A stretch of DNA of 64,000 bases from Opitutia bacterium (GTDB lineage: Bacteria; Verrucomicrobiota; Verrucomicrobiia; Opitutales; T3Sed10-336), in assembly GCA_050506795.1 (NCBI GenBank), contig JBJHCF010000009.1:65801-129800 (forward strand), given 5' to 3'. Under the pieces are notes generated by a model. That model did not search any database. It saw only the letters and a program-made list of their open reading frames with translations, and was not told the origin of the DNA. Positions within the stretch are counted from its first letter, which is position 1; the number at the start of each line of letters is the position of its first letter. The position numbers were made by a program, and so were the translations under genes. This document shows positions 1-64,000 of this stretch, one piece after another.

Positions 1-1
1 C

Positions 2-409
2 GGATACACCTGCGGCAACGACGTCAGCGCCCGCGACTGGCAGAAGGAAAAGGGTGGGGGACAGTGGTGCCGGGCCAAAAGCTTCGATACCTTTGCGCCG
101 CTGGGACCCTGTCTGGTGACCCCCGATGAGATCCCCAATCCCAACGACCTGCAGATCCGCACCCGTCTCAACAAAGAGACCGTGCAGATGAGCCACACCG
201 GGGACATGATTTTCGACGTGCCCACCCTGATCGCCTTTCTCAGCGGCAGCACCACGCTACCCGCGGGCACCGTCATTTTGACCGGCACCCCCGAAGGCGT
301 CGGCATGGCCCGCACCCCGCCCCTGTGGTTGAAAAACGGGGACACGGTGCATGTCGAAATCGAAGGTATCGGCTCCCTGGAAAACCCGGTGACCCGCGAG
401 GGCGATTGA
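2..409 (+). CDS. Fumarylacetoacetate hydrolase family protein (5' partial, runs off window)
   Basis: Frame open from nt 2: [14 protein letters not shown]...[11 protein letters not shown]...[13 protein letters not shown], typical FAA_hydrolase motifs. Confidence 0.88.
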
Positions 410-458
410 ACCCGCCCGGATGCCCCGCTGTCGGGGGTCGCCGGGCGGCTCCGCCGTC

Positions 459-1448
459 CTATCCTTTTAACTCCTTCTCGACCGCGGCCCACCGCTCTTC
501 CGGCAGGGTGGCGCCCATGACCTGGACAACCTCCGCGCCAAGACGGGAACCGAATCGCCCGCAATCCGACAGGTCGCGGCCCTGGAGCCAGCCGTAGAGA
601 AAACCTGCCGCCCACAAATCGCCTGCGCCGGTGGTGTCGACAACGTTGTCCACCCGGACCGGATCAACGCGCACCACCGTCTCACCCCGAGCAATATAGG
701 AGCCCTCTTTGCCTACTTTGACGACGGCGGTGTCGCAGAGTTCGGCCAATTCCCGCACCATGGCCTCGTAATCGGTGCCCTTGCCGGAAAACGCGTTGGC
801 TTCCTCCTCGTTGGCGAAAACCACGTCCACGTAGTCACGGAGGATGCCGGGAAGAACATCCTTGGTGGCGTTTACCACCTCGAACGAAGCCAGGTCCACA
901 CTGATGGTACAGCCCGCTTCTTTGGCCGAATCGAGGACCTTTTGCATCAGGTCGCGGTTGAAAAGCAGGTACCCCTCGATATGGGCATGCTGACAATCCC
1001 GGAAATCCTCGACGCTCACCTCGTCGGGGGTGAGGGTCATGGCCGCGCCAAGATCGGTGCGCATGGTACGTTCGGAGTCGGGTGTCACCAGTGAAAGACA
1101 ACGACCATTGGGAACCCCGCCGTCCTTAAACCGCGACGTGTCGCCGCCCAGGTCGGCGAATCGCCGTTTATAAAATTCCGCTCCGGCGTCGTTGCCAATC
1201 TTTCCCAGAAAGGTGGCGGGAACCCCAAGGCGGGCCAGCGTGAAGATACTGTTTCCCGCGGAACCCCCGGCGGCTTCCACCAACTCGCCCTCGACCTTCG
1301 CCAATAGCGCTCCCATGCTTTCCGTATCCACGAGTTCCATGCCGCCTTTGGCCCCCTCGATGCCTTCCAGGAAGGCGTCTTCCACCCGCGCCAACGTATC
1401 CACGATGGGCGAGCCTACTCCGATGATTTTGTATTTTTTCTCTGCCAT
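459..1448 (-). CDS. PfkB-family carbohydrate/adenosine kinase
   Basis: GGSAGN near N-terminus, FANEEE, C-terminal DTTGAGD; start set at MAEKK (1448). Confidence 0.9.
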
Positions 1449-1694
1449 AAATCCGTAGTTTTCGCACCGCCGCCAAACGATCAATCGCAGCGGCACGAAT
1501 TACCATTACCTCCCAAGCCCGCCCGCAGGGCAACGAGAAAAGCCGCCCTCAATGTTGGCTCAGGCCGGTAAAGAGTCCATATCGCTGAATTCGATACGTT
1601 TCCATTACCGTTTTCGACAAGGAAACGCGGATACGCACGCTCTGCGAAAACCATCGAAAAAGGCACTTTTTCGTTTCGATTACTCTTGAAAAAA

Positions 1695-1716
1695 CCGTTA
1701 CAATTTCGTAACCAAA
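1695..1716 (+). promoter_or_regulatory. Possible OmpR/PhoB-type operator upstream of porin
   Basis: CCGTTACAATT-TCGTAACCAAA: GTTAC and GTAAC at an 11-bp period, also an inverted pair. Confidence 0.3.
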
Positions 1717-1725
1717 TGAATTCCA

Positions 1726-1754
1726 TTCATCATCGCATAGCAACCGATGATGAA
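1726..1754 (+). other. Perfect 10-bp hairpin in porin leader
   Basis: TTCATCATCG-CATAGCAAC-CGATGATGAA, ending 38 nt before the porin ATG. Confidence 0.5.
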
Positions 1755-1792
1755 AACCGCAGCATAAAACCCTTAGTGTAGAAAACGAAAAA

Positions 1793-2989
1793 ATGAAAGA
1801 CCATTCATCTCGATCGATACGTTTCGCGTCTCTCGTAGGAGCCGCCGCCTTGATGATACCGGCCGGTTTGAACGCGCAGAATGACGCTATGGATGCCTTG
1901 GAACCCGTGCTTAGCTCGGTGAGCGATCTCCGGCTGAAGGGCTCTTTTGGCGCCGAGTTCGGAGCCTCAAGCGCCAATCGTAACCGCGGGGGCGCGGGCA
2001 ACACGGAAAGTTTCCACACTTTCAACATCTCGCACGTTCGCTTCGGCGCCGAGGCCACCGTGTACGATGACTTCCACCTCGATGCCACTGTGTCGCTGCT
2101 TCCCACTTTCGGGAATGTTATTCACGACCTGGGAGGTGAAGGTGCGGGCGTTAACCTCTATCACGCGACGCTGTCCTACACCGGCTTCGAAGTCACGGAT
2201 TTGACTTTCGGATACATGTTCCCTCGCTTCGGATTGGAGAGGAATACCGCGGACGAAGATATAATTACCATCACTCGTACCGCCCTTACCGGTTTGGTGA
2301 CTCCCTTCCAGCACACCGGTGTGGCCGCTCACGGTGATTGGGACATCTTCAACTATCACGTGGGACTTTACAACGGCGACGCGGGCGGGGGAACCAACCC
2401 ATCCCAGCAATATCCGGTCGGTTACCTCTTCAATCTGAGTGGCGGGGTGGACCTTGATGAGTACGCCGCCGCGCTTCATGAGGACCTTTCCGCCGACCTG
2501 CGCGTAGACTTCCTCTACAACGACGAGGTCGGCACCGGAGCCGGAGGGGAAGCTTTCAAAAACGCAGTGGCAATTGGAACCAACGTCAGTTTCCTGGGCA
2601 TCGACGTCACCTACGAATACATGTGGGCCCGCGCGACCAACAACCTCGGATTGCCGGTTCGTCCCAAGGTACACGGGTATTACATTATGCCGTCATACTA
2701 CCTGACCGATCGTTTCCAGGCTGTGGCCCGTTATGAACGGATGCGGAACACGGAAGGAAACGTCATTGGAGGCGCCTTCTCACACAACGTCTACGCCGCC
2801 GACGTCGCGGGTATTTCCACCGGAGGAAACAAATACCAGGCCATTTACCTGGGCGGTAATTACTACCTCCATGGCGAAAACGTCAAACTGATGGCCGGTC
2901 TCGAGCTTGCGGAGTTGCGCAACACCACAACGACCAACTTCCAAAGCCGTACCCACACGGCCATGACGGCGCTGCGCATGCAGTTCTGA
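1793..2989 (+). CDS. Outer-membrane porin, OprO/OprP-like
   Basis: Sec signal peptide, alternating aromatic beta strands, FGLE motif, GxNYYLHGENVKL, terminal Phe (MQF). Confidence 0.72.
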   Translation: MKDHSSRSIRFASLVGAAALMIPAGLNAQNDAMDALEPVLSSVSDLRLKGSFGAEFGASSANRNRGGAGNTESFHTFNISHVRFGAEATVYDDFHLDATVSLLPTFGNVIHDLGGEGAGVNLYHATLSYTGFEVTDLTFGYMFPRFGLERNTADEDIITITRTALTGLVTPFQHTGVAAHGDWDIFNYHVGLYNGDAGGGTNPSQQYPVGYLFNLSGGVDLDEYAAALHEDLSADLRVDFLYNDEVGTGAGGEAFKNAVAIGTNVSFLGIDVTYEYMWARATNNLGLPVRPKVHGYYIMPSYYLTDRFQAVARYERMRNTEGNVIGGAFSHNVYAADVAGISTGGNKYQAIYLGGNYYLHGENVKLMAGLELAELRNTTTTNFQSRTHTAMTALRMQF

Positions 2990-3017
2990 TTCACCTCACG
3001 ATCTGTTATTATCCATC

Positions 3018-3050
3018 AAGCGGGCTCCTGAAAGGGGGCCCGCTTCTTTG
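3018..3050. terminator. Intrinsic terminator between convergent porin and cysS
   Basis: AAGCGGGCTCC-TGAAAG-GGGGCCCGCTT followed by CTTTG. Confidence 0.8.
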
Positions 3051-3066
3051 TGACCGATCGTACAAA

Positions 3067-4527
3067 TCAATCCGTTTTTTCCAGGTCGTAGCCGTCCTTG
3101 CGGTCGAGCACCTTCCATCCGGCCTCGGTCAGTTCCTTCCGCAGGGAGTCCGCCCGGGCAAAGTCCCGCGCTTTTTTCGCCGCCCACCGTTCGTCCGCCA
3201 GTCGCCGGATATCGGCGGGCGTTTCGGTCGCCTCCTTCGCATCGGGTTCGGCATGCAGATCGAGTCCGAGAGCGTAAAGGAGAAAGCCCAAAGCTACTGC
3301 GCGTCGCCTTGACCCCTCGGGGCCTTCGCCATCGCCGCCCTCCGGCATGCCCACCTCCCCAAGCGCCCGGAAGAGTTCGCCCAGAGCCGCCGGAGTGTTG
3401 AGATCGTCGAGCAACCGCTCCCAGGCGGGCTGGAAGGTCCCCAGCGAGTCCGGCCGGTTTTCCAGGAGAAAGGTGCGGTTATAGAACTCATCCCGAGAAA
3501 CCCCGGCGGCCTGCATCACCGCATCCGCCTTGCGCCGGAGTTTTTTCAGGGCGCTCTCCGCCGCCTGGAGCGAATCCAGTGTGAAATTGAGCTGCTGCCG
3601 GTAATGGGCGGAGATTAACTCATAACGCAGCGCCATGGGAGAAAATCCTTTGGCTTGAAGATCCTCCAGCGTGTAGAGGTTGCCCAGGCTTTTGCTCATC
3701 TTTTTGCCGTCCACCATGAGGTGGGCGCAATGAAACCAATGGCGTACGAACGGCTTCCCGGTGCAGGCTTCACTCTGGGCGATTTCGTTTTCGTGGTGGG
3801 GAAAAACCAGGTCGACTCCGCCGCCGTGCACGTCGAAGGTTTCTCCCAGGTAATCCATGCTCATGGCGCTGCACTCCAGGTGCCATCCCGGACGACCCGC
3901 CCCCCAGGGGCTGTCCCAGTACACCTCGCCGTCCTCTTCCTTGCGGGCTTTCCACAAGGCGAAATCGGCGCCCGAGTCGCGTTCGTATTCGTCGGCGTCG
4001 ATCGGCCCGCCGGCGGCCGGCTCACGGTCGGTGGTGATCTCGCGCTCCTTAAGACGCGACAGCTTGCCGTATTCGTCGAACGAGGACACCCGGAAATACA
4101 CCGACCCGCTGTCCGTGGCGTAAGCGTGACCCGATTCGATCAATCGGGAAATCAGGTCGATCTGACTCTTGATATGATCGGTCGCCGCCGGCTCGAACGC
4201 CGGTGGCAGCAGGTTTAGCTTCCTGGCGTCATCGTGAAATCGCTCGGTCCATTTGCGGGTGAATTCCTTTAGGGGCACGCCTTGCTCGCGGGACTCCCGA
4301 ATGGTCTTATCGTCGACATCGGTGAGGTTGCGCACGTGTTTGACCGGAATTCCGGTCATCTCCACCGTGCGACGGAAGACATCCTGCTGCAAAAACGTTC
4401 TTAGATTGCCGATGTGCGCAGGACCGTACACCGTAGGACCACAGCAGTAAAAGCGCAGGGCTTCGCCGTCCTCCGGACGGATTTCGCGCAGGGAGCGAGT
4501 CAGGGTGTCGTACAGATGAACAGGCAT
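3067..4527 (-). CDS. cysS: Cysteine--tRNA ligase
   Basis: CGPTVY, HIGN, GRPGWHLECSAM, HGGGVDLVFPHHENE, KMSKS; start MPVHLYDTL. Confidence 0.97.
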   Translation of the reverse strand: MPVHLYDTLTRSLREIRPEDGEALRFYCCGPTVYGPAHIGNLRTFLQQDVFRRTVEMTGIPVKHVRNLTDVDDKTIRESREQGVPLKEFTRKWTERFHDDARKLNLLPPAFEPAATDHIKSQIDLISRLIESGHAYATDSGSVYFRVSSFDEYGKLSRLKEREITTDREPAAGGPIDADEYERDSGADFALWKARKEEDGEVYWDSPWGAGRPGWHLECSAMSMDYLGETFDVHGGGVDLVFPHHENEIAQSEACTGKPFVRHWFHCAHLMVDGKKMSKSLGNLYTLEDLQAKGFSPMALRYELISAHYRQQLNFTLDSLQAAESALKKLRRKADAVMQAAGVSRDEFYNRTFLLENRPDSLGTFQPAWERLLDDLNTPAALGELFRALGEVGMPEGGDGEGPEGSRRRAVALGFLLYALGLDLHAEPDAKEATETPADIRRLADERWAAKKARDFARADSLRKELTEAGWKVLDRKDGYDLEKTD

Positions 4528-4735
4528 GATTCGGCAAAAACGGATGTCCCCACAACAAACAACCCAATTCCGTAAAAGATCAAACCAATACCAGGACCTT
4601 TTCATCTGAAGCCGGCCATCCGCCTCAAAACCCAGTTAAAATCACCGGCATTTGAGATCCAAAATAGACGGATGATCCCAGTCGCCACGGATTTCAGTGG
4701 GCAACTGAGTCGATTTATCGCTAGTATCCCACTCC

Positions 4736-5746
4736 ATGAGCAACGCTTTTTCTCTCGATCTGACCTCGCGCCCCCGGCGACTGCGCGCCTCGGCGTCGCG
4801 CCGGGCACTGGTGGCGGAGACCACACTTTCTCCGTCGGATTTCATTGCACCCTTGTTTGTCATAGAAGGGGCGGGCGAGCCCCAACCGGTGGATGCTATG
4901 CCGGGAGTATCCCGTTTGCCTATTGGTAAACTCGTGGAGGAGTGCCGCACCCTGAGCGCCCTGGGCATTCCGGCGGTGGCGCTTTTTCCATGTCTGGATC
5001 CGAGCCTGAAGGACGATAACGGAACGGCCGCGCTTGACGAAAACGCCCTGATTCTTCGCGCAGTGCAGGCGGTGAAACGGGAAGTTCCCGGTCTTGCCGT
5101 AATCACGGACATCGCGCTCGACCCGTACACGACGCACGGTCACGACGGTCTGCTGAACGAAACCGGAACCGACGTTTTGAACGACGCCACGGTGGAGGTA
5201 CTGGCGAAAATGGCCGTCCTTCACGCCCGGGCCGGAGTCGATTGGGTGGCGCCGTCCGACATGATGGACGGCCGCGTCGGCGCCCTCCGCCGCGCCCTCG
5301 ACTCCGCCGGCGCCGTGAACACCGGAATCCTGGCCTATTCCGCCAAATTCGCCTCCGCCTACTACGGTCCGTTCCGCGAAGCCGTGGGCAGTGCCGTGCC
5401 CGCCGGACGTCCGCATCTGGACAAGCGCACCTATCAGCTCTCGCCGGGAAACCGCCGCGAGGCCCTGCGTGAGATCCGTCTGGACGAGCAGGAAGGCGCT
5501 GACGTGCTGATGGTCAAACCGGCGGGCCCTTACCTCGACATCATTCGTGAGGTGCGTGAAAATACGGCCTTACCGGTGGCCGCCTACCAGGTTTCAGGTG
5601 AATACGCGCAGATTCACGCCGCCGCCCAACGCGGCTGGCTCGATCTCAAAGCCTGCCGCGACGAATCCCTGCTCGCAATCAAACGCGCCGGGGCGGACAT
5701 GATTCTTACCTATTTTGCCCGCGCCGCCGCGGAGGAACTCACCTAG
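4736..5746 (+). CDS. hemB: Porphobilinogen synthase (Asp-type metal site)
   Basis: RPRRLR, DIALDPYTTHGHDG, APSDMMDGR, YGPFREA, MVKP, AYQVSGEY. Confidence 0.97.
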   Translation: MSNAFSLDLTSRPRRLRASASRRALVAETTLSPSDFIAPLFVIEGAGEPQPVDAMPGVSRLPIGKLVEECRTLSALGIPAVALFPCLDPSLKDDNGTAALDENALILRAVQAVKREVPGLAVITDIALDPYTTHGHDGLLNETGTDVLNDATVEVLAKMAVLHARAGVDWVAPSDMMDGRVGALRRALDSAGAVNTGILAYSAKFASAYYGPFREAVGSAVPAGRPHLDKRTYQLSPGNRREALREIRLDEQEGADVLMVKPAGPYLDIIREVRENTALPVAAYQVSGEYAQIHAAAQRGWLDLKACRDESLLAIKRAGADMILTYFARAAAEELT

Positions 5747-5782
5747 CCGCCGGTCGGACTTCGCCGAACGGCCGCCAGCGGT

Positions 5783-6601
5783 TCACCCCTTTTTACCTCC
5801 GCGCGGACGAGACTCCTCGTCCTCGTCGTCCTCGAGATCGTCCAGTTCCTCGTCCTCCTCGTCGTCCCCCAACTCATCCAGGTCCTCTTCTTCATCCTCC
5901 CCGACGATCGTATCATCATCGTCGTCATCTACGTCTTCATCGTCCTCCCACCGAAGGGATTCATCTTTCTTGAGTTCCTCCTCCTCGTTTTCATCGATAT
6001 CCGGAAAATCGTCGCTGACTTCCTCCTCGATGGCACGCGCCTTACCTTCCTCCTCGTCGTCAGATTCGTATCCGGCGGGAACGTACTCCAGAATATTGAC
6101 GATTTCGGTGAACAAATGAACGGCGCTCCCCTCGATGAAGTTGGAATTCTGTTCCTCACGGATCTCCTCCTCGATTTCGTCCATGGTCAACTTCTGCTCG
6201 AAGTCGATGGTGTCATTGAGAAGCTTGACCCGCAATTTGGTAATATGATCGATAAAATCGGCGTAAGGACCGGTTTCTTCATCAATAAGGTTGGGCAGGG
6301 CGAACAGGTGGTCCTCGGTGTCGAGAAAAGACTCGTTGGCCCGGCGCAGATGCACGCGGCCTTCCCCCAGATCCTTTTCAATGCGGAACGGAAAAAACGC
6401 CGCCTCCAACAGGTTAGCTTCGAAGCCGTAGTCGTTGAGTGGTTCGATCAAGTCGATGATGTAGCTCATCTGCCGGGGATCGATAATACTCAATCCGTCG
6501 ACATCCCAATGAACATCGTCGCTAAGCTCATCAACCCACCAGTTGAGATCCTCTCCCAACCGCACCACACACCACTCAAGCTGCCTTTTTGTTTTCGCCA
6601 T
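5783..6601 (-). CDS. Hypothetical protein with very acidic C-terminal tail
   Basis: Globular-looking N-terminal ~180 aa, then D/E-dominated tail ending in basic RPRGGKKG; start MAKTKR. Confidence 0.75.
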   Translation of the reverse strand: MAKTKRQLEWCVVRLGEDLNWWVDELSDDVHWDVDGLSIIDPRQMSYIIDLIEPLNDYGFEANLLEAAFFPFRIEKDLGEGRVHLRRANESFLDTEDHLFALPNLIDEETGPYADFIDHITKLRVKLLNDTIDFEQKLTMDEIEEEIREEQNSNFIEGSAVHLFTEIVNILEYVPAGYESDDEEEGKARAIEEEVSDDFPDIDENEEEELKKDESLRWEDDEDVDDDDDDTIVGEDEEEDLDELGDDEEDEELDDLEDDEDEESRPRGGKKG

Positions 6602-6851
6602 AAAAAAATTCGCCACCTTCCTGAGATTTTTGGTTCGTAACCAAGCTTTGCCCTACAGCAGGAAAAAACCCGCACCGGCGGTCAAGTCAACCTGCGAAAT
6701 GATGAATTTTTCGCTATTTTCCCATGATTTGGCTGGCGCGACAAATTCCGGCGCTGCAGGCTGGTCGAATCACGCAGTCACCGGCGCCGCCGCGGAGTCA
6801 ATTCCTACCTCGCGGATACACTACGTTTACCGCCGGAAAAAATCGGCACTT

Positions 6852-7919
6852 ATGGGATTCTGGTACGACAAGACGATCAAACCGTATCTTTTTCGGAAGG
6901 ATCCGGAAGCCGCGCACCATCTGGCGGTGCGAGGGATGCACCTGGCGAGTTCCGTGCGACCGCTCTGCCGTTTGATGGCACGTCTTACCCGCCCGGGAGG
7001 GCGGTGTCGCCCGATCGAACTTTTTGGACTGCAGTTTCCCAACCCGGTCGGCCTGGCCGCGGGATTCGATAAGGACGGAGTCTGCTGGCCCGCGGCCGCC
7101 GCGCTTGGATTCGGCCATGTGGAAATCGGCACGGTGACGGCGCAACGCCAACCGGGCAATCCGCGCCCGCGTGTGTTCCGTTATCCGCAAGAGGAGGCCG
7201 TCATCAACCGTATGGGTTTTAATAACGACGGCGCCGAAATCATCGCTCAACGTCTGGCCCGGCAATCCCGTCGGGACCGCACCGTTCCGCTGGGGATCAA
7301 CATCGGCAAGTCGCGCGCGGTGGGGATCGACGACGCGGCCGATGATTACCTCGCCTCCTTTCGTGCGCTCGCCGATCACGCCGACTACATTGCGATCAAC
7401 GTCAGCAGCCCCAACACTCCGGATTTACGCCTGTTGCAGGAGAGTTCACATCTCGCAGGGTTGCTCGGGACGCTTTGTGATGCCAACCTGCGCCGTACTC
7501 AAAACGAAGGGAAGACGCGGGTGCCTTTGCTGATCAAAATAGCACCCGACCTGAGTTACCGACAGATCGACGCGCTGCTGGAGACCGCGGCCAACCTGCG
7601 CCTGGACGGTGTCATCGCCACCAATACCACACTGGACCGGCCCGGCCCCTGCGCGACGATGCGTGAATCCGGAGGACTGAGCGGCCGGCCTTTGCGCACC
7701 CGGGCGACCGACATCGTGCGCTACATACACCGGCACACCGACGGAAAACTTCCCATCATTGGAGTCGGGGGAATTCATGACCTGGAAGCCGCCGGGGAAA
7801 AAATGGATGCCGGCGCCTCCCTGGTGCAAATCTACACGGGCATGATCTATCAGGGTCCTTTTTTCGCGCGGGACGTCGCGCGCGCCCTGGCCCACCACCA
7901 GCGAGCGGACTGGGTCTGA
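6852..7919 (+). CDS. pyrD: Quinone-dependent dihydroorotate dehydrogenase
   Basis: NPVGLAAGFDK, INRMGFNN, NVSSPNTP, KIAPD, GGLSG, IIGVGGI; start MGFWY. Confidence 0.96.
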   Translation: MGFWYDKTIKPYLFRKDPEAAHHLAVRGMHLASSVRPLCRLMARLTRPGGRCRPIELFGLQFPNPVGLAAGFDKDGVCWPAAAALGFGHVEIGTVTAQRQPGNPRPRVFRYPQEEAVINRMGFNNDGAEIIAQRLARQSRRDRTVPLGINIGKSRAVGIDDAADDYLASFRALADHADYIAINVSSPNTPDLRLLQESSHLAGLLGTLCDANLRRTQNEGKTRVPLLIKIAPDLSYRQIDALLETAANLRLDGVIATNTTLDRPGPCATMRESGGLSGRPLRTRATDIVRYIHRHTDGKLPIIGVGGIHDLEAAGEKMDAGASLVQIYTGMIYQGPFFARDVARALAHHQRADWV

Positions 7920-8043
7920 GACCCTGGTTTGGCCGCCGCAGCAGACCCCCGTAACATCCTGTGGAAATGTCGCGACGTGCCGAGCCGGGCATTTTCTCCT
8001 CGCGGAAGTCCGAAGCGCCCGTTAGGTTCCCCATTTTTGTATC

Positions 8044-8943
8044 ATGGTGAACGAGCGGCATATCGACGTGGACGAACTCATCGCCAAGGCCCGGGTCTTG
8101 CTCGAAGCACTGCCTTACATTCAGCGCTTCAAGGGATCCACTTTTGTGGTGAAGTACGGAGGCAGCTTCATGGACGATCCCGATCCGGAGGTTCGTTCGC
8201 GCCTGGCGGTGGACATCGTTTTTCTGGCCGCGGTCGGAATCAATGTGGTGGTCGTGCACGGAGGCGGCAAAGCCATCTCGCAGGCCATGGAGGTCGCGGG
8301 GCTGACGCCGGTTTTCAACAACGGCCTTAGGGTAACCGACCGCGATGCGATCGCAGTGGTCCGTAAGACCCTGAACGACGTGGTTAACACCGACATCTGC
8401 TCCATGATCCAGGCAAAGAAAGGGTCGGCCGCCGGCATGCCGGGCCAGTCCATCATGCTGTGCCGGAAACTGCAGGAAGACGATGAGGGGCGCTCCATCG
8501 ACCTGGGATTCGTGGGCGAAGTGACCGAAGTGAAGATCAAGCTGATCAAAAAAGGCCTGGCGGAAAACCGCATCCCCGTCATTTCGCCCCTTGCCAGTGA
8601 CGACTCCGGGCAGATTTACAACGTGAATGCCGATCTCGCCGCCGCCCGGGTGGCCGGAGCTCTCCGGGCCCGCCGGCTGGTGTTTATGAGCGATGTGCCC
8701 GGACTTCTGGCCGACGCTTCCGACCCGGACAGCCTGATATCGACTTTGCATGTGGACCGGGTGGAATTCCTGAAGCGTTCCGGCGTCATCGACAAAGGCA
8801 TGCGGCCCAAGGTCAATGCCGCGGTTCGGGCGTTGAGCGAGGGCGTCCAACGGGTCCACTTCATCGATGGTCGCATGCCCCACAGCCTATTGCTGGAGAT
8901 TTTCACCGACCGGGGGGTGGGCACCGAAATCGTACACAAGTAA
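8044..8943 (+). CDS. argB: Acetylglutamate kinase
   Basis: LEALPYI, VVKYGG, VHGGG, GLRVTD, NVNAD, GMRPK, LLLEIFT. Confidence 0.96.
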
Positions 8944-8949
8944 ACGCCA

Positions 8950-10161
8950 ATGGAATCGTTTCAACACGAGGATACCCAGGAGCTCTACGAAAGATACATC
9001 CTGAAAAACTACGCCCCGGCACCCTTGACGCTGGTGCGCGGCGAAGGGGTTTACGTATGGGACAGCGACGGGCGCCGTTACCTTGATTTCGGCGCCGGCA
9101 TCGCGGTCAGCGCTCTGGGACACGGCCATCCGGCCTGGGTAGCCGCAATCAAAGAGCAGCTATTTCGTCTGACTCACGTAAGCAATCTCTATCGGAATCG
9201 CAACCAGGGACGTCTGGCGAAAAACCTGGTCTCCCGGTGTGGTCCCGGCCGGGTGTTCTTCTGTAACAGCGGCGCCGAAGCGAACGAGGCCCTGCTCAAG
9301 CTCGCGCGCCTCCACGGCGTTCGCAAAACCGGCCGGGAAGGAGTCTGCTACAAGGTCGTTACCGCCCTGAACGGATTTCACGGACGCACCTTCGGCGGCA
9401 TGAGCGCCACCGGACAAGAGAAAATCCGCCAGGGTTTCGCTCCGCTGCTGCCGGGGTTCTCTTTCGGCAAGCTGAACGATCTCGCCGATTTCGAACGATT
9501 GATCGATGATGAAACCGCGGCCGTGTTTCTGGAGACGATCCAGGGGGAGGGCGGCATTCACCCCTGCACTGTCGAATTTCTCCAGGGGATCAGGGACCTC
9601 TGCGAAAGGCGCGGGGTACTGCTGATTCTCGACGAAGTGCAATGCGGCATCGGGCGTACGGGACGGTTTTTCGCCTATGAAAAGGCCGGGATTCGCCCCG
9701 ACGCCATCGGCATGGCAAAGGGACTCGGAAGCGGTTTTCCCCTCGGCGCGATTTGGGTCGATGAAAAATTTGCCGACCTGTTCACTCCCGGCTCACACGG
9801 TACGACCTTCGGCGGAACACCCCTGGGATGTGCCGCCGGACTGGCCACCCTGCACGTAATCGAGAAGGAGGGCCTGATGGAAAACGTGCAACGGAACGCC
9901 CCGGAGTGGATCACGGCCCTGCAAGCCCTGCAGAACGAATTTACGGACCAGGTGCTTTCCGTGCGCGGCGAGGGGTATATGGTGGGCGCCCAGCTCGCGG
10001 TCAACCCCCTCCCCACGGTAGCTGCAATGCGGGATCGCGGTATGCTCGCAGTGCCGGCCTCCGGAAACGTAATTCGTTTTCTGCCGCCGCTTATTGCAAC
10101 AGCAGAGCACCTGCGCCAGGCGACGGAGATCTTTCGCGACGCCCTCTCTGCCACCGGTTGA
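8950..10161 (+). CDS. argD: Acetylornithine aminotransferase
   Basis: NSGAEANE, FHGRT, DEVQCGIGRTG, AKGLG, HGTTFGG; 6 nt after argB. Confidence 0.92.
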   Translation: MESFQHEDTQELYERYILKNYAPAPLTLVRGEGVYVWDSDGRRYLDFGAGIAVSALGHGHPAWVAAIKEQLFRLTHVSNLYRNRNQGRLAKNLVSRCGPGRVFFCNSGAEANEALLKLARLHGVRKTGREGVCYKVVTALNGFHGRTFGGMSATGQEKIRQGFAPLLPGFSFGKLNDLADFERLIDDETAAVFLETIQGEGGIHPCTVEFLQGIRDLCERRGVLLILDEVQCGIGRTGRFFAYEKAGIRPDAIGMAKGLGSGFPLGAIWVDEKFADLFTPGSHGTTFGGTPLGCAAGLATLHVIEKEGLMENVQRNAPEWITALQALQNEFTDQVLSVRGEGYMVGAQLAVNPLPTVAAMRDRGMLAVPASGNVIRFLPPLIATAEHLRQATEIFRDALSATG

Positions 10162-10173
10162 GCCTTTTCCGGC

Positions 10174-10893
10174 ATGAGCGAATCGCCCCGGCCATCTCGA
10201 AAACCGTTCTTCACCAAAACGATTCTGCCCGTCCGGTACTGGATCGTTTGTCTCCTGGCACTCGGAATTGGGGTTCTGTACTTTGCGGGTATCGAATGGG
10301 ACCTCCACGCCTTCCTGGATTGGATACGGGATCAGGGACCGCTGCCGTTTTTTCTGGCCCTCGCTGTTTTGCCCGCTTTCGGGTTTCCCATCACTCCATT
10401 TTTTCTGGTGGCCGGAGCCGCGTTCGGTGTCTGGACCGGTATCATCGGTTCGGTCATTAGCCAGGCGCTGAACCTTATTCTTTGCTTTTGGCTGGCCACC
10501 CGCTACCTGCACGGTTTCCTCGAACGTCTTATCGCGCGGACGCCTTACCGTATTCCACAGATTCGCCAGGAAAACCGGTTAAAGGTGACCCTGCTGATAA
10601 AGATCACCCCCGGACCGCCGAACTTTCTCAAGAGTTATATTCTCGGACTGGCCGGCATTCCCTTCGGCATGTTTTTCCTGGTTTCCCTGCCCACCTCGGT
10701 CGGTTACGGCATCGGGATCATCGTGCTGGGCGATTCGCTGCTCGAAGGAAACATCGGCCAGTCAATCGTTGGGATCTGCATTCTGGTATCGTTACTGATC
10801 GGCATCCGACTCCTGCGCGAGCACCTGTTGCGCCGAAAACGCCTCCGCGAGAGGAATGAGATCGAGACACCGTCACCGGAGCCTGAAGCTTAA
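10174..10893 (+). CDS. TVP38/TMEM64 (VTT/DedA-like) membrane protein
   Basis: Several TM segments, AGAAFGVWTG, ITPGPP..LKSYILGL pattern. Confidence 0.75.
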   Translation: MSESPRPSRKPFFTKTILPVRYWIVCLLALGIGVLYFAGIEWDLHAFLDWIRDQGPLPFFLALAVLPAFGFPITPFFLVAGAAFGVWTGIIGSVISQALNLILCFWLATRYLHGFLERLIARTPYRIPQIRQENRLKVTLLIKITPGPPNFLKSYILGLAGIPFGMFFLVSLPTSVGYGIGIIVLGDSLLEGNIGQSIVGICILVSLLIGIRLLREHLLRRKRLRERNEIETPSPEPEA

Positions 10894-10906
10894 AGATGAC
10901 CCGCGG

Positions 10907-11539
10907 TTAAAACCGCCCCCGTCCGTACTTCGATTCCCAGTAGAGCAGGAGGCCGAAGCCGAACACCATACCGCCCAGGTGGGCAAAGTGGGCGATGCCG
11001 CCCAGGGCGCCGGTCATTCCCGCCAGGATGGAAACAGCTCCGATGATGATAACGAGGTACTTCGCCTTCACGGGAACCGGCGGAATCAGGAGCATGATCA
11101 TCTGATTCGGATAAATCCGCCCGAAGGCGACCAGAACTCCAAGCACACCTCCCGATGCCCCAAGCACAGGAGAACCTCCGCCCGGAGCCAAAACGCCCAC
11201 CACCAAGTGCAATAAGCCGGCGCCCACCACACAGAAGAAGTAATAAAAGGCGAACCGCCCGCTGCCCCAGAGGTTCTCGATTTGCACCCCGAACATCCAA
11301 AGCACGAACATATTCACCAGGATGTGCATGAAACTGCCGTGCAGAAAGCCGTACGACAACAGTTGCCAGGGATAAAAACCGGGACCTCGCGGATGGTCCC
11401 CCAACGGCCAAAGAATCAGCCGGTTGATGACCTCGGCCGGAGCCATATCCTGCAGCAGGAACATCACGGCGCACGCCCCGATAAGGGAAGTAGTGACCGG
11501 CGGAAATGCTTGTTGATTCATTGACATCCCTTGACTCAT
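10907..11539 (-). CDS. Rhomboid-family intramembrane serine protease
   Basis: WQLLSYGFLH..HILVNM, catalytic GASG, AHFAHLGG. Confidence 0.93.
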   Translation of the reverse strand: MSQGMSMNQQAFPPVTTSLIGACAVMFLLQDMAPAEVINRLILWPLGDHPRGPGFYPWQLLSYGFLHGSFMHILVNMFVLWMFGVQIENLWGSGRFAFYYFFCVVGAGLLHLVVGVLAPGGGSPVLGASGGVLGVLVAFGRIYPNQMIMLLIPPVPVKAKYLVIIIGAVSILAGMTGALGGIAHFAHLGGMVFGFGLLLYWESKYGRGRF

Positions 11540-11549
11540 CGCCGCAACC

Positions 11550-11723
11550 CTACCGCAATTCGCGACAAAACCAAGCCGGAACCACCGTTCCGATCGAGTC
11601 GATGTGCGCCATGGGGTTAAGGGTCACCCCTCCCGGCGAGCGCGGCAGGGTGTCGCCCAACTTGTCCGCGGCATGGGCGTGCGCCCACTCATGAATCGAA
11701 ACGTTCATACCAGAGGACTCCAT
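11550..11723 (-). pseudogene. Fragment of a site-2 (M50) metalloprotease
   Basis: 57-aa frame not in the ORF track: ...VSIHEWAHAHAADKLGDTLPRSPGGVTLNPMAHIDSIGTVVP...; HExxH and LGD..TLNP.AHID present, the rest absent. Confidence 0.8.
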
Positions 11724-11763
11724 TTCGCGGTCGCCGCGTCCCGGCGGCGAGCCTTTTCAACCC

Positions 11764-11795
11764 AAAAAAAGCGGCGGGCCGTAACCCGCCGCTTT
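11764..11795 (-). terminator. Intrinsic terminator of the PEP-CTERM gene
   Basis: Minus strand AAAGCGGCGGG-TTACGG-CCCGCCGC-TTTTTTT just after the stop at 11818. Confidence 0.85.
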
Positions 11796-11817
11796 GTGAA
11801 AGGTGAATTCCGAAACT

Positions 11818-13641
11818 TCAACTCCGCCGCCGGCGGCGTAACATGAGGGTTCCAGCCAGGGCCAGGAATCCGAAGATCGCCGCGTAGGTGGAAGGTTCGG
11901 GAACAACGGCGAGATCATTGCCCCCAAGGTAATTATAATCAATATGATACCCGTCGGGCAATCCGATGACATCGACAAACTCGGTTCCGGTCAGAAGAGC
12001 ATAGGACGCGAAGACATGTACCCCGGAAAGGTTATCTCCAATCTGCGACAGTTCCAGGATCGCATTTGTGATATCGAGTTCACCCAAAACATCAAGGAAG
12101 TCCACCTCCGAACCGTCGAATTCCACAACGAACGTCCCCTCGATTTCGGCCGAAGCTACCGTTAGGCTTCCGATGGAGGTCCCGGGATTAATGAACGCGC
12201 CCGCCGCGATAGACACCGGTGCTCCGATCATACCCGTGCCCATGAGCGTGGCGTTCGGCTCCACACTGACACCGGAAACATTCGCCAGGGTTCCATTAAA
12301 CGCCACCGAGCCGGCGCCGGATATGACCACGGATCCGGTGCCCGCCATATCCTGTGATATTCCCAAGTCAAATCCGTTCGTATCGATGTGGAGGCCACCG
12401 GCGGCAATAAACGCGCTAGACAAGCCGTGAATGAATTCAGGATGGCTCGCGTTGGCAACGATCTGACCTCCGTCAAAGGTCACGATAGAACTGCCGTCGC
12501 CCCCCAGGATCCGGGTCGTTTGGAGGGTGCCGCCTTCAATCGTGAGTTCACCCTGCGCACCCTCCTGAACTCCAATGTGCACGATGCCCTGATTGGTGTT
12601 GATGACACCGGTGTCCGAGAGGGTCACACTGCCTGTGCTGTCACCAATCTCGCTGATCCAGAGGTTGCCGTTCTGAAGATCGATCAACCCGCCGCTCTGG
12701 TTGATAACGCCATTCCCGGCAAACGAGCCCAGAACCATATGCTGCCCCTCGCCGCTTCGGGTAAGGGTTCCCCCGGACATATTCAGAATACCCGTGCCCC
12801 CTCCGTCCTGACCGAGAGCGAACCAGTAGTTCGAGTTGAACTCCCCGCCGGACAGGTTAAGGATTCCGGTGGATCCCCAGTTTCCAATGCGCGTCGGTAC
12901 TCCGGCAGCGACGTTGACTTCCCCGTCCGACAGATTGTACGTCCCTTCACTTCCACCGCCGGAAGCGATCCAGAATTGTCCCCCGTTCGCATTGAAGGCG
13001 CCCGAGTTGTGGTTGACCGTGGCGGTACCCCCAAAATCCGCCGCGATAAAATGCCCAGTAGAATTGAAAGTGCCGCCATTCAGGTTGATGGTGCCCTGGT
13101 TCCCACTCTGGAACCCGACAAAGATTAATCCATCCGCCACGTGGCTGAAGGTGGCGCCGGATTCAATCGTAAGCGTACCCGAGGAAACCGGTTCGCCCGA
13201 ATCCGCACGACCGATATTGGTGTTACCACCGCCCACGTTTTCAAGCACCGTACCCTCTCCTGATACAGTCACGGTCCCCTCGTTTCCCTCACCGGTCAGA
13301 CCGCCAATCCAAAGCCAACCGAGGTTGGTAAACGTCCCGCCTCCCTGAATCTCGGTGTGGCCGCCGCCCTGCCAACCGGAACGCAGTTCGAACACGGTAT
13401 GGGCGCCATCAGAGTTCCACACCGCGGTCCCGCCGTTGCTGATGTCGGCGAAGTTGTCCTCGCCCGGAACCTGCTGCGGATCCCAATTGGCCGCGTCCAT
13501 AAAGTCACCCATGTCCGCGTTGTCCCACACTACGGGCGATTGCGCGGAAACGGTCGTGCCCGGCAGGAATCCCACCAAACAAACCGCCCCCAAACCGAGC
13601 GTAAACAAATTCACCAGGAAGTATTTTGCGATGGTTTTCAT
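11818..13641 (-). CDS. PEP-CTERM surface protein with Gly-rich beta-helix (autotransporter-passenger-like) repeats
   Basis: Signal peptide; repeated G.G..NLSGG units; C-terminal VPEPSTYAAIFGFLALAGTLMLRRRRRS. Confidence 0.92.
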   Translation of the reverse strand: MKTIAKYFLVNLFTLGLGAVCLVGFLPGTTVSAQSPVVWDNADMGDFMDAANWDPQQVPGEDNFADISNGGTAVWNSDGAHTVFELRSGWQGGGHTEIQGGGTFTNLGWLWIGGLTGEGNEGTVTVSGEGTVLENVGGGNTNIGRADSGEPVSSGTLTIESGATFSHVADGLIFVGFQSGNQGTINLNGGTFNSTGHFIAADFGGTATVNHNSGAFNANGGQFWIASGGGSEGTYNLSDGEVNVAAGVPTRIGNWGSTGILNLSGGEFNSNYWFALGQDGGGTGILNMSGGTLTRSGEGQHMVLGSFAGNGVINQSGGLIDLQNGNLWISEIGDSTGSVTLSDTGVINTNQGIVHIGVQEGAQGELTIEGGTLQTTRILGGDGSSIVTFDGGQIVANASHPEFIHGLSSAFIAAGGLHIDTNGFDLGISQDMAGTGSVVISGAGSVAFNGTLANVSGVSVEPNATLMGTGMIGAPVSIAAGAFINPGTSIGSLTVASAEIEGTFVVEFDGSEVDFLDVLGELDITNAILELSQIGDNLSGVHVFASYALLTGTEFVDVIGLPDGYHIDYNYLGGNDLAVVPEPSTYAAIFGFLALAGTLMLRRRRRS

Positions 13642-13912
13642 GATTTTTACTGGAGTTCTCACACCGGGCTTCGTCCGGAAACAGAAGTTTTCTCCAAGTG
13701 AGATCGGAACGAATCCGATATAGAATTTTTAGAGACAATGAAGCAGAACTGAATACAGCAATCAGGCCGAGCTGAGTCAATCGAAAAGACCGCTGTCTCA
13801 AGCCATATCTTTATTTGACGCAAAACTCCCCTGGCCAAACATACCGCTTCCAACGCGGTCTATATGGTGCACCCCCCGACAGCCTCGTTTACTTCGAACG
13901 CTGGAACACTTA

Positions 13913-15295
13913 TCAACTGCTGCTTCGTGCCGGCCGATTGCCACAGCGCAATTCCCCCAGCACGTCGAAAAAGTGGGGGAAGGTTTTGGCGCAGCAGCCG
14001 GGGTCTTTGATGTTTAACCAGGGTTTGCCGTCGCCTCGCAGGTCATGGCTGCCCAGAATGGCGAAGCTCATGGCGACCCGATGATCGTTGTAGGTGGTGA
14101 TTTCCACGTCCGGGATCAACGGGGCTGGGTGGATTTCCAGGGAATCTTCCGTTTCCCGGACTCCCTGACCCAGTTTGCGCAGCTCGAAGGACATGGCGTG
14201 CACCCGGTCGGTTTCCTGTTTCCGGGTGTGGGCGATGCCGCTGATCCGCGTGGGACCGTCCAGCAGCGGCGCGATAGCCGCCAGCGTCAGAAAGGTATCC
14301 GAGATCGCGGTGAAATCGCGATCCACGCCCTTTGGTCGCGCGGTTCCCGCGGGCCGGCGGGCCCAGAGACCCTCCGGTTTGGCGTTGATCTTCGTGCCGG
14401 TGGCGGCGAGCACCTCGGCAAAATCGACATCCCCCTGAAGCCCGGAAAAGCGCATGTCGCGCACCAGCACCTCACCTCCAACCGCGGTGGGCAGGGCCAG
14501 AAAGTAACTCGCAGCGGTGGCGTCGCCTTCCACCGGGTACAATCCGGACAGGGGAGGGCGGTAAGGATTGCCTGCGGTCACGGAAAAGGTGTCGCCCGTC
14601 TTGGTCTGGTAAAAGGGCTGACCGAACTGGTGCATCATGGCTTCGGTCATATTGACAAAAGGCCGGGAGACCGTGCCCGATTCGAGCTGGATTCGCAAAT
14701 CCGCCCGTGCCAGGGGGGCCACCAGGAGCAGGGCGGACAACATCTGGCTGCTGGCCTGGGCGTCGATGGTGATCTCGCCGCCGCGAAGACCGCGGGTTTC
14801 GATCTCCAGGGGAAATGACTCCCGTTCGGATGCGCTGATCCGCACCCCGAGGCGACGCAGAGCCGTCACTAACCCGGCCATGGGCCGATGTCGCATTTGC
14901 GGCACTCCATCCAGACGATACCGTCCACGGGAAGCCACCGCGCAGAATGCGGTGAGGAATCGGGCTGCCGTGCCCGCATTTCCCACGTGGAGGTCCGCCT
15001 TCTTCACCGGAATCACCCCTCCCTGCCCGTCGACCTCGATGGTGGCCGCGGTTTGGTCGTCGCGCACCGAAAACCCGAGATCCTTGAGCGCCTGGATCAT
15101 GATCAGGGTGTCCTCGCTGAACAGCGCGTTCTCCAGGCGGGTCGTACCCTCCGCCATGGCGGCCAGCAGCAGGGCGCGATTGGTGATGCTCTTGGACCCG
15201 GGAAGCGTCACCGCGCCGGAGACCGGCTGCGAGATGGGAACGATGGGCAAACTCCTGAGCATGGCGGGTTGAAATGGAATGAGGTTGGTCGGCAT
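13913..15295 (-). CDS. aroA: 3-phosphoshikimate 1-carboxyvinyltransferase
   Basis: PGSKSITNR, GNAGTAARF, SSQMLS, KQETDR, DHRVAM, KTFP; start could be 15262. Confidence 0.96.
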   Translation of the reverse strand: MPTNLIPFQPAMLRSLPIVPISQPVSGAVTLPGSKSITNRALLLAAMAEGTTRLENALFSEDTLIMIQALKDLGFSVRDDQTAATIEVDGQGGVIPVKKADLHVGNAGTAARFLTAFCAVASRGRYRLDGVPQMRHRPMAGLVTALRRLGVRISASERESFPLEIETRGLRGGEITIDAQASSQMLSALLLVAPLARADLRIQLESGTVSRPFVNMTEAMMHQFGQPFYQTKTGDTFSVTAGNPYRPPLSGLYPVEGDATAASYFLALPTAVGGEVLVRDMRFSGLQGDVDFAEVLAATGTKINAKPEGLWARRPAGTARPKGVDRDFTAISDTFLTLAAIAPLLDGPTRISGIAHTRKQETDRVHAMSFELRKLGQGVRETEDSLEIHPAPLIPDVEITTYNDHRVAMSFAILGSHDLRGDGKPWLNIKDPGCCAKTFPHFFDVLGELRCGNRPARSSS

Positions 15296-15328
15296 GTGAT
15301 AAAGCAGTCGATGAACCGGATCTCCGGG

Positions 15329-16171
15329 TTACAGTTTGTCGCGATAGGCCTTGCCCCGGTCGAGAAAGTGGCGGGCCAGGTAGTAGTCCTCGTTGGCGAG
15401 GGCGGTTTGGAAGCCGTGAAGTTCGTCCTGATAAGCCCTTAGGGCTCGCAGGATCTCGGACCGGTTCTGCTGCAGAATTTCCCGCCACATCTCGGTGTTG
15501 CCCGCGGCGACCCGGGTGGTGTCTCGCAAACCGGTGCCGCCGAATTTGATCCACGACGGATCCTTGAGACCGAGAAAACTGCACAGGGTGGACGCGATGA
15601 CATGCGGCAGGTGACTGATGTGGGCGACGATTTCGTCATGGGCCTTGGGGTTGACGGTCATAACGTCCGCCTCCAGTGCCCGCCAGAAAGCGACCACCCG
15701 CTCGGCCGCATCGGGATCGCTTTCCTCCAGGGGCGTAACGAAACACGGCCGGCGAACGAACAGATCGTCCCGGGCATGCTCCATCCCTGACTTTTCCGAC
15801 CCGGCCATGGGATGGGAGCCGATAAATCGTCCCTTGTCCCCGAGCAGGTGATGGCTTTTGCGGCAGATGAGACTTTTTACGCTTCCGACATCCGTCACGA
15901 TCGCCCCCCGCGGCAAACTGCCACAAATCGCACCCACCAACTCTGGAATCCGTCCCACCGGAGTGCAGATAATCGTGAGCTCCGCTTCCCGGCAGGCCTC
16001 TTGCGGAGCCGAAAAGACACTGTCACACCAAGAGGTTTCTTTCAGCTGCAGGCGGGCCTCCGGCCGCCGGGCCCAGACGGAGATCTTATCGGCCACCCCA
16101 TGCTTGCGCACTGCCTGAGCCAATGAGGCGCCGAGCAACCCGGGAGCGAGTATGGAAATCTGTTTAAACAC
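15329..16171 (-). CDS. tyrA: Prephenate/arogenate dehydrogenase
   Basis: Rossmann PGLLGAS, TDVGSVK, HPMAGSEKSG, SHLPH, RDTTRVA; GTG start at 16171 inferred. Confidence 0.92.
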   Translation of the reverse strand: MFKQISILAPGLLGASLAQAVRKHGVADKISVWARRPEARLQLKETSWCDSVFSAPQEACREAELTIICTPVGRIPELVGAICGSLPRGAIVTDVGSVKSLICRKSHHLLGDKGRFIGSHPMAGSEKSGMEHARDDLFVRRPCFVTPLEESDPDAAERVVAFWRALEADVMTVNPKAHDEIVAHISHLPHVIASTLCSFLGLKDPSWIKFGGTGLRDTTRVAAGNTEMWREILQQNRSEILRALRAYQDELHGFQTALANEDYYLARHFLDRGKAYRDKL

Positions 16172-16339
16172 TTTTTCGCGGCTTTTGCGCGGCGCATGAA
16201 AGGACTGCACGGTCCCGATACTGCGGCCGCCGATTGTGCGGTGATGTTATTCCGTGAGCGTTCTTGAAATCAATGCAAACGAAATGCTATTATCTTGTCT
16301 TTTAGCCTTTGAATCTTTTTTTACGGCGACAGGAGCGAA

Positions 16340-18070
16340 ATGCCCTATAAAAAAACCATAAGCAAGCGAGAGAAGCTCAGGCGAGGAGCCTATGTTTTTT
16401 TCTTCTCAGTCATTCTCGGAGTCATCGGATTTATTTTTTATCTGATCTTCGAGCCTGGAGGCGGCCCCCGAGGACCGGTCGGAGCCCAAATCGAAGCGGT
16501 CGCCCCGGCGGAACGTCAAGCTCTGATGGAGGAAAGCCGTGAACTCGAGGCCCGGTTTCGTCAAATGACCTCCGGCGAGGAGCCGCCGAACGAGGAAGCC
16601 GTTGCGCTCCTGCGCCGGGCCTACGACAACCAGCGTCGCGCTCTGGTCAACAACCCGACCGCCCCCCAGGAAGAACGCAATCGTCTGGATCGCCTGCAAC
16701 GGGATCTGATGGAATTCGAAGGCGCCTACCTGGGACGCCGGGTGGCGAACCTGCGGGAGGAAGCCGCGAACCTGCGGGCCGAAGGCGACTTCGATGGCGC
16801 CATTCTTCTCCTGCGGGAAGCTCAGGAGGCACAGGAACGCATCAACCGGGAAATGCGAAATTCGCCGCACGCCAGCACCGCCGCCGCCACCTCGCTCGCG
16901 CGGGACATCGTCAATTGGCGGGCCGAACCGCTGGTTCGCCTCAGCCGGGAATCGGAGGACCTGGCACGGACCGCGGTGCGCGAGGAACGTTGGGCGGATG
17001 CGCTGGAGTATTTCACCGACGCCCGCGACGCCCAGGTCAGGATCAACGAGGAGTTTTCCCGCACCCCGTTTGTCAATCGCACTCGCGTTACCAGTCTCGA
17101 ATCGGAAATCGCCGACCTCCGCACCCATGAAATCCGCGCGGCCATCAATTCCAGCCGGGAATCGGGTTCTCAACTGCTGGCCGAAGGTTCCTTCGCCATG
17201 GCTGCCGAGCATTTTGCGCAAGCCGCGGCACGTCAACGAGAACTCAATCGCGAGTTCCCGGGAAGCCGCTTCGCATCCAGCGCAGCGCTCCGCGAATTGG
17301 AGGCGGCCCGGGAAACGGCGCTTAGCGGTGATCTGGCGAACCAACTGAACGCGGCGGTGGAAGCCCTTGAAACCAGCCTCCGCGACTGGCGCGGTCTCGA
17401 AGCCGTGCAACACCTGAACACCGCACTCACCGCCAGCGAAAGGTTGCGGGCCGATTACCCGCTGAGCGAGTTCCGCGACGAAGATCTGGCCTTCCGCATC
17501 ACCTACCTGGACAGCGTGCGCGGCCGCCTGCCGGACCTCCTGGAGGACATCAGCCCAAACCTGCGTCCGGTTCCGGAGCACCCCGGCAGCTCCATTTTTT
17601 CCCGAGAGGTCTCCCAGGAACTGTACCGCGCCGTGATGAACCGCAATCCCAGCCGCCAGATCGGTGAGCAACTCCCGGTCGACTCGGTCAACTGGGACGA
17701 AGCGGTCGAATTCTGTCGCCGCCTGTCGTGGGTGCTGGCCCGGGACGTTCGTTTGCCCACACGGGAGGAATTCCTCGCGGCGGCAACAGAAGGAGAAGCT
17801 GCCGCCGGACTGGCCTGGCACCTGACCAACAGCAACGGAGAATCTCATCCGGTAGCCGCCCGCGACCCCAACCGGCATGGAATCAACGACCTTTGGGGCA
17901 ACGTCGCCGAATGGCTCCAGCCGGCGGTTAACCGGCGCGCTCCGGTGGCGGGCGGCAGTTACGACGATAACCTGGCGGATCTAACCGAACCCCCAATCGA
18001 ACAGGTGGACACCAACCAGCGCTCGCGTTCCATCGGCTTCCGCTTCGTGGTGGAGATCGAAGAGCAATAG
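16340..18070 (+). CDS. Membrane-anchored helical protein with C-terminal FGE-sulfatase (SUMF1-like) domain
   Basis: N-terminal TM helix, long helical repeats, then PVDSVNWDEAVEFC, RLPT, DLWGNVAEW, IGFRF. Confidence 0.82.
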   Translation: MPYKKTISKREKLRRGAYVFFFSVILGVIGFIFYLIFEPGGGPRGPVGAQIEAVAPAERQALMEESRELEARFRQMTSGEEPPNEEAVALLRRAYDNQRRALVNNPTAPQEERNRLDRLQRDLMEFEGAYLGRRVANLREEAANLRAEGDFDGAILLLREAQEAQERINREMRNSPHASTAAATSLARDIVNWRAEPLVRLSRESEDLARTAVREERWADALEYFTDARDAQVRINEEFSRTPFVNRTRVTSLESEIADLRTHEIRAAINSSRESGSQLLAEGSFAMAAEHFAQAAARQRELNREFPGSRFASSAALRELEAARETALSGDLANQLNAAVEALETSLRDWRGLEAVQHLNTALTASERLRADYPLSEFRDEDLAFRITYLDSVRGRLPDLLEDISPNLRPVPEHPGSSIFSREVSQELYRAVMNRNPSRQIGEQLPVDSVNWDEAVEFCRRLSWVLARDVRLPTREEFLAAATEGEAAAGLAWHLTNSNGESHPVAARDPNRHGINDLWGNVAEWLQPAVNRRAPVAGGSYDDNLADLTEPPIEQVDTNQRSRSIGFRFVVEIEEQ

Positions 18071-18182
18071 CCGCTGGAACCCGCCTTGCGGCCATGAGTT
18101 GTCGGCCGGTTTGGATCAGTGACGATTTTTCTGAAATGGGCGTTGACAGGCCGGGGGGGCCGGGTTCTATTGTCGACCCTTT

Positions 18183-18308
18183 ATGAAAGTCGTAACTTCA
18201 CTGAAATCCGTAAAAAGCCGTCATCCCGGTTGCCAGGTTGTGCGCCGTCGCGGCAAAGTTTACGTCATCAACAAACTGAATCCTCGATTCAAAGCCCGCC
18301 AAAGGTAA
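18183..18308 (+). CDS. rpmJ: 50S ribosomal protein L36, type B (Zn-free)
   Basis: 41 aa not in the ORF track: [41 protein letters not shown]. Confidence 0.93.
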
Positions 18309-18330
18309 GGCAATCACCGACTTTTCTGCT

Positions 18331-18585
18331 GTGAAAAAGGATATCCATCCCACCCTGAACCACGTCGCTTTCGTCGACGTTGCTTCCGGAAAACGATTTC
18401 TCACTCGCTCCGTAGCCCGTTCTCCGCGCAAAGAGAGCATTGACGGCGTGGAACACTTCGTGATTCTTCGGGACATCACCTCCGATTCCCATCCGGCCTA
18501 CACTGGAGAAAAACGCATGGTCGACTCCGCCGGCCGCGTGGAGAAATTCGAAAAGAAATTCCGCCGCGTGCGCCGCAAGGACTGA
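18331..18585 (+). CDS. rpmE2: 50S ribosomal protein L31, type B (Cys-free)
   Basis: MKKDIHP...SDSHPAYTG...DSAGRVEKF; no Cys. Confidence 0.93.
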   Translation: MKKDIHPTLNHVAFVDVASGKRFLTRSVARSPRKESIDGVEHFVILRDITSDSHPAYTGEKRMVDSAGRVEKFEKKFRRVRRKD

Positions 18586-18610
18586 CGCCCGAGCCAACTG
18601 TTTCTTTAAC

Positions 18611-18644
18611 GAAAAAGCCTTCCCGGGATCGGGAAGGCTTTTTC
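18611..18644. terminator. Bidirectional intrinsic terminator
   Basis: GAAAAAGCCTTCCC-GGGATC-GGGAAGGCTTTTTC between convergent L31 and DUF1015 genes. Confidence 0.88.
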
Positions 18645-18701
18645 ATTTTTCGCTGAGTGGCACAGCCGGCCACCGCACCGGGCGGGAGGATGTGACCCCC
18701 C

Positions 18702-19943
18702 TCAGTCCAAGGTGTGGACCACCAGACCGCTGCGCAGCTTGGGTTCGAACCAGGTGGTTTTGGGCGGCATGATGTTGCCGGTATCGGCGATGGTCATCAA
18801 CTGTTGCATGGTGACCGGGTACAAGGCGAAGGCGACCTTCATTTCTCCGCTGTCCACTCTTCGCTCGAGTTCCTCCATACCGCGGATGCCGCCGACGAAA
18901 TCGATTCGTTTATCCGTCCGCAAATCGCGAATCCCCAGAATTTCGTCCAGGACATGTTTCGACAGGGCGGTGACATCCAACGCCCCGATCGGGTCGTTGC
19001 CGTAGGCTTCCGGACGGGCCTTCAGAGCATACCACCGGCCCTCCAGGTACATGCCGAAGGTGCGCGGTTTCTCCGGTTTGGCGGGCCCCGGCCGAACCTC
19101 TTCCACATCGAAAAAGGCCCGCAGCTTTTCCAACAGGGCCGCCGCCTCGAGACCGTTGAGGTCCTTGACCACCCGGTTGTAGTCGATGATGTTCAACTGG
19201 TTGTCCGGAAACAGGACCGCCATGAAGAAGTTGTACTCCTCACTGCCGGTGTGTCCCGGATTGTTCTTCCGTTTTTCCGCGCCCACCAGCGCGGCCGCGG
19301 CGGTGCGGTGGTGTCCGTCCGCCACATAAAACGCCGGCACTTTGGCAAACAACTCCTCCAGTCGCTGGATGGTCGGATCGTGATCGATCAGCCAGAACCG
19401 GTGCCCGAACCCGTCATCGGCGACAAAATCGTATTCCGGCTCTCCGTCAACCACCACGCTGACGATACGATCGATTTCGTCGACCGCCGGATAGGTAAAA
19501 AAGACCGGCTCGGCATTGGCGTTGGTCACACGAACGTGCTTCATCCGGTCCTCTTCCTTGTCCTTGCGGGTGAGTTCATGCTTTTTGATGACCTCGTTGA
19601 GGTAATCCTCCACCGCGGCGCAGCCGACGATGCCGTACTGGGTCCGTTCGCCCCAGGTTTGGGCATACACGTAGTACATACGCTTGGGGTCTCGGACCAG
19701 AAACCCCTGGTCGACAAACCGGCGGAAATTCTCCCTCGCCTTGTTGTAAACCGCCTCGGAGTAATGATCCGTATCCTCCGGCAGTTCGATCTCCGGCTTT
19801 ACCACGCGCAGAAAACTGTGCGGATTGTCGCCGGCTTCACGGCGCGCTTCCTCCGAATCGAGGACATCGTACGGGCGCGAAGCGACCTCGCGGACCAATT
19901 GTTGCGGCGGCCGGTAGCCCTGGAATGGTTTCAGTATAGCCAT
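18702..19943 (-). CDS. DUF1015 family protein
   Basis: PYDV, IKKHELTR, YVADGHHR, MPPKTTWFEPKLRSGL. Confidence 0.9.
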   Translation of the reverse strand: MAILKPFQGYRPPQQLVREVASRPYDVLDSEEARREAGDNPHSFLRVVKPEIELPEDTDHYSEAVYNKARENFRRFVDQGFLVRDPKRMYYVYAQTWGERTQYGIVGCAAVEDYLNEVIKKHELTRKDKEEDRMKHVRVTNANAEPVFFTYPAVDEIDRIVSVVVDGEPEYDFVADDGFGHRFWLIDHDPTIQRLEELFAKVPAFYVADGHHRTAAAALVGAEKRKNNPGHTGSEEYNFFMAVLFPDNQLNIIDYNRVVKDLNGLEAAALLEKLRAFFDVEEVRPGPAKPEKPRTFGMYLEGRWYALKARPEAYGNDPIGALDVTALSKHVLDEILGIRDLRTDKRIDFVGGIRGMEELERRVDSGEMKVAFALYPVTMQQLMTIADTGNIMPPKTTWFEPKLRSGLVVHTLD

Positions 19944-20010
19944 AATTGTCTCTGGTGAAAAAAGGCCCACTTTTCCGGCAGGCGACCGGTCAAGGCAAGA
20001 ATAAAGGTCC

Positions 20011-20143
20011 GCGCCCTGTGACTGGTTCGTGGTTCCTGGTTCGTGGTTCTTGGCTTTTGTTTAACGGGAGGATGCGCCCCCATGACCAGTCCTCATTGGT
20101 GAAGCAACCAAGAACGAAGAACGAGGAACCACGAACAGGGCGC
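20011..20143. repeat. Inverted repeat built from 7-nt tandem units
   Basis: Left arm GCGCCCTGT..(TGGTTCN)x4; right arm AACCAAG AACGAAG AACGAGG AACCACG AACAGGGCGC is its approximate reverse complement. Confidence 0.75.
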
Positions 20144-20211
20144 CGCCCGCCATTTTTTGCTTGGGATTGCCGCCCAACGGAATCATTGATGGAGCTTTCG
20201 CCTTTGCCGCT

Positions 20212-21558
20212 ATGAACGTCACCGGTCTCGCCATCGTCCCACCGCCAGACGCCTCCGCCATGCCGCGCGTCACGCCCGAATTGCTCGCCTCGGTTCTGGC
20301 CCGTTACTCCCGCAGCAACGACGGGTTGCAGGCCATTCTGGCCAAAGTCGATCTCGATGACCCGGATGCCTCCATCGACCGGATCCTTCGGTTCGTCGAC
20401 TACGGACACGCCTCCATCGGCGGCCTCACCGGCGGCATTGCAATGGCGGTGGATGATGTTTCCATGTGGCTGGCCTACAAGATGTTCGAAATCTCTCAAA
20501 TGGCCGATGGCCAGGAGTCGAGCACGCGCTACATCACCATGAGTTCGACCAACCTGCCGCAACCGGACGTGATTGGCTTGCCGCCGGAATTGGCCGATGA
20601 CTGGACCGGGTTAATGGCGGCTTCGTTCGAGGCCTACACGGAGGAGTACCAGCGGCTGGACCGGCTGGCGGAGAAGAACCCCGATGTGGTCCGGTACCCC
20701 AAAAATTCCAAACCGGCATTGATCCGCCGCCTGCGCAAGAACTTCGCCCTGGATCGCGCCCGCTATTTTGTGCCGTTCGCCACCCACACCAACCTTGCCC
20801 TGGTCATGTCCTCCCGAATGTGGGCGGAAACGGTCAAACACCTGGATTCCCTGCCCCAGCCGGAAGCCCGCCGCGCGGCGGAACTGCTGCGGAACGAACT
20901 GGAGAAAATTTCCCCCCGCCTGATGCGCCACAGTCGGCGGGATGCTTCATTCGCCGCCCAGGCAGAGGCGGACCTGGAATACAGTTTCGAAACCGGCCTC
21001 GCCGGTCTGTCTCCGGACCACCTGCCCGATCAGGTCTGGGTGAAAACCGATGCCGCCGCGCCCCCCTTTCTGCCGGAAACCCAGCGCGCGGCCGACGCCC
21101 TCCGCGACCGCGGCAACCGCTACAGCCGGGTGGGACGGGCTCTGCGACGGATGCGCGTGACCTTTGCGTGGAATAACCTGGCCGTGGCCGAACTGCGCGA
21201 TCTTAACCGTCACCGCACGGGTCACCGCTTTACCCCGCTCGTCCAGCATGGGTTTTATTTGCCCCCCGAGATCGACGCCGCGCGGCATCGGGAGCTCCTG
21301 GAACGGCAAACCAACCTGTTGAAACGTCTTTTGGAAATGCGTTCTCCGGCGTACCCCTACGCCCTGTTGCTCGGCAGCCAAACACCCTTCGAGCACAGCA
21401 CCCAGGCGGACAAGTTCGTGTATGAAGCGGAATTGCGCACGGGTATGGGCGCTCATTTCCGCTACGCCGAACACCTCGCCGCGGCGCTGCGGGAGTTCTA
21501 CAAGTCGGTTCCGGAAGTCCAGCCCTGGGTGCAGGAAGGAAAGGCCGAACCGGAGTGA
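20212..21558 (+). CDS. thyX: FAD-dependent thymidylate synthase-like protein (long, two-domain form)
   Basis: ARYSRS, YGHASIG, QESSTRY, DRARYFVP, second half RDLNRHR and ELRT..GAH..Y. Confidence 0.72.
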   Translation: MNVTGLAIVPPPDASAMPRVTPELLASVLARYSRSNDGLQAILAKVDLDDPDASIDRILRFVDYGHASIGGLTGGIAMAVDDVSMWLAYKMFEISQMADGQESSTRYITMSSTNLPQPDVIGLPPELADDWTGLMAASFEAYTEEYQRLDRLAEKNPDVVRYPKNSKPALIRRLRKNFALDRARYFVPFATHTNLALVMSSRMWAETVKHLDSLPQPEARRAAELLRNELEKISPRLMRHSRRDASFAAQAEADLEYSFETGLAGLSPDHLPDQVWVKTDAAAPPFLPETQRAADALRDRGNRYSRVGRALRRMRVTFAWNNLAVAELRDLNRHRTGHRFTPLVQHGFYLPPEIDAARHRELLERQTNLLKRLLEMRSPAYPYALLLGSQTPFEHSTQADKFVYEAELRTGMGAHFRYAEHLAAALREFYKSVPEVQPWVQEGKAEPE

Positions 21559-21610
21559 CCCGGCGGCAAAGGCTTGATCTCGGGGTGATTTTCTCTCTAA
21601 TGAGCTGATC

Positions 21611-22171
21611 ATGCGGTTCCACGCGGTATATCATTTCGGACTATGCGCCTTGGTGCTGCTCGCGCCATCGCTCCTGCCGGCTCGCGATATCACCCAACCG
21701 GATTACTCTCGCCGGGTACCCTTCGAAGGGGAACGTCTTTCCTCGCCGTCGAGGACCTTTGAGCAAAACTCCGCCATTGCCGAAAAACGATTTCCGGTGA
21801 ACGAGTGGCATGCCCGCTACAGCACGATCGGCCGCCAGCGCGCCAACATTGAAATGACGGCCCGCGAACGTGAAGTTCTGGCCCACCGCACACTTTCCTT
21901 TGACCGAATCACCCCCTCGGTATCCCAATTCGATGGACGGCAGGCCTACCTGCGGAATTTGAACCAGGTCGAGCGCTCGGTGGACAGTCGCATCATGGAG
22001 GACGCCAGCGTCCGACGCTTCGATGGCCCCATGCGCGAGATTCAGGCCGAGGTGGGTGGAAGCGAAGACCTTTCCCTGAGCGACCTGAACCGGTTCTTTT
22101 ATATGCGCAACCGCCCCGGCGCCGACGGCTCCGGACCTCCGCCCGTCCAGCAACCGGGAGTAAGTCAGTAA
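21611..22171 (+). CDS. Secreted hypothetical protein
   Basis: Signal-peptide-like N-terminus; fills the gap between thyX and uvrC. Confidence 0.65.
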   Translation: MRFHAVYHFGLCALVLLAPSLLPARDITQPDYSRRVPFEGERLSSPSRTFEQNSAIAEKRFPVNEWHARYSTIGRQRANIEMTAREREVLAHRTLSFDRITPSVSQFDGRQAYLRNLNQVERSVDSRIMEDASVRRFDGPMREIQAEVGGSEDLSLSDLNRFFYMRNRPGADGSGPPPVQQPGVSQ

Positions 22172-22198
22172 TATGAACCGCTCCACCGGCTGAAATGC

Positions 22199-23728
22199 TT
22201 AGCCTGCTTCTGCCGGCGGCTCGGATTCTTTAGGTAAGCGCCCCTTAGATGATTCCTGGGCGGGAGTGTGAAGGAAGGCGTGGAGGCGGGCGGCGGATTG
22301 CGGTCCGATACCATCCACCTCGGCGATTTCGGCCGGCGTGGCGCGTTTCAGGCGTTGCATGGAACGAAAGCGGGCCATGACCGCTGCCTTGCGTTTGGGA
22401 CCGAGCCCGGGAAAATCGTCGAGGATCGATTCCCGGATCCTTTTGCTGCGAAGCTCCGCGTTGAACGTATTCGCAAAGCGGTGTGCCTCGTCGCGAATCC
22501 TTTGGAGCAGGCGCAAAGGTGCACTGTTGGAGGGCAGGTTGAGGGGGGCCCGTTCGTCGGGAAACACAATGGTTTCCTCCCGCTTGGCTAGACCGATCAG
22601 CGCTGGCGGCTGGAGGTTAAGGGAAAAAAACGCTTTCAGCGAGGCGTTCACCTGACCCTGTCCCCCGTCGATCACCACCAGGTCGGGAAACGGTTTTCCC
22701 TCCTCCGCCAACCGCCGGTAACGTCGCCCGACGACCTCCTCCATGGCCCGGAAATCGTCGTTTCCCTCGAAGGACCGGATCCGGTACCGCCGGTATTGGG
22801 TTTTGTCCGGACGGCCGTCGGTGAAACGCACCATGGAAGCCACGGAATAGGTGCCCGAGATATGCGAAATATCGAAACATTCAATTACCCTGGGTGATCG
22901 AGCCATTCCCAAAACCTCCATCAGTCCGGCCAGTTCTCCGCCGGGACGAACCCCGGCAAGCGGGTCGCGGGTAAACTTGCGGGTCTTGAGCAGGGTCTTT
23001 TCCAGGGCCAACACCACATCGCGCAACTCCGCCGCCATTTCGTACTGCCGTTTCTCCGCCGCCGTGGTCATGTCCGATCGCAGGCGCTCCAACCATTCCC
23101 GCGCCTTTCCCTCCATAAAGGCACAGGCGTTTTCCACCCGATCGCGGTACTCATCCGGCGAAACTTCGTTGGGAAACTCCGTCAGTTCGCGCCGAACGTC
23201 ATCGTACAGCCGAAAACGCCCGTCAGGAAGGCGGGCGGGTGAGGCATCCGCCAGGATCACGCCGAAACGTCGTCGCAATTCCTCGAGCGTTTTACGAAGC
23301 GGGCCGGCGTGAGCGAACGGGCCGAAGTAGCGTGAACGCTCGTCCGTGCGATGGCGCACCAGCCGAAAACGCGGAATGACCGCCTCCAGGTCCACCCGCA
23401 CCAGGAGAAAGCGTTTGTCGTCGGTGAAATCGGTGTTGTAGCGCGGTTTCCACTCCTTGATCAGGCGGCCCTCGAGAAGGAGCGCCTCCGACTCCGATTT
23501 AACCTCGATCACGTCAAAGTCCCGGATCATGGAAATCAGAGCCCGTATCTTCGGTTGGTGAATGCGGCTGCGCGATGGCTGGAAATAAGTGGATACGCGT
23601 TTTTTGAGATTCTTTGCCTTGCCCACATAGAGAATCGTCCCCAGCCGATCCTTCATGAGATACACTCCGGGACCGGAAGGCAGTTTCCTGACCTTTTCCT
23701 TGATTTTGCTGGCGCCGCTCTCTGGCAT
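22199..23728 (-). CDS. uvrC: Excinuclease ABC subunit C (short variant)
   Basis: PGVYLM..YVGKAKNL GIY-YIG, UVR motif, IECFDISH, DGGQGQ, RDEAHRFA, two HhH. Confidence 0.95.
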   Translation of the reverse strand: MPESGASKIKEKVRKLPSGPGVYLMKDRLGTILYVGKAKNLKKRVSTYFQPSRSRIHQPKIRALISMIRDFDVIEVKSESEALLLEGRLIKEWKPRYNTDFTDDKRFLLVRVDLEAVIPRFRLVRHRTDERSRYFGPFAHAGPLRKTLEELRRRFGVILADASPARLPDGRFRLYDDVRRELTEFPNEVSPDEYRDRVENACAFMEGKAREWLERLRSDMTTAAEKRQYEMAAELRDVVLALEKTLLKTRKFTRDPLAGVRPGGELAGLMEVLGMARSPRVIECFDISHISGTYSVASMVRFTDGRPDKTQYRRYRIRSFEGNDDFRAMEEVVGRRYRRLAEEGKPFPDLVVIDGGQGQVNASLKAFFSLNLQPPALIGLAKREETIVFPDERAPLNLPSNSAPLRLLQRIRDEAHRFANTFNAELRSKRIRESILDDFPGLGPKRKAAVMARFRSMQRLKRATPAEIAEVDGIGPQSAARLHAFLHTPAQESSKGRLPKESEPPAEAG

Positions 23729-23798
23729 TTTCCGGAAACCGATGTATCCTGATTATTGCATTCTTTCAACCCGCTCTACCCTGTGACTATATTCAATA

Positions 23799-25067
23799 AT
23801 GGGCTCCGGCAAGAATCTCGAGATAATCACCATCGGCAATGAATTGCTGCTTGGCCGCGCCTGCGAAAAACACCTGGGCTACCTGGCCGCGTGGCTCTAT
23901 CCCCGCGGAGTGCATATCCGGCGCAGCGTGGTGGTCCGCGATGCACCCGAGGAAATCGAGGACGAAGTGCGTCGGAGCTGGGAACGGGCGGACATGGTGA
24001 TCACCACCGGGGGTCTCGGCCCCACCTCCGACGACCTCACGCGGGAAGCGGTGGCCAGGGTGCTGGAAGTGGCGTTGTTACGGGACGAGGAAACCGTCCG
24101 TCGGCTGGAGGCCTATTTTCGAGAGCGCGGGCGGTCCATGACGCCGAACAACCTGCGCCAGGCCGATCGGCCGCAAGGATCGGAGCTGATCCCCAACCGG
24201 AACGGCACCGCTCCCGGGATCTGGTACCGCCAGGGTAAAAAGGTCCTGATCATGCTCCCGGGACCGGCGGAAGAACTGCACCCCATGTTCGAAAACGAGA
24301 TTTTGCCCCGGCTGGATGCCGCGGGGCTGGTCGAGCCGGAAGCGCCCTTCGTCGAGATTCGTACCGCGGGTTTGGGCGAGTCGGTATTGGAGACGACGCT
24401 GGAACCGCTTTTGAACCGTTTCCCCGGAATCAAAATCTCCTACCGGGCGCACAGCGCCCTGGTTGACGTCCGTCTCAGTTCCGAGGACGGCGCCTACAAC
24501 CGCGAGGCTCTGGAGGCCATTGGTGCGGAATGCGCCGAGGCCCTGGGTGAAGATTTTGTGGGCTTTGGCTGTCAGATGCTCAGCCGGATCCTCTCCGACC
24601 ACTTGCGCGAACGCGATCAGCTCCTGGCGGTGGCCGAATCCTGCACCGGGGGGCTGCTGGCGAGCTGTTTTACGGATATTCCCGGAGCTTCCAAAACCTT
24701 CGCCGGCGGAGTCGTGGCCTACACCAACGCCGCCAAAGTGCAGCTCCTGGGGGTTCCGGAATGCCTGCTCGCCCAACACGGCGCGGTGAGCCCGGAAGCC
24801 GCCGCGGCCATGGCCACCGGTGTGGCGGAACGCCTTTCCGCCGAATACGCGCTCAGCATCACCGGTTTCGCCGGTCCCGGAGGCGGGAACCGGGACAATC
24901 CGGTCGGCACCATTTATCTGGGCCTGCACACCCCCGAAGGCGTCTGGTCCCGCCGGGTCAACTTCCCCGGCAGCCGCACCACCGTCAAGACCCGCGCCGT
25001 CAACGCCGCCCTCGACTGGCTGCGCCGCGAACTGGCCAACCCCGCCCCGGCCGCAAGCCGGAGCTGA
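23799..25067 (+). CDS. cinA: Competence/damage-inducible CinA with NMN deamidase domain
   Basis: TGGLGPTSDDLT, NGTAPG, LPGP, AESCTGG, ITGFAGPGGG. Confidence 0.92.
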   Translation: MGSGKNLEIITIGNELLLGRACEKHLGYLAAWLYPRGVHIRRSVVVRDAPEEIEDEVRRSWERADMVITTGGLGPTSDDLTREAVARVLEVALLRDEETVRRLEAYFRERGRSMTPNNLRQADRPQGSELIPNRNGTAPGIWYRQGKKVLIMLPGPAEELHPMFENEILPRLDAAGLVEPEAPFVEIRTAGLGESVLETTLEPLLNRFPGIKISYRAHSALVDVRLSSEDGAYNREALEAIGAECAEALGEDFVGFGCQMLSRILSDHLRERDQLLAVAESCTGGLLASCFTDIPGASKTFAGGVVAYTNAAKVQLLGVPECLLAQHGAVSPEAAAAMATGVAERLSAEYALSITGFAGPGGGNRDNPVGTIYLGLHTPEGVWSRRVNFPGSRTTVKTRAVNAALDWLRRELANPAPAASRS

Positions 25068-25180
25068 GCACAGAAACCAAGAGCCATACGCGCGGATGCA
25101 TCAGGTTCGGTCCGGGAATTGATCGAGCCTTTTTCGTGGCCAAGCAGAAAGAATTTCGGCAAATTCCGGCTTCATCGAAG

Positions 25181-26293
25181 ATGGCGGACAAACCATTCAC
25201 ATTTATCGGAGGATCCGACGATTTCCTGGTTGAGCGGGCCGGGAAGGAACGTTTCGAGCGGATGACCGCGGACATCGAGGACGATCTGGCGATGGAGGTC
25301 GTGGACGGCTACGCCAACAACGTGGGCGAGGTGGAGAAGGCGGTGAACCAGTTTGTCCAGGCGGTGGACACGATGCCGATGTTCGGCGGGACAAAGGTGG
25401 TCTGGTTCAAGAGCGTGTGTTTTCTCGCCGACTCGGTCACCGGCCGGGCCGAGGGCACTCTGAAACAAGTGGAGCGGCTCCAGGACGTGCTCGGGCGGCT
25501 CGACCCGGCGGCGGTTTCGGTTCTGGTGACCGCCTCACCGGTGGATCGTCGTCGCACCTTCCCAAAATGGCTGGAAAAGACCGCCGACTTCCAGTGGCTG
25601 GCGGCCGCGGGAAGCGGCCGCAATGAAGACCCGCGCGCCCTGGAGGACCTGGTTCGCCGCGAGTGCGCCGCCTTCGGCGTCGAAATCGCGCCCAACGCCC
25701 TGGCACTGCTCACCGCCAAGGTCAACGCCAACACCCGTCTGATGGTGGAAGAAATCCGCAAGCTGGCAACCTACCTCGGGAAGGAGGGCGGTGTGATCGA
25801 GGAACCCCTGGTGGCCGAGCTGGTGCCGGATTTCGGCGAAGGTGACTTTTTCGAGGCGGCGGAGGCCTTTTTTTCCCGCGACCTGGCGTGGACACTGGAC
25901 GCCCTCCGGCGCCATTTTTTCGCCGGCCACGACGCTCGCGGCCTCATCACCACGCTGCAGAACCGCAACCGGATCCTCATCCAGCTCAAAACGCTGCTCG
26001 ACGCCGGCGAAATCCGGATGGGTTACCGGGGACTGGACAAAACCAGTTTCGAACAGGCGGCCCGCGCCCACCGCGAGGCTTTCGGCGATTCCGAGACCAA
26101 ATCCCATTTCAATGTCTTCACCCAGAACCTCTGGTACCTGGGCAAACTCTCCGACGGGGTGAAAGGTCTGACGCTGCGGCGCCTGATCGACCACCAAACC
26201 GAATTCATACGCGCCTTCGAACGGATTCTGACCCACCCGAATGAGCAGGAGGAAGTCATGCGCGATACGGCTATCCGTTGCCTGGGAGAGTAG
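25181..26293 (+). CDS. holA: DNA polymerase III subunit delta
   Basis: GSDDFLV, TMPMFGG.KVV, EIRKLATY clamp-loader delta pattern. Confidence 0.8.
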   Translation: MADKPFTFIGGSDDFLVERAGKERFERMTADIEDDLAMEVVDGYANNVGEVEKAVNQFVQAVDTMPMFGGTKVVWFKSVCFLADSVTGRAEGTLKQVERLQDVLGRLDPAAVSVLVTASPVDRRRTFPKWLEKTADFQWLAAAGSGRNEDPRALEDLVRRECAAFGVEIAPNALALLTAKVNANTRLMVEEIRKLATYLGKEGGVIEEPLVAELVPDFGEGDFFEAAEAFFSRDLAWTLDALRRHFFAGHDARGLITTLQNRNRILIQLKTLLDAGEIRMGYRGLDKTSFEQAARAHREAFGDSETKSHFNVFTQNLWYLGKLSDGVKGLTLRRLIDHQTEFIRAFERILTHPNEQEEVMRDTAIRCLGE

Positions 26294-26376
26294 GGGAAAC
26301 CAGATCCAAGCTGCTTCGTGGCCGCTAACCTTTTTAACGTGCGTTCCAGGATCACAGGGCGTACAGTTTTTCGCTT

Positions 26377-27795
26377 ATGATTCCCAACGTGCTCGCAGAA
26401 CGGTACGCGTCCGCGCAAATGCAATCCATCTGGTCGGCCCAGGGGCGGGTTTTGATCGAACGCGATTTCTGGATCGCGGTCATGAAAGCCCAGCGCGACC
26501 TCGGTCTGGATATTCCGGAGGAAGCCATCCGGGCCTACGAGGCGGTGCGGGAAACGGTCGACCTGGAATCGATCGACCGGCGGGAACGCAAGACCCTGCA
26601 CGACGTAAAAGCGAGAATCGAGGAATTCTGCGACCTGGCCGGCTGGCAGCACATCCACAAAGGGCTCACCAGCCGGGACCTGACGGAGAACGTGGAGCAA
26701 CTCCAGGTGCACCGTTCTCTGGTCAACCTGCGCCTGAAAACCGGCGCCGCGCTCGGGATACTGGCGGAGCGGGCCCGGGAGTATCGCGATCTCATCGTCA
26801 CCGCCCGCACTCACAACGTGCCCGCGCAACCGACCACCGTCGGCAAACGCCTAGCCATGTCCGGCGAGGAACTCCTGCACGCCTTCCGCCGGCTGGAATC
26901 CCTGATTGAAAGCTATCCCGTGCGCGGCTTGAAAGGGGCGGTCGGCACCCAACTCGATCTGATGACCCTGTTTGGCGGAGATCGGGCCAAAGTGGCCGAA
27001 CTGGAAAATCGGATCCTGGAGTACCTGGGATTCCGTCACGCCCTGGCCAATACCGGTCAGGTGTATCCGCGCAGCCTCGATTTTGAAACCGTCAGCTGCC
27101 TGGCTCAGCTCGGCGCCGGCGCCGGCTCGTTCGCCCGCACCCTGCGCCTCATGGCCGGTCACGAACTGGCCAGCGAAGGTTTCCTGGAAGGTCAGGTCGG
27201 CTCCTCGGCCATGCCGCACAAGATGAACAGTCGCAGTTGCGAACGGATCAACGGATTCAACGCCATCCTGCAGGGTTACGTCGCCATGACCGCGGCCCTG
27301 GCCGGCGATCAGTGGAATGAAGGCGACGTGTCCTGTTCGGTGGTGCGCCGGGTGGCGCTGCCCGACGCGTTTTTTGCCATCGACGGTCTGCTGGAAACCT
27401 TTCTGACCGTCCTGAACAACATGGAGGCCTACCCCGCGGTGATTGAGGCCGAGAACCGGCGCTACCTGCCCTTCCTGGCCACCACCACATTCCTGATGGA
27501 AGCGGTCAAGGCCGGTGCCGGACGCGAGGAGGCCCACCAGGCGATCAAGGAACACGCTTTGGCGGCGGTGCGCGCGTTGCGCTCCGGAGAGACCACGGAA
27601 AACGATCTGCTGGAACGTCTGGCCGGCGATGCCCGCCTTCCCTTGAAACGTTCAGCTCTGGAGGCCATCCTGGCAAACCCGGAGCGCTTCCTTGGTACCG
27701 CCCCGCAACAGGTCGATCGTTTCACCGAGGAGGTCGATACCGTGCTGATACGTTTTCCCGACGCCGCCGGCTACAGACCGGGCCGTATTTTGTAG
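26377..27795 (+). CDS. purB: Adenylosuccinate lyase
   Basis: HDVKA, HKGLTSRD, RTH.VPAQPTT.GKR, GSSAMPHKMN. Confidence 0.96.
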   Translation: MIPNVLAERYASAQMQSIWSAQGRVLIERDFWIAVMKAQRDLGLDIPEEAIRAYEAVRETVDLESIDRRERKTLHDVKARIEEFCDLAGWQHIHKGLTSRDLTENVEQLQVHRSLVNLRLKTGAALGILAERAREYRDLIVTARTHNVPAQPTTVGKRLAMSGEELLHAFRRLESLIESYPVRGLKGAVGTQLDLMTLFGGDRAKVAELENRILEYLGFRHALANTGQVYPRSLDFETVSCLAQLGAGAGSFARTLRLMAGHELASEGFLEGQVGSSAMPHKMNSRSCERINGFNAILQGYVAMTAALAGDQWNEGDVSCSVVRRVALPDAFFAIDGLLETFLTVLNNMEAYPAVIEAENRRYLPFLATTTFLMEAVKAGAGREEAHQAIKEHALAAVRALRSGETTENDLLERLAGDARLPLKRSALEAILANPERFLGTAPQQVDRFTEEVDTVLIRFPDAAGYRPGRIL

Positions 27796-27851
27796 TTTTC
27801 CCGGGACCACGGAAGCGGGAAACACCGCGGAAAACTTAGCGCCGCTCCCGA

Positions 27852-28682
27852 TCAGTCGAGAGTCGGTTCGGTTTCCTCCGGAATCCAGGGTTGCCGGGTC
27901 TCGATGCGCAGTTGACCCGCGCGGCGCAAACCCTCACGGACCTGATGGGAACTCAGATGCGGCACAATATGCCGGAGGGCCTCCGGATTCCCGCCATTCG
28001 ACATGGAAAGGTAACACCAGGCGTAAGCATCCACGAAACTTTGCGGCACACCGCGTCCGTAATAATACATCATTCCGAGATTGTACTGCGCGCGCGCGTA
28101 ATTCTGCCGGGCGGCCTGGCGGTACCACGAGACCGCTTCCGCCGAATTCAACGCCACGCCTTCTCCATTGGCGAAAAGCACCCCCAGGTTGTTCTGGGCC
28201 GGAGCGTAACCCTGGTCAGCAGCCCTGCGGTACCAATTTGCCGCTTCGGCCTGATTGCGCTCCACCCCTTCCCCATGGTCATACAGCATGGCGAGATTGT
28301 ACTGGGCGCGCACATGTCCCTCTTCGGCCGCTCGGCGATACCATTCGGCGGCTTTCTCCAGATCCTGCCCCACGCCTTCGCCCCGATCGTAAATCACTCC
28401 CAGACGGTACATAGCGTTCACATACCCCTGATCGGCGGCCATGCGATACCAGCGAACCGCTTCAAAATTGCTCTGCGGCTCGTGCCGCTGCTTTTCGTAC
28501 ATCCACCCGAGGTAATACTGAACCCCCACCTCTCCGGCTTCTCCTTCGTCGATAAGATTCTGCAGGGTGCGTCCGGCGGAATTTTCCGATCCTGGATTGG
28601 AATTGGCCGTCAGACAGCCATTGAAGAGTGACAGGGCTAATAGGGCGCCCAGGAACGAAAAAATAGTGCGCGGTGAAATCAT
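27852..28682 (-). CDS. Sel1-like repeat lipoprotein
   Basis: Lipobox-like LFNGC; about five A.YNLG.MY..G.GV....EA..WYR.AA.QG repeats. Confidence 0.9.
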   Translation of the reverse strand: MISPRTIFSFLGALLALSLFNGCLTANSNPGSENSAGRTLQNLIDEGEAGEVGVQYYLGWMYEKQRHEPQSNFEAVRWYRMAADQGYVNAMYRLGVIYDRGEGVGQDLEKAAEWYRRAAEEGHVRAQYNLAMLYDHGEGVERNQAEAANWYRRAADQGYAPAQNNLGVLFANGEGVALNSAEAVSWYRQAARQNYARAQYNLGMMYYYGRGVPQSFVDAYAWCYLSMSNGGNPEALRHIVPHLSSHQVREGLRRAGQLRIETRQPWIPEETEPTLD

Positions 28683-28758
28683 GCGGAATAGAAATTAACT
28701 CCAATAGATGACCCCAGAGAGGTCGTTGTTTCAAACTAAATCCGGAAGTAGAACACCG

Positions 28759-29637
28759 CTAATAGCGGTTGGTCGCACCGAAATAACTCAGAAGCCAGAC
28801 TTCCTTCCAAACCCGGTACCGTCCTTCCCAGGTGATTTTCCCGTGTTCGTCCCGCAGATGGGCCGGAATCAGGAACCCGAGATCGGTATTCACCCGCTCC
28901 AGAACCGCCTGCTGATGATTCATGTCATCCACCGGATCGGTCTCGATCGGCGAAACCTCCTCACTGACCGATTTCAGCCGCTTTTGATGCAAACGAAGCA
29001 AACTTGTCGGGCTGCGCCTCCAGGGGCAGCGAACCACCTGCCAGTTTTCCGGGTAGAAGCCGCCGAACGGAAGAAACAGATTGTCGGTGATCAATCGGGC
29101 GCCGGACGCGGTCTGGGAGAGGAAACTGCAGCACGCCGAAACCATTCCCGAGCGACTGGGAATGAAGATGACCTGAAGGCGAATGGTCCGGTCCGGATTA
29201 TCGTACACACAACTGCGAATTCGCAGATCCATCCCCAAATCCGCTTCCAGAGCCTGCGATTTGCGAAAGTGATTCTCATGAAGCCAGTCACGAATCCAGG
29301 TCACCCGTTTCTGCATCGGCCATTCGAGGCCGCTGACATTGCGGGAAAAGCGCGGGAAAAGCGGGATGTCGCTGCGACTCAAGGCGGTTACCGCGAGCCA
29401 GTTGTAAAGCGTCTCCAACAGGAACCAAGCCAGGAAAAACGTGGTGGCCAGTACCCAGAAAGGCCTGCCGCTCCAGCCAAATGATTGCGCCAGGTAGGCA
29501 AAGGCCATGGACAGGACGATCCACCGGAGCCAGCGGCTGAAGATGGCGATGATCGGCGACGCGAATTGCCGGTTCAACAGAATCAGCGCCACCGCCAGTA
29601 CGGTTCCCAGAAAAATCAGATATGGTACGGTGTCCAT
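28759..29637 (-). CDS. Hypothetical membrane protein
   Basis: Three N-terminal TM helices plus a soluble domain; follows dnaN on the same strand. Confidence 0.7.
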   Translation of the reverse strand: MDTVPYLIFLGTVLAVALILLNRQFASPIIAIFSRWLRWIVLSMAFAYLAQSFGWSGRPFWVLATTFFLAWFLLETLYNWLAVTALSRSDIPLFPRFSRNVSGLEWPMQKRVTWIRDWLHENHFRKSQALEADLGMDLRIRSCVYDNPDRTIRLQVIFIPSRSGMVSACCSFLSQTASGARLITDNLFLPFGGFYPENWQVVRCPWRRSPTSLLRLHQKRLKSVSEEVSPIETDPVDDMNHQQAVLERVNTDLGFLIPAHLRDEHGKITWEGRYRVWKEVWLLSYFGATNRY

Positions 29638-29708
29638 GCTTACTTTCCGAGACCCTGAACCAAGGGGAAAAGATCCGTTTGCCGTTCAGTAAAGAACCGC
29701 GGTCGAGG

Positions 29709-30833
29709 TCAGTTCAACCGTAACGGCATGATGACACAAATGAAGCTGTCCAGAGTCTTGAAGACTCCCGGACTCAACTCATCCTTGATTTCAAGGAAAA
29801 CCTCATCCTGTGGCAACGCCTTGAGGGGATCCATTACGAACTGGGGGTTGAACGCCACCTGGATCTCGGGCCCGCTGTATTCAACCGCCATGGACTCGTG
29901 CGCCTCACCGAAATCCGGACTGGAGGCGGTAATCTCCAGGTGGTTGTCGGCCACTTTGATCCTGACCGTGTTGGACTTGTCGCTGGTCACCAACGCGACG
30001 CGGTGCACACACTGCAGCAGCAATTCCCGGTCGATCTTGATTCGCTGGTGAGTTTCTTTGGGCACCACCTGCTGGTAGTTCGGGTAACTGCCCTCCACGA
30101 TCTTCGAGACCAGATAAATGTTGTCGGCCAGGCCCTCGGCTTCGGTCTCCGTGCCGATTTCGAACGCCACCTGCCGCTCGTTGAAGGCGATTTTCACATC
30201 TTTGCCCTTGTCGAGCAACCGAAGCAGTTCGGTCACGGTTTTGGCCGGAATAATGATGTTGCCGGCATGCTCGGGAGGAAACTCCAATTCCTTGCCAATC
30301 AATGCCAGGCGTCGCCCGTCGGTCGCCACCAGGTTGAGGCGCTCATCCTGAAAACTGAAATAAACCCCGTTGAGAATGTAGCGGGTTTCATCGCTGGATT
30401 GAGCGTAGGAAACACTCTTCAGCATGCGCACCAGATCGTCCTGCCGCATGACGAATGAACGCTCGTCGGTGAAGGCGGGAAGCGGAGGAAACTCCTCCTG
30501 CCCGATTCCCATAATGCGAAAAGTTGAGCTTCCGGAGGCGATTTTGGTCTGGTGCCCCGGGGAGGAATCCAGCGCCACATCGACATTTGGGAGCTCCCGA
30601 ACGATGGTGGCCAACCTTCGGACCGGCAGGGTCACCGCTCCCGGTTCCTGGATATCCGCCTTGATCCGACAGCGGATTCCCATATCCAAATTCGTGGTGC
30701 TGAGGGAGATAAACCCGTCACTTGCCTCGATCAACACGTTGCTGAGGATCGGCATAGTCGCCCGGGAGCCCACCACGTTGAGCACCTGTTGCAGACCGAC
30801 GCTGAAATGATCGCGGTTAATCTTAAATTTCAT
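29709..30833 (-). CDS. dnaN: DNA polymerase III beta clamp
   Basis: [39 protein letters not shown]. Confidence 0.97.
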
Positions 30834-30839
30834 GCTGGG

Positions 30840-31095
30840 CCATAATTAGGGAAATTTAGTTCCGGGTGACAACAAGATTTAACTCACATGCTTAGATGAT
30901 GAAGGAATCTTTTAAATCTCCCTATTCATATTAAGGGGTGTGTAAAAGCTCAATTACCCTTTCGATTCGTTTGTCGGCGACCCCTGGAGGAGGGTTGGGC
31001 CTGTGAGTAACCTGTCGGCAAAAAAGAGCAAAGGCCGAGTTCTTCCCACGGCACGAGTTATTCTTTTTTTTCGACAGGGTTATTAACAGGTAATT
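30840..31095. other. Candidate replication origin (oriC)
   Basis: AT-rich tract next to dnaN; TGTGTAAAA (30939-30947) matches the DnaA box TGTGNAWAA; one-mismatch boxes TGTGAGTAA (31002), TTTTCGACA (31068), TTATTAACA (31080). Confidence 0.55.
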
Positions 31096-31966
31096 CTGAC
31101 CGGTTTTTTGCCGCTTTACGTTCTTCACGCCATTGGCGGATTCGTTCCAGGCGGACTGACCGTCGCCGCCAGTGGCTGTAGATTCCGTAAAAGATGTAAG
31201 CCAGGAAAATCGTGACCAGGCCCACTTCCCTCCAAAGGAAGAGTGCGCCCGCGGCCGCGAAGATCACGATGAAGGTGCGGAAACGAGCCCGGGTATTCCA
31301 GTCGATCTCCTTGAAACTGGGGTAGTGGATGGAACTGACCATCAGGTAGGCGATCAGGATCATCAGGACCGGGAGCACGATCGACAGGCGCTGCAATTCG
31401 TGGGAGTTGAGGAAAAAAACCAGCGACGCTATGGTGCCGGCCGCGGCGGGAACCGGCAGCCCGACAAAATCCTTGGTCGGGTTGCTGGTTTCCCGGTGGA
31501 AGACCGCCGGGTGGGTGATGACGTTAAAACGGGAGAGTCGTACCGCCGCGCAGAGCAGGTAAATGAATCCGATAAACCAGCCGATCCTCTGGAAGAACGG
31601 GTACTGGTCGGTGGGGGAGAGAATGAGGAAAAAAACCATCAGGGCCGGCGCCATGCCGAAGGAGATAATATCCGCTATGGAGTCGAATTCCTTGCCGAAC
31701 AACGATTCCCGTCCTCCCAGGCGGGCCAGACGCCCGTCGAGGGAATCGAAAATAACCGCGGCCAGGATAAACCCCACCGCGTGGGTATAATAGAGCGACG
31801 ACAGGGATTCGTCGCCCATCATGCCCGCCATATGGGCCTGGATGCATTTGATCACCGCCACAAAACCGCAAAACAGGTTCCCCGCGGTCATGAGATTCGG
31901 CAGCAAGTAGATACGGCTCGCCCGGCTGGCCTCGAAGATTTCCTGCTTGGAGTTCGGTTCGGTCAT
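31058..31966 (-). CDS. pssA: CDP-diacylglycerol--serine O-phosphatidyltransferase
   Basis: LPNLMT.GNLFCG, DSLDGRLAR...GKEFDSIADIISFG.AP, RLSRFN, FVGLPVP. Confidence 0.92.
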   Translation of the reverse strand: MTEPNSKQEIFEASRASRIYLLPNLMTAGNLFCGFVAVIKCIQAHMAGMMGDESLSSLYYTHAVGFILAAVIFDSLDGRLARLGGRESLFGKEFDSIADIISFGMAPALMVFFLILSPTDQYPFFQRIGWFIGFIYLLCAAVRLSRFNVITHPAVFHRETSNPTKDFVGLPVPAAAGTIASLVFFLNSHELQRLSIVLPVLMILIAYLMVSSIHYPSFKEIDWNTRARFRTFIVIFAAAGALFLWREVGLVTIFLAYIFYGIYSHWRRRSVRLERIRQWREERKAAKNRSELPVNNPVEKKE

Positions 31967-31976
31967 GGGGCGGATC

Positions 31977-32327
31977 TTATTTTTTCAGACTTTCCAGGTA
32001 TTTCCAGAAGGACTGGTGCTGTTCCACCATCTGCTGCTCCGAAACCGGCAATTTGGTTCGAAACAGGAAGTCGGCCAGAGAATTCTTGTCCAAAATGTAG
32101 TGGCTGTAGAAGGTTTCGCCGCGAAGTTCGAAATAGATGCGGTGGTTCCCGGCCCGGAGTCGGAAGTAGGTCACCCCCTCACGATGAAATTTGCCCAGCG
32201 GCTCACGCGGGTGGGCGAGGTCGTTGGCCGTCAGGTTGCTGATGGGTTCGAGCAGTTGCATCTGCTCGCGCGCGTCCATCTTGGCCAGTTCGCGCATGCT
32301 TTGGTCGCTAAAAGTGATCTGGTACAT
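31977..32327 (-). CDS. RelE/ParE-fold protein, no adjacent antitoxin
   Basis: MYQITFSDQS...YFRLRAGNHRIYF RelE-like pattern. Confidence 0.65.
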   Translation of the reverse strand: MYQITFSDQSMRELAKMDAREQMQLLEPISNLTANDLAHPREPLGKFHREGVTYFRLRAGNHRIYFELRGETFYSHYILDKNSLADFLFRTKLPVSEQQMVEQHQSFWKYLESLKK

Positions 32328-32495
32328 CGGTTGGAGGAAAAACACTCAGGATTGAGGAGACAATGCTGGCAGGCCGGCACATATCTGGCAACCAGGAATG
32401 GCGGAAGGTTCCCGGCACTGCTCCAGGGGGTTGACACCCGGGCTTGGTTTTTGAGGATAACGGCAGCCCCGGAACGGTTTAAGGGGTGACAACCT

Positions 32496-32873
32496 TTGAA
32501 AACTTGCGGAAAAGTGGAGCTATATTGGTCGGCATTTTACCGGGATTATACCGAGGAGGAGATCCATCAGTTCGCCCCTCGCGAAGGCGGCGTCTACCTG
32601 CTCTGGGTGCGAACCAAGAGTCGTAAATGGCGTTGTTTTTACGTCGGAGCCTCCGACAACATTGAATCGGCTCTCCTGAGACACCTTTCTCCTGAGGAAG
32701 AGAATACCGCGATGCGCGAACAGCTCACCGAGTTCGTCTGCGGATTCGAATATGCCCGGGTGGCCGGAGAGGAGGAGCGCAACGGGATCGTGAAGTATCT
32801 TTACGACCGCTACAAACCCGATCTCAACCCGACCGATCCCGGCGGGGTCCCGATCGAGGTTAACGCGCCCTGA
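32496..32873 (+). CDS. Stand-alone GIY-YIG-like domain protein
   Basis: GGVYLL...FYVGASDNI...L.RH...P.LN; TTG start. Confidence 0.6.
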   Translation: MKTCGKVELYWSAFYRDYTEEEIHQFAPREGGVYLLWVRTKSRKWRCFYVGASDNIESALLRHLSPEEENTAMREQLTEFVCGFEYARVAGEEERNGIVKYLYDRYKPDLNPTDPGGVPIEVNAP

Positions 32874-32891
32874 ATTCGGCGCCGGCGAAAT

Positions 32892-32907
32892 TACGTAGTT
32901 CTACGTA
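32892..32907. promoter_or_regulatory. Perfect 7-2-7 palindrome upstream of the giant gene
   Basis: TACGTAG-TT-CTACGTA, 36 nt before the TTG at 32944. Confidence 0.5.
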
Positions 32908-32943
32908 TAGCATTCCGGATACGCGACCCGGTACGATTAGGAT

Positions 32944-35900
32944 TTGTTTCCTATGACCGTACCATTTCTTATTCTCCGCCGGGCCCAGGTTAATCTTCTC
33001 TCGACGGTCTGCGGCGCTGCCGGGCTTCTTTTCGGCAGTTTGCAGGCGACGGAATCCCTGGTCACCGATTTTGACGATCCTCTGATTCGTCTTGACGGCT
33101 GGAAGGTTTTAACGGCCGAGGGAGTGGCCAACGATATCGGGAATCCGCGCTGGGAACCCGCGGGCGGCAACCCCGACGGTTACTTCGCGGTGGAGGATCT
33201 AGCGCGCGGCGGGGTGATTTACTACTCGGCGCCGCCGAAGTTTTTGGGCGACCGTTCCGCCGCTTACGGCCTGGAACTGCGGTACGACGTGTCGTCCACC
33301 ACGACAAACAGCAGTTTCGATCGGGACGACCTGGTTTTGGAGGGGGAAAATCTGCGCCTGATCTATCGTCACGATCCGATGCCCGAGCCGGACGGCTGGG
33401 TCTCTTTCTCCCTCTTGCTTGAGGAGGGAAGCCGGTGGCGGGTCATGGACGTTTCCGAGGAATGGGAAGGACACGGCTGGGAGACGGAAGGGGATACACC
33501 TTCCGAGAGTCAGTTTATCGAAGTGCTGGCCGACTTGCGGGGATTGTACATCCGGGGTGAATTCTGGTCCGGGTCGTCTTCGTTGGGCCTGGACAATGTG
33601 GAAATGGAGGTGTTGGCAGGTTCCATTCAAGCCCCTATGGAGGTTGTGGAAGCGTACTGGCTGGGAGGTGACGGCGATTGGACCGATGCCGCCAACTGGA
33701 GCACCGACAGCTATCCGCGCAACGATGTCCCGGAGCAGGGATACCGTTACCGGGCCATCATCGATGCCGAAGGGGATTACACGGTTACCCTGGATGAAGA
33801 TTTGCTGATCGAAGAATTGGAGCTGGATGCGGGCGGGGCCACGCTGGAATTTAATTCCTCCACCCTGTACGCGCCGGAGGGGATCCGACTTTTAGACGGC
33901 CGTATGGAGTTGAACGGCAGTCTCCTGTACGCGACCGAGGTGACCGGAAATCCGCAGGCGACCCTGGCCGTCACCGGGAACAGTCGCTTGCTGGACGTCA
34001 CCCTGCAATCGGTGGAATTGTTTATCGCCAGCGGCAACGACGTGCTGGTTGCGGGTGACTTGACCCTTGACGACGCCGTGATCCGCCTGGACCGGACGTC
34101 GAATTTTGTGGATACGCGGCTGCGTTTCGACGACGGAGCGCTTCAGACGCTGGCCGGAGTGGGAGAAGTGATCTTCGACGGCAGCAGCAGCGGCAATTTG
34201 CACCGACAGCGGGTGGAAGCCATCAACGAGGGCGGCCATCTGGTCGTGGAATCCGGAATTACCGTTCGTACCGGTCAGCAAGGCGGTCAGTTGGGGAACA
34301 CCGACAATCCGATTACCAATTATGGCACCGTTCGTGCGCAAACGGATGGACGATTCATCAATTTTTACGGCTCGAATGCGGTTAATGAAGGCTCCCTGGA
34401 AGCGATCGAAGGGGGTATGCTGAGGATCGACGGAAGCTTTATCAACAACGCCCAGATTTCCGGCGACGATGGAGCCATCGAGTTGCGCGGTGATTGGTCC
34501 AACGCCGGGACCTTGGAAACCGTGGATACCCTGGTCGATTTCGGCAGCGAGTTTACCCTGGCGGACGTCGGTACCTTCAGTCGCGACGGCGGAACGGTAA
34601 GAATTACCGGAACTCTGCACAACACCGGCGCGACCCTCATGCTCGACGAATCGTTCGGTACCTGGGACCTGCACGGGGGTGCCATAATTGGAGGAACGGT
34701 GGCGTCGGACGCCGATTTTCGCCTGCGGGCCACAGCTTCCGGAAGGCTTGAGGAGGTCACCCTGCAATCGGTGGAGCTTTTTCTCGCCAGCGGCAACGAC
34801 GTGCTGGTTGCGGGCGACCTGACCCTGGACGACGCGGTGATCCGTTTCGACCGAACCTCTAACTTTGTGGATACGCGATTGCGCTTCGACGACGGAGCGC
34901 GACAGACCCTGGCTGGGGTGGGGGAAGTGATCTTCGACGGCACCAGCAGCGGCAACCTGCACCGCCAGCGGGTGGAAGCGATCAACGAGGGCGCCCACCT
35001 CGTGCTGGCCGAGGGCATCACCGTGCGCACGGGCACCCAGGCCGGACAGATCGGCAACGCCAATTATCCCTTCACCAATTACGGCCGCCTGGTGGCCGAA
35101 ACCTCCGATCGCAGTCTGCTGGTGGCGGGTAACGATTTCATCAACGAAGGCATTATCGAAGTCCGTGATGGCGGCCGGATCCAAATCAGCGGCCTGGCAG
35201 GAGACCTCAACACTTTGATTATGGACCCCTCCGGCGGCCGGGTCGATCTCGACGGCGATTACACCCTCAATCAGGATGTCACCGTACCGGAAGGCGCCCA
35301 CCTGACGCTTTCCGGAAATTGGACCAATACCGCCACCATTATTCTTGATGAAGGCCGTCTCGACCTCGGTGATACCTACAGCGCGGCCAGTCTGGGAACC
35401 ATTACCCGAACCCGGGGCGAGCTGCGTCTGAGCGGGACTTTGGAGAACGATGATACGGTTTTTGACCTGACCGCGATTTCGGGAGATTCCGGAGAAATCA
35501 CTTTGGACGCCGGAACGATAAACGGCGGGACCTTGACCGGGAACGACGACGTCCTGATCCGGGTGATCAGCAACAGTCGCCTGGAAAACGTTACCCTGTC
35601 CTCGCTGGAACTCTTTATCGCCAGCGGCAACGACGTGCTGGTTGCGGGTGATCTGACCCTCGACGACGCGGTGATCCGTTTCGGGCGAACCTCGAATTTC
35701 GTGGATACACGGCTGCGCTTCGACGACGGAGCGCTACAGACCCTGGCTGGGGTGGGAGAAGTGATCTTCGACGGCACCAGCAGCGGCAACCTGCACCGCC
35801 AGCGGGTGGAAGCGATCAACGAGGGCGCCCACCTGATCCTGGCCGAAGGAATCACCGTGCGCACGGGCACCCAGGCCGGACAGATCGGCAATGCCAGTTA

Positions 35901-38900
35901 CCCCTTCACCAATTATGGCCGGCTGGTGGCGGAAACGGCCAACCGCACTCTTATCGCAGTGGGAAGCGAGTTGGTCAATGAGGGCAGCCTCGAGGCTTTT
36001 GCCGGAGGGCACCTTGATGTGCGCGGACTTTCGGGAGAATCAAACACACTCCTCCTGCAGGATGAAAATAGCCGCATTACCCTCGCGGGTGATTATGTGG
36101 TCAGTGAGGATGTAATCGTTTATCCGGGCACCACACTGAGCCTGACGGGCCAGTGGCACAACCAGGCTACCCTGTTTCTCGACGAAGGACTCCTGAATTG
36201 CGAGGGAGATTTTAATACCGCCGACCTGGGCAATGTGGAGAGCACCGGCGGGAACGTCAGGCTGATCGGAAACCTCGACAACACCGATTCTTTGTTCGAT
36301 ATCGCGGCTTATGCCGGAAACGAAGGAACGGTCAACCTGCACGGCGGAACGATTTCCGGCGGAATCATTTCCGGAAACGGTTCTTCGGTATTGCGGGTGA
36401 CCAATAATGGACGCCTCGACGACGGAATCGTGCTGTCCTCGCTGGAACTCTTCATCGCCAGCGGTAACGACGCGCTGGTTGCGGGCGACCTGACCCTGGA
36501 CGACGCGGTGATCCGTTTCGACCGAACCTCTAACTTTGTGGATACGCGATTGCGCTTCGACGACGGAGCGCTACAGACCCTGGCTGGGGTGGGGGAAGTG
36601 ATCTTCGACGGCACCAGCAGCGGCAACCTGCACCGCCAGCGGGTGGAAGCGATCAACGAGGGCGCCCACCTGGTGCTGGCCGAAGGCATCACCGTACGCA
36701 CAGGCACCCAGGCCGGACAGGTTGGCAACACCAGTTCCCCCTTCACCAATTATGGCCGGCTGGTTGCGGAAACGGCGAACCGGACTTTGATTGTGGCCGG
36801 AAACGATTTTGTCAACGAGGGTATACTGGAAGCTCGAAACGGTGGGACCATTGACGTTCGGGGTTTGACCGGTGATTCCAACGACATTCTTTTTTCCGGG
36901 AATGGAGGCCGAGTCATTCTCGATGGCGACTACGTTATCAATCAGGATGTGCTGGTACCAGCCGAGGCCCGCCTGACGTTGCGGGGGGATTGGATCAACC
37001 AGGCTACGATCACGGCCCAGGAGGGAACGATCGACCTGGAGGGCGATTGGAGCAACGAGGGAGTCCTGGCGGTCAACGACACCCTGATCGACCTGGACGG
37101 GGATATAACGTTGGATGCGTTGGGGACGTTGCAACGCGATGGTGGGACCGTCCGCCTGTTGGGAACCCTGCATAACGAGGGTGGAGTGCTGGCCCTTGAT
37201 TCGACGACCGGGTCGTGGGAATTGCACGGTGGCTCAATTTTGGGCGGTACCGTCAGCGGCGACGGGACCGAGTCGCTCCGGGTCACCAATGACGGCCGAT
37301 TGGATGGCGTGACGCTCTCCTCGGTGGTATTGTTTATCGCCAGCGGCAACGACGTGCTGGTCTCGGGCGACCTGACCCTGGACGACGCCACGATCCGTTT
37401 CGACCGGACGTCGAACTTTACGGATACCCGGCTGCGCTTCGATGATGGCGCGCTGCAGACCCTGGCCGGGTTGGGTGAAGTGATCTTCGACGGCAGCAGC
37501 AGCGGCAACCTGCACCGTCAGCGGGTGGAAGCCATCAACGAGGGCGCCCACCTGGTGCTGGCCGCCGGCATCACCGTGCGCACGGGAACGCAGGCCGGAC
37601 AAATCGGCAACGCCGATTATCCGGTCACCAATCATGGGCGCCTGCTCGCGGAGACGGCCAACCGAACCCTGATTTTGGTGGGAAATGATTTGGTGAACCA
37701 AGGGATCCTGGAAGCTCGCGAAGGAGGTCAGTTGGATGTGCGGGGGCTGACCGGCGACGCGGCAACCGTGCTCCTGGAGGGTGAGTCGAGTCGAATCATC
37801 GTCGACGGAATCTACACTTTAAATGAATCGGTGAACGTGCTTCCCGGCGCTCGCCTGACCTTGAGGGGAGAATGGGAAAATCCGATCGCGGTGACCGTTG
37901 ACGCCGGAACGTTCGACCTGGAGGGAGACTGGAGCAACACCGGCGCCATTTTTGCGTCGGAGTCACTGGTGCAACTGGACGGAACGTTCACTCTGGCCGA
38001 ACTCGGTGATTTCTCGCGCAGTGGAGGAACGGTGCGCCTCACCGGGACGCTGGACAATGCCGAAACCACGCTTGATCTCGATGAAGCGTTCGGCTCCTGG
38101 AATCTGCACGGCGGAACAATCCTCGGAGGAGAGGTGACCGGATCCGAAGACGCGGTACTGGGAATCACCGACGACGGCCGGCTGGAGCAGGTCACTTTGA
38201 GCGGTATCGAACTTTTTATCGCCAGTGGCAACGATGCGCTGGTATCCGGCGACTTGACCCTGGACGACGCGGTCATTCGCTTCGACCGGACCTCGAACTT
38301 CACGGATACGCGGCTGCGCTTCGATGACGGGGCGCTACAGACGCTGGCCGGAGCGGGTGAAGTGATTTTTGACGGCAGCAGCAGCGGCAACCTGCACCGT
38401 CAGCGGGTGGAAGCCATCAACGAGGGCGCCCACCTGGTGCTGGCCGCGGGCATCACCGTGCGCACAGGCGTCCAGGCCGGGCAAATCGGCAATGCGAGTT
38501 ACCCCCTGACCAACCACGGCCGGCTGGTGGCGGAAACCTCCAACCGCACCCTCATCGTGACCGGAAGCGAATTCGTCAACCAGGGAACTCTGGAGGCCAG
38601 AGGCGGCGGCACGCTGGACGCGCAGGACCTCGGAGCCAACGCCGGACATCTCCTGGCGGGCGCCGGTGGCCGAATTATCACCGGAGGAAACCTGGGGGAT
38701 TTTGACAGTTTGACTTTCGAAATCGGAGCGCTTTCCGGGAATCAATTCGGGCGTATCGAAGTTTCCGGCACCGCCACGCTGGGCGAAAGCGCCGAGGTGC
38801 TCCTCACCGGAGAAGCGCCGTTGAACCTCGGGGACAGTTTTACGGTGCTGGAGGCGGGTTCCGTCGAAGGCGTTTTCGCCGAGGTGACCATCCCCGAGGA

Positions 38901-41900
38901 GTCCGGTGTGCCGGTCCTGGAATTGAGCTATGACGCCCAGTCCGTTATCTTCGCGGTCCCGCAGCGCGCGCCGCTTCAGCCCATTGATCCGGTCCCGGCA
39001 GACGGCATGGCCGAGGTGATCATCAACCCGACGCTGAGCTGGAATGATGGCGGGTTGAGTGAATCCTTCCGCCTTCATCTGGGCGTCAACCCCAACCCGA
39101 TGGCGGAACCGGAACTGTCGACCCAGGAAACCACCAGTTTCAATCCCGCCACCCTGGAATGGGGGACCACCTATTACTGGCAAATTGTCGCCCTGAACGA
39201 ATACGGCCAAACCCCGGGTCCGGTTTGGTCGTTCACCACGCGCGATGAACCCGACCTCTCCGCAGGGACCTACTGGACCGCGGCCGGCGGGAATTGGACC
39301 GACGGCGGGAATTGGACCAGCACGCCGCATTACCCGGATAACGAATCCCCCGATCCGGGCGACCGATACACCGTGATCATCGACGCGGCCGGCGTCTACG
39401 AGATTATTCTCGACAGCGATGTCACTATCGATCGCTTGATTCTCGACGCGCCCGGCGCCACCCTTCGTCACACCGGCGGCACACTCACGGTCCTCGACGA
39501 AGTCGAAGTGCTGGCCGGAACCTACGAGCTTGCCGGCGGCACGTTGGCCGAGGGACGTTTGAGCGAGGGAGCGGAAGGCTCGGTCCAGCTGACCGCCAAC
39601 AGCCGCTTCGAAAATGTTACCATCGACTCTTCCCTGGAGATGATTGTCCCCAATTCCCGGATACTTTATGTTTCCGGCGATCTGACTCTGGACAATGCGA
39701 CCGTGCGCATGCACAGCACGGGATCCATCACCCGGATACGCTTTGACGGACAGGAGGAACAGCACCTGGCCGGCGTCGGCGAGGTGGTCTTCGACGGCGA
39801 CAGCACCTCCGACACCCGGCATCGCGTCGAGTCTTGGGGCACCGGCACGCACCTTGTTATCGGCGAAGGGATCACGATCCGGAGCGGGGAAATGGGCGGC
39901 CAGATCGGAGTCTCCCAGGCCCTGACCAACGCCGGAGTCATTGTCTCCGGCACCCCCGGGCGTACGATGGAAGTGACGACCAACGCGACCTTCAACAATA
40001 ACGGAATCCTGGTGGCCGAGAATGGCGGTATTCTGGAGGTGAATGGGCTGATCGGCCCGGCCGGCGCGGTGACGATCCTGGATGCGGGCACGGAGGTTCG
40101 CCTGGACGGGGATTTTGTGGTCGATCAGGACATCGACGTTCCCGCCGGATCGCGTTTGAGTCTGGCCGGAGAAATGGAAAACCTGGCGTCGATCGACGTC
40201 ACTTCCGCCCAACTGGACCTGAGCGGCAATTGGGTGAATAGCGGGTTGATTTCGGCGTTCGATTCCCTGGTCGACCTCGGAGGCGTCTTCCGGTTTTCGG
40301 ACACCGGGATCTTCGACCGCATCGGAGGAACCGTTCGTCTGACCGGAACCCTGAATAACGAAGGCGCGACGCTGCATCTTAATGAGACAACCGGTTCCTG
40401 GGATTTGCATGGAGGGCGCATACTCGGAGGAACGATTGCCTTTGCCGACGGCGAGGCCTTGAACCTCACCACGAGCAGTACCTTGGAGAATACCACCCTG
40501 GATTCTTCGGTAGAGTTCGTGGTGTCCAATGGCAATATACTCTACGTTGCGGGGAATCTGACCCTGAACGACGCGATCGTGCGCATGCACAGCACCGGGT
40601 CGATTACGCGGATTCGCTTCGAAGACGGCGAGGAGCAGCACCTGGCGGGATCGGGAGAAATAGTATTCGATGGCGACAGCACCTCGGACACCCGGCACCG
40701 GGTCGAATCCTGGAGCAGCGGCACCCATCTCATTATCGCCGAAGGCATCACCATCCGGAGTGGAGAAATGGGCGGGCAGATCGGTGTGTCGCGGGATGTC
40801 ACCAATCACGGAACCATCGTATCGGAAACGCCGGGACGCACGGTGGAGGTCGCCACCAATGAGTCTTTCACCAATACCGGAAACCTGCGCGCTGAAAACG
40901 GCGGGGTTCTGGAAGCGGACGGACTGAACGGTCCGGCAGGAGGGATCACCGTAATCGGCCAGGACAGCCGGGTCCTTCTGGACGGAAATTTCGTGGTGAA
41001 TCAGAATATCGACGTTCCCGAGGGAACCCGGCTGGGTCTACTGGGCACGGTCGAAAATCAGGCCGTCATTACCGTAACCGATGCCCGGCTGGACCTCGGT
41101 GGCTCCTGGAGCAACGACGGTGTCATTAACGCCGTCGATTCCCTGGTCGATCTGGGAGGCACTTTCAGTCTGGCCGGTCTCGGCGCCTTCAATCGCACGG
41201 CGGGGACGGTGCGTCTGACGGGCACATTGGAGAATGAGGATGTGACGTTGTTGCTGGACGAGACGACCGGCTCCTGGGATTTGCATGGGGGACGCGTGGT
41301 TGGCGGAACGATAGCCTTCGCCGACGGAGAGACCCTTAATCTCACCGCGAGCAGTACCCTGGAGAACGCTACACTGGATTCTTCGGTGGAGTTCGTGGTG
41401 TCCAATGGCAATATTCTCTACGTTGTGGGGAATCTGACTCTGAACGACGCGATCTTGCGTATGCACAGCACCGGATCGATTACGCGGATCCGCTTCGAAG
41501 ACGGCGAGGAGCAGCACCTGGCCGGCACGGGAGAGATCGTTTTCGATGGCGACAGCACTTCGGACACCCGGCACCGCGTGGAATCCTGGAGCAGCGGCAC
41601 CCATCTTGTTATCGCCGAAGCCATCACCATCCGCAGTGGAGAAATGGGCGGTCAGGTCGGCGTCTCCCGGGCACTGACCAATCACGGCACGATCGTATCG
41701 GAAACACCGGGACGCACGGTGGAAATCAACACCAATGAAACCTTTGTCAACACCGGCTTGCTGTGGGCCTCCGGCGGCGGGGGGTTGACGATCGCCTCCT
41801 TGGAAACCAACACCGGTCACTTGCGCGCCGACGCTTCGAGTCGCATTGAGGTCGGAGACGATGCCGGCACCGGAACCGGATTCCGTACGCAAATCGGTGG

Positions 41901-44900
41901 CACGAATTCCTCGGAATACGGGCGTCTGACGGTGTCGGGCGAGGCGACGTTGGAAGGGGTCCTGGAAGTGACGTTTACCGACGCGTTCGCTCCGCAAATT
42001 GGCGATCTCTTTGAGATCATCGCCGCGGGATCGGTCGAGGGAACCTTCGCCTCCGTGGAAGCGCCGGAGGAAATCGGGGACGGCTTTATCGAAGTCATCT
42101 ACCGCGAAGACGGGGTCGCCATTCTCATTTCCGGAGCGCCTCCTCTGCAGGCCCGCGATCCCTTCCCCGCCGATGGCCAGGAAAACGTGGCCCGGCATCC
42201 GATTCTCAGTTGGTCCGACGGAGGGCTCACCAGCAGCTTCAACGTTTATTTTGGAACCGAGCCCGAACCCGGTGTGGCGCAATTCCAGGGAACCATCACC
42301 GGCACCGGTTTTGATCCCGGACAGCTCGATTACGCGACCACTTACTACTGGCGTGTCGATTCCGAGAATGAAGTCGACCTGACGTCCGGCGAGGTGTGGT
42401 CGTTCACCACCCGCCCTGAGCCGGCGAGCATCGCCGGAATTGTTTGGCGGGATGACGACGGAGACGGTGTGTTCGGTCCCGAGGAAGCTCCCATCGAGGA
42501 CCGCTGGGTGTATTTGGATCTCAATAACAACGGCGTGCGCAATTCCGGCGAACCGCAGATACGTACGGAAGCCGATGGCTCTTACCTCTTTGACGATCTG
42601 GCACCGGGAGAATACGTGGTTCGTAAGATTCTTCCCAACGCCTGGGAGCAGACCTTCCCCGAAGGCGGGACCGCCCAGGTGGTGACGGTGGAGCCCGGAG
42701 AGGATCTGACCGGGGTGGACTTCGGAAGCCGGCGGGCGGCGCCGGTGGTGGTGGCGGCCTCCACCAGCCCGTCCTCGCCGATTCCGGCGACCAATGAACT
42801 GGTGGTTACCATTCGCTTCGACCGAACCATGGATCCCGCGATTGATCCGGAGGTGACCTTTGTGCCGCAGGATGGCGCCGAGGCTCCCGTGGTCCCGGGA
42901 GGCGGTCAGTGGTCGCGGACCTCGCGCACCAACGACACTTACCGGACGCCGCCGATCGACGTGGCGGCGGGGATGGACGGCGAGCACGCCATCCGGGTCG
43001 CCGAAGCGACCGACCCGTTTGGACTGGTGATGGAATCCGCCGAGGTTTTGCAGGTTGCGATCAATGCGACCCCGCCCCAAACCGTCACGCCGACGGTCAC
43101 GAATATCACCGAGTCCACCATCACCATCGGTTGGTCCGAATACGAAGCACCCGCGGACCTGAACCTTTTCCGCATCTATCGCGAGGACGCGCCCTTCGCT
43201 TCCCTGGACGGCTTGGCTGCCCTCGACGGTACCGGCGCCGCCGCCCGCGAATACACCTTCACCGGGCTGGACCTCGACCGGGAATATCATGTGGCGGTCG
43301 GCGCGGTGGATACCGCGTTGAACATGGACCGCGAAGTGACGTCGATTCCGGTCATCATCGAGAGCGATCTCCCGCCGCCGCTGACACCGGAACTGTCCTC
43401 ACCCCGGCTGACGGCGGCGTTGCTCGAGTGGAGCGATTACGATACCTCCGAGCTTTTCGGCTTCGCCGGATACTGGATTTTTGTGGAGGAAACGGACTTT
43501 TCCTCGGTGGATGGTTTGGAGCCCTACGCGGTGACGGGGCCGGAGGCGGAAAGCTACGAAGTCGGCGGTCTGGACCGGACACTTGATTACTACCTGGCGG
43601 TGGTTCCCTTCAACCGGCTCGATGAATACGTCAGCGAAGTGACCACCGTGCACTGGCGCGATCCCCTGGCGGAAACCCTGACCGTCGATCTGGCGATCGG
43701 GGGAGAAGGGGAAACCTTCGAGGTATTCAATCCCCTGGTGGTCGAGGGGGGAGCGACGCTCACCCTGCGCGCCGGAACCACCCTGACCTTTGCCGCGAAC
43801 GCCGGAATCGAGATTGTGGAAGGCCGGCTGTTTTCCGAAGGAACGCCGGAACACCCGGTGCACCTGACCGCCGCGGTCGAGGCGGGACGCGGCGCCTGGC
43901 AAGGGGTGATTCTCGGACCCGGCGCCGACGGGTCGGAAATCTCCCACACCTGGATTCGGCACGGCGGCGGACTGCTCATCGATGGCAGCCGCGATCACCT
44001 GCTGCAAGGCCTGCGGGTGGTCTGGAACCTGCCGGCGGGCATCGAGTTGATGAACGGCGCGGAAGCGAGCGTGCATGATTCGTTTGTGGCGCTCAACGAG
44101 GACGACGGACTTTGGGTGGGGGGCGACAGCACTCTGACCCTTCGCGGTTCGGTGATTAAGAACAACGCTCGCGAAGCGACCGTGGAAAACGGGTCTTCGC
44201 TGGATGCCCGTGAAAACTGGTGGGGCAGCGAGGATCTGGCGGACGTTTCCCTGGAAATCGAAGGCGATGCCGACCTGGCCGATCCCCTGACCCGGGAGCC
44301 CATCCTCGGCGCCGCGGTTTCACCGTTGCATGGGCCGGTTACCGGGGACCGGGAAATCGTGCTGCGCCTGATGTCCCCCAACGCGACCAGCTTCCGGGCC
44401 AGCGAGGACTCCACCTTCGCCGGGGTGTTCTTCCAGGACATCGAAGCCGATGAAGCCGGGGCCGACCTTTACCGGAGCACTCCGGTGGAGGCGCCGTTCA
44501 CCCTCTCGGATGGGGCCGGGGTGAAGACCCTCTTTATCGAACTGCGCGCTGCCGACGGATCGATCGCCGACCCGATCACCCTGGAAATTGAATACGTCAC
44601 CGACGGCCCGGTCATCACCGCATTCAGTTTGCAGGAGGGTGACGAGTTCAGCCGTCCGGCGGAGGTCTCCGGTTCGGCCGAATCGGAGCAGGGGATCGCC
44701 GCTCTGGAGTTTTTTGTGGAGGGCGAACTCGTGCTGGCGTCCGCGGACGGCGAACTGCAGGGAGTGTGGGATTTTCGTGGTCGCGAGGCTTCAATCGTCC
44801 GGGTGCGTCTCCAGGCGACGGATACTCTCGGCCTGATCGCCACCCGCGAGCACAATGTGCGCCTGTCGCCTGAACCCCCGCCTCCGCCAACAATCGTTTC

Positions 44901-47900
44901 GCCGCTCGACGGATCGTTGTTCAGCGATCCGCAGGTGACGGTCTCCGGCACGGCCGAGCCGGGAGTAGATGTGCAGGTTGTGCGCAACGGCATTGTTCTG
45001 GGAACGGTGACCGCGGGCGGAGACGGAACCTTCACCCTGGAAAACGCCCAGCTTTCGGAGGGCAGCAACACCCTGGTGGCCCGGGCTACCGATGCGGTGG
45101 GTTCGACTTCCTCTCCCGCGGTTAACGTCAACCTCGACACGGTGCCTCCGGCGCCCCTGATCGTGGAGTCGGCCGAGTACCTCACCAATCGGGGAATCCA
45201 GGTGTTCTGGCGCTTCCCGACCAGCGGAAAACGGGCGACCAGTTTTCGCGTCCTTTGGAGCGAGGACCCCATTGAAACCGCCGGTGACGCCGACGGTCAG
45301 AGCGATCCGATCACGGTGACGGATTATCTTATCGAAGGGATCCCTGATGGGGATTATTACATCGCGGTCGTGGGATTCGATGGGGCCGGCAACTCCAGCG
45401 GGCTGTCCAATGTCCTGACCGCGATTTACGACGACACTCCACCGGCCTTCACCATTGCCTACGATCAGGCGATGCCCATGGGGCCCGGGGATTTGGGCAT
45501 TACGCTCACCGCAAGCGAAGCCTTGCGGTCAACCCCGACCCTGACCGTGCGGCCGGCGAATTTTTCCACGCCGATTTCAGTTTCCCTGACCGAAGCCGGA
45601 GGCAATACCTACACGGGGACCTACCTGGTCTCTCCCCTGTCCGGATCGACCGGCACGGCGGAGGTGCGGGTGTCGGGACGCGACCTGGCCGGGAATTCGT
45701 TCGCGGGTGCTCCCTCCGGGCCCGACCTGGTCTTTGACCTTTCCCGTCCGGTCGCGAGCATCGCGGTGGACCAAGCCGAACCGGTTCAGGTTTTCGACGG
45801 CGACACCGATGTGGGAATCACACTTACCCTGAACAAGTCGGTTCCGGGACCGCCTTCGCTCACGTTTTCGCCGCCGGACGGTCCCGGTGTCGCGGTTTCG
45901 CTTTCCGGAGAGGGCAGCGTTTGGGAGGGTATCCTGACTCTGACCGAATCCATGGGCACCGGCCTGGGGACCTTTGTCTTCTCGGTCACGGACGCGCTCG
46001 GCAATGAAGGCACGGCGATCGAGTCGGGTGGTGAGCTGGAAATCTACAACACCGAGGCCGCGCCTCCTCCTCCGGTTCCGACCGGTTTGGAGGCGGTGAC
46101 CCGTACGGCCGGCGAGATCGGCATCCAATGGAATCCTTCCGCCGGCGCCGAAGTGTATCACCTGTACCGCGCCGAAGGCGGCACCGGACCTCATCCTACC
46201 GAGCGTGTTGCCTCCGGACTGACGGAGACCGTCTTTTTCGATACACCGCCGGAGGATGGCTTCTACCGCTATGCGGTTTCCTCCGAACGCCTGGGATCCG
46301 AAAGTGATCTGTCCGGGATGGTTTCCGCCGAGTCCGACCGCACCCCGCCGGAGGTCCCGGAAAACGTCACCGCCGAGCTCGACCTCGCCGGAACGGTCCG
46401 CATCTCCTGGGACGCGCCGTCTTCCGGCGAAACGCCCGCGGGCTACCGCGTGTATCGGAACGATTCACACGTTGCCTCGCGCGCCAACCCCGGAATCGTC
46501 ACCGACGCTCCGCCCCGCGGGGTGAACGCGTACCGGGTGGCATCGGTCGATTCGGTAGGCAACGAAAACCGCAGCGATCCGGTCACAGTGGAACTCTTCG
46601 TGGGCGCGGTGTCTTCGCTGGTGGCGACCGTCACCGAAGGCGGCGCTCCCGAGCTTTCCTGGATCGGGGAGGACGAGGAAGCGGTCGGGTACAACGTCTA
46701 CGCCGGCGGGGAGCTGCTCAACCAGGGCGGTCCTTTGGTGCAACCCGCGTTCAATGCCGCGGAACCGGTCGACGCCGACGCCGTCGAATTCCGCGTACGG
46801 GCGGTCGATAGTGAAGGACGCGAAAGTGCCGCCCGGACCGTCACGGTATACCCGGTGACCGCGGACCTCGGGTTCAATCTTGATTCGGCCGGCAACGACC
46901 GGGAACTCATGGCCCGGTATTTTGATGTTTATGAAATATCGGCGACTCACAGTGCCGACAGCGACTGGGAATTCCAGGAAGTGGCCGTCACCCGCTTTGA
47001 AGGAGGCAATGCGACGGAGATTTCCCTTCCGCTCGACGCGGAGGCCGGACTGGTCGAAGCGGGCGCGGCGGGCTCCTGGGATATCGTCTTTCCCGGGGTG
47101 ATCGACGCCATGGAGGATTACACCTTCATGCTGGAATTGCGTCAGGTGGAGGAGGACGATTCCGTGGCTTTATATCGGGGACATTTCAACGGACCGGTGG
47201 CGGTTGAGCCCTCGATCATGATTGCCGTGACCACGTCGGAACCGCCATTGGCCGGAGGCGAAAACGATTTCCGCGCCCGCCTCTACAACCGGGGTTATGC
47301 CGACATGGATGTGCTGCTGGTGCGCTCCGGCGGGTCGGAGCCGGGGGACCTGATCCTCGAGGTGCTGGACGCCAACGGTTCGGTGGTGCATGCCGTGCCG
47401 TTCGACCGGCCGGTTTCGGGAATGAGTTTCACCGGCGACGGGCGCGGGTACCTGCGCATTCCGCCGGGCGAGTCGAAAAGCGTGCTCTTTGAGAACGTCC
47501 TGGTCCCGGAAAGCCTGGCCGAAGAGGGCAGCGCCCGCATCCGGGTCCGCGCGCCCGCCATTTACCAGGCCATGGGCACCTCCCGCCAGCGCACTTCCGG
47601 ACCCCTTCGCGGGTCCATGACCACGAACCTGGTGGAATCCCCTTATTTCGGAGTTCTCCAAACCGATGCGCCCGGGTATGCCGACGACCAGCCCATCACG
47701 TTGACGGGTCAGGCCATCGATCGCGAGACCGGTCTGCCGGTGCCGAACGCCGACCTGTCGATCGGTTTTTATGTGCGCGGGTTCCATTGGTTCCGTCAGG
47801 TGACCACCGATGAGAACGGCAACTTCACTTACGAATACACTCCCCCGCCCGGATTGAGCGGTTCCATTGGTTTTTGGGCGTCCCATCCCGACGTGGTGGA

Positions 47901-50064
47901 TGTGCTCGACCAGGCCGAGGTGTCCGTCCTGCGTGTCCTCGCGAGCCCGGCACGGGGTGAGATTCGTATGTCCAAAAACGATACGCTCGACTTCAATCTC
48001 CAGTTGATCAATCCCGGCGACCTGCCGATGGCCCTGGACGGGGTCTCAGCCCGTTTCTATATTGTCGATGACGAGGATGAGGAAATCGAGATCGACACGG
48101 TAACCCTGCACGAGGCGCGACCGCTGCCTTCGAACCTGGGTCCGGATTCCCGGAACCGCGTTCACCTGCGTCTGCAATCGGAGCTGGATGCGCCGGACCT
48201 GGTGATGGCCGAGATCACCTTCGAAACGGAGGAAGGCGCCAGTGCGTTGTTCCGGGCGGAGATCACGCTCTTGCAGGCGATTCCGATTCTCCGGGTGGCG
48301 GAGCCGAGTCGCGGTTACGTGGACCGTTCCCTGGACCGCGGAGACCAGCGCAGTCGCCGGGTGACCATTACCAACGCCGGCCTGCGCGCGCTTGAAGGGG
48401 TGGAAATCGTGCCCCCGCAGAACGTCGAATGGATGAACTTGAGTCTCCCGGCGGACGAAGATGGCATCATTCGCGTTCCCGACCTGGCGGTCGGAGACCA
48501 ACTTGAATTCCAGGTGGTGTACGCGCCGCCCAACGACACCGAGCTCGGCTTTTACGACGATTTCCTGGTCATCCGCGGCGATAACGCGGTGGGGGATTTC
48601 GAAATGAGTCTCTTCGCCGAGATCACATCGAACCTGACCGGTGAGGCCCAGTTTGTCGTGAGCAATATCATCGATCAGCGGGTGCCCAACGCGTCCATTC
48701 GGCTGCGCAACACCGTCAACCGCATTGAGCGCGGACCCTACTACACCAATGCGGAAGGAGAATTCCTGGCCGAAGAGCTGCAGGAGGGCCGCTGGTCCTG
48801 GCAGGTGACGGCGCCCGGGCATTCGGCCGCCACCGGCACGGTCGACGTCGAGCCGGATCAGGTGATACTGGTCGAGCCGGAACTCAACCGGAGTCTCGTA
48901 ACCGTGACCTTCGACGTTGTGCCGGTGCCGTTCACCGACCGCTACGAAATCCGGATCGAACAAACCTTCGAAACCCGAGTGCCCGCGCCGGTGATGCTCT
49001 TCTCGCCGCCGATGTTCGAATTTGAGAACGTCGATTTTGGCTTCGAGACCACCATCATGGCGGAACTTCGCAACGAGGGTCTGATCAGCGTCAATGACGT
49101 TGAAATTGAAGGCGGTCAGTCCGACCTGATGTCCATCACTCCGCTGATTGAATACATCCCGGAACTCCGCCCCGAGCAGGTGGTGGAAATCCCGGTACGG
49201 GTCCGAATCCACGAAGACGCCCGCAATGGCAACGGAGCCGGTCCGCAGGCTTCGCCCCTCGTTTTCAACCCTCACCCCTCCCCCTGTGGGGCGGTGTCGG
49301 GAGAAGACTTTGCCGCCGGTATCGGCGCGATCATGGACCTGGCGGCGGAAGGCGAGTTCGGCAGCGCCTCCAGGGCAAGCCTTAAAAAAGCGCTCGCCGC
49401 CATGTTTATCGGGGCGACCGTTTACGAATCGGTGACCCAGGTGGGCAGCGGGGGACTGGAAACGGTTATCGGTTTTGTCGGCGGCTTTATCGAATGCGCC
49501 GGACATTTCATGAGCGGATCGACTCGTCGCGGCGGCGGAACCCCTTCCCGGGGCGGCGGGACTCCCGGACCTCGCCCGGCCTTCGAAGCCGGAGGCCGCG
49601 GGTGTTTCCTGCCGGATACGCCGGTGACCCTCGCCGACGGCACCACGCGGGCGATCTCGGAACTTGCCGCCGGCGACCGGCTGCGGGCCGGTCCGGATCC
49701 GCGCAGCGTGGGCACGCTGAGCTATCTGTTCCGTTTGGAATCCGACGACGTCCATACGCTCGTTCTCCGCTGCCTCGACGGAACACGCGAGGACCAGGAG
49801 CTGCACGTCACCGGCGAACACCGCCTCTGGCAGGACGGACGGGGCTGGACCCACGTTCGCAACCTTTCGACGGGCGACTGGCTGGCGGCCGAGGGGGGCG
49901 GTCACTGGGAAATCGCTTCCATGGAACGGCTCGAAGGCGAACACACGGTTTACACCTTCCAACTCACCGGCGACCACGCCTTTTACGCCGACGGCGTGCT
50001 GGCTGAAGATGTCTGCGGCGGAGCGTTTTTGGACCTTTCACATGTGGAGGTAGTCTCACAATGA
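32944..50064 (+). CDS. Giant (5,706 aa) secreted multidomain adhesin-like protein with C-terminal Hint domain
   Basis: Signal-like N-terminus; laminin-B-like YYSAPPKFLGDRSAAYG.LRY; two beta-helical blocks; FN3-like TTYYW..VWSFTT; SdrD_B-like VYLDLNNNG.RNSGEP; many Ig/FN3 units; ends CFLPDT...TGEH...GVLAEDVC. Confidence 0.93.
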   Translation: MFPMTVPFLILRRAQVNLLSTVCGAAGLLFGSLQATESLVTDFDDPLIRLDGWKVLTAEGVANDIGNPRWEPAGGNPDGYFAVEDLARGGVIYYSAPPKFLGDRSAAYGLELRYDVSSTTTNSSFDRDDLVLEGENLRLIYRHDPMPEPDGWVSFSLLLEEGSRWRVMDVSEEWEGHGWETEGDTPSESQFIEVLADLRGLYIRGEFWSGSSSLGLDNVEMEVLAGSIQAPMEVVEAYWLGGDGDWTDAANWSTDSYPRNDVPEQGYRYRAIIDAEGDYTVTLDEDLLIEELELDAGGATLEFNSSTLYAPEGIRLLDGRMELNGSLLYATEVTGNPQATLAVTGNSRLLDVTLQSVELFIASGNDVLVAGDLTLDDAVIRLDRTSNFVDTRLRFDDGALQTLAGVGEVIFDGSSSGNLHRQRVEAINEGGHLVVESGITVRTGQQGGQLGNTDNPITNYGTVRAQTDGRFINFYGSNAVNEGSLEAIEGGMLRIDGSFINNAQISGDDGAIELRGDWSNAGTLETVDTLVDFGSEFTLADVGTFSRDGGTVRITGTLHNTGATLMLDESFGTWDLHGGAIIGGTVASDADFRLRATASGRLEEVTLQSVELFLASGNDVLVAGDLTLDDAVIRFDRTSNFVDTRLRFDDGARQTLAGVGEVIFDGTSSGNLHRQRVEAINEGAHLVLAEGITVRTGTQAGQIGNANYPFTNYGRLVAETSDRSLLVAGNDFINEGIIEVRDGGRIQISGLAGDLNTLIMDPSGGRVDLDGDYTLNQDVTVPEGAHLTLSGNWTNTATIILDEGRLDLGDTYSAASLGTITRTRGELRLSGTLENDDTVFDLTAISGDSGEITLDAGTINGGTLTGNDDVLIRVISNSRLENVTLSSLELFIASGNDVLVAGDLTLDDAVIRFGRTSNFVDTRLRFDDGALQTLAGVGEVIFDGTSSGNLHRQRVEAINEGAHLILAEGITVRTGTQAGQIGNASYPFTNYGRLVAETANRTLIAVGSELVNEGSLEAFAGGHLDVRGLSGESNTLLLQDENSRITLAGDYVVSEDVIVYPGTTLSLTGQWHNQATLFLDEGLLNCEGDFNTADLGNVESTGGNVRLIGNLDNTDSLFDIAAYAGNEGTVNLHGGTISGGIISGNGSSVLRVTNNGRLDDGIVLSSLELFIASGNDALVAGDLTLDDAVIRFDRTSNFVDTRLRFDDGALQTLAGVGEVIFDGTSSGNLHRQRVEAINEGAHLVLAEGITVRTGTQAGQVGNTSSPFTNYGRLVAETANRTLIVAGNDFVNEGILEARNGGTIDVRGLTGDSNDILFSGNGGRVILDGDYVINQDVLVPAEARLTLRGDWINQATITAQEGTIDLEGDWSNEGVLAVNDTLIDLDGDITLDALGTLQRDGGTVRLLGTLHNEGGVLALDSTTGSWELHGGSILGGTVSGDGTESLRVTNDGRLDGVTLSSVVLFIASGNDVLVSGDLTLDDATIRFDRTSNFTDTRLRFDDGALQTLAGLGEVIFDGSSSGNLHRQRVEAINEGAHLVLAAGITVRTGTQAGQIGNADYPVTNHGRLLAETANRTLILVGNDLVNQGILEAREGGQLDVRGLTGDAATVLLEGESSRIIVDGIYTLNESVNVLPGARLTLRGEWENPIAVTVDAGTFDLEGDWSNTGAIFASESLVQLDGTFTLAELGDFSRSGGTVRLTGTLDNAETTLDLDEAFGSWNLHGGTILGGEVTGSEDAVLGITDDGRLEQVTLSGIELFIASGNDALVSGDLTLDDAVIRFDRTSNFTDTRLRFDDGALQTLAGAGEVIFDGSSSGNLHRQRVEAINEGAHLVLAAGITVRTGVQAGQIGNASYPLTNHGRLVAETSNRTLIVTGSEFVNQGTLEARGGGTLDAQDLGANAGHLLAGAGGRIITGGNLGDFDSLTFEIGALSGNQFGRIEVSGTATLGESAEVLLTGEAPLNLGDSFTVLEAGSVEGVFAEVTIPEESGVPVLELSYDAQSVIFAVPQRAPLQPIDPVPADGMAEVIINPTLSWNDGGLSESFRLHLGVNPNPMAEPELSTQETTSFNPATLEWGTTYYWQIVALNEYGQTPGPVWSFTTRDEPDLSAGTYWTAAGGNWTDGGNWTSTPHYPDNESPDPGDRYTVIIDAAGVYEIILDSDVTIDRLILDAPGATLRHTGGTLTVLDEVEVLAGTYELAGGTLAEGRLSEGAEGSVQLTANSRFENVTIDSSLEMIVPNSRILYVSGDLTLDNATVRMHSTGSITRIRFDGQEEQHLAGVGEVVFDGDSTSDTRHRVESWGTGTHLVIGEGITIRSGEMGGQIGVSQALTNAGVIVSGTPGRTMEVTTNATFNNNGILVAENGGILEVNGLIGPAGAVTILDAGTEVRLDGDFVVDQDIDVPAGSRLSLAGEMENLASIDVTSAQLDLSGNWVNSGLISAFDSLVDLGGVFRFSDTGIFDRIGGTVRLTGTLNNEGATLHLNETTGSWDLHGGRILGGTIAFADGEALNLTTSSTLENTTLDSSVEFVVSNGNILYVAGNLTLNDAIVRMHSTGSITRIRFEDGEEQHLAGSGEIVFDGDSTSDTRHRVESWSSGTHLIIAEGITIRSGEMGGQIGVSRDVTNHGTIVSETPGRTVEVATNESFTNTGNLRAENGGVLEADGLNGPAGGITVIGQDSRVLLDGNFVVNQNIDVPEGTRLGLLGTVENQAVITVTDARLDLGGSWSNDGVINAVDSLVDLGGTFSLAGLGAFNRTAGTVRLTGTLENEDVTLLLDETTGSWDLHGGRVVGGTIAFADGETLNLTASSTLENATLDSSVEFVVSNGNILYVVGNLTLNDAILRMHSTGSITRIRFEDGEEQHLAGTGEIVFDGDSTSDTRHRVESWSSGTHLVIAEAITIRSGEMGGQVGVSRALTNHGTIVSETPGRTVEINTNETFVNTGLLWASGGGGLTIASLETNTGHLRADASSRIEVGDDAGTGTGFRTQIGGTNSSEYGRLTVSGEATLEGVLEVTFTDAFAPQIGDLFEIIAAGSVEGTFASVEAPEEIGDGFIEVIYREDGVAILISGAPPLQARDPFPADGQENVARHPILSWSDGGLTSSFNVYFGTEPEPGVAQFQGTITGTGFDPGQLDYATTYYWRVDSENEVDLTSGEVWSFTTRPEPASIAGIVWRDDDGDGVFGPEEAPIEDRWVYLDLNNNGVRNSGEPQIRTEADGSYLFDDLAPGEYVVRKILPNAWEQTFPEGGTAQVVTVEPGEDLTGVDFGSRRAAPVVVAASTSPSSPIPATNELVVTIRFDRTMDPAIDPEVTFVPQDGAEAPVVPGGGQWSRTSRTNDTYRTPPIDVAAGMDGEHAIRVAEATDPFGLVMESAEVLQVAINATPPQTVTPTVTNITESTITIGWSEYEAPADLNLFRIYREDAPFASLDGLAALDGTGAAAREYTFTGLDLDREYHVAVGAVDTALNMDREVTSIPVIIESDLPPPLTPELSSPRLTAALLEWSDYDTSELFGFAGYWIFVEETDFSSVDGLEPYAVTGPEAESYEVGGLDRTLDYYLAVVPFNRLDEYVSEVTTVHWRDPLAETLTVDLAIGGEGETFEVFNPLVVEGGATLTLRAGTTLTFAANAGIEIVEGRLFSEGTPEHPVHLTAAVEAGRGAWQGVILGPGADGSEISHTWIRHGGGLLIDGSRDHLLQGLRVVWNLPAGIELMNGAEASVHDSFVALNEDDGLWVGGDSTLTLRGSVIKNNAREATVENGSSLDARENWWGSEDLADVSLEIEGDADLADPLTREPILGAAVSPLHGPVTGDREIVLRLMSPNATSFRASEDSTFAGVFFQDIEADEAGADLYRSTPVEAPFTLSDGAGVKTLFIELRAADGSIADPITLEIEYVTDGPVITAFSLQEGDEFSRPAEVSGSAESEQGIAALEFFVEGELVLASADGELQGVWDFRGREASIVRVRLQATDTLGLIATREHNVRLSPEPPPPPTIVSPLDGSLFSDPQVTVSGTAEPGVDVQVVRNGIVLGTVTAGGDGTFTLENAQLSEGSNTLVARATDAVGSTSSPAVNVNLDTVPPAPLIVESAEYLTNRGIQVFWRFPTSGKRATSFRVLWSEDPIETAGDADGQSDPITVTDYLIEGIPDGDYYIAVVGFDGAGNSSGLSNVLTAIYDDTPPAFTIAYDQAMPMGPGDLGITLTASEALRSTPTLTVRPANFSTPISVSLTEAGGNTYTGTYLVSPLSGSTGTAEVRVSGRDLAGNSFAGAPSGPDLVFDLSRPVASIAVDQAEPVQVFDGDTDVGITLTLNKSVPGPPSLTFSPPDGPGVAVSLSGEGSVWEGILTLTESMGTGLGTFVFSVTDALGNEGTAIESGGELEIYNTEAAPPPPVPTGLEAVTRTAGEIGIQWNPSAGAEVYHLYRAEGGTGPHPTERVASGLTETVFFDTPPEDGFYRYAVSSERLGSESDLSGMVSAESDRTPPEVPENVTAELDLAGTVRISWDAPSSGETPAGYRVYRNDSHVASRANPGIVTDAPPRGVNAYRVASVDSVGNENRSDPVTVELFVGAVSSLVATVTEGGAPELSWIGEDEEAVGYNVYAGGELLNQGGPLVQPAFNAAEPVDADAVEFRVRAVDSEGRESAARTVTVYPVTADLGFNLDSAGNDRELMARYFDVYEISATHSADSDWEFQEVAVTRFEGGNATEISLPLDAEAGLVEAGAAGSWDIVFPGVIDAMEDYTFMLELRQVEEDDSVALYRGHFNGPVAVEPSIMIAVTTSEPPLAGGENDFRARLYNRGYADMDVLLVRSGGSEPGDLILEVLDANGSVVHAVPFDRPVSGMSFTGDGRGYLRIPPGESKSVLFENVLVPESLAEEGSARIRVRAPAIYQAMGTSRQRTSGPLRGSMTTNLVESPYFGVLQTDAPGYADDQPITLTGQAIDRETGLPVPNADLSIGFYVRGFHWFRQVTTDENGNFTYEYTPPPGLSGSIGFWASHPDVVDVLDQAEVSVLRVLASPARGEIRMSKNDTLDFNLQLINPGDLPMALDGVSARFYIVDDEDEEIEIDTVTLHEARPLPSNLGPDSRNRVHLRLQSELDAPDLVMAEITFETEEGASALFRAEITLLQAIPILRVAEPSRGYVDRSLDRGDQRSRRVTITNAGLRALEGVEIVPPQNVEWMNLSLPADEDGIIRVPDLAVGDQLEFQVVYAPPNDTELGFYDDFLVIRGDNAVGDFEMSLFAEITSNLTGEAQFVVSNIIDQRVPNASIRLRNTVNRIERGPYYTNAEGEFLAEELQEGRWSWQVTAPGHSAATGTVDVEPDQVILVEPELNRSLVTVTFDVVPVPFTDRYEIRIEQTFETRVPAPVMLFSPPMFEFENVDFGFETTIMAELRNEGLISVNDVEIEGGQSDLMSITPLIEYIPELRPEQVVEIPVRVRIHEDARNGNGAGPQASPLVFNPHPSPCGAVSGEDFAAGIGAIMDLAAEGEFGSASRASLKKALAAMFIGATVYESVTQVGSGGLETVIGFVGGFIECAGHFMSGSTRRGGGTPSRGGGTPGPRPAFEAGGRGCFLPDTPVTLADGTTRAISELAAGDRLRAGPDPRSVGTLSYLFRLESDDVHTLVLRCLDGTREDQELHVTGEHRLWQDGRGWTHVRNLSTGDWLAAEGGGHWEIASMERLEGEHTVYTFQLTGDHAFYADGVLAEDVCGGAFLDLSHVEVVSQ
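34021..38600 (+). repeat. Six intragenic type-A repeats
   Basis: Core FIASGND.LV.GDLTLDD...GNLHRQRVEAINEG starts at 34021, 34780, 35614, 36451, 37333, 38215. Confidence 0.95.
39625..41760 (+). repeat. Three intragenic type-B repeats (876-nt period)
   Basis: Core DSS.E...MHSTGSITRIRF...DGDSTSDTRHRVESW starts at 39625, 40501, 41377. Confidence 0.95.
49603..50010 (+). other. Hint (intein-like) autoprocessing domain, 136 aa, atypical C-terminus
   Basis: Block A CFLPDTPVTLADG, block B TGEH, GW..L..GD, block F VYT..H.FYADG, end LAED in place of LVHN. Confidence 0.9.
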
Positions 50065-53000
50065 ACAGCATTTTGGATATTGGATCGCGGATTTTGGATT
50101 TCCGGAAAGCCGTCATTTCCGGGTTGGGACTTTTGTTCCTGATCTCGGGCGTGGCGCAGGCGCAGCAGCAGTTCGACGGCTGGTGTGCACGGGTGAAAAT
50201 CGAGATCGAGCAGGAAATGACCCTGGAGCGGATCGGATTTGAGGCCACGCTTACGGTCACAAACAACGACGGTGAAGATGCGATCACCGATTTCTTCGCC
50301 AATCTGACCTTCGAGGACCCGGATAATCCCGGGCAGGATGCGTCGGACCTCTTTTTCGTGCGCAGCCCGCAGTTGGAGTTTATCAACAGCGTGAACGGCG
50401 ACGGTGTCATTCAACCCACCCGGACCGCGGTGATTCGCTGGTTCATCATCCCCAAGATCAACGCCGGAGGCACCGATCCGCGGGGCAAGGTGTATCGCGT
50501 CGGATGCAATCTCGGCGGCAAGCTGGGCGGAGTCGAAATTCCCCGTGAGAACATGCTGGTGATTCCAGACAACATCACCGTGCGCCCGGAACCCCAGTTG
50601 CAGATCACCTACTTCATGCCGCGGGATGTGCAGGCGAACAACCCTTTCACCGAGCGCGTGGAAAGCCCGGTCCCGTTCACTCTCGGCGTGCTGGTGACCA
50701 ACGTCGGTTACGGCACCGCCCACGACCTGCAAATCGATTCGCAGCAACCGAAGATCGTGGAGAATCTCCAGGGCCTGCCCCTGGTCGCGCAATTGCTGGG
50801 GGCTCGGGTGATGGATTCACCCCTTGACCGGGCCAGCCTGGTAGTGGACCTCGGTGATATCGAGCCGGGCCAGACCCGGAAAGGGGCCTGGGACATGATC
50901 ACTTCGCTCTCCGGAGAGTTCATCGAGTTCAACGCCACCTACACCCACGCGTCCGAACTCGGGGGTGAGGAAACCTCGGTGATCGCTTCGCTGGACGCGC
51001 ATTTCATCTTGCGAGAGGTCCTCAACGATCAGCCCGGGCGGGATAATATCCTGGATTTTCTGGCTGTTACCGACCGCAACAGCGAAATGATTCCGGACGC
51101 CCTTTACGAAAGTGAGGGCAATATCCTCCCGGTAAATCACCAGACCCAGTTTGAAGTGTTGCAGGAACTCGACGAGGAACTGGAGTTTGTCATCGGGCTG
51201 GTTTCGGGATTTGAAGGCTGGGGGTACCTTCGGCTCGACGATCCGGCGCAGGGTAACTACGACATCGCGCGCGTTACCCGTTCCGACGGCCGCGTCGTGC
51301 ACGAACGCAACGCCTGGACCAGTTTCCGCTACCAACCGGTGACCAACCGGCGGCTGGATTACCTGCACATCTTCGACCTCATGGACGACGGGCAGTACTA
51401 CGAGTACACGGTGGAATACGCCCCAGCCGAGGAGGATACCGAACCGCCGGTTACCGAGATCCTGTTTGCCGGCGAACATACCCGGGTCGGCGGCGTGGTG
51501 TACGTGACTCGCGATACCGAAATTTATTTCATCGCCGAGGACGCCAGCCCGGTCAGCATGTTCTACAAGATTAACGACGACGAGTTTCGTCCGGCCATGC
51601 CGTTCTCGCTCGACGCTCCGGGCAGCTACACCATCACCTATTATTCCGAGGACGCTTTTGGCAACGTCGAGGACGAGAAGGTCCAGTTGGTGGTATTGTC
51701 CGAGGCGCCTCCCGGATTCGACGAGTTCGACGACACGGACCTGCTGCTGGTGCAGAGCGGCGACACGCTTTCAGTGCGTCCCTCCGAAGCCGACCTCGGG
51801 TTCTCCGTCGATCCCACGCCGTTCGCGGTGGAGGCCCGGGCCGATATCTTTCAGGGAGTGGTTGCCTGGCCGCGGGTGATCGGGGTTCCGCCGTCGCCGA
51901 CCTCCAGTGACGAGGTATCCCTGACCATTACCGGCGCGCAGGTTGATTTTTACCGTTATCGCCTGAACGGCGGCGACTGGTCGGCGGAGGCGTCCGCCGC
52001 GGAACCCCTCGAGCTGGAAGGCCTTTCCGGCGGGGTGGAACTGGAGATCCTGGCGCGTTCCGCCCACGGCGCCTACCTGCCGGCTGACGAGGCGCTGGTG
52101 TTGAATTGGAGCGTGTCCGGAAGCGGATACGCCTTTGTCCTGGACGGCATGCCGGCGATCCCGGTGACCGAGAGCCGGGCGGAAATCCTGGTCGGTGGCG
52201 ACGGGTTGGAACTCTATAGGTGGCGTCCCGATAATGATTTCTTCCGGGCGGAGGCCGCCACGAATGTGCCGGTCGAGATCGACCCGCTGGTCTCCGGCGA
52301 TCGGATACTCGACTTTATCGGCCGGTGGAACGGGACCTGGCAGGACACCTCATCCCCGAGTCGTTTGTCCTTTACCGTGGATCCCGCCTACGGGTCCGAT
52401 ATGTCAACCCTGACCCTGGTGCGCAGTTTCGATCTCGGCGAACTGGAGACCGATGAAGTCGCGCTGGTCTGGGACGGGACCGACGACGGCGGACGGGCGG
52501 TGGCATCGGGGTGGTACACCGTTCGGGTGACGCTCGACGACAGTCTCGGACGAAGCAGCCACCGGACCCGGTTGGTGCATGTGGGTGATATGGCGGCCGA
52601 TGCTTCGCTCCTGGCCGGCGCGGCCGATGGCGCCTCGAGACCGCACGCCCGCGGCGACTGGGCGGTCTGGCAGGACCGCACCGAGGGCGCCTGGAACATT
52701 CGGGCGCGCGATCTCGGAGATTCCGAGGCGACGACTTTGGCGATCACTTCCGGTTCGAGAGACCAGACCCATCCGGCCACCGATGGACGTTATGTGGTCT
52801 GGCAGGGGCGGCGTTCCGGCGGGGCCTGGGATGTCTGGCTGGAGGACCTCGAAGGACCGGCCGGTCCGGTGCAACTGACCGATTCCAGCTCGCGGCACGC
52901 GACCCAACCCCTGGTGGACGCCCCCTGGGTGGTCTGGAGGGAGCGTTCGGTGACCGATTCGGAAGCTCCCTGGCAGTTGGTGGCGCATCATTTGGACAGC

Positions 53001-54044
53001 GGAGAATCCTTTACCGTATACGCGGGACCGGAGGACCAGGGGGAAGCCGATTTGCGGGCGGGCCGGCTGGTCTGGCGGGACCAGCGCGATGTGGGGCCGG
53101 GTGAAATCTATTTCGCGGACCTGGAAACCGGTGAACGCCTACGGCTGACCGAGTCCATTCACGGGCAATTCCACCCGGCCGTGGCCGGCCATTGGGTGGT
53201 TTGGCAGGACACCCGGCACGGGGTGTTGGATATTTACGGATACGATTTTCTGCAGGGGCGGGAAGTTCGTCTGACGGAGACGCCGGAGAATGAAGCGCTT
53301 CCGCACCTGGAAGGGTACTGGATGGTGACCGAGGAAGACGGCGCCGGGTTTGGGACCGGGAATTTCCGTCTTTTCCACCTGGAGGCCGGACGTTCGGTGC
53401 CGTTGACCCGGTCGGCGCGCGAGAAAGCCCATCCCGGTTTCGCGGCCGGACATTTCGTGTGGGAGGAGACCGGCGACGAAGGCACGGTGATTCGCGCGGC
53501 CCGACTGCCCGCGTTGCAGGCGGTGTTCGCCGACAACAACGCGGTTGTGGTGACGGCGGGTCTGGCGGAACGATTCGATTCGGCCTTCGCCCTGCTGGAG
53601 AACTGGCGCGACAGCGCCGGAGTGCAGGCCGTCGGACGTTATCAGAGCCTGGTTCCCGAAGTGGTGCGGGAAACGGCGGAATGGAACGGCGGGACCGCGG
53701 GCGACGATTTTCCCATCGAGGAAGGGGATTTCCTGTGGATTCGTTTCGACGACAACCGTTTGATCGAGCTGGGTGAACGGGAAACCGGCGCCGTCGATCT
53801 GGCGGCGGGCGTGAACGCGGTGAGCTACTCCGCATTCCCGGCGGGTTTCCGGGTCTCCCGGGCGGTGGAGCAGTTGGGGCCCAACAACGTGGAAGCCATT
53901 CGTATGTTGGATTCCCGGAATGGGCGCTGGGTGGCGGTCACGATAGAGAACGGCTCCCTGACGGGTCCCGATTTTGCGATTCCCGAAGCGGCCCTGTTGT
54001 TGGTGGAAGTCAAAGAAGCCGTATCCGGCTGGAAACCCGAATGA
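50061..54044 (+). CDS. Secreted 1,327-aa multidomain partner protein
   Basis: ATGA overlap with the giant gene and GGAGG RBS; signal peptide; CARVKIEIEQEMTLER; Ig-like DTEPP unit; FlgD-Ig-like WDGTDDGG..VASGWY; beta-propeller repeats Q.HPA..G.WVVWQD.R. Confidence 0.9.
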   Translation: MNSILDIGSRILDFRKAVISGLGLLFLISGVAQAQQQFDGWCARVKIEIEQEMTLERIGFEATLTVTNNDGEDAITDFFANLTFEDPDNPGQDASDLFFVRSPQLEFINSVNGDGVIQPTRTAVIRWFIIPKINAGGTDPRGKVYRVGCNLGGKLGGVEIPRENMLVIPDNITVRPEPQLQITYFMPRDVQANNPFTERVESPVPFTLGVLVTNVGYGTAHDLQIDSQQPKIVENLQGLPLVAQLLGARVMDSPLDRASLVVDLGDIEPGQTRKGAWDMITSLSGEFIEFNATYTHASELGGEETSVIASLDAHFILREVLNDQPGRDNILDFLAVTDRNSEMIPDALYESEGNILPVNHQTQFEVLQELDEELEFVIGLVSGFEGWGYLRLDDPAQGNYDIARVTRSDGRVVHERNAWTSFRYQPVTNRRLDYLHIFDLMDDGQYYEYTVEYAPAEEDTEPPVTEILFAGEHTRVGGVVYVTRDTEIYFIAEDASPVSMFYKINDDEFRPAMPFSLDAPGSYTITYYSEDAFGNVEDEKVQLVVLSEAPPGFDEFDDTDLLLVQSGDTLSVRPSEADLGFSVDPTPFAVEARADIFQGVVAWPRVIGVPPSPTSSDEVSLTITGAQVDFYRYRLNGGDWSAEASAAEPLELEGLSGGVELEILARSAHGAYLPADEALVLNWSVSGSGYAFVLDGMPAIPVTESRAEILVGGDGLELYRWRPDNDFFRAEAATNVPVEIDPLVSGDRILDFIGRWNGTWQDTSSPSRLSFTVDPAYGSDMSTLTLVRSFDLGELETDEVALVWDGTDDGGRAVASGWYTVRVTLDDSLGRSSHRTRLVHVGDMAADASLLAGAADGASRPHARGDWAVWQDRTEGAWNIRARDLGDSEATTLAITSGSRDQTHPATDGRYVVWQGRRSGGAWDVWLEDLEGPAGPVQLTDSSSRHATQPLVDAPWVVWRERSVTDSEAPWQLVAHHLDSGESFTVYAGPEDQGEADLRAGRLVWRDQRDVGPGEIYFADLETGERLRLTESIHGQFHPAVAGHWVVWQDTRHGVLDIYGYDFLQGREVRLTETPENEALPHLEGYWMVTEEDGAGFGTGNFRLFHLEAGRSVPLTRSAREKAHPGFAAGHFVWEETGDEGTVIRAARLPALQAVFADNNAVVVTAGLAERFDSAFALLENWRDSAGVQAVGRYQSLVPEVVRETAEWNGGTAGDDFPIEEGDFLWIRFDDNRLIELGERETGAVDLAAGVNAVSYSAFPAGFRVSRAVEQLGPNNVEAIRMLDSRNGRWVAVTIENGSLTGPDFAIPEAALLLVEVKEAVSGWKPE

Positions 54045-54925
54045 GTATTTCACGAGTCATGAAAACGTTTTTTCAATTCACGGCCATCACTGTGCTGGCG
54101 ACCTCCACATCCCTGTGGGCGGACATCGGACCATCCGATCTGGCGGAACGCCTGGCAAACGGGGAATCGATCGCGCTGATCGACGTGCGTGGTCAAAGCG
54201 CCTTTACCGAGAACCACATTCCCGGCGCCATGAACATGCCGGAACGGATCTTCCAGGCGCGGAGGTTGCCGTCCTCCCGGGCGATCGTCATTTACGACGA
54301 CGGCCTCGGCCGCGCCGACGCCTCGGCCGCGGTGATCGCGGCACGGGAAAGGGGGCGTAACGATGTCTTGCGTTTGCGTGGCGGTTTGGCGGCCTGGGAA
54401 TCGGCCGGCCTGCCCACCACCGGCGAAAAGGGATTCAGGTCGCAATCGGTGCCGATGATGCTTTATGCTGATTTGGTGCGCGGGCAGGGCCGCGGGGTGA
54501 CGTTGCTCGACGTTCGTGCGGAACCCTCGCCCCCGCAGGGAGGGGCGGTTCCCTTGTCCGGCGGCCCGGCGTTGACCGATTTGGGAACGCTACTTCCGCA
54601 GGCCCGGGTGTTGCGGCCGGGCGGTCGTCCGGACCCGCAAGGGGGCGCGGTTCCTTTGTCCGGAGGAGGCGAACTGGCGGCGAATGTTACGGCGATCGAT
54701 CCCGAAGCGGAATTGATCGTGGTCATCGACAGCGGCGACGGCGCCGGCGAGGACGTGGTGCGGCGGATACGCGCATCGGGCAATCGCCGGGTGGTCCTGC
54801 TGGCCGGCGGCGAGCGCATACTGAGCCGGGAAGGACGTCCGGGCCTGGAGCGACGTTCACTGGGCATCCAGGTAATCGATGCGTCACAGGTGGAAAATCG
54901 GGAAGAAGGGGAGAGCGATCAGTGA
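54041..54925 (+). CDS. Secreted tandem rhodanese-like protein lacking the catalytic Cys
   Basis: IDVR...F...HIPGA and LRGGLAAW; second LLDVR domain; active-site positions read YDDG and IDSG; ATGA overlap. Confidence 0.85.
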   Translation: MSISRVMKTFFQFTAITVLATSTSLWADIGPSDLAERLANGESIALIDVRGQSAFTENHIPGAMNMPERIFQARRLPSSRAIVIYDDGLGRADASAAVIAARERGRNDVLRLRGGLAAWESAGLPTTGEKGFRSQSVPMMLYADLVRGQGRGVTLLDVRAEPSPPQGGAVPLSGGPALTDLGTLLPQARVLRPGGRPDPQGGAVPLSGGGELAANVTAIDPEAELIVVIDSGDGAGEDVVRRIRASGNRRVVLLAGGERILSREGRPGLERRSLGIQVIDASQVENREEGESDQ

Positions 54926-56799
54926 AAGGACCATTCTGCATCAGACCGCGTGGAAGGAATTCCGGGTTCGTTCGTTTGCTGGGCCGATGGACGGCGGCCG
55001 GATGCCTGATGGCGTCAGCCGCAAGCGTGCATGCGGATCCCGAAGCGGGGAATGTGACCCGCGACGGCTTCACGGTTTTCTGGGAAGGCGCTTCCGAGGG
55101 GATTCCGGAAGTCCGGGTGTTTGCGGATGAGGCCGGTGTGGACCCGTTGAGCGAAGGGGTGCGCCGGGAGCGGTTTCCGCTGGCGGAACCGGTGGGACCA
55201 TACAGCGACGTGGCCGAGCGCGCCCAACGCCGGGCCCTGCGCACGGCCCAGGCGGAGCGAGGGCTGCTCGCGGTTCGGGTAACCGGATTGGCGTCCGATA
55301 CGGAGTACCATGTTCAGGCCGGAACGCTCGACACATCGGGAGCTTTCACCGCCGCCCACGAGGGACTTGTGCCGGTAAGGACCGCTCCGTCGACCCCGTT
55401 CTCGGTGGACTACCGGCAGGTGATTGTCGACTTTCAGGATGAATCGGCCGCCGGGTCCCTGGCGGTGCTGCGGGCGCCCGGCGCCCTGGGGCCCCTGGTG
55501 GCGGTGGTGGGCGACTCCTCCGGGGGCGCCGCCAGGGCGCGGTTTTCGCTGGCCGGGCTGCTGGATGAAGCGACCGGGCAGCCGTTGAACCCGGATACGG
55601 AATGGTCGTTTTCGGTGACCCACCTGCCGGGCGATGGCTCCGCGCCCCTGATGCCCGGAAGCGCGCCCCACGACGGGTCCTTCCAGGTGGCGCGGGCCAC
55701 GACGCTGCTTTTCGAGATGCCGGTCGACGTCGACATCGCGGAGTTCGTCTTTGCCCCGATTGGCGACCAGATGGCCGGCCAACCTTTCGCCGTGACCCTT
55801 GAGGCGAGGGATTCCGCGGGCGATCTGATGGAAGTGTTTGAGGGGACCGTGACTCTGGAATCAAACGGACGCCTGGAAGCCGGAGCGACCACCGCGAGTT
55901 TTGCCGGCGGGGTGTTGCAGGGGCACGAAGTGATCATCGGCAACACGGGGGATTTTCGTTTGACCGCGCGGCATGACGCCAGCGGGGCGGAAGGGGAAAG
56001 CGAGCTTTTCGCGGTCAAGACCGACTGGGAAAACTGGATGGCGCTTTACGGAGATCCGGAGGCGGGAGATTCATTGCGGGATCAGCGACTGGCGGATCCT
56101 GAGGGAAGCGGACAGCCCGCGTTGATGCGTTATGCGTTCGATTTGCCCTTCGATGCCTACGAGACGGCGCCGGTGTTGCACGACACCGTGGAAGAGGACG
56201 GTGAGCGTTACCTGACGGTGCGTTTCCGTCGTCTGCGGTACGCGCCGGATGTGCGGTACCTGGTAATGGCCAGCGACACTATGAGCGAGTGGGAAGTGAT
56301 CGAAGTGATCGAACCGGGAACTCCGGAGTGGGTTACGGTGAGCGACGAAAATCCTATCGGCGCGGAGGACAGTCGTTTTATGCGGGTGGGGCTGGTTGCC
56401 GGTGCCACGTTTGATTTCTGGCGAACCGGGGAATTCGGTATCGCGGCTTTGAACGATCCGGAGGTGAGCGGCAAGTTCGCCGACCCCGGCAATCACGGCG
56501 TGAACAACCTTGAGCGCTACGCATTGGGCATGGGGGGCCTGGATCCGGACCTGGGACGCGCGCCCGAACGACGGATCGTGTCCGAAGGCGGGGTCGATTA
56601 CCAGGAGCTTCACTTCGAGCGCCTCCCGGCTGGAGAAGACGTGCGGTACCGGGTGGAGGCGACCTCCGATTTTCCCCACTGGGAAACCATCGATGAGTTC
56701 GGGCCCGGACAACCGGTGGCGATGGCCGTGCGCGACACCCAACCGGTTCCGGAAAGCGGATACCGCATTATGCGACTCGTAATTGAAGAGGCTCCCTGA
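54922..56799 (+). CDS. Secreted FN3/Ig protein with two copies of a C-terminal domain
   Basis: GTGA overlap; VTGLASDTEYHV FN3; AGQPFAVTLEARD Ig; twice ADP....L.RYA...L.F.RL...VRY.V.A...W...MR. Confidence 0.8.
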   Translation: MKGPFCIRPRGRNSGFVRLLGRWTAAGCLMASAASVHADPEAGNVTRDGFTVFWEGASEGIPEVRVFADEAGVDPLSEGVRRERFPLAEPVGPYSDVAERAQRRALRTAQAERGLLAVRVTGLASDTEYHVQAGTLDTSGAFTAAHEGLVPVRTAPSTPFSVDYRQVIVDFQDESAAGSLAVLRAPGALGPLVAVVGDSSGGAARARFSLAGLLDEATGQPLNPDTEWSFSVTHLPGDGSAPLMPGSAPHDGSFQVARATTLLFEMPVDVDIAEFVFAPIGDQMAGQPFAVTLEARDSAGDLMEVFEGTVTLESNGRLEAGATTASFAGGVLQGHEVIIGNTGDFRLTARHDASGAEGESELFAVKTDWENWMALYGDPEAGDSLRDQRLADPEGSGQPALMRYAFDLPFDAYETAPVLHDTVEEDGERYLTVRFRRLRYAPDVRYLVMASDTMSEWEVIEVIEPGTPEWVTVSDENPIGAEDSRFMRVGLVAGATFDFWRTGEFGIAALNDPEVSGKFADPGNHGVNNLERYALGMGGLDPDLGRAPERRIVSEGGVDYQELHFERLPAGEDVRYRVEATSDFPHWETIDEFGPGQPVAMAVRDTQPVPESGYRIMRLVIEEAP

Positions 56800-56842
56800 T
56801 TTGGAATTGCACGATTTATTGAACAACCGAGACTGAAAAACC

Positions 56843-57586
56843 ATGAAGACGATAAAGCTTTGGATTGTTCCGGCGGTACTGGGGTGGCTGGCGGCCGCTT
56901 CCTCCGGATATGCCTTGGTGCTGTTCGGGGATCCGGCGGATTACCAGACCGAGTTCGAACAGGTGCAGGGCTCTCTGGGTACGGTGTCGTCTTCGGGCGG
57001 TTCGAGTGAGACCCTGCGGGTTTTCAGTCAGGACACCGGCGGATTTCTCCTCGAAGCCGGCCGGCCGATCTTTCAGTTCGATCTGTCCACTTTGAACCAG
57101 CCCCTGGCTTCGGCCGTATTGGCGCTGGAACTGTTGTCCGTCGAGACCAACACCGACTACGGCATTGAGGTTTGGGGCGCCGGCGGTAACTTCGACGGTC
57201 CCCTGATGGCGGGCGAAAGCGGCGCCGCCGGGCAATACGCGGCTTCCGGATACCTGCAGGCGGCCCCGGGGTCTTTCGTGGACCAGGAAACGGCAGTGGG
57301 CAAGGTATTGGCCGATATCACCGGCTATTTGAATGCCCGGTACGAAGAATTCGCGACAGGAGGGGAGTCCTGGGTTTATTTGCGGCTGCAACCGAGCCAA
57401 GACTTTGTCGCCGGTTCGGGCGTGAACGCCTCCTTTACCTTCGCGTCCGCCGATCATTTGAATGACGCTTTCCATCCCCGGATCGAAATCACCCCCGTTC
57501 CCGAACCGGCCCACGCGGTTCTGCTTGCCGGATTGGCTGCGTTTTTTCTTGTTTGGCGCCGGATTAAAACGGCGGGCGCCAAATAA
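56843..57586 (+). CDS. PEP-CTERM protein
   Basis: Signal peptide; C-terminal VPEPAHAVLLAGLAAFFLVWRRIK. Confidence 0.88.
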   Translation: MKTIKLWIVPAVLGWLAAASSGYALVLFGDPADYQTEFEQVQGSLGTVSSSGGSSETLRVFSQDTGGFLLEAGRPIFQFDLSTLNQPLASAVLALELLSVETNTDYGIEVWGAGGNFDGPLMAGESGAAGQYAASGYLQAAPGSFVDQETAVGKVLADITGYLNARYEEFATGGESWVYLRLQPSQDFVAGSGVNASFTFASADHLNDAFHPRIEITPVPEPAHAVLLAGLAAFFLVWRRIKTAGAK

Positions 57587-57734
57587 GGGAGTCCGAGAAA
57601 GCCGGCTCGGCCGTCGCTGAACGCATCCAAAGCTCGCAGATAAAAGACCGTGACCCAACCCGGTGGCGCGTTGCTTTCGTCCTTGTCCGGGACAATCCGA
57701 TCTGATAATGCCTAGGGTCTAATTACCTTAGAAT

Positions 57735-59774
57735 ATGCGCCAAACTCTCAGGGGCGTTATCGGTTTCCCGACGGCAATGCTGCAGGCGGTCGCTTTCAGT
57801 ATTGGAGGCGCTTGCTTTCAACCTTCGACTGCAACCGGCGAATCCGTCGGCGGATTTCGCGATATTTCAGCGTCTTCGGGCTTGAATCATGTTCAGCGTC
57901 AGGAGGTTGGGGATACAAGCCCGAAATTGATCAGCGGCGGGGGTGCGGTCGGAGATTTTTTCGGAAACGGGCGCAACGATCTCTTTTTGACCCGTCACGA
58001 CAACACGGACCTTTTCTACATGAACCGGGGCGACGGAACTTTCGAGAACCGTACCCAGGAAGTGTTTGGTGGAAATCCGCCCGGTTTGCACACCAATGGG
58101 GCGCTGCTGGCCGATTTGACCAACAACGGATATCTCGATCTCTATGTCACCACGAACGGCGGCGGGCGCCATTACCTTTATATCAACGATGGCGGGGGGA
58201 TGTTGTCGGAAGAAGGAATCGAGAGGGGCGCCGTGCTGGACGCCCGGAGATCAATCCTTTACGGGATGAGCGTAACGGCAGGGGATTACACCGGAAACGG
58301 TTACCTCGATCTTTTTGTCAGCGATTGGAGTGCCGGAGAGTCCCGCAACCGGCTGCTGCGAAACCGCGGCAGCGAGGCGCCGGGTTATTTTGAGGATGTC
58401 ACCGAGGCGGCCGGCCTGGGCGGACCTCACAGCCGTTGGGGTTTTGGAGCGCGTTTCGCCGACATGAACCGGAACGGGCGCCTGGATCTGATTCCCTACA
58501 ACGATTTTGCCGGTGATTTTTACCACGGCAGGAATCAGTTTTTCTGGAATTCCGGGAATGGGACCTTCCGGAATGCGGTGGACGAGACGGGCACAACCGT
58601 CGGCACTCACGAAATGGGAATCACCGTCGCCGATCTCAACAACAACGGGTGGTTGGATATCTTTCTGACGGATATCGCCCGCAATATCCTCTACCGCAAC
58701 GACATTCATCTGGGTAGACGCGGATTTTACTTTACCGAGCTTGGAAGCACCGCCGGGGTCAATGTGAAGCCCGCATGGGGGTGGGGGACCTCGAGTATCG
58801 ATCATGACAACAACGGGTTGCGCGATCTGGTGTCGGTGAATGGCTGGATGGCTCAGGAGGAGGCGCATTTCTTTCGCAACAACGGTGAACCGGAGCTATC
58901 GTTCACCCGGTTGACCGACCGGGTCGGACTGCACGGGAAACGCCTTGGCCGGGGGGTGATCGTGGCCGATTTCACCGGCAACGGCTGGCAGGACATTCTG
59001 ATCATCAACCACGCGGCTCGCCCGGAACTGTTCGAGAACCTGGGAGGCGACAATGACTGGTTGCGCATCAACCTCAGGGGAACGGTTTCCAACCGTCAGG
59101 GGATAGGAGCCTGGATTACGGTGACACCGGATCTGGCGGCCCCGGAGGTGCAATATGTGCATGAGGTCAACCTGGAAGCGAATTTCCTATCCCACAGCGA
59201 AACGACCGCTCATTTTGGCCTGGGCAAAATGGCCGCGGGGACTGTGGATCATGTCCACATTCGCTGGCCGAGCGGAGTGGAGCAGGACTTCTTCGATGTG
59301 GAGATCAATCAGGTGCACGCTTTTGTGGAAGAAGTCCCGGCCACGTCCCCCGAGCGGGAACGATTCGACGCCGCGGCGGCCGCCGCCGGGCTGAGCGGGC
59401 CCGCGGCTGAACCCAAAGCCGTTCCGTTTGGTGACGGCGCCAGGAACCTGATCAAATACGCGTTCAACCTCGACCTTTCCGGACCGGACCGTCGCCTGCT
59501 GACACCGGGAGGCGATGAGACCGCCGGGTTACCTGCCGTATACCGAAAAGAAGACGAGGAGGGCGCGTTTCTGGTTATCGAGTTCCTTCGTCGCCGTGAC
59601 AGTGACCTCGTGTACACGCCCTACTGGTCCGTCGATCTCCACAACTGGCAGCCTATTGCAGCCCTCCCGGTCGTGACCGGGATCGATTCGGACTGGGAGC
59701 GCGCTGTGGTTTCCCTCCCTCTCCACCCCACCGACTCCCGGTGTTTTGGAAAGGTGCGCGTTACGCTGCCATGA
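57735..59774 (+). CDS. CRTAC1-family FG-GAP repeat plus ASPIC/UnbV protein
   Basis: Repeated (G/A)D..NNG.LDL; WLRINLRG..SNRQGIGA...HFGLG...IRWPSG; C-terminal NLIKYAF...FGKVRV domain. Confidence 0.88.
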   Translation: MRQTLRGVIGFPTAMLQAVAFSIGGACFQPSTATGESVGGFRDISASSGLNHVQRQEVGDTSPKLISGGGAVGDFFGNGRNDLFLTRHDNTDLFYMNRGDGTFENRTQEVFGGNPPGLHTNGALLADLTNNGYLDLYVTTNGGGRHYLYINDGGGMLSEEGIERGAVLDARRSILYGMSVTAGDYTGNGYLDLFVSDWSAGESRNRLLRNRGSEAPGYFEDVTEAAGLGGPHSRWGFGARFADMNRNGRLDLIPYNDFAGDFYHGRNQFFWNSGNGTFRNAVDETGTTVGTHEMGITVADLNNNGWLDIFLTDIARNILYRNDIHLGRRGFYFTELGSTAGVNVKPAWGWGTSSIDHDNNGLRDLVSVNGWMAQEEAHFFRNNGEPELSFTRLTDRVGLHGKRLGRGVIVADFTGNGWQDILIINHAARPELFENLGGDNDWLRINLRGTVSNRQGIGAWITVTPDLAAPEVQYVHEVNLEANFLSHSETTAHFGLGKMAAGTVDHVHIRWPSGVEQDFFDVEINQVHAFVEEVPATSPERERFDAAAAAAGLSGPAAEPKAVPFGDGARNLIKYAFNLDLSGPDRRLLTPGGDETAGLPAVYRKEDEEGAFLVIEFLRRRDSDLVYTPYWSVDLHNWQPIAALPVVTGIDSDWERAVVSLPLHPTDSRCFGKVRVTLP

Positions 59775-59954
59775 GGCGTCCCTGATGTACCCGACGGGCG
59801 TTGTGCGTCCGGTGAAGTGAAGGCATGCCTTCGAGGCGTAAACCGAATGGCCGTCTCGCGAAAATAAATCAAAAAAATGTTGACCTGATTCGGTTTCTTC
59901 GGCAGCAAAACAATAAGTTTGCTTTTCGTTTTTCTTCATTACCACCACGCCAAG

Positions 59955-60080
59955 ATGAAAACCCCGGCTATCGCGCACCCTGAATGCCATTCCAGTGGCG
60001 CTGATTTCACTTTATCGCCGATCGAGGTCGTCGAGGAATCCCGAGGATTTTTGATGGGGCTCGATCAACTCTCTCTCTAA
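59955..60080 (+). CDS. Possible 41-aa small ORF or leader peptide
   Basis: MKTPAIAHPECHSSGADFTLSPIEVVEESRGFLMGLDQLSL between an AT-rich tract and two terminators; no RBS seen. Confidence 0.25.
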   Translation: MKTPAIAHPECHSSGADFTLSPIEVVEESRGFLMGLDQLSL

Positions 60081-60129
60081 CGTTATCGCGTCTGGCGGAA
60101 TCGTATCCGTCTCGCTCGCACAATTTTTC

Positions 60130-60155
60130 AGGCTCCCGTTGGGGGGAGCCTTTTT
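60130..60155 (+). terminator. Terminator-like hairpin 1
   Basis: AGGCTCCC-GTTGGG-GGGAGCCT-TTTT. Confidence 0.7.
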
Positions 60156-60161
60156 CTTGCC

Positions 60162-60193
60162 AAGCCGTCCGCCTAAGAGCAGGACGGCTTTTT
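60162..60193 (+). terminator. Terminator-like hairpin 2
   Basis: AAGCCGTCC-N11-GGACGGCTT-TTT. Confidence 0.7.
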
Positions 60194-60231
60194 AGTTATC
60201 CAACTCCCACTAACCGGAACCCGAGTTTACC

Positions 60232-61188
60232 ATGACCTCCAAAGTCCGCATTTGCCTCATTGCCGCCCTGACGATGACGATGCCTGCTCTCGCCACAGCG
60301 ACCTTACCGTTTCACACTTCATTCTCACAGGAGGAAGGATTTTTTGCCGGATCGGCTCCCGGTCGAGGTTGGGTGGTGCAACCGCGTGCCACGGTTGTGG
60401 CGACCGATCATTCGATTCAAGCGGACCAGGCGGTTTTACTCTATCATGGAAGGCCGCCGGGATTCCTTCAACGTGGCTTCGCTCCGAATGGGAGCGATAT
60501 TATATTCGTGGACCTTTTTGTACGTCCGGCCGCCGGACACATCACGTCGGAAAGCACACGTATCAGATTCGATTCCGTTGGAGTGGCGTTTCTGCAATCT
60601 GAGGCCGGGGCAACCATCGCCGCAACCGATATTTCTCCCGATCTACGCGTCGATTGGATCGATCTCGGCTATTCGATCCCGATCGACAGCCTGGGCCGAG
60701 GGACGGACTGGACCAGAATCACCCTGCGATTGGATTACGGAGTCGCGGCCGGACAAGGCTACTATGATATCTATGTCGACGGAATGCTCATGGAGTACGA
60801 CCTGGCGTTCCAACCCCGACGCTTTCAATCCGGCAGGACCCTTGAAATCACCGGCGCCCTGGGAGCGGAAACCTGGGTCGACTACATTTACGCGGGCGAG
60901 GAGAATCCCCTCTTCGAGGACCACGGCACAGGCATTCCTGAAGACTGGTTGCTTTCCGAAGGGCTCTTTCCCGACGACGAAGCCAGGTTCACAATACTTG
61001 CCGATGGACGATTGGCCATCGATGCGTATCTCGATCACAACCGTACGGTTGCTCCGAATTCGGAGTCGCGCGGAAGGGTTTTGGAGAGCGGACGAAGGAC
61101 GAGTGATCGAAGATTGGCGGTATTCACACGACTCGAGAAGCCTAATCCGGAAATTCAAGCGTTAATTCGGAGTTTTAAGAACCAGTAA
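60232..61188 (+). CDS. Secreted hypothetical protein upstream of Rhs gene
   Basis: Signal peptide; beta-sandwich-like WTRITLRLDY...YDIYVDG; degenerate D..G.P..W motif. Confidence 0.7.
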   Translation: MTSKVRICLIAALTMTMPALATATLPFHTSFSQEEGFFAGSAPGRGWVVQPRATVVATDHSIQADQAVLLYHGRPPGFLQRGFAPNGSDIIFVDLFVRPAAGHITSESTRIRFDSVGVAFLQSEAGATIAATDISPDLRVDWIDLGYSIPIDSLGRGTDWTRITLRLDYGVAAGQGYYDIYVDGMLMEYDLAFQPRRFQSGRTLEITGALGAETWVDYIYAGEENPLFEDHGTGIPEDWLLSEGLFPDDEARFTILADGRLAIDAYLDHNRTVAPNSESRGRVLESGRRTSDRRLAVFTRLEKPNPEIQALIRSFKNQ

Positions 61189-61213
61189 GATCCCAAAGAA
61201 CGAAAATACAGAA

Positions 61214-63901
61214 ATGAAGATTCTGAATATCATACCCTATAGCGCCTTATTCACCTTAATCGTAACTTTATTTATCATCCCAAGCGTAAAGGCGGCGGAG
61301 GAGGACTACCAGCGGCTGGCGAAGGCGATGAGGGATTATCAGGCCCGGTGGGTGTTTTTGCGTAATGATGAAGGTTGGGGTGCTCCGTCGGGACCTGACA
61401 AGCTTTCGTGGCCCGCATGCAGCGCAGGAACTATTCCGCCTCCATTTCCGCCAAACGACTTCTACAAAGCGGATTTTGAGAACGTGCATCGTGCGGCGGA
61501 TTTAACAGCCAGATTTCGAGATGAGATCTGGAAGTCCGGAACCGGCTACGATCATAGGATATGGGAAGAATTTGTCGTCGCTACCGATAAGCGGCTTCCC
61601 GACGTTCCCGGAAAGCAAAGTGTGGAAAGATACCATATAAATGACATGCCGTGGAACGACCAAACCACGATAACCATCCACAACTATGGACAGGCAATTA
61701 AGGATATTGGAGATTTTATTGAAAATAGACTGTTGTATATACAATCGCATCTTGTGGCCAACCAAGTTGATAGGGCAAACAAAAACGGGTATGGCGCTTA
61801 CAAAGAGAGCTGCGCAGAAGCACAGGCAGATGCGATCAGTGAATGGGGAGATGTAGATTGGAGTCCAACTTATGATCCCGAGCATACCATTTGGCAAAGA
61901 GACCATTCATGGATTGCGCCAAATGGATCAAGGATAGCCAACCTGCGTTCAACAAAGGGGGCATTGGCGGTGGATCTAAGTTATTTGACGTCCGATCGAT
62001 TTCTAACGGCATATGTTTACATCAAAATTGTTCGTGAAAGTCACGGTATTGGTGCTAACTTGCCGCCAGTAGTAGAAGAATATTCTGATGACGAACACTT
62101 CTTAACCTTTGAAGAAGAAGCGAAAGTCGGATCGAATTGGAAATCGTCCGTGCTGGCTGAGGGAGTACCTACATTCTCTGCAAGCTGTCCGTCCTCACAG
62201 GAATATTACGGATGGCGGATTAGTGGTAATGGTCCCGTAATACTTGCGCCGATCTTTACCGACCGCGTGGACAAAGGGGAATGTTGTCCGGGGAGTTGTT
62301 CGAGTGGCTCGTGTGGTCCGGGAAAAATTTCACTCAATCCGTATGACGGACCCCGAATCACGATGAGTCTCGGTGTTAGCCCAGAGGGAGACGATCAGGG
62401 ATATATCGAATTATCCACGGACACTCCGGTTTTGGACTGGATTCAAGACGATAGTTTCTATATCCGAGCGGAAAATGGTGCGTCCTATAGCCATATTCAG
62501 TCGGGTACGATTGAAATGATTGAAATCACCGCGGCTCAGACCACCGTGAGAATCGAAGAAATCGGCTCCGGTGGGAACGTGGAAGTCCGTTTCTATCACC
62601 CAGACACCACATCCAATCCCTTCCGAACGTTTGAGTTCAAGGAATTGTCATATTCGTCGAACGCGGCCGAATACTCTGTTACAGAGAAGGAGGGCAGTAA
62701 CGAGATACGCGCCTGGTACTATCATTGGGAAAGGATCGACGAGACCAATGAGCGCGGCGGGGTCTGGACGTTGGGCGAGGGATACAACTCCCAATCGGAA
62801 TCGTCCCTCTCATGGAAGGACGTCCGTACCACTTGGAACGACGAGATGACCGAACGAACCCAGGTGATAACCATCCGAGAAGACTCATCTCACTCGGAAG
62901 ATCCCGACGAGATTCGCAGTAAGGTCCAAAAGCTCTGGGAGCGGATGGAATGGGGTGCCTTGAAGCTGACCGAAGAGCGCCGCTACACCAGCGAGACGCA
63001 GAGCCTTCTCACCACCTGGGATTATTACGACGATCTGGACGACGATCCGAACTCCCGCAAACTTCGCTATCGCGTGGAGCATGACGGTTATTGGGAGTAT
63101 TACGAGTACGGCGGCGACACAGGGAGACTTGTAAAGCGAGTTTCTCCATTCAAGCATTCAACCCCGCAGTTCGACTCCGAAGGCAAAATCACAAACGAGA
63201 ACAGTCACCGGGTGCGCGAGATCATCTACAAGAAGCAGGACATCAATGGCGACAGTAGCGATGATTTTGTTACCGAAACGATCGAGCGCGTCCTCGGGAA
63301 CATCGTCTCCCGCCAGTACCGGGTGAGTTTCGCCGAATCCTTTGCCCATGGCAGTCCGAGTCAGGAGTACGTCGAAACTTCGGTCATTCGGCTTCATTCT
63401 CCTGCCGCGGAGCCGGATTCGAATCTTAACTTCGGTACTCAAAGTCTTGAGACCCGAACGACGTACCACAACGGCGGAACCTGGGACGGCCGGGTCCGCC
63501 GTGTTGTCCGTCCCGACGGGACCGCCACGGTTTATGAGTATTCAATGGACAACGATGAGCTCGTTACCAAAACCTGGCGCGGAAAGCTGGAGAATCCGAC
63601 GGACCAGACTTCCTTTGATATATCCGATGGGGTATATACCGAGCGTCGTGCCAACGCAGACGGCCACACGATCAAGGAGACTCAAAAGGTAATTGATGAT
63701 TCTCTTCTCACCATAACCCTGTATGAGATGGACCTGCCGCCATCGAACGGCACGGACGATTTTGGACGCGTAATTCTCCAAAATTTCCTTCTTGATGGAA
63801 CCACCGAAGAACGCACCTATCTCTGCTGCGGGCAGATCGGCTGGAGCAAGGACAGGGAGGGTATCGAAACAAGTTCAGACCTCCTGACATGCCCTGGTTA
63901 A
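61214..63901 (+). pseudogene. Rhs/YD-repeat protein, N-terminal part, apparently truncated
   Basis: Signal peptide; YEY..TGRLVKR, GRVRRVVRPDG.ATVYEY, DDFGR, CCG...DREGIET; stops mid-repeat with no Rhs core or toxin. Confidence 0.7.
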
Positions 63902-64000
63902 ATTATTCTTATTGTCAACAACTTAGGGAATCTTGCCCAAATGCAGGGTGCGGACCCAAAACTGTCCGGTTTTTTTCGCCAGCCGACGAAGACTTCCCGA
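63876..64000. mobile_element. Possible IS end interrupting the Rhs gene
   Basis: Abrupt switch to CAGACCTCCTGACA, in-frame stop, then AT-rich tract with IHF-like TGTCAACAACTTA; no transposase in window. Confidence 0.4.

Follow-up and report, generated by a model that had tools for sequence, protein, structure and literature searches.

Hint domains form thioesters autocatalytically, and towards the end of the Hedgehog Hint a further Cys is conserved. Acyl activation also makes extracellular covalent links in self-crosslinking adhesins (the FrpC self-processing module, thioester-domain adhesins and sortase pili). Among the closest described relatives, the ciliate domain BIL2 (of Tetrahymena BUBL) is described as conjugating ubl4 to other proteins (PMC8616854), type A BILs as ligating through a free amino group (PMC4031507), and umbrella particles as coming from Actinobacteria only (PMC11062931). 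A bacterial Hint group (Burglin 2008; Dassa and Pietrokovski) is described as secreted, with two conserved upstream Cys, a divergent C-terminal Hint and a shared N-region (PMC2362128), a layout that, compared by description only, resembles gene A of the locus reported here. Here, we describe a cassette of four genes (A to D) in a 64,000-nucleotide window, the whole stretch of DNA that was analysed, from an Opitutia bacterium, with the following features (residues of A counted from TTG 32944):

32953..50064, plus strand: gene A, giant secreted protein, 5,703 aa from ATG 32953 or 5,706 aa from TTG 32944
33049..42600, plus strand: swappable head of A (aa ~36-3220) with Laminin_B (93-225), six plus three repeats of ~280-290 aa, and SdrD_B
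42601..48618, plus strand: constant stalk of A (aa ~3220-5225) with FN3, beta-helix and Big domains
48619..49218, plus strand: clasp module of A, CarboxypepD_reg, long beta-hairpin (48892-48990) and Ig, predicted to interlock with B
49219..49602, plus strand: pre-Hint segment of A, three hydrophobic/amphipathic helices bounded by invariant C5448 and C5518, then a Gly-rich linker to the predicted scissile G5553
49603..50016, plus strand: Hint domain (A5554-5691) with C5554 (Cys1), T5623 and H5626, ending E-D-V-C with invariant C5691, followed by a 15-aa tail
50061..54044, plus strand: gene B, adaptor, 1,327 aa, with an unnamed 420-aa three-domain beta N-region, OmpL47-type Ig, FlgD Ig, TIGR04275 propeller and tail
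50163..50186, plus strand: predicted mature N-terminus of B (Q35-C42, x-Q-Q-F-x-G-x-C), candidate acyl acceptor
54041..54925, plus strand: gene C, secreted double rhodanese, 294 aa
54922..56799, plus strand: gene D, FN3-like N-region and swappable tail, 625 aa
56843..57586, plus strand: gene E, accessory PEP-CTERM protein (Pfam/NCBIfam matches)
57735..59774, plus strand: gene F, FG-GAP/ASPIC protein ending in a terminal module also found on D

The four consecutive reading frames of the original prediction, with their 4-nt stop/start overlaps (ATGA, ATGA, GTGA), were re-found on the sequence. ATG 32953, with AGGA 10 nt upstream, is the likelier start of A. Genes A and B overlap in 44 of 67 relatives, by 4 nt in 38 of those 44 (the start closest to the stop was chosen, which biases the count towards overlap), which is more than coincidence. 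Promoter and terminator scans of 49000-61000 gave chance-level results only, and Rfam had no match at the cassette. Gene E, overlooked earlier, starts 43 nt after D; its homologues follow D in 4 close relatives only, and PEP-CTERM-like genes follow D in 9/40 loci. Gene F is not conserved with the cassette across relatives. As predicted, profile searches of A gave no autotransporter barrel or PEP-CTERM tail and 0 RTX nonapeptide matches, and no TpsB or T1SS genes were found among the window ORFs searched, including 28 other upstream ORFs; the hallmarks of T5SS/T1SS giant adhesins (barrel, TPS with TpsB, RTX with ABC exporter) were found neither in A-D nor among those ORFs, and the one partial ShlB match in the genome lies on another contig. 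Judged by eye, without a predictor, all four N-termini are signal-peptide-like, and A-D would each be exported separately via Sec.

The cassette recurs in 75 loci from several phyla and, where testable, has the Hint upstream in 66/66, C in 64/64 and D in 49/50. Conserved order and swapped giant N-termini, the pattern proposed as a check, were both found in relatives and, with the modelled A-B binding below, strongly support a dedicated conserved extracellular system. Similarity to A begins at 3220-3274 in 20/20 relatives fetched, so that ~2,450 C-terminal residues are kept and the adhesive head is exchanged, with FG-GAP, LamG, C-lectin, PA14, CARDB, DUF11 or beta-helix instead (Pfam scan of 16 of the 20). 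Two sets of sequences were used, A1 with the query plus 62 of 75 loci and A2 with the query plus 60. Conservation in A peaks at the clasp hairpin (0.83), and the remaining segments as far as the Hint end score 0.33-0.61.

B matched FlgD_ig and TIGR04275 propeller repeats, in line with its prediction as an Ig/FlgD/beta-propeller protein. Its N-domain had no Pfam/NCBIfam or PDB sequence match (0 hits), fold search returned generic Ig matches only (best Z 8.4), and B falls in unnamed clusters of the protein atlas. The pair of clasp and B N-domain occurs in 1,978 clusters (50% identity, E at most 1e-30), with the clasp module in 31/42 genomes that have the B domain versus 0/20 without it. In 53 of 61 long proteins, one polypeptide carries the clasp and, 82-562 aa further on, the B N-domain. 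These fused giants (CARDB/CarboxypepD) span bacteria (Verrucomicrobiota, Bacteroidota), archaea and a sponge adhesion GPCR, and share the clasp, the B N-domain and a lineage-typical tail with the cassette, but are single chains without a Hint (0/61) and have no rhodanese or transglutaminase-like (TG) gene beside the 7 giants whose loci were read. A search of proteins of 2,324-5,000 aa turned up no Hint-containing A-B fusion; in one locus (L079) A, Hint and B share a frame, but the internal signal-like segment of B is kept, which looks like a lost stop, and it was not taken as evidence. In the fused chains, the post-Ig segment of A continues into the N-terminus of B, which is the same bond that ligation would make. 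The cassette and its split/fused relationship can be accepted with high confidence.

Modelling the C-terminal region of A with a partner, as had been proposed, was run for B and supported binding, with a score of 0.87 versus 0.02 for the best of 3 controls; the mark applied to such scores is reached by 116/157 solved complexes and 2/215 mismatched pairs. At least 89% of contacts are shared between runs, partner pLDDT is at least 85, and the prediction is an interlock of swapped β-hairpins whose interface is residues 92-124 of the modelled A piece. Docking would use A5317-5349 and B45-70, and is supported by fusion and co-occurrence. Halves of a split gene, such as A and B, often pass tests of this kind, although no solved relative of the B domain was found by sequence. 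The confident interface includes neither the Hint nor the helices before it, nor the first five residues of the B piece that was modelled, so the model is silent on the acceptor.

The C-terminal Hint predicted on A scores below the Pfam cut-off (PT-HINT/Hint), gives PDB profile matches to E 5.5e-19, and has a structural model whose closest fold is BIL2 (PDB 6y75/6tmm; E 6e-10, TM 0.74 over target). Sixty-one Hint sequences (31-81% identity to the query) keep the intein class 1 residues Cys1 (61/61), Thr B:7 (60/61) and His B:10 (61/61), with class 1 features as described in PMC4031507. The terminal position is D41/Q10/E6/H4 and never Asn (0/61), followed by a variable +1 and Cys at +2; block F position 4 holds Thr, Asn, Ser or Gly, and in no sequence the usual Asp. 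The C-terminal His-Asn of BIL type A and PT-HINT is found in 0/61. Of the marks of BIL type B/Hint_2, namely lack of the block G His-Asn and a match to PF13403, the His-Asn is lacking here, but PF13403 matches only 22/61 and not the window's copy. The conserved C-extein of class 1 inteins is likewise absent; the tail is 8-63 aa and unconserved in 68/69 (conservation 0.18), and being so short and unconserved, would release nothing useful. Because the terminal Asn is absent, C-terminal cleavage and cis-splicing have presumably been lost, and the intact Cys1/Thr/His suggest an N-S acyl shift at G5553-C5554. BIL2 and type A BIL (2lwy) share Cys1/Thr/His and offer a precedent for N-flank ligation, whereas the Hint of A has no His-Asn end, is terminal rather than internal, and belongs to a secreted 5.7k-aa protein whose clasped partner is encoded separately.

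Polymorphic toxins (RHS; Streptomyces umbrella UmbA-C) resemble the cassette in having a giant Hint protein, partner subunits and lectin modules, as described in PMC11062931, and Hint-less TG-type loci of the clasp family do carry RHS giants. The cassette could be derived from an RHS/Hint platform that has lost its shell and toxin, with an inert Hint as structural or redox (C5554-C5691 disulfide) cap and A and B held by clasp plus disulfide: PT-HINT is the best Pfam class for 42/61 Hints at E of at most 0.001, the top PDB sequence match is the umbrella-toxin Hint 8w20, C5691 is invariant, and one relative (L151) carries clasp, RHS, Hint and a toxin-like tail. We regard this as very unlikely, since Cys1, Thr and His are kept across such divergent sequences, Hint-type loci have no RHS match, and no immunity-like neighbour recurs among 715 flanking ORFs. 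A parity test for an A-B disulfide gave no pattern (17/15/14/13). The cassette also differs from these toxins in having nothing after the Hint, no immunity gene, and variation that is N-terminal; no ALF or trypsin family matches were found in A-D, which leaves the Hint alone as the likeness to umbrella particles.

Hint-type loci alone have a fixed-length N-terminal peptide on B, carrying Gln at position -5 (67/70), Gly at position -2 (70/70) and the Cys (70/70); in 44 B proteins of non-Hint type the corresponding stretch is acidic and short. Predicted mature B begins with Gln in 53/70, which could cyclise and block the amine; PF05096 cyclase was not found in this genome. Cys42 was considered as attacking nucleophile and set aside, as fused forms keep the Cys too (42/43 junctions with a Cys-rich loop, 4/13 with a Cys-poor loop), and this invariant residue looks structural. 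Our tentative reading, which we hold at a little below an even chance, is that the Hint thioester ligates A to B in trans after export, with B as acceptor. In its weakest step, the thioester at Gly5553 would be passed to B, probably to its free N-terminus, and this transfer would close the loop that fused relatives encode genetically.

A payload-free C-terminal Hint on secreted proteins with variable N-termini is also the Hedgehog layout described in PMC7765530, and the pre-Hint segment is hydrophobic, with a maximal 19-residue hydropathy above 1.6 in 31/61 sequences, low pLDDT when folded, and no fold-search match listed. The strand-swapped clasp could, on the model, hold A and B without a covalent bond, and the thioester would then be passed to some other part of the envelope (a lipid, an amine, D or a further A chain), so that the new C-terminus with its hydrophobic helices is held in the membrane. 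Such an arrangement is somewhat unlikely: a sterol-recognition region was not found after the Hint (only the 8-63 aa tail), hydropathy of the window's copy is only 1.23, D already has a terminal sorting-like tail, and both the Hint-specific N-terminal peptide of B and the Hint position at the fusion point are left unexplained. Hedgehog/Hog proteins are alike in being secreted with a variable N-terminus, in a C-terminal Hint whose chemistry is confined to its N-side, and in the second Cys near the Hint end; they differ from this four-gene bacterial assembly, and match the Hint more weakly than do BILs (E 6e-5 versus 1e-18).

Gene C matched rhodanese and, as predicted, has no Cys in the window's copy, and so lacks the catalytic Cys of active rhodanese sulfurtransferase; 31/63 relatives have no Cys after residue 25. 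It is not beside the 7 fused giants whose loci were read and is likely an assembly helper. D, predicted as an FN3/Ig protein, has no Pfam match itself, although relatives match fn3/Pur_ac_phosph_N and the protein atlas gave a weak fn3 lead (0.76). Its FN3-like N-region (~330 aa) is conserved and its C-terminal tail exchanged among relatives, here for a terminal module that is common in the genome and stands twice on D (56026-56796), elsewhere for dockerin-like or GlyGly-type tails. This module stands at the C-terminal end in 94/98 ORFs bearing it in the genome, which has two exosortases; a PEP-CTERM tail occurs on none of A-D, only on E. The common tail is on A in 0/69 and B in 0/68, and D has it or another lineage-typical tail in 17/52. 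The suggestion that the Hint replaces a normal anchor is thus only partly supported: A and B lack the common tail, but D, a likely anchor subunit, would provide the lineage's surface tail, and the anchor has probably been shifted onto D. At the place of the Hint, the chain of Hint-less relatives continues covalently into B, which points to joining rather than anchoring.

A third, Hint-less split form has a TG gene in 26/39 loci, compared with 1/75 Hint loci (a degenerate copy) and 0/7 fused loci, and TG Cys/His motifs are intact in 29/30. In the other 13/39 the 20 kb fetched did not contain a TG; for several of these it lies at a distance of 15-38 kb, and for some it is missing from the surrounding 100 kb. 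By genome, a full-length TG of the subfamily was found in 3/33 Hint-type, 0/7 fused-type and 8/14 Hint-less split genomes, the remaining 6/14 being without. TG and Hint both act through an acyl-thioester. The B domains of Hint-type loci group in a single clade (support 1.0; 42 of these sequences used in the tree), so the Hint-for-TG swap is a single event and not independent evidence.

Behind the clasp module of TG loci there is often a Gly/Cys linker and then an RHS shell, which would be an obvious piece to set free, and TG could be a LapG-like protease releasing an RHS toxin. The Hint might correspondingly only hydrolyse itself off as timer or chaperone, unmasking helices for membrane insertion or oligomerisation; type B BILs are described as cleaving without coupling to splicing (PMC4031507) and, in polymorphic toxins, HINT as a peptidase that acts in release (PMC3482391). 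We consider cleavage alone unlikely, as the released piece would be the Hint plus ~15 residues, a product that a stop codon would yield equally, and fused relatives have neither Hint nor TG.

With ligation in trans as the preferred reading, a broader and more doubtful proposal is that a widespread clasp splits giants into separately exported cargo and base, rejoined covalently by interchangeable thioester chemistries, with payload-free trans Hint or TG as a new kind of sortase. Each chemical step has a precedent, and the assembly has none as far as the literature searched reaches; no description was found in full text, with most subscription journals outside the search, and supplements of PMC3482391, PMC2362128 and a giant-gene preprint may list the proteins. 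The FrpC module, thioester-domain adhesins and sortase pili have unrelated folds, compared with an intein-family domain and split-gene clasp here. If ligation in trans is correct, it would be an undescribed way to build giant surface proteins, in which intein chemistry links two secreted proteins from separate genes although only one has an intein part, and it would explain what bacterial Hint domains do when they are terminal and have nothing to release. Since the domain pair occurs fused, Hint-split and TG-split, it offers a general answer to how diderms mount adhesins of 4,000-10,000 residues, and RHS carriers, on one common base. With 480 + 420 residues the pair is small and could become a self-ligating tag. 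Cultured hosts of the cassette include Haloferula sargassicola (L052) and Desulfatibacillum alkenivorans (L093).

The original prediction described four consecutive genes joined by ATGA, ATGA and GTGA overlaps, and ORF calls in the window bore out the genes, their lengths and these overlaps. The genes and the features beyond them are:
32953..50064, plus strand: A, giant secreted protein with C-terminal Hint; start codon probably ATG 32953 (residues counted from TTG 32944)
50061..54044, plus strand: B, adaptor
54041..54925, plus strand: C, rhodanese without Cys
54922..56799, plus strand: D, likely anchor subunit
from 43 nt after D: PEP-CTERM gene
56026..56796 and 59500..59774: terminal module, ending 94/98 carrier ORFs
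60232..63901: two secreted-looking ORFs

A consists of Laminin_B, nine ~285-aa repeats, FN3/Big/beta-helix and CarboxypepD_reg domains before its terminal Hint, and no RTX, barrel or PEP-CTERM signature was found in it, in agreement with the original prediction. The domain make-up proposed for B, C and D also held, except that the FN3 label of D rests on relatives. The clasp-plus-Hint end of A (CarboxypepD_reg, hairpin, Ig and Hint) is present in a single copy in the window's genome.

Scanning genome contigs with the N-domain of B gave 95 pattern matches, of which 75 loci were kept. Their labels span Verrucomicrobiota, Desulfobacterota, Myxococcota, Gammaproteobacteria and other groups, with some MAG labels appearing doubtful. 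The closest relatives that have a name belong mostly to Verrucomicrobiota, so the host is probably a member as well. Conserved gene order, which the original prediction proposed as a check, was recovered, with Hint directly upstream of B in 66/66 loci where the DNA reached far enough, the rhodanese following B in 64/64 testable loci, and D in 49/50 testable loci. In a reciprocal search not conditioned on B, the clasp-plus-Hint end was found in 3 of 300 genomes of the phylum, each time adjoining B. No description of the cassette was found in the literature searched, and we conclude that it is a real, widespread and apparently undescribed assembly system, in which the roles of C and D are putative. 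Gaps of ~700 nt, between C and D in loci L086, L087 and L099 and between B and C in L091, probably hold an extra small gene. In L079:2-13900, A, Hint and B share one reading frame with the signal-like segment of B kept, reflecting either a lost stop or an assembly artefact. Nine stretches, at L075:13390-16107 and 8 other loci, have a member of one subtilase/P-domain protein family near the cassette (Pfam for L075).

Swapped N-termini of the giant protein, the other part of the proposed check, were seen in each of the 20 relatives retrieved: they match A without interruption from residue ~3220-3274 onward, and the 1,254-4,836 residues ahead differ, with weak likeness (21-25%) to A's repeats in the heads of 3. 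These heads are adhesion modules (FG-GAP, LamG, C-lectin, PA14, LCCL, CARDB, DUF11, Ig or beta-helix in 16 relatives scanned). D mirrors A, with a conserved N-region and lineage-typical tails. The terminal module of the window's D, without a Pfam or NCBIfam name at either window position, occurs in 98 ORFs of the genome, lying at most 45 residues from the C-terminus in 94, and is carried by 0/69 A, 0/68 B and 17/52 D proteins and by 3/8 giants holding both clasp module and B domain; it is a candidate verrucomicrobial sorting or anchoring signal. Dockerin-like repeats instead end the D proteins of Desulfobacterota, and also 9/43 Hint-less B proteins.

The N-domain of B, unnamed and represented by 1,978 clusters at E<=1e-30, folds confidently into three beta domains (pLDDT 90), and PDB sequence and fold searches found no solved relative. 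Among 61 long proteins carrying it (58 from one search and 3 from another), none with a Hint, A's last CarboxypepD/Ig module precedes the domain on the same polypeptide by 82-562 residues in 53, and lies at the N-terminus in 7 (1/61 unresolved). In split genomes, the A module is present in 31/42 with the B domain vs 0/20 without. A and B each make up one half of a single unit. Modelling of the giant's C-terminal part with its partner, as originally suggested, scored 0.87 for A-B vs 0.02 for the best control (the score mark is reached by 116/157 solved complexes and 2/215 mismatched pairs), with contacts agreeing between runs in at least 89% and partner pLDDT of at least 85. Hairpin 5317-5349, the most conserved stretch at A's end, is predicted to pair antiparallel with B's first hairpin and B 283-297, and Hint lies outside the confident interface. 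The model supports binding but does not show it, as split-gene halves tend to pass such tests. Among the long carriers are PF18962-bearing proteins of Bacteroidota, proteins from archaea and an adhesion GPCR of Dysidea avara (P0309, 3,651 aa; Calx-beta, GAIN, 7tm_2) with clasp module and B N-domain at its front (cf. P0124, P0132, P0315); the pair has thus reached animals. P0124 has the pair three times, then a membrane segment. At G482:C1:1204191-1264935, one B gene is followed by four clasp-module genes (1,710-4,796 aa), which suggests that several cargoes share one base.

The Hint domain keeps Cys1 (C5554 in A) in 61/61, Thr B:7 in 60/61 and His B:10 in 61/61; that it is an inert relic is very improbable. 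Its terminal residue is Asn in 0/61, position +1 is variable, Cys at +2 is invariant, and a tail of 8-63 residues follows in 68/69. Because of this residue pattern and short tail, an N-side acyl shift is likely, C-side cleavage is unlikely and nothing of value would be released; therefore the useful product is likely the activated C-terminus of A, to which a Gly-rich linker leads (median 12 Gly in 30). In structure, the Hint comes nearest to ciliate BIL2 and BIL-A domains; according to PMC8616854, BIL2 conjugates its N-flank to other proteins. By their defining tests, the cassette Hint is neither an intein nor a BIL-A domain, and the cassette is not a Hog protein, polymorphic toxin, umbrella toxin or T1SS/T5SS adhesin. 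Towards BIL-B the signs are mixed: the terminal His-Asn is absent, as in that type, and PF13403 matches 22/61 sequences but not the window's copy. The cassette may apply Hedgehog- or BIL2-like chemistry to a giant adhesin, and its multi-subunit make-up is like that of umbrella particles. Its layout resembles that of the bacterial terminal-Hint group described in PMC2362128.

In Hint-less split loci, stand-alone B adjoins a rhodanese and a transglutaminase-like gene (TG), often with a giant bearing the clasp module, then an RHS shell. TG and Hint are exclusive: TG occurs in 26/39 of these loci (20-kb loci), 1/75 Hint loci (20 upstream extensions also covered) and 0/7 fused loci, and the Hint-locus copy, in L091, is the sole one of 30 without Cys and His motifs. 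This degenerate gene (L091:20047-20964, just after D) is a possible intermediate in Hint/TG replacement. Genome-wide, full-length TG is found in 8/14 Hint-less split, 0/7 fused-type and 3/33 Hint-type genomes, in one of which it adjoins RHS-type loci; none was found in the window's genome. Two or more terminal Cys are found in 20/24 rhodaneses of TG-type vs 0/63 of Hint-type, and B starts with a fixed x-Q-Q-F-x-G-x-C in Hint-type but is short and acidic there in others. Hint-type B domains form one clade (tree support 1.0), therefore the Hint/TG contrast counts as one replacement and carries no statistic. TG-B-rhodanese(CxxC) clusters with giants of 3,000-11,000 aa, often clasp plus RHS (L150-L158, L166-L204; Desulfobacteria class and Verrucomicrobiota), form a separate RHS carrier platform that is apparently undescribed; the B domain occurs in 46/301 genomes of the Desulfobacteria class sample. 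Hint-less L166 and L167 have a D-like gene as the immediate upstream neighbour of B, and the stretch contains neither rhodanese nor TG.

In the three forms, fusion, TG or Hint fills one common slot. The fusion is covalent, and TG and Hint chemistries both proceed via acyl-thioesters. Joining cargo to base is the simplest reading of their common purpose, so transfer of A onto B is tentatively favoured at somewhat under even chances. The N-terminal amine of B would most likely be the acceptor, yielding a product that reproduces the fused topology. Against this transfer, no reaction has been seen, the clasp by itself may suffice and B's N-terminal Gln may be blocked, and Hint may instead pass A to an envelope or lipid acceptor, which is somewhat unlikely. 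TG, too, may merely cut, and that Hint performs cleavage only is unlikely. The invariant Cys of B is probably a structural disulfide (present in 42/43 fused junctions whose loop is Cys-rich vs 4/13 whose loop is Cys-poor). The cassette proteins are presumably exported, and the window's genome has five secretins.

The window's far end is the contig end, near which GC falls to 0.52 across 60232-63901; no family matches were found for the two ORFs there, and by eye the 895-aa ORF resembles the start of an RHS-type protein.

Follow-up and report, generated by a model that had tools for sequence, protein, structure and literature searches.

The giant secreted protein encoded on the forward strand at positions 32944..50064 of the window, the 64,000-nucleotide stretch of DNA analysed here, ends in a genuine Hedgehog/intein-type (Hint) domain which, judged from its sequence, likely cuts or transfers the protein at the domain's own first cysteine. 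It is proposed with moderate confidence that this conserved autoprocessing domain forms a thioester at the Gly5553-Cys5554 bond and cuts the chain at this point, with no splicing involved. The reading frame runs through 5,706 codons from a TTG start without internal stop to its own stop codon at 50062-50064; Met is codon 4, and a publicly deposited version of this protein (5,703 residues) starts at this Met three codons after the TTG. A signal-peptide-like N-terminus is followed by a Laminin_B domain, long repeats and fn3, Big, SdrD_B and CarboxypepD_reg domains, with the Hint domain at the C-terminus. When the protein was compared by blastp with ten giant relatives, a module of some 2,400 residues at the C-terminus (residues ~3285-5706; 42796..50061, forward strand like all features described here) proved collinear with, and about 40% identical to, the C-terminal ~2,150-2,470 residues of nine other giant proteins, of which the N-terminal 2,900-4,800 residues gave no blastp match to it. 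Likewise, its N-terminal 300 residues have no match in four orthologous loci. The variable N-terminal part may be the distal functional head, with the conserved base, the Hint domain and the products of three downstream genes (d1-d3) presumably acting together at the cell-proximal end.

The Hint domain proper extends from Cys5554 to Asp5689 (49603..50010) and together with its tail makes up the last 153 residues of the protein (49603-50064 including the stop codon). The anatomy given by the initial annotation agrees with the checked coordinates, comprising the Gly|Cys5554 junction at 49603-49605 (GRG|CFLPDTPV), the block B motif TGEH at 49810-49821, the block F motif VYT at 49948-49956, a block G reading GVLAED with E-D-V-C at 50005-50016, and a tail of 17 residues, VCGGAFLDLSHVEVVSQ (50011..50061), which contains Cys5691 at position +2. 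The domain also carries a family-specific W-x-D-x-x-x-W motif (49828-49848). The best Pfam match is PT-HINT, at an E-value of 2.6e-5 and 24.9 bits and hence below the 27.7-bit cut-off. A profile built from seven family members matches solved Hint domains with E-values of 3e-13 to 2e-10, and its alignment to Tetrahymena BIL2 (FFANGVLAH-N) places the Glu under the penultimate His and the Asp under the terminal Asn. The AlphaFold model has a pLDDT of 89-97 across the domain, and in Foldseek it retrieves 65 PDB matches at E<=0.001, with all 43 of the matches listed being inteins, BILs, Hedgehog or Vint proteins; BIL2 ranks first (6y75, E 2.2e-11), and further matches include the C. thermocellum BIL 2lwy (3e-9), the gp41-1 intein (TM 0.86) and Hedgehog (6tyy and 1at0, ~1e-6). 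This goes well beyond a chance match. Upstream of the domain, Cys5448 ('a', 49285..49287) is kept in 15 of 15 aligned family members, and an Ala/Gly-rich helical region (49300..49512) follows the last Ig-like domain and precedes the linker. Three helices are predicted here with low confidence and none is a convincing membrane helix (the Kyte-Doolittle 19-residue mean peaks at 1.23); the region includes Cys5518 ('b', codon 49495-49497), which no fewer than 90% of the 15 members share. The flexible Gly/Pro-rich linker (49513..49602, pLDDT <40) ends in ...AFEAGGRG, so that cleavage would leave Gly5553 as the new C-terminus.

The catalytic pattern was compared between 20 distinct family members and 30 His-Asn-type verrucomicrobial Hint units, from which a single branch with support 100/99 separates the family in a tree. 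Cys1 and the block-B His are present in all 20 members and the block-B Thr in 19, and the W-x-D-x-x-x-W motif is invariant (20/20). The equivalent of the block-F His, which supports the C-terminal reaction, is retained in just four. The last residue (G:7) is Asp in 19 members and the penultimate one (G:6) is Glu in nine, Gln in six, His in four and Arg in one; position +1 is variable, +2 is Cys in 20/20 and +3 is Gly in 16, with the remainder variable. In an exhaustive profile search over 1.84 billion representatives, clustered at 50% identity, the best 150 matches include 57 clusters of this Asp-x-Cys type, all with a single C-terminal Hint domain and tails of 16-40 residues that vary past Cys-Gly. 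Among these 57 the terminal residue is Asp in 47, Glu in four and His in six, and the penultimate residue is His in 25 and Glu in nine. The carboxylate is therefore near-invariant, which implies that the position is under selection rather than merely lost. The hallmark of the family is the change from Asn to Asp followed by x-Cys-Gly, with H, Q, E or R at the penultimate position. The proposed replacement of His-Asn by Glu-Asp thus stands family-wide for the Asp, as does the +2 Cys of ED-x-C, but Glu before the Asp is a minority form marking a subclade. Since His-Asn occurs in no orthologue, the Glu-Asp end is neither a private accident nor decay. Family lineages are ~33-49% identical to one another, dN/dS over the Hint domain is 0.18 for one close pair in which dS is saturated, and the architecture is found with conserved synteny in nine genomes of at least three families.

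In contrast, 103 relatives of one verrucomicrobial PT-HINT all end in His-Asn, mostly with ~80-390 residues following. This bears out the initial description of the domain as toxin-less and its assignment of His-Asn to pre-toxin Hints, but not of the Cys at +2, which only 25 of the 103 possess. A toxin-length extension is absent from the 20 members and the 57 clusters, and the tails, by their length and variability, are not functional C-exteins.

According to the proposed mechanism, an N-S acyl shift at Cys5554 would replace the peptide bond between Gly5553 and Cys5554 by a thioester. Water or an acceptor, with about equal probability, would then resolve this thioester, and the Hint-plus-tail fragment would either release the preceding 5,553 residues or pass them on. 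For BIL2, the closest solved structure, transfer of the N-extein onto substrate lysines has been described (PMC8616854). The invariant +2 Cys, like any residue flanking a Hint C-terminus, would be placed beside Cys1, where it could serve as a thioester relay or, in an envelope that is oxidising, form a latching disulfide. For Hedgehog, a conserved non-catalytic Cys directly after the Hint module is reported to be required and to form a disulfide with Cys1 (PMC3051819); a redox latch analogous to this Cys258-Cys400 pair is a possible role of the +2 Cys. A free Cys1 thiol is perhaps hard to keep in such an environment, and the residue preceding Cys1 is not fixed (Gly in 13 of 20 members, others in seven); both observations count against thioester processing.

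The giant gene is followed by a conserved cassette of three genes for secreted proteins. The ATG of d1 (50061..54044; 1,327 residues) overlaps the TGA of the giant gene, and such an overlap (ATGA or GTGA) is found in 7/7 loci. The d1 protein contains tandem Ig-like sandwiches, FlgD_ig, beta-propeller repeats and a C-terminal domain without assignment; its gene lies directly 3' of the giant gene in nine of nine loci, and full-length d1 occurs, among 201 genomes of the order, only in the seven with the Hint protein, and in two more loci from another family. The d2 protein (54041..54925; 294 residues) has two rhodanese-like domains predicted to be inactive, since Asp, Gly, Ser or Thr replaces the catalytic Cys in all six orthologues. 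The d3 protein (54922..56799; 625 residues) belongs to no recognised family and is syntenic in 5/5 loci of sufficient length. No enzyme fold or known family in d1-d3 points to a thioester acceptor.

The thioester activation put forward initially fits the conservation of Cys1, Thr and His alongside the loss of His-Asn, block-F His and toxin, but the C-terminal junction may be active too. In that unlikely case the terminal Asp would cyclise to an anhydride after the N-S shift, a cyclisation that some inteins perform with Asn, Gln or Asp, Asp5689|Val5690 would be cut and the Hint domain excised, with the tail released or ligated to Gly5553, either via its freed amine as in type A BILs or by capture through the +2 Cys. 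The conserved carboxylate and the penultimate His (25/57) would also fit this, as would the Cys and Gly at +2 and +3, and inteins whose last residue is Asp, Gln or Glu are described as able to cyclise, with Asp cyclisation cleaving the C-terminal junction in a few, and type A BILs as ligating without a +1 nucleophile (PMC4031507). However, the terminal His of six clusters is unable to cyclise, 16 of 20 members lack the block-F His, and a nucleophile at +2 instead of +1 means that the usual S-N shift cannot make a native peptide bond. Nothing would be gained by splicing on a variable tail too short for evident function, and there is neither a homing endonuclease nor a conserved host site at the insertion point.

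Quite unlikely is a Hint domain devoid of chemistry that acts as a folded docking or capping module through which d1-d3 or the envelope would hold the giant protein. The strict linkage and translational coupling of d1, the missing C-terminal catalytic pair and a possible binding surface formed by W-x-D-x-x-x-W would suit such a role, but binding alone gives no reason to keep Cys1, Thr and His at such low identity, and dN/dS is far below 1. That the domain is a pre-toxin Hint in decay, left over from a polymorphic toxin after deletion of its toxin module, is highly improbable, even though PT-HINT is the top (sub-threshold) Pfam match, some PT-HINT relatives share the +2 Cys and true RHS-PT-HINT toxins exist in the same phylum (L024, L025, L027, L031). 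It is contradicted by the recurrence of one architecture across 57 clusters among the best 150 matches, and in nine genomes with conserved synteny, and by Asp-x-Cys conservation in 20 members, and no immunity-like gene follows the giant gene. For the Asp-ending, toxin-free Hint domain at the end of these giant secreted proteins, thioester processing at the N-terminal junction is the preferred reading.

The giant protein is encoded by an open reading frame of 5,706 codons on the forward (+) strand (32944..50064), which has a TTG start and a Met at codon 4; the public record of the protein has 5,703 aa. Its last 153 codons (49603-50061) read GRG|CFLPDTPVTLADG...HVTGEHRLWQDGRGW...HTVYTFQLTGDHAFYADGVLAED-VCGGAFLDLSHVEVVSQ*, and every motif coordinate named in the initial annotation was verified on the sequence of the window. 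In Pfam the domain is matched below threshold by PT-HINT (E 2.6e-5, 24.9 vs 27.7 bits), Hint (19.4 vs 29.7) and Vint (17.2 vs 27), and among seven members of its family matches at E<=0.01 were obtained to Vint in 7/7, to Hint_2 and Hint in 6/7 each and to PT-HINT in 5/7. A profile of these seven members detects the solved structures of the Umb toxin (8w20, E 3e-13), of BIL2 (6y75/6tmm, 1.5e-11) and of 2lwy (1.8e-10), and its alignment pairs Glu5688 with the penultimate His and Asp5689 with the terminal Asn of solved Hint domains. The AlphaFold2 model, computed from a 15-sequence alignment, reaches a pLDDT of 89-97 in the Hint domain (model residues 148-285), 60-68 in the tail and less than 55 in the preceding helices. 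Foldseek returned 65 matches in the PDB at E<=0.001, and all 43 among the matches listed are Hint-fold proteins, headed by BIL2 (2.2e-11) and followed by the BIL 2lwy and mini-inteins, with Hedgehog at ranks 27 and 36. The domain has the horseshoe Hint fold, the block A nucleophile (Cys5554, Cys1) and the Thr-x-x-His of block B (TGEH, T5623 to H5626), and belongs to the Hint superfamily (Hedgehog/intein fold). Because the profile, AlphaFold2 and Foldseek results agree, the initial observation of a Hint domain is confirmed and a chance match is excluded.

The domain is present in single copy, no second Hint of this type being found in the source genome. Within the order, 11 of 201 genomes contain a match, which in seven of them is a single Hint domain at the extreme end of an open frame of 690-6,308 codons, the shorter frames being truncated by contig ends; the other matches are units of His-Asn type. 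Eleven more giant proteins of 3,218-7,234 aa, including those of Puniceicoccaceae bacterium 5H and Verrucomicrobiota bacterium JB022, came from a word-based search, and a 401-genome sample of the phylum yielded two extra members, in another bacterial family. Counted over 20 distinct family members, Cys1, the block-B His and the Cys at +2 (Cys5691) are each invariant (20/20), as are all three residues of a W-x-D-x-x-x-W motif after block B that differs in the His-Asn relatives, and the block-B Thr is Thr in 19 and Ser in one. Position 4 of block F is occupied by Thr (9), Ser (7), Asn (3) or Gly (1), and the equivalent of the block-F His is His in 4/20. The penultimate residue (G:6) is Glu in nine members, Gln in six, His in four and Arg in one, and the last residue (G:7) is Asp in 19 and His in one; position +1 is variable (Val, Leu, Gln or Ser, with Val in the window), +3 is Gly in 16/20, and the tails are 17-26 residues long. 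The nearest His-Asn-type units read VHN-K-G in 30/30 cases. A maximum-likelihood tree separates the family from the His-Asn units on one branch (support 100/99), and since the groups were pre-defined by motif, the tree demonstrates no more than that the motif follows a single lineage.

An exhaustive profile search, run against 1.84 billion representatives, produced 36,788 hits at the E<=0.001 level, of which 169 reached E<=1e-30. Among the best 150 of those proteins, 57 clusters (50% identity) carry the family signature at the C-terminal end, as identified by a pattern that demanded the +2 Cys; an independent reading of HMM columns placed Cys at +2 in 61/63 short-tailed non-Asn ends. The Hint domain is terminal in all 57, with tails of 16-40 residues and Gly at +3 in 52/57. 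Twenty of the 57 are at least 3,000 aa long, with a maximum of 6,958 aa, and 36 are shorter than 1,500 aa, many of which, starting within the conserved upstream module, have the appearance of fragments. Their last residue is Asp in 47, His in six and Glu in four, and their penultimate residue His in 25, Gln in 16, Glu in nine and Arg in seven. The concern raised in the initial annotation, that orthologues might all carry His-Asn and that Glu-Asp would be private decay, is thereby removed, Asp being the last residue in 19/20 and 47/57. Its description of His-Asn as replaced by Glu-Asp stands family-wide for the change of Asn to Asp but not for the penultimate Glu (9/57, against His in 25/57). 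The hallmark of the family is Asn-to-Asp followed by x-Cys-Gly, with the penultimate Glu as a minority state. For the close pair of loci L022 and L023, dN/dS is 0.06 upstream, 0.18 in the Hint domain and 0.30 in the tail, values that are rough because dS is 0.9-2.0.

PT-HINT (PF07591) is the best Pfam match and, like the window domain, is located near the C-terminus of large secreted proteins, a subset of which has a Cys at +2. In a biased sample of 103 relatives of one verrucomicrobial PT-HINT, all 103 end in His-Asn, 25/103 have Cys at +2 and most continue for a further ~80-390 residues. The 17 residues that follow the domain in the window bear out its characterisation as toxin-less, and the view that pre-toxin Hints read HN-x-C is correct for His-Asn but applies to the +2 Cys in only a quarter of the sample. 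The +2 Cys may have been inherited from a His-Asn-x-Cys ancestor. Unlike PT-HINT, the window domain scores below the curated cut-off and lacks His-Asn, a toxin and an immunity gene, and it is followed 3' by a conserved cassette of three genes for secreted proteins, the first of 1,327 aa.

Class 1 inteins end in (His-)Asn with Cys, Ser or Thr at +1, whereas the window domain ends in Glu-Asp with Val at +1 and Cys at +2, and there are no host parts to be rejoined, only 17 variable residues following the domain. According to PMC4031507, inteins ending in Asp, Gln or Glu can still cyclise. These resemble the window domain in that the last residue is a carboxylate or an amide other than Asn, but they are found inside conserved host proteins with Cys, Ser or Thr at +1, while the window domain has no host C-extein. 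The closest structural matches, which are also strong profile matches, are the BILs (BIL2 of the Tetrahymena thermophila BUBL1 locus, 6Y75/6TMM; Clostridium thermocellum, 2LWY), in which Cys1 and the block-B His are likewise kept and a +1 nucleophile is likewise absent. However, BIL2 and the type A BILs end in His-Asn and are placed between two functional protein parts, whereas the window family ends in [H/Q/E/R]-Asp-x-Cys-Gly and forms the last domain, with a 17-residue tail in the window. The lack of a +1 nucleophile agrees with type A and the requirement for Asn does not (Asp in 19/20). Type B BILs are described in PMC4031507 as having no similarity to intein block G; the window domain retains the [FY]-A-x-G-[VI]-L backbone of this block in alignment with BIL2, which, judged by the description of type B only, would argue against an assignment to this type.

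The Hedgehog proteins (Hog domain; 1AT0, 6TYY) share with the window protein a C-terminal Hint in a secreted protein, a Gly|Cys-Phe junction, the Thr..His of block B and the lack of His-Asn, and they cleave the N-terminal junction only, which is also the reading for the window domain. They differ in being a distant structural match (Pfam Hint 19.4 vs 29.7 bits) and in the sterol-recognition region of Hog (PF01079), which comprises ~60-80 residues against tails of 17 in the window and 16-40 in the family. The post-Hint Cys of the window protein is at +2, whereas the cysteine of the Hedgehog Ser-Cys-Tyr motif would correspond to +1. As reported in PMC3051819, a conserved non-catalytic Cys after the last Hint strand of Hedgehog makes a disulfide with Cys1, whose formation and subsequent reduction are prerequisites for processing. 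By the defining features of each class, the window domain falls outside the inteins, PT-HINT, the Hog domains and the type A BILs.

The nearest published description found is that of a bacterial group with C-terminal Hint-like domains, which Dassa and Pietrokovski reportedly noted too, and which is likened here to the window family by its described features only. Its members are secreted proteins of Myxococcus, Stigmatella, Photorhabdus, Serratia, Yersinia and Reinekea that end in a Hint-like domain and were called 'poorly characterized' (Burglin 2008, PMC2362128). Compared by eye (Additional file 16 of that study), they share a last strand of the form ...G[FI]LVGD, a terminal Asp, a short tail and two conserved upstream Cys, but they are only ~530-660 residues long, lack the +2 Cys (GD-K-S, GD-N-N, GD-L-Q) and have their two upstream Cys close together and distant from the Hint domain. 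In the open-access literature no published description of the verrucomicrobial Hint family was found.

The nearest relatives of His-Asn type (34-37% identity) are verrucomicrobial Tim44-like proteins (P0003-P0016, and at loci L008-L010, L026 and L028-L030), which have an almost identical block A (CFLPDTPVTLADGT.RAIS). They form a separate clade and differ in that their tandem units end in VHN-K-G and are located between a signal peptide and a membrane helix. These proteins of 560-1,017 aa consist of a signal peptide and one to three tandem Hint units, each VHN-K-G being followed directly by the next Cys1, after which come a Gly-rich stretch, a single hydrophobic helix and a pair of Tim44-like domains (PF04280). 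We know of no described function for them. Many of the top-scoring representatives (P0136-P0150 and others) have 3-9 Hint stretches per chain, such as eight in 1,285 aa or nine in 4,119 aa, so that tandem arrays of His-Asn-type Hints are common in this sequence neighbourhood.

Upstream of the Hint domain, the last Ig-like domain of the giant protein is followed by the invariant Cys5448, an Ala/Gly-rich region and a Gly/Pro-rich linker that ends in Gly5553. The Ala/Gly-rich region includes the near-invariant Cys5518 and is predicted at low confidence to form three helices. A membrane anchor in this pre-linker helical region is unsupported, the 19-residue hydropathy maximum being 1.23 (1.4-1.9 in relatives) with charged residues inside. 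In all the giant relatives the C-terminal module is collinear over ~2,150-2,470 residues (query 3285-5706) at ~40% identity, whereas their N-terminal 2,900-4,800 residues do not align. Neither the N-terminal 300 aa nor the five upstream genes have a match (E<=0.01) in four orthologous loci. In the N-terminal half of the giant protein (window 33900-41500, giant residues ~320-2850), a long unit of roughly 280 residues (...LFIASGNDVLVAGDLTLDDAVIRFDRTSNFVDTRLRFDDGALQTLAGVGEVIFDG...) is repeated about ten times in near-identical form, and the copies fall into two subtypes with fn3-like modules between them. The Pfam search assigned no family to these repeats; the public record has PF27355.

The giant gene is followed by three genes, d1-d3, and all four proteins have a signal-peptide-like N-terminus. 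The first, d1 (1,327 aa), is present in the same order in 6/6 fetched loci at 48-60% identity and directly 3' of the giant gene in two further loci at ~60% identity, and among the 201 genomes of the order near-full-length d1 occurs only in the seven with the Hint protein. The overlap between the giant stop codon and the start of d1 reads ATGA in 5/7 loci and GTGA in 2/7. The second gene, d2 (54041-54925, two rhodanese-like domains), and the third, d3 (625 aa, no family), are found in all loci long enough to show them (5/5 each; a separate count gives d2 next to the giant gene in 6/6 loci). Residues 1-560 of d1 are 58-70% identical among nine orthologues, which exceeds the conservation of the Hint domain, and include an invariant Cys42. 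AlphaFold predicts tandem Ig-like sandwiches for this part, for which Foldseek found generic Ig strings only (TM 0.1-0.2) and no enzyme-like structural match, and searches of the PDB, Pfam, NCBIfam and the Atlas returned no informative family for d1 or d3. In both domains of d2 the catalytic Cys is replaced by Asp, Gly, Ser or Thr in 6/6 orthologues, and four of the six are without any Cys, from which d2 is predicted to be an exported, inactive tandem rhodanese homology module. For the same reason sulfur transfer by d2, giving a thiocarboxylate at Gly5553, is rejected.

The N-terminal ~500-residue module of d1 (window 50061-51740, d1 residues 39-540) recurs at 31-37% identity in other giant frames of 2,777-5,125 codons in related genomes (genome:contig G049:C84, G169:C20, G016:C29, G116:C123, G116:C32, G185:C28 and G049:C104), and a shorter match (41% over 154 aa) is located just 3' of an RHS-PT-HINT toxin gene in locus L025. 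The cassette is followed by genes for a PEP-CTERM-type protein (56843-57586; E 6.8e-4, just below the cut-off), common only to the window and its closest locus L013 (49% identity), and for an FG-GAP/ASPIC (UnbV) protein (57735-59774).

As set out in PMC4031507, the N-S acyl shift is driven by Cys1 and the block-B Thr..His, the terminal Asn cleaves the C-terminal junction with assistance from two His, the penultimate one and that of block F, and the branched intermediate requires a +1 nucleophile. In the window family the residues for the N-S shift are kept, Asn and a +1 nucleophile are absent, the block-F His is largely lost and the domain closes a secreted protein, no functional part coming after it. 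On balance, these features favour a mechanism in which a thioester forms at Gly5553-Cys5554 and cleavage ensues without splicing, which is the best-supported reading. Cys1 and the block-B Thr..His would turn the Gly5553-Cys5554 bond into a thioester, which would then be resolved by water or by an acceptor. Cyclisation of Asp might cleave the C-terminal junction too, given that the terminal carboxylate hardly varies and that the penultimate residue is often His; the last residue is however His in 6/57 and the Cys sits at +2 and not at +1, so this reaction is regarded as unlikely. A purely structural role of the domain in docking would leave the invariance of the catalytic residues unexplained and appears quite improbable, while a decayed toxin remnant is barely credible, being contradicted by how large and uniform the family is. 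As the two junctions of the Hint fold meet in the active site, the +2 Cys would be expected to lie near Cys1 in space. The simplest role for it in an exported protein would be that of a redox latch with Cys1, a thioester relay being the alternative.

If cleavage proceeds through a thioester, its purpose may extend beyond removal of the domain itself. A role beyond self-removal is argued for by the family-specific invariant residues, by the conserved base and variable head of the giant protein, by the strict and translationally coupled link to d1 and by the precedent of BIL2, which according to section 2.4 of PMC8616854 passes its N-extein to acceptor lysines of substrates. From the conserved base and variable head, the C-terminus would also seem to be the end of the giant protein that lies nearer the cell. 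It is conceivable, if doubtful, that the Hint domain acts as a built-in single-use sortase by which the giant protein would be transferred covalently to an envelope acceptor (d1, a lipid or a glycan), anchoring its base. Such transfer could use d1 as a candidate acceptor, with its invariant Cys near the mature N-terminus, and would leave the conserved C-terminal base anchored and the variable N-terminal head directed outward.

To our knowledge, cleavage by Hints in the absence of splicing has been studied well only in Hedgehog (cholesterol transfer) and ciliate BUBL (ubiquitin-like conjugation), and is known by inference in polymorphic toxins. With at least 57 clusters and giants of up to ~7,000 residues, the family would supplement these with a large and strictly conserved case from bacteria, which is distinctive in that the Hint domain is last in the chain with no cargo behind it, its thioester residues are kept and its junction is rebuilt as Asp-x-Cys-Gly. 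It offers a bacterial model for redox control of the Hedgehog type between Cys1 and a second Cys, and its strictly linked partner genes make the question of mechanism directly testable, either outcome being a direct test of the roles of the last-position Asp and the +2 Cys in the Hint active site. If the thioester is only hydrolysed, the domain shows a maturation route of giant surface proteins. If it is passed to an acceptor, the envelope would be anchored to by a new chemistry, and the domain would serve as a natural self-ligating tag. Covalent anchoring of the sortase kind would parallel Hedgehog cholesteroylation in bacteria and represent a new mode of fixing surface proteins in diderms.
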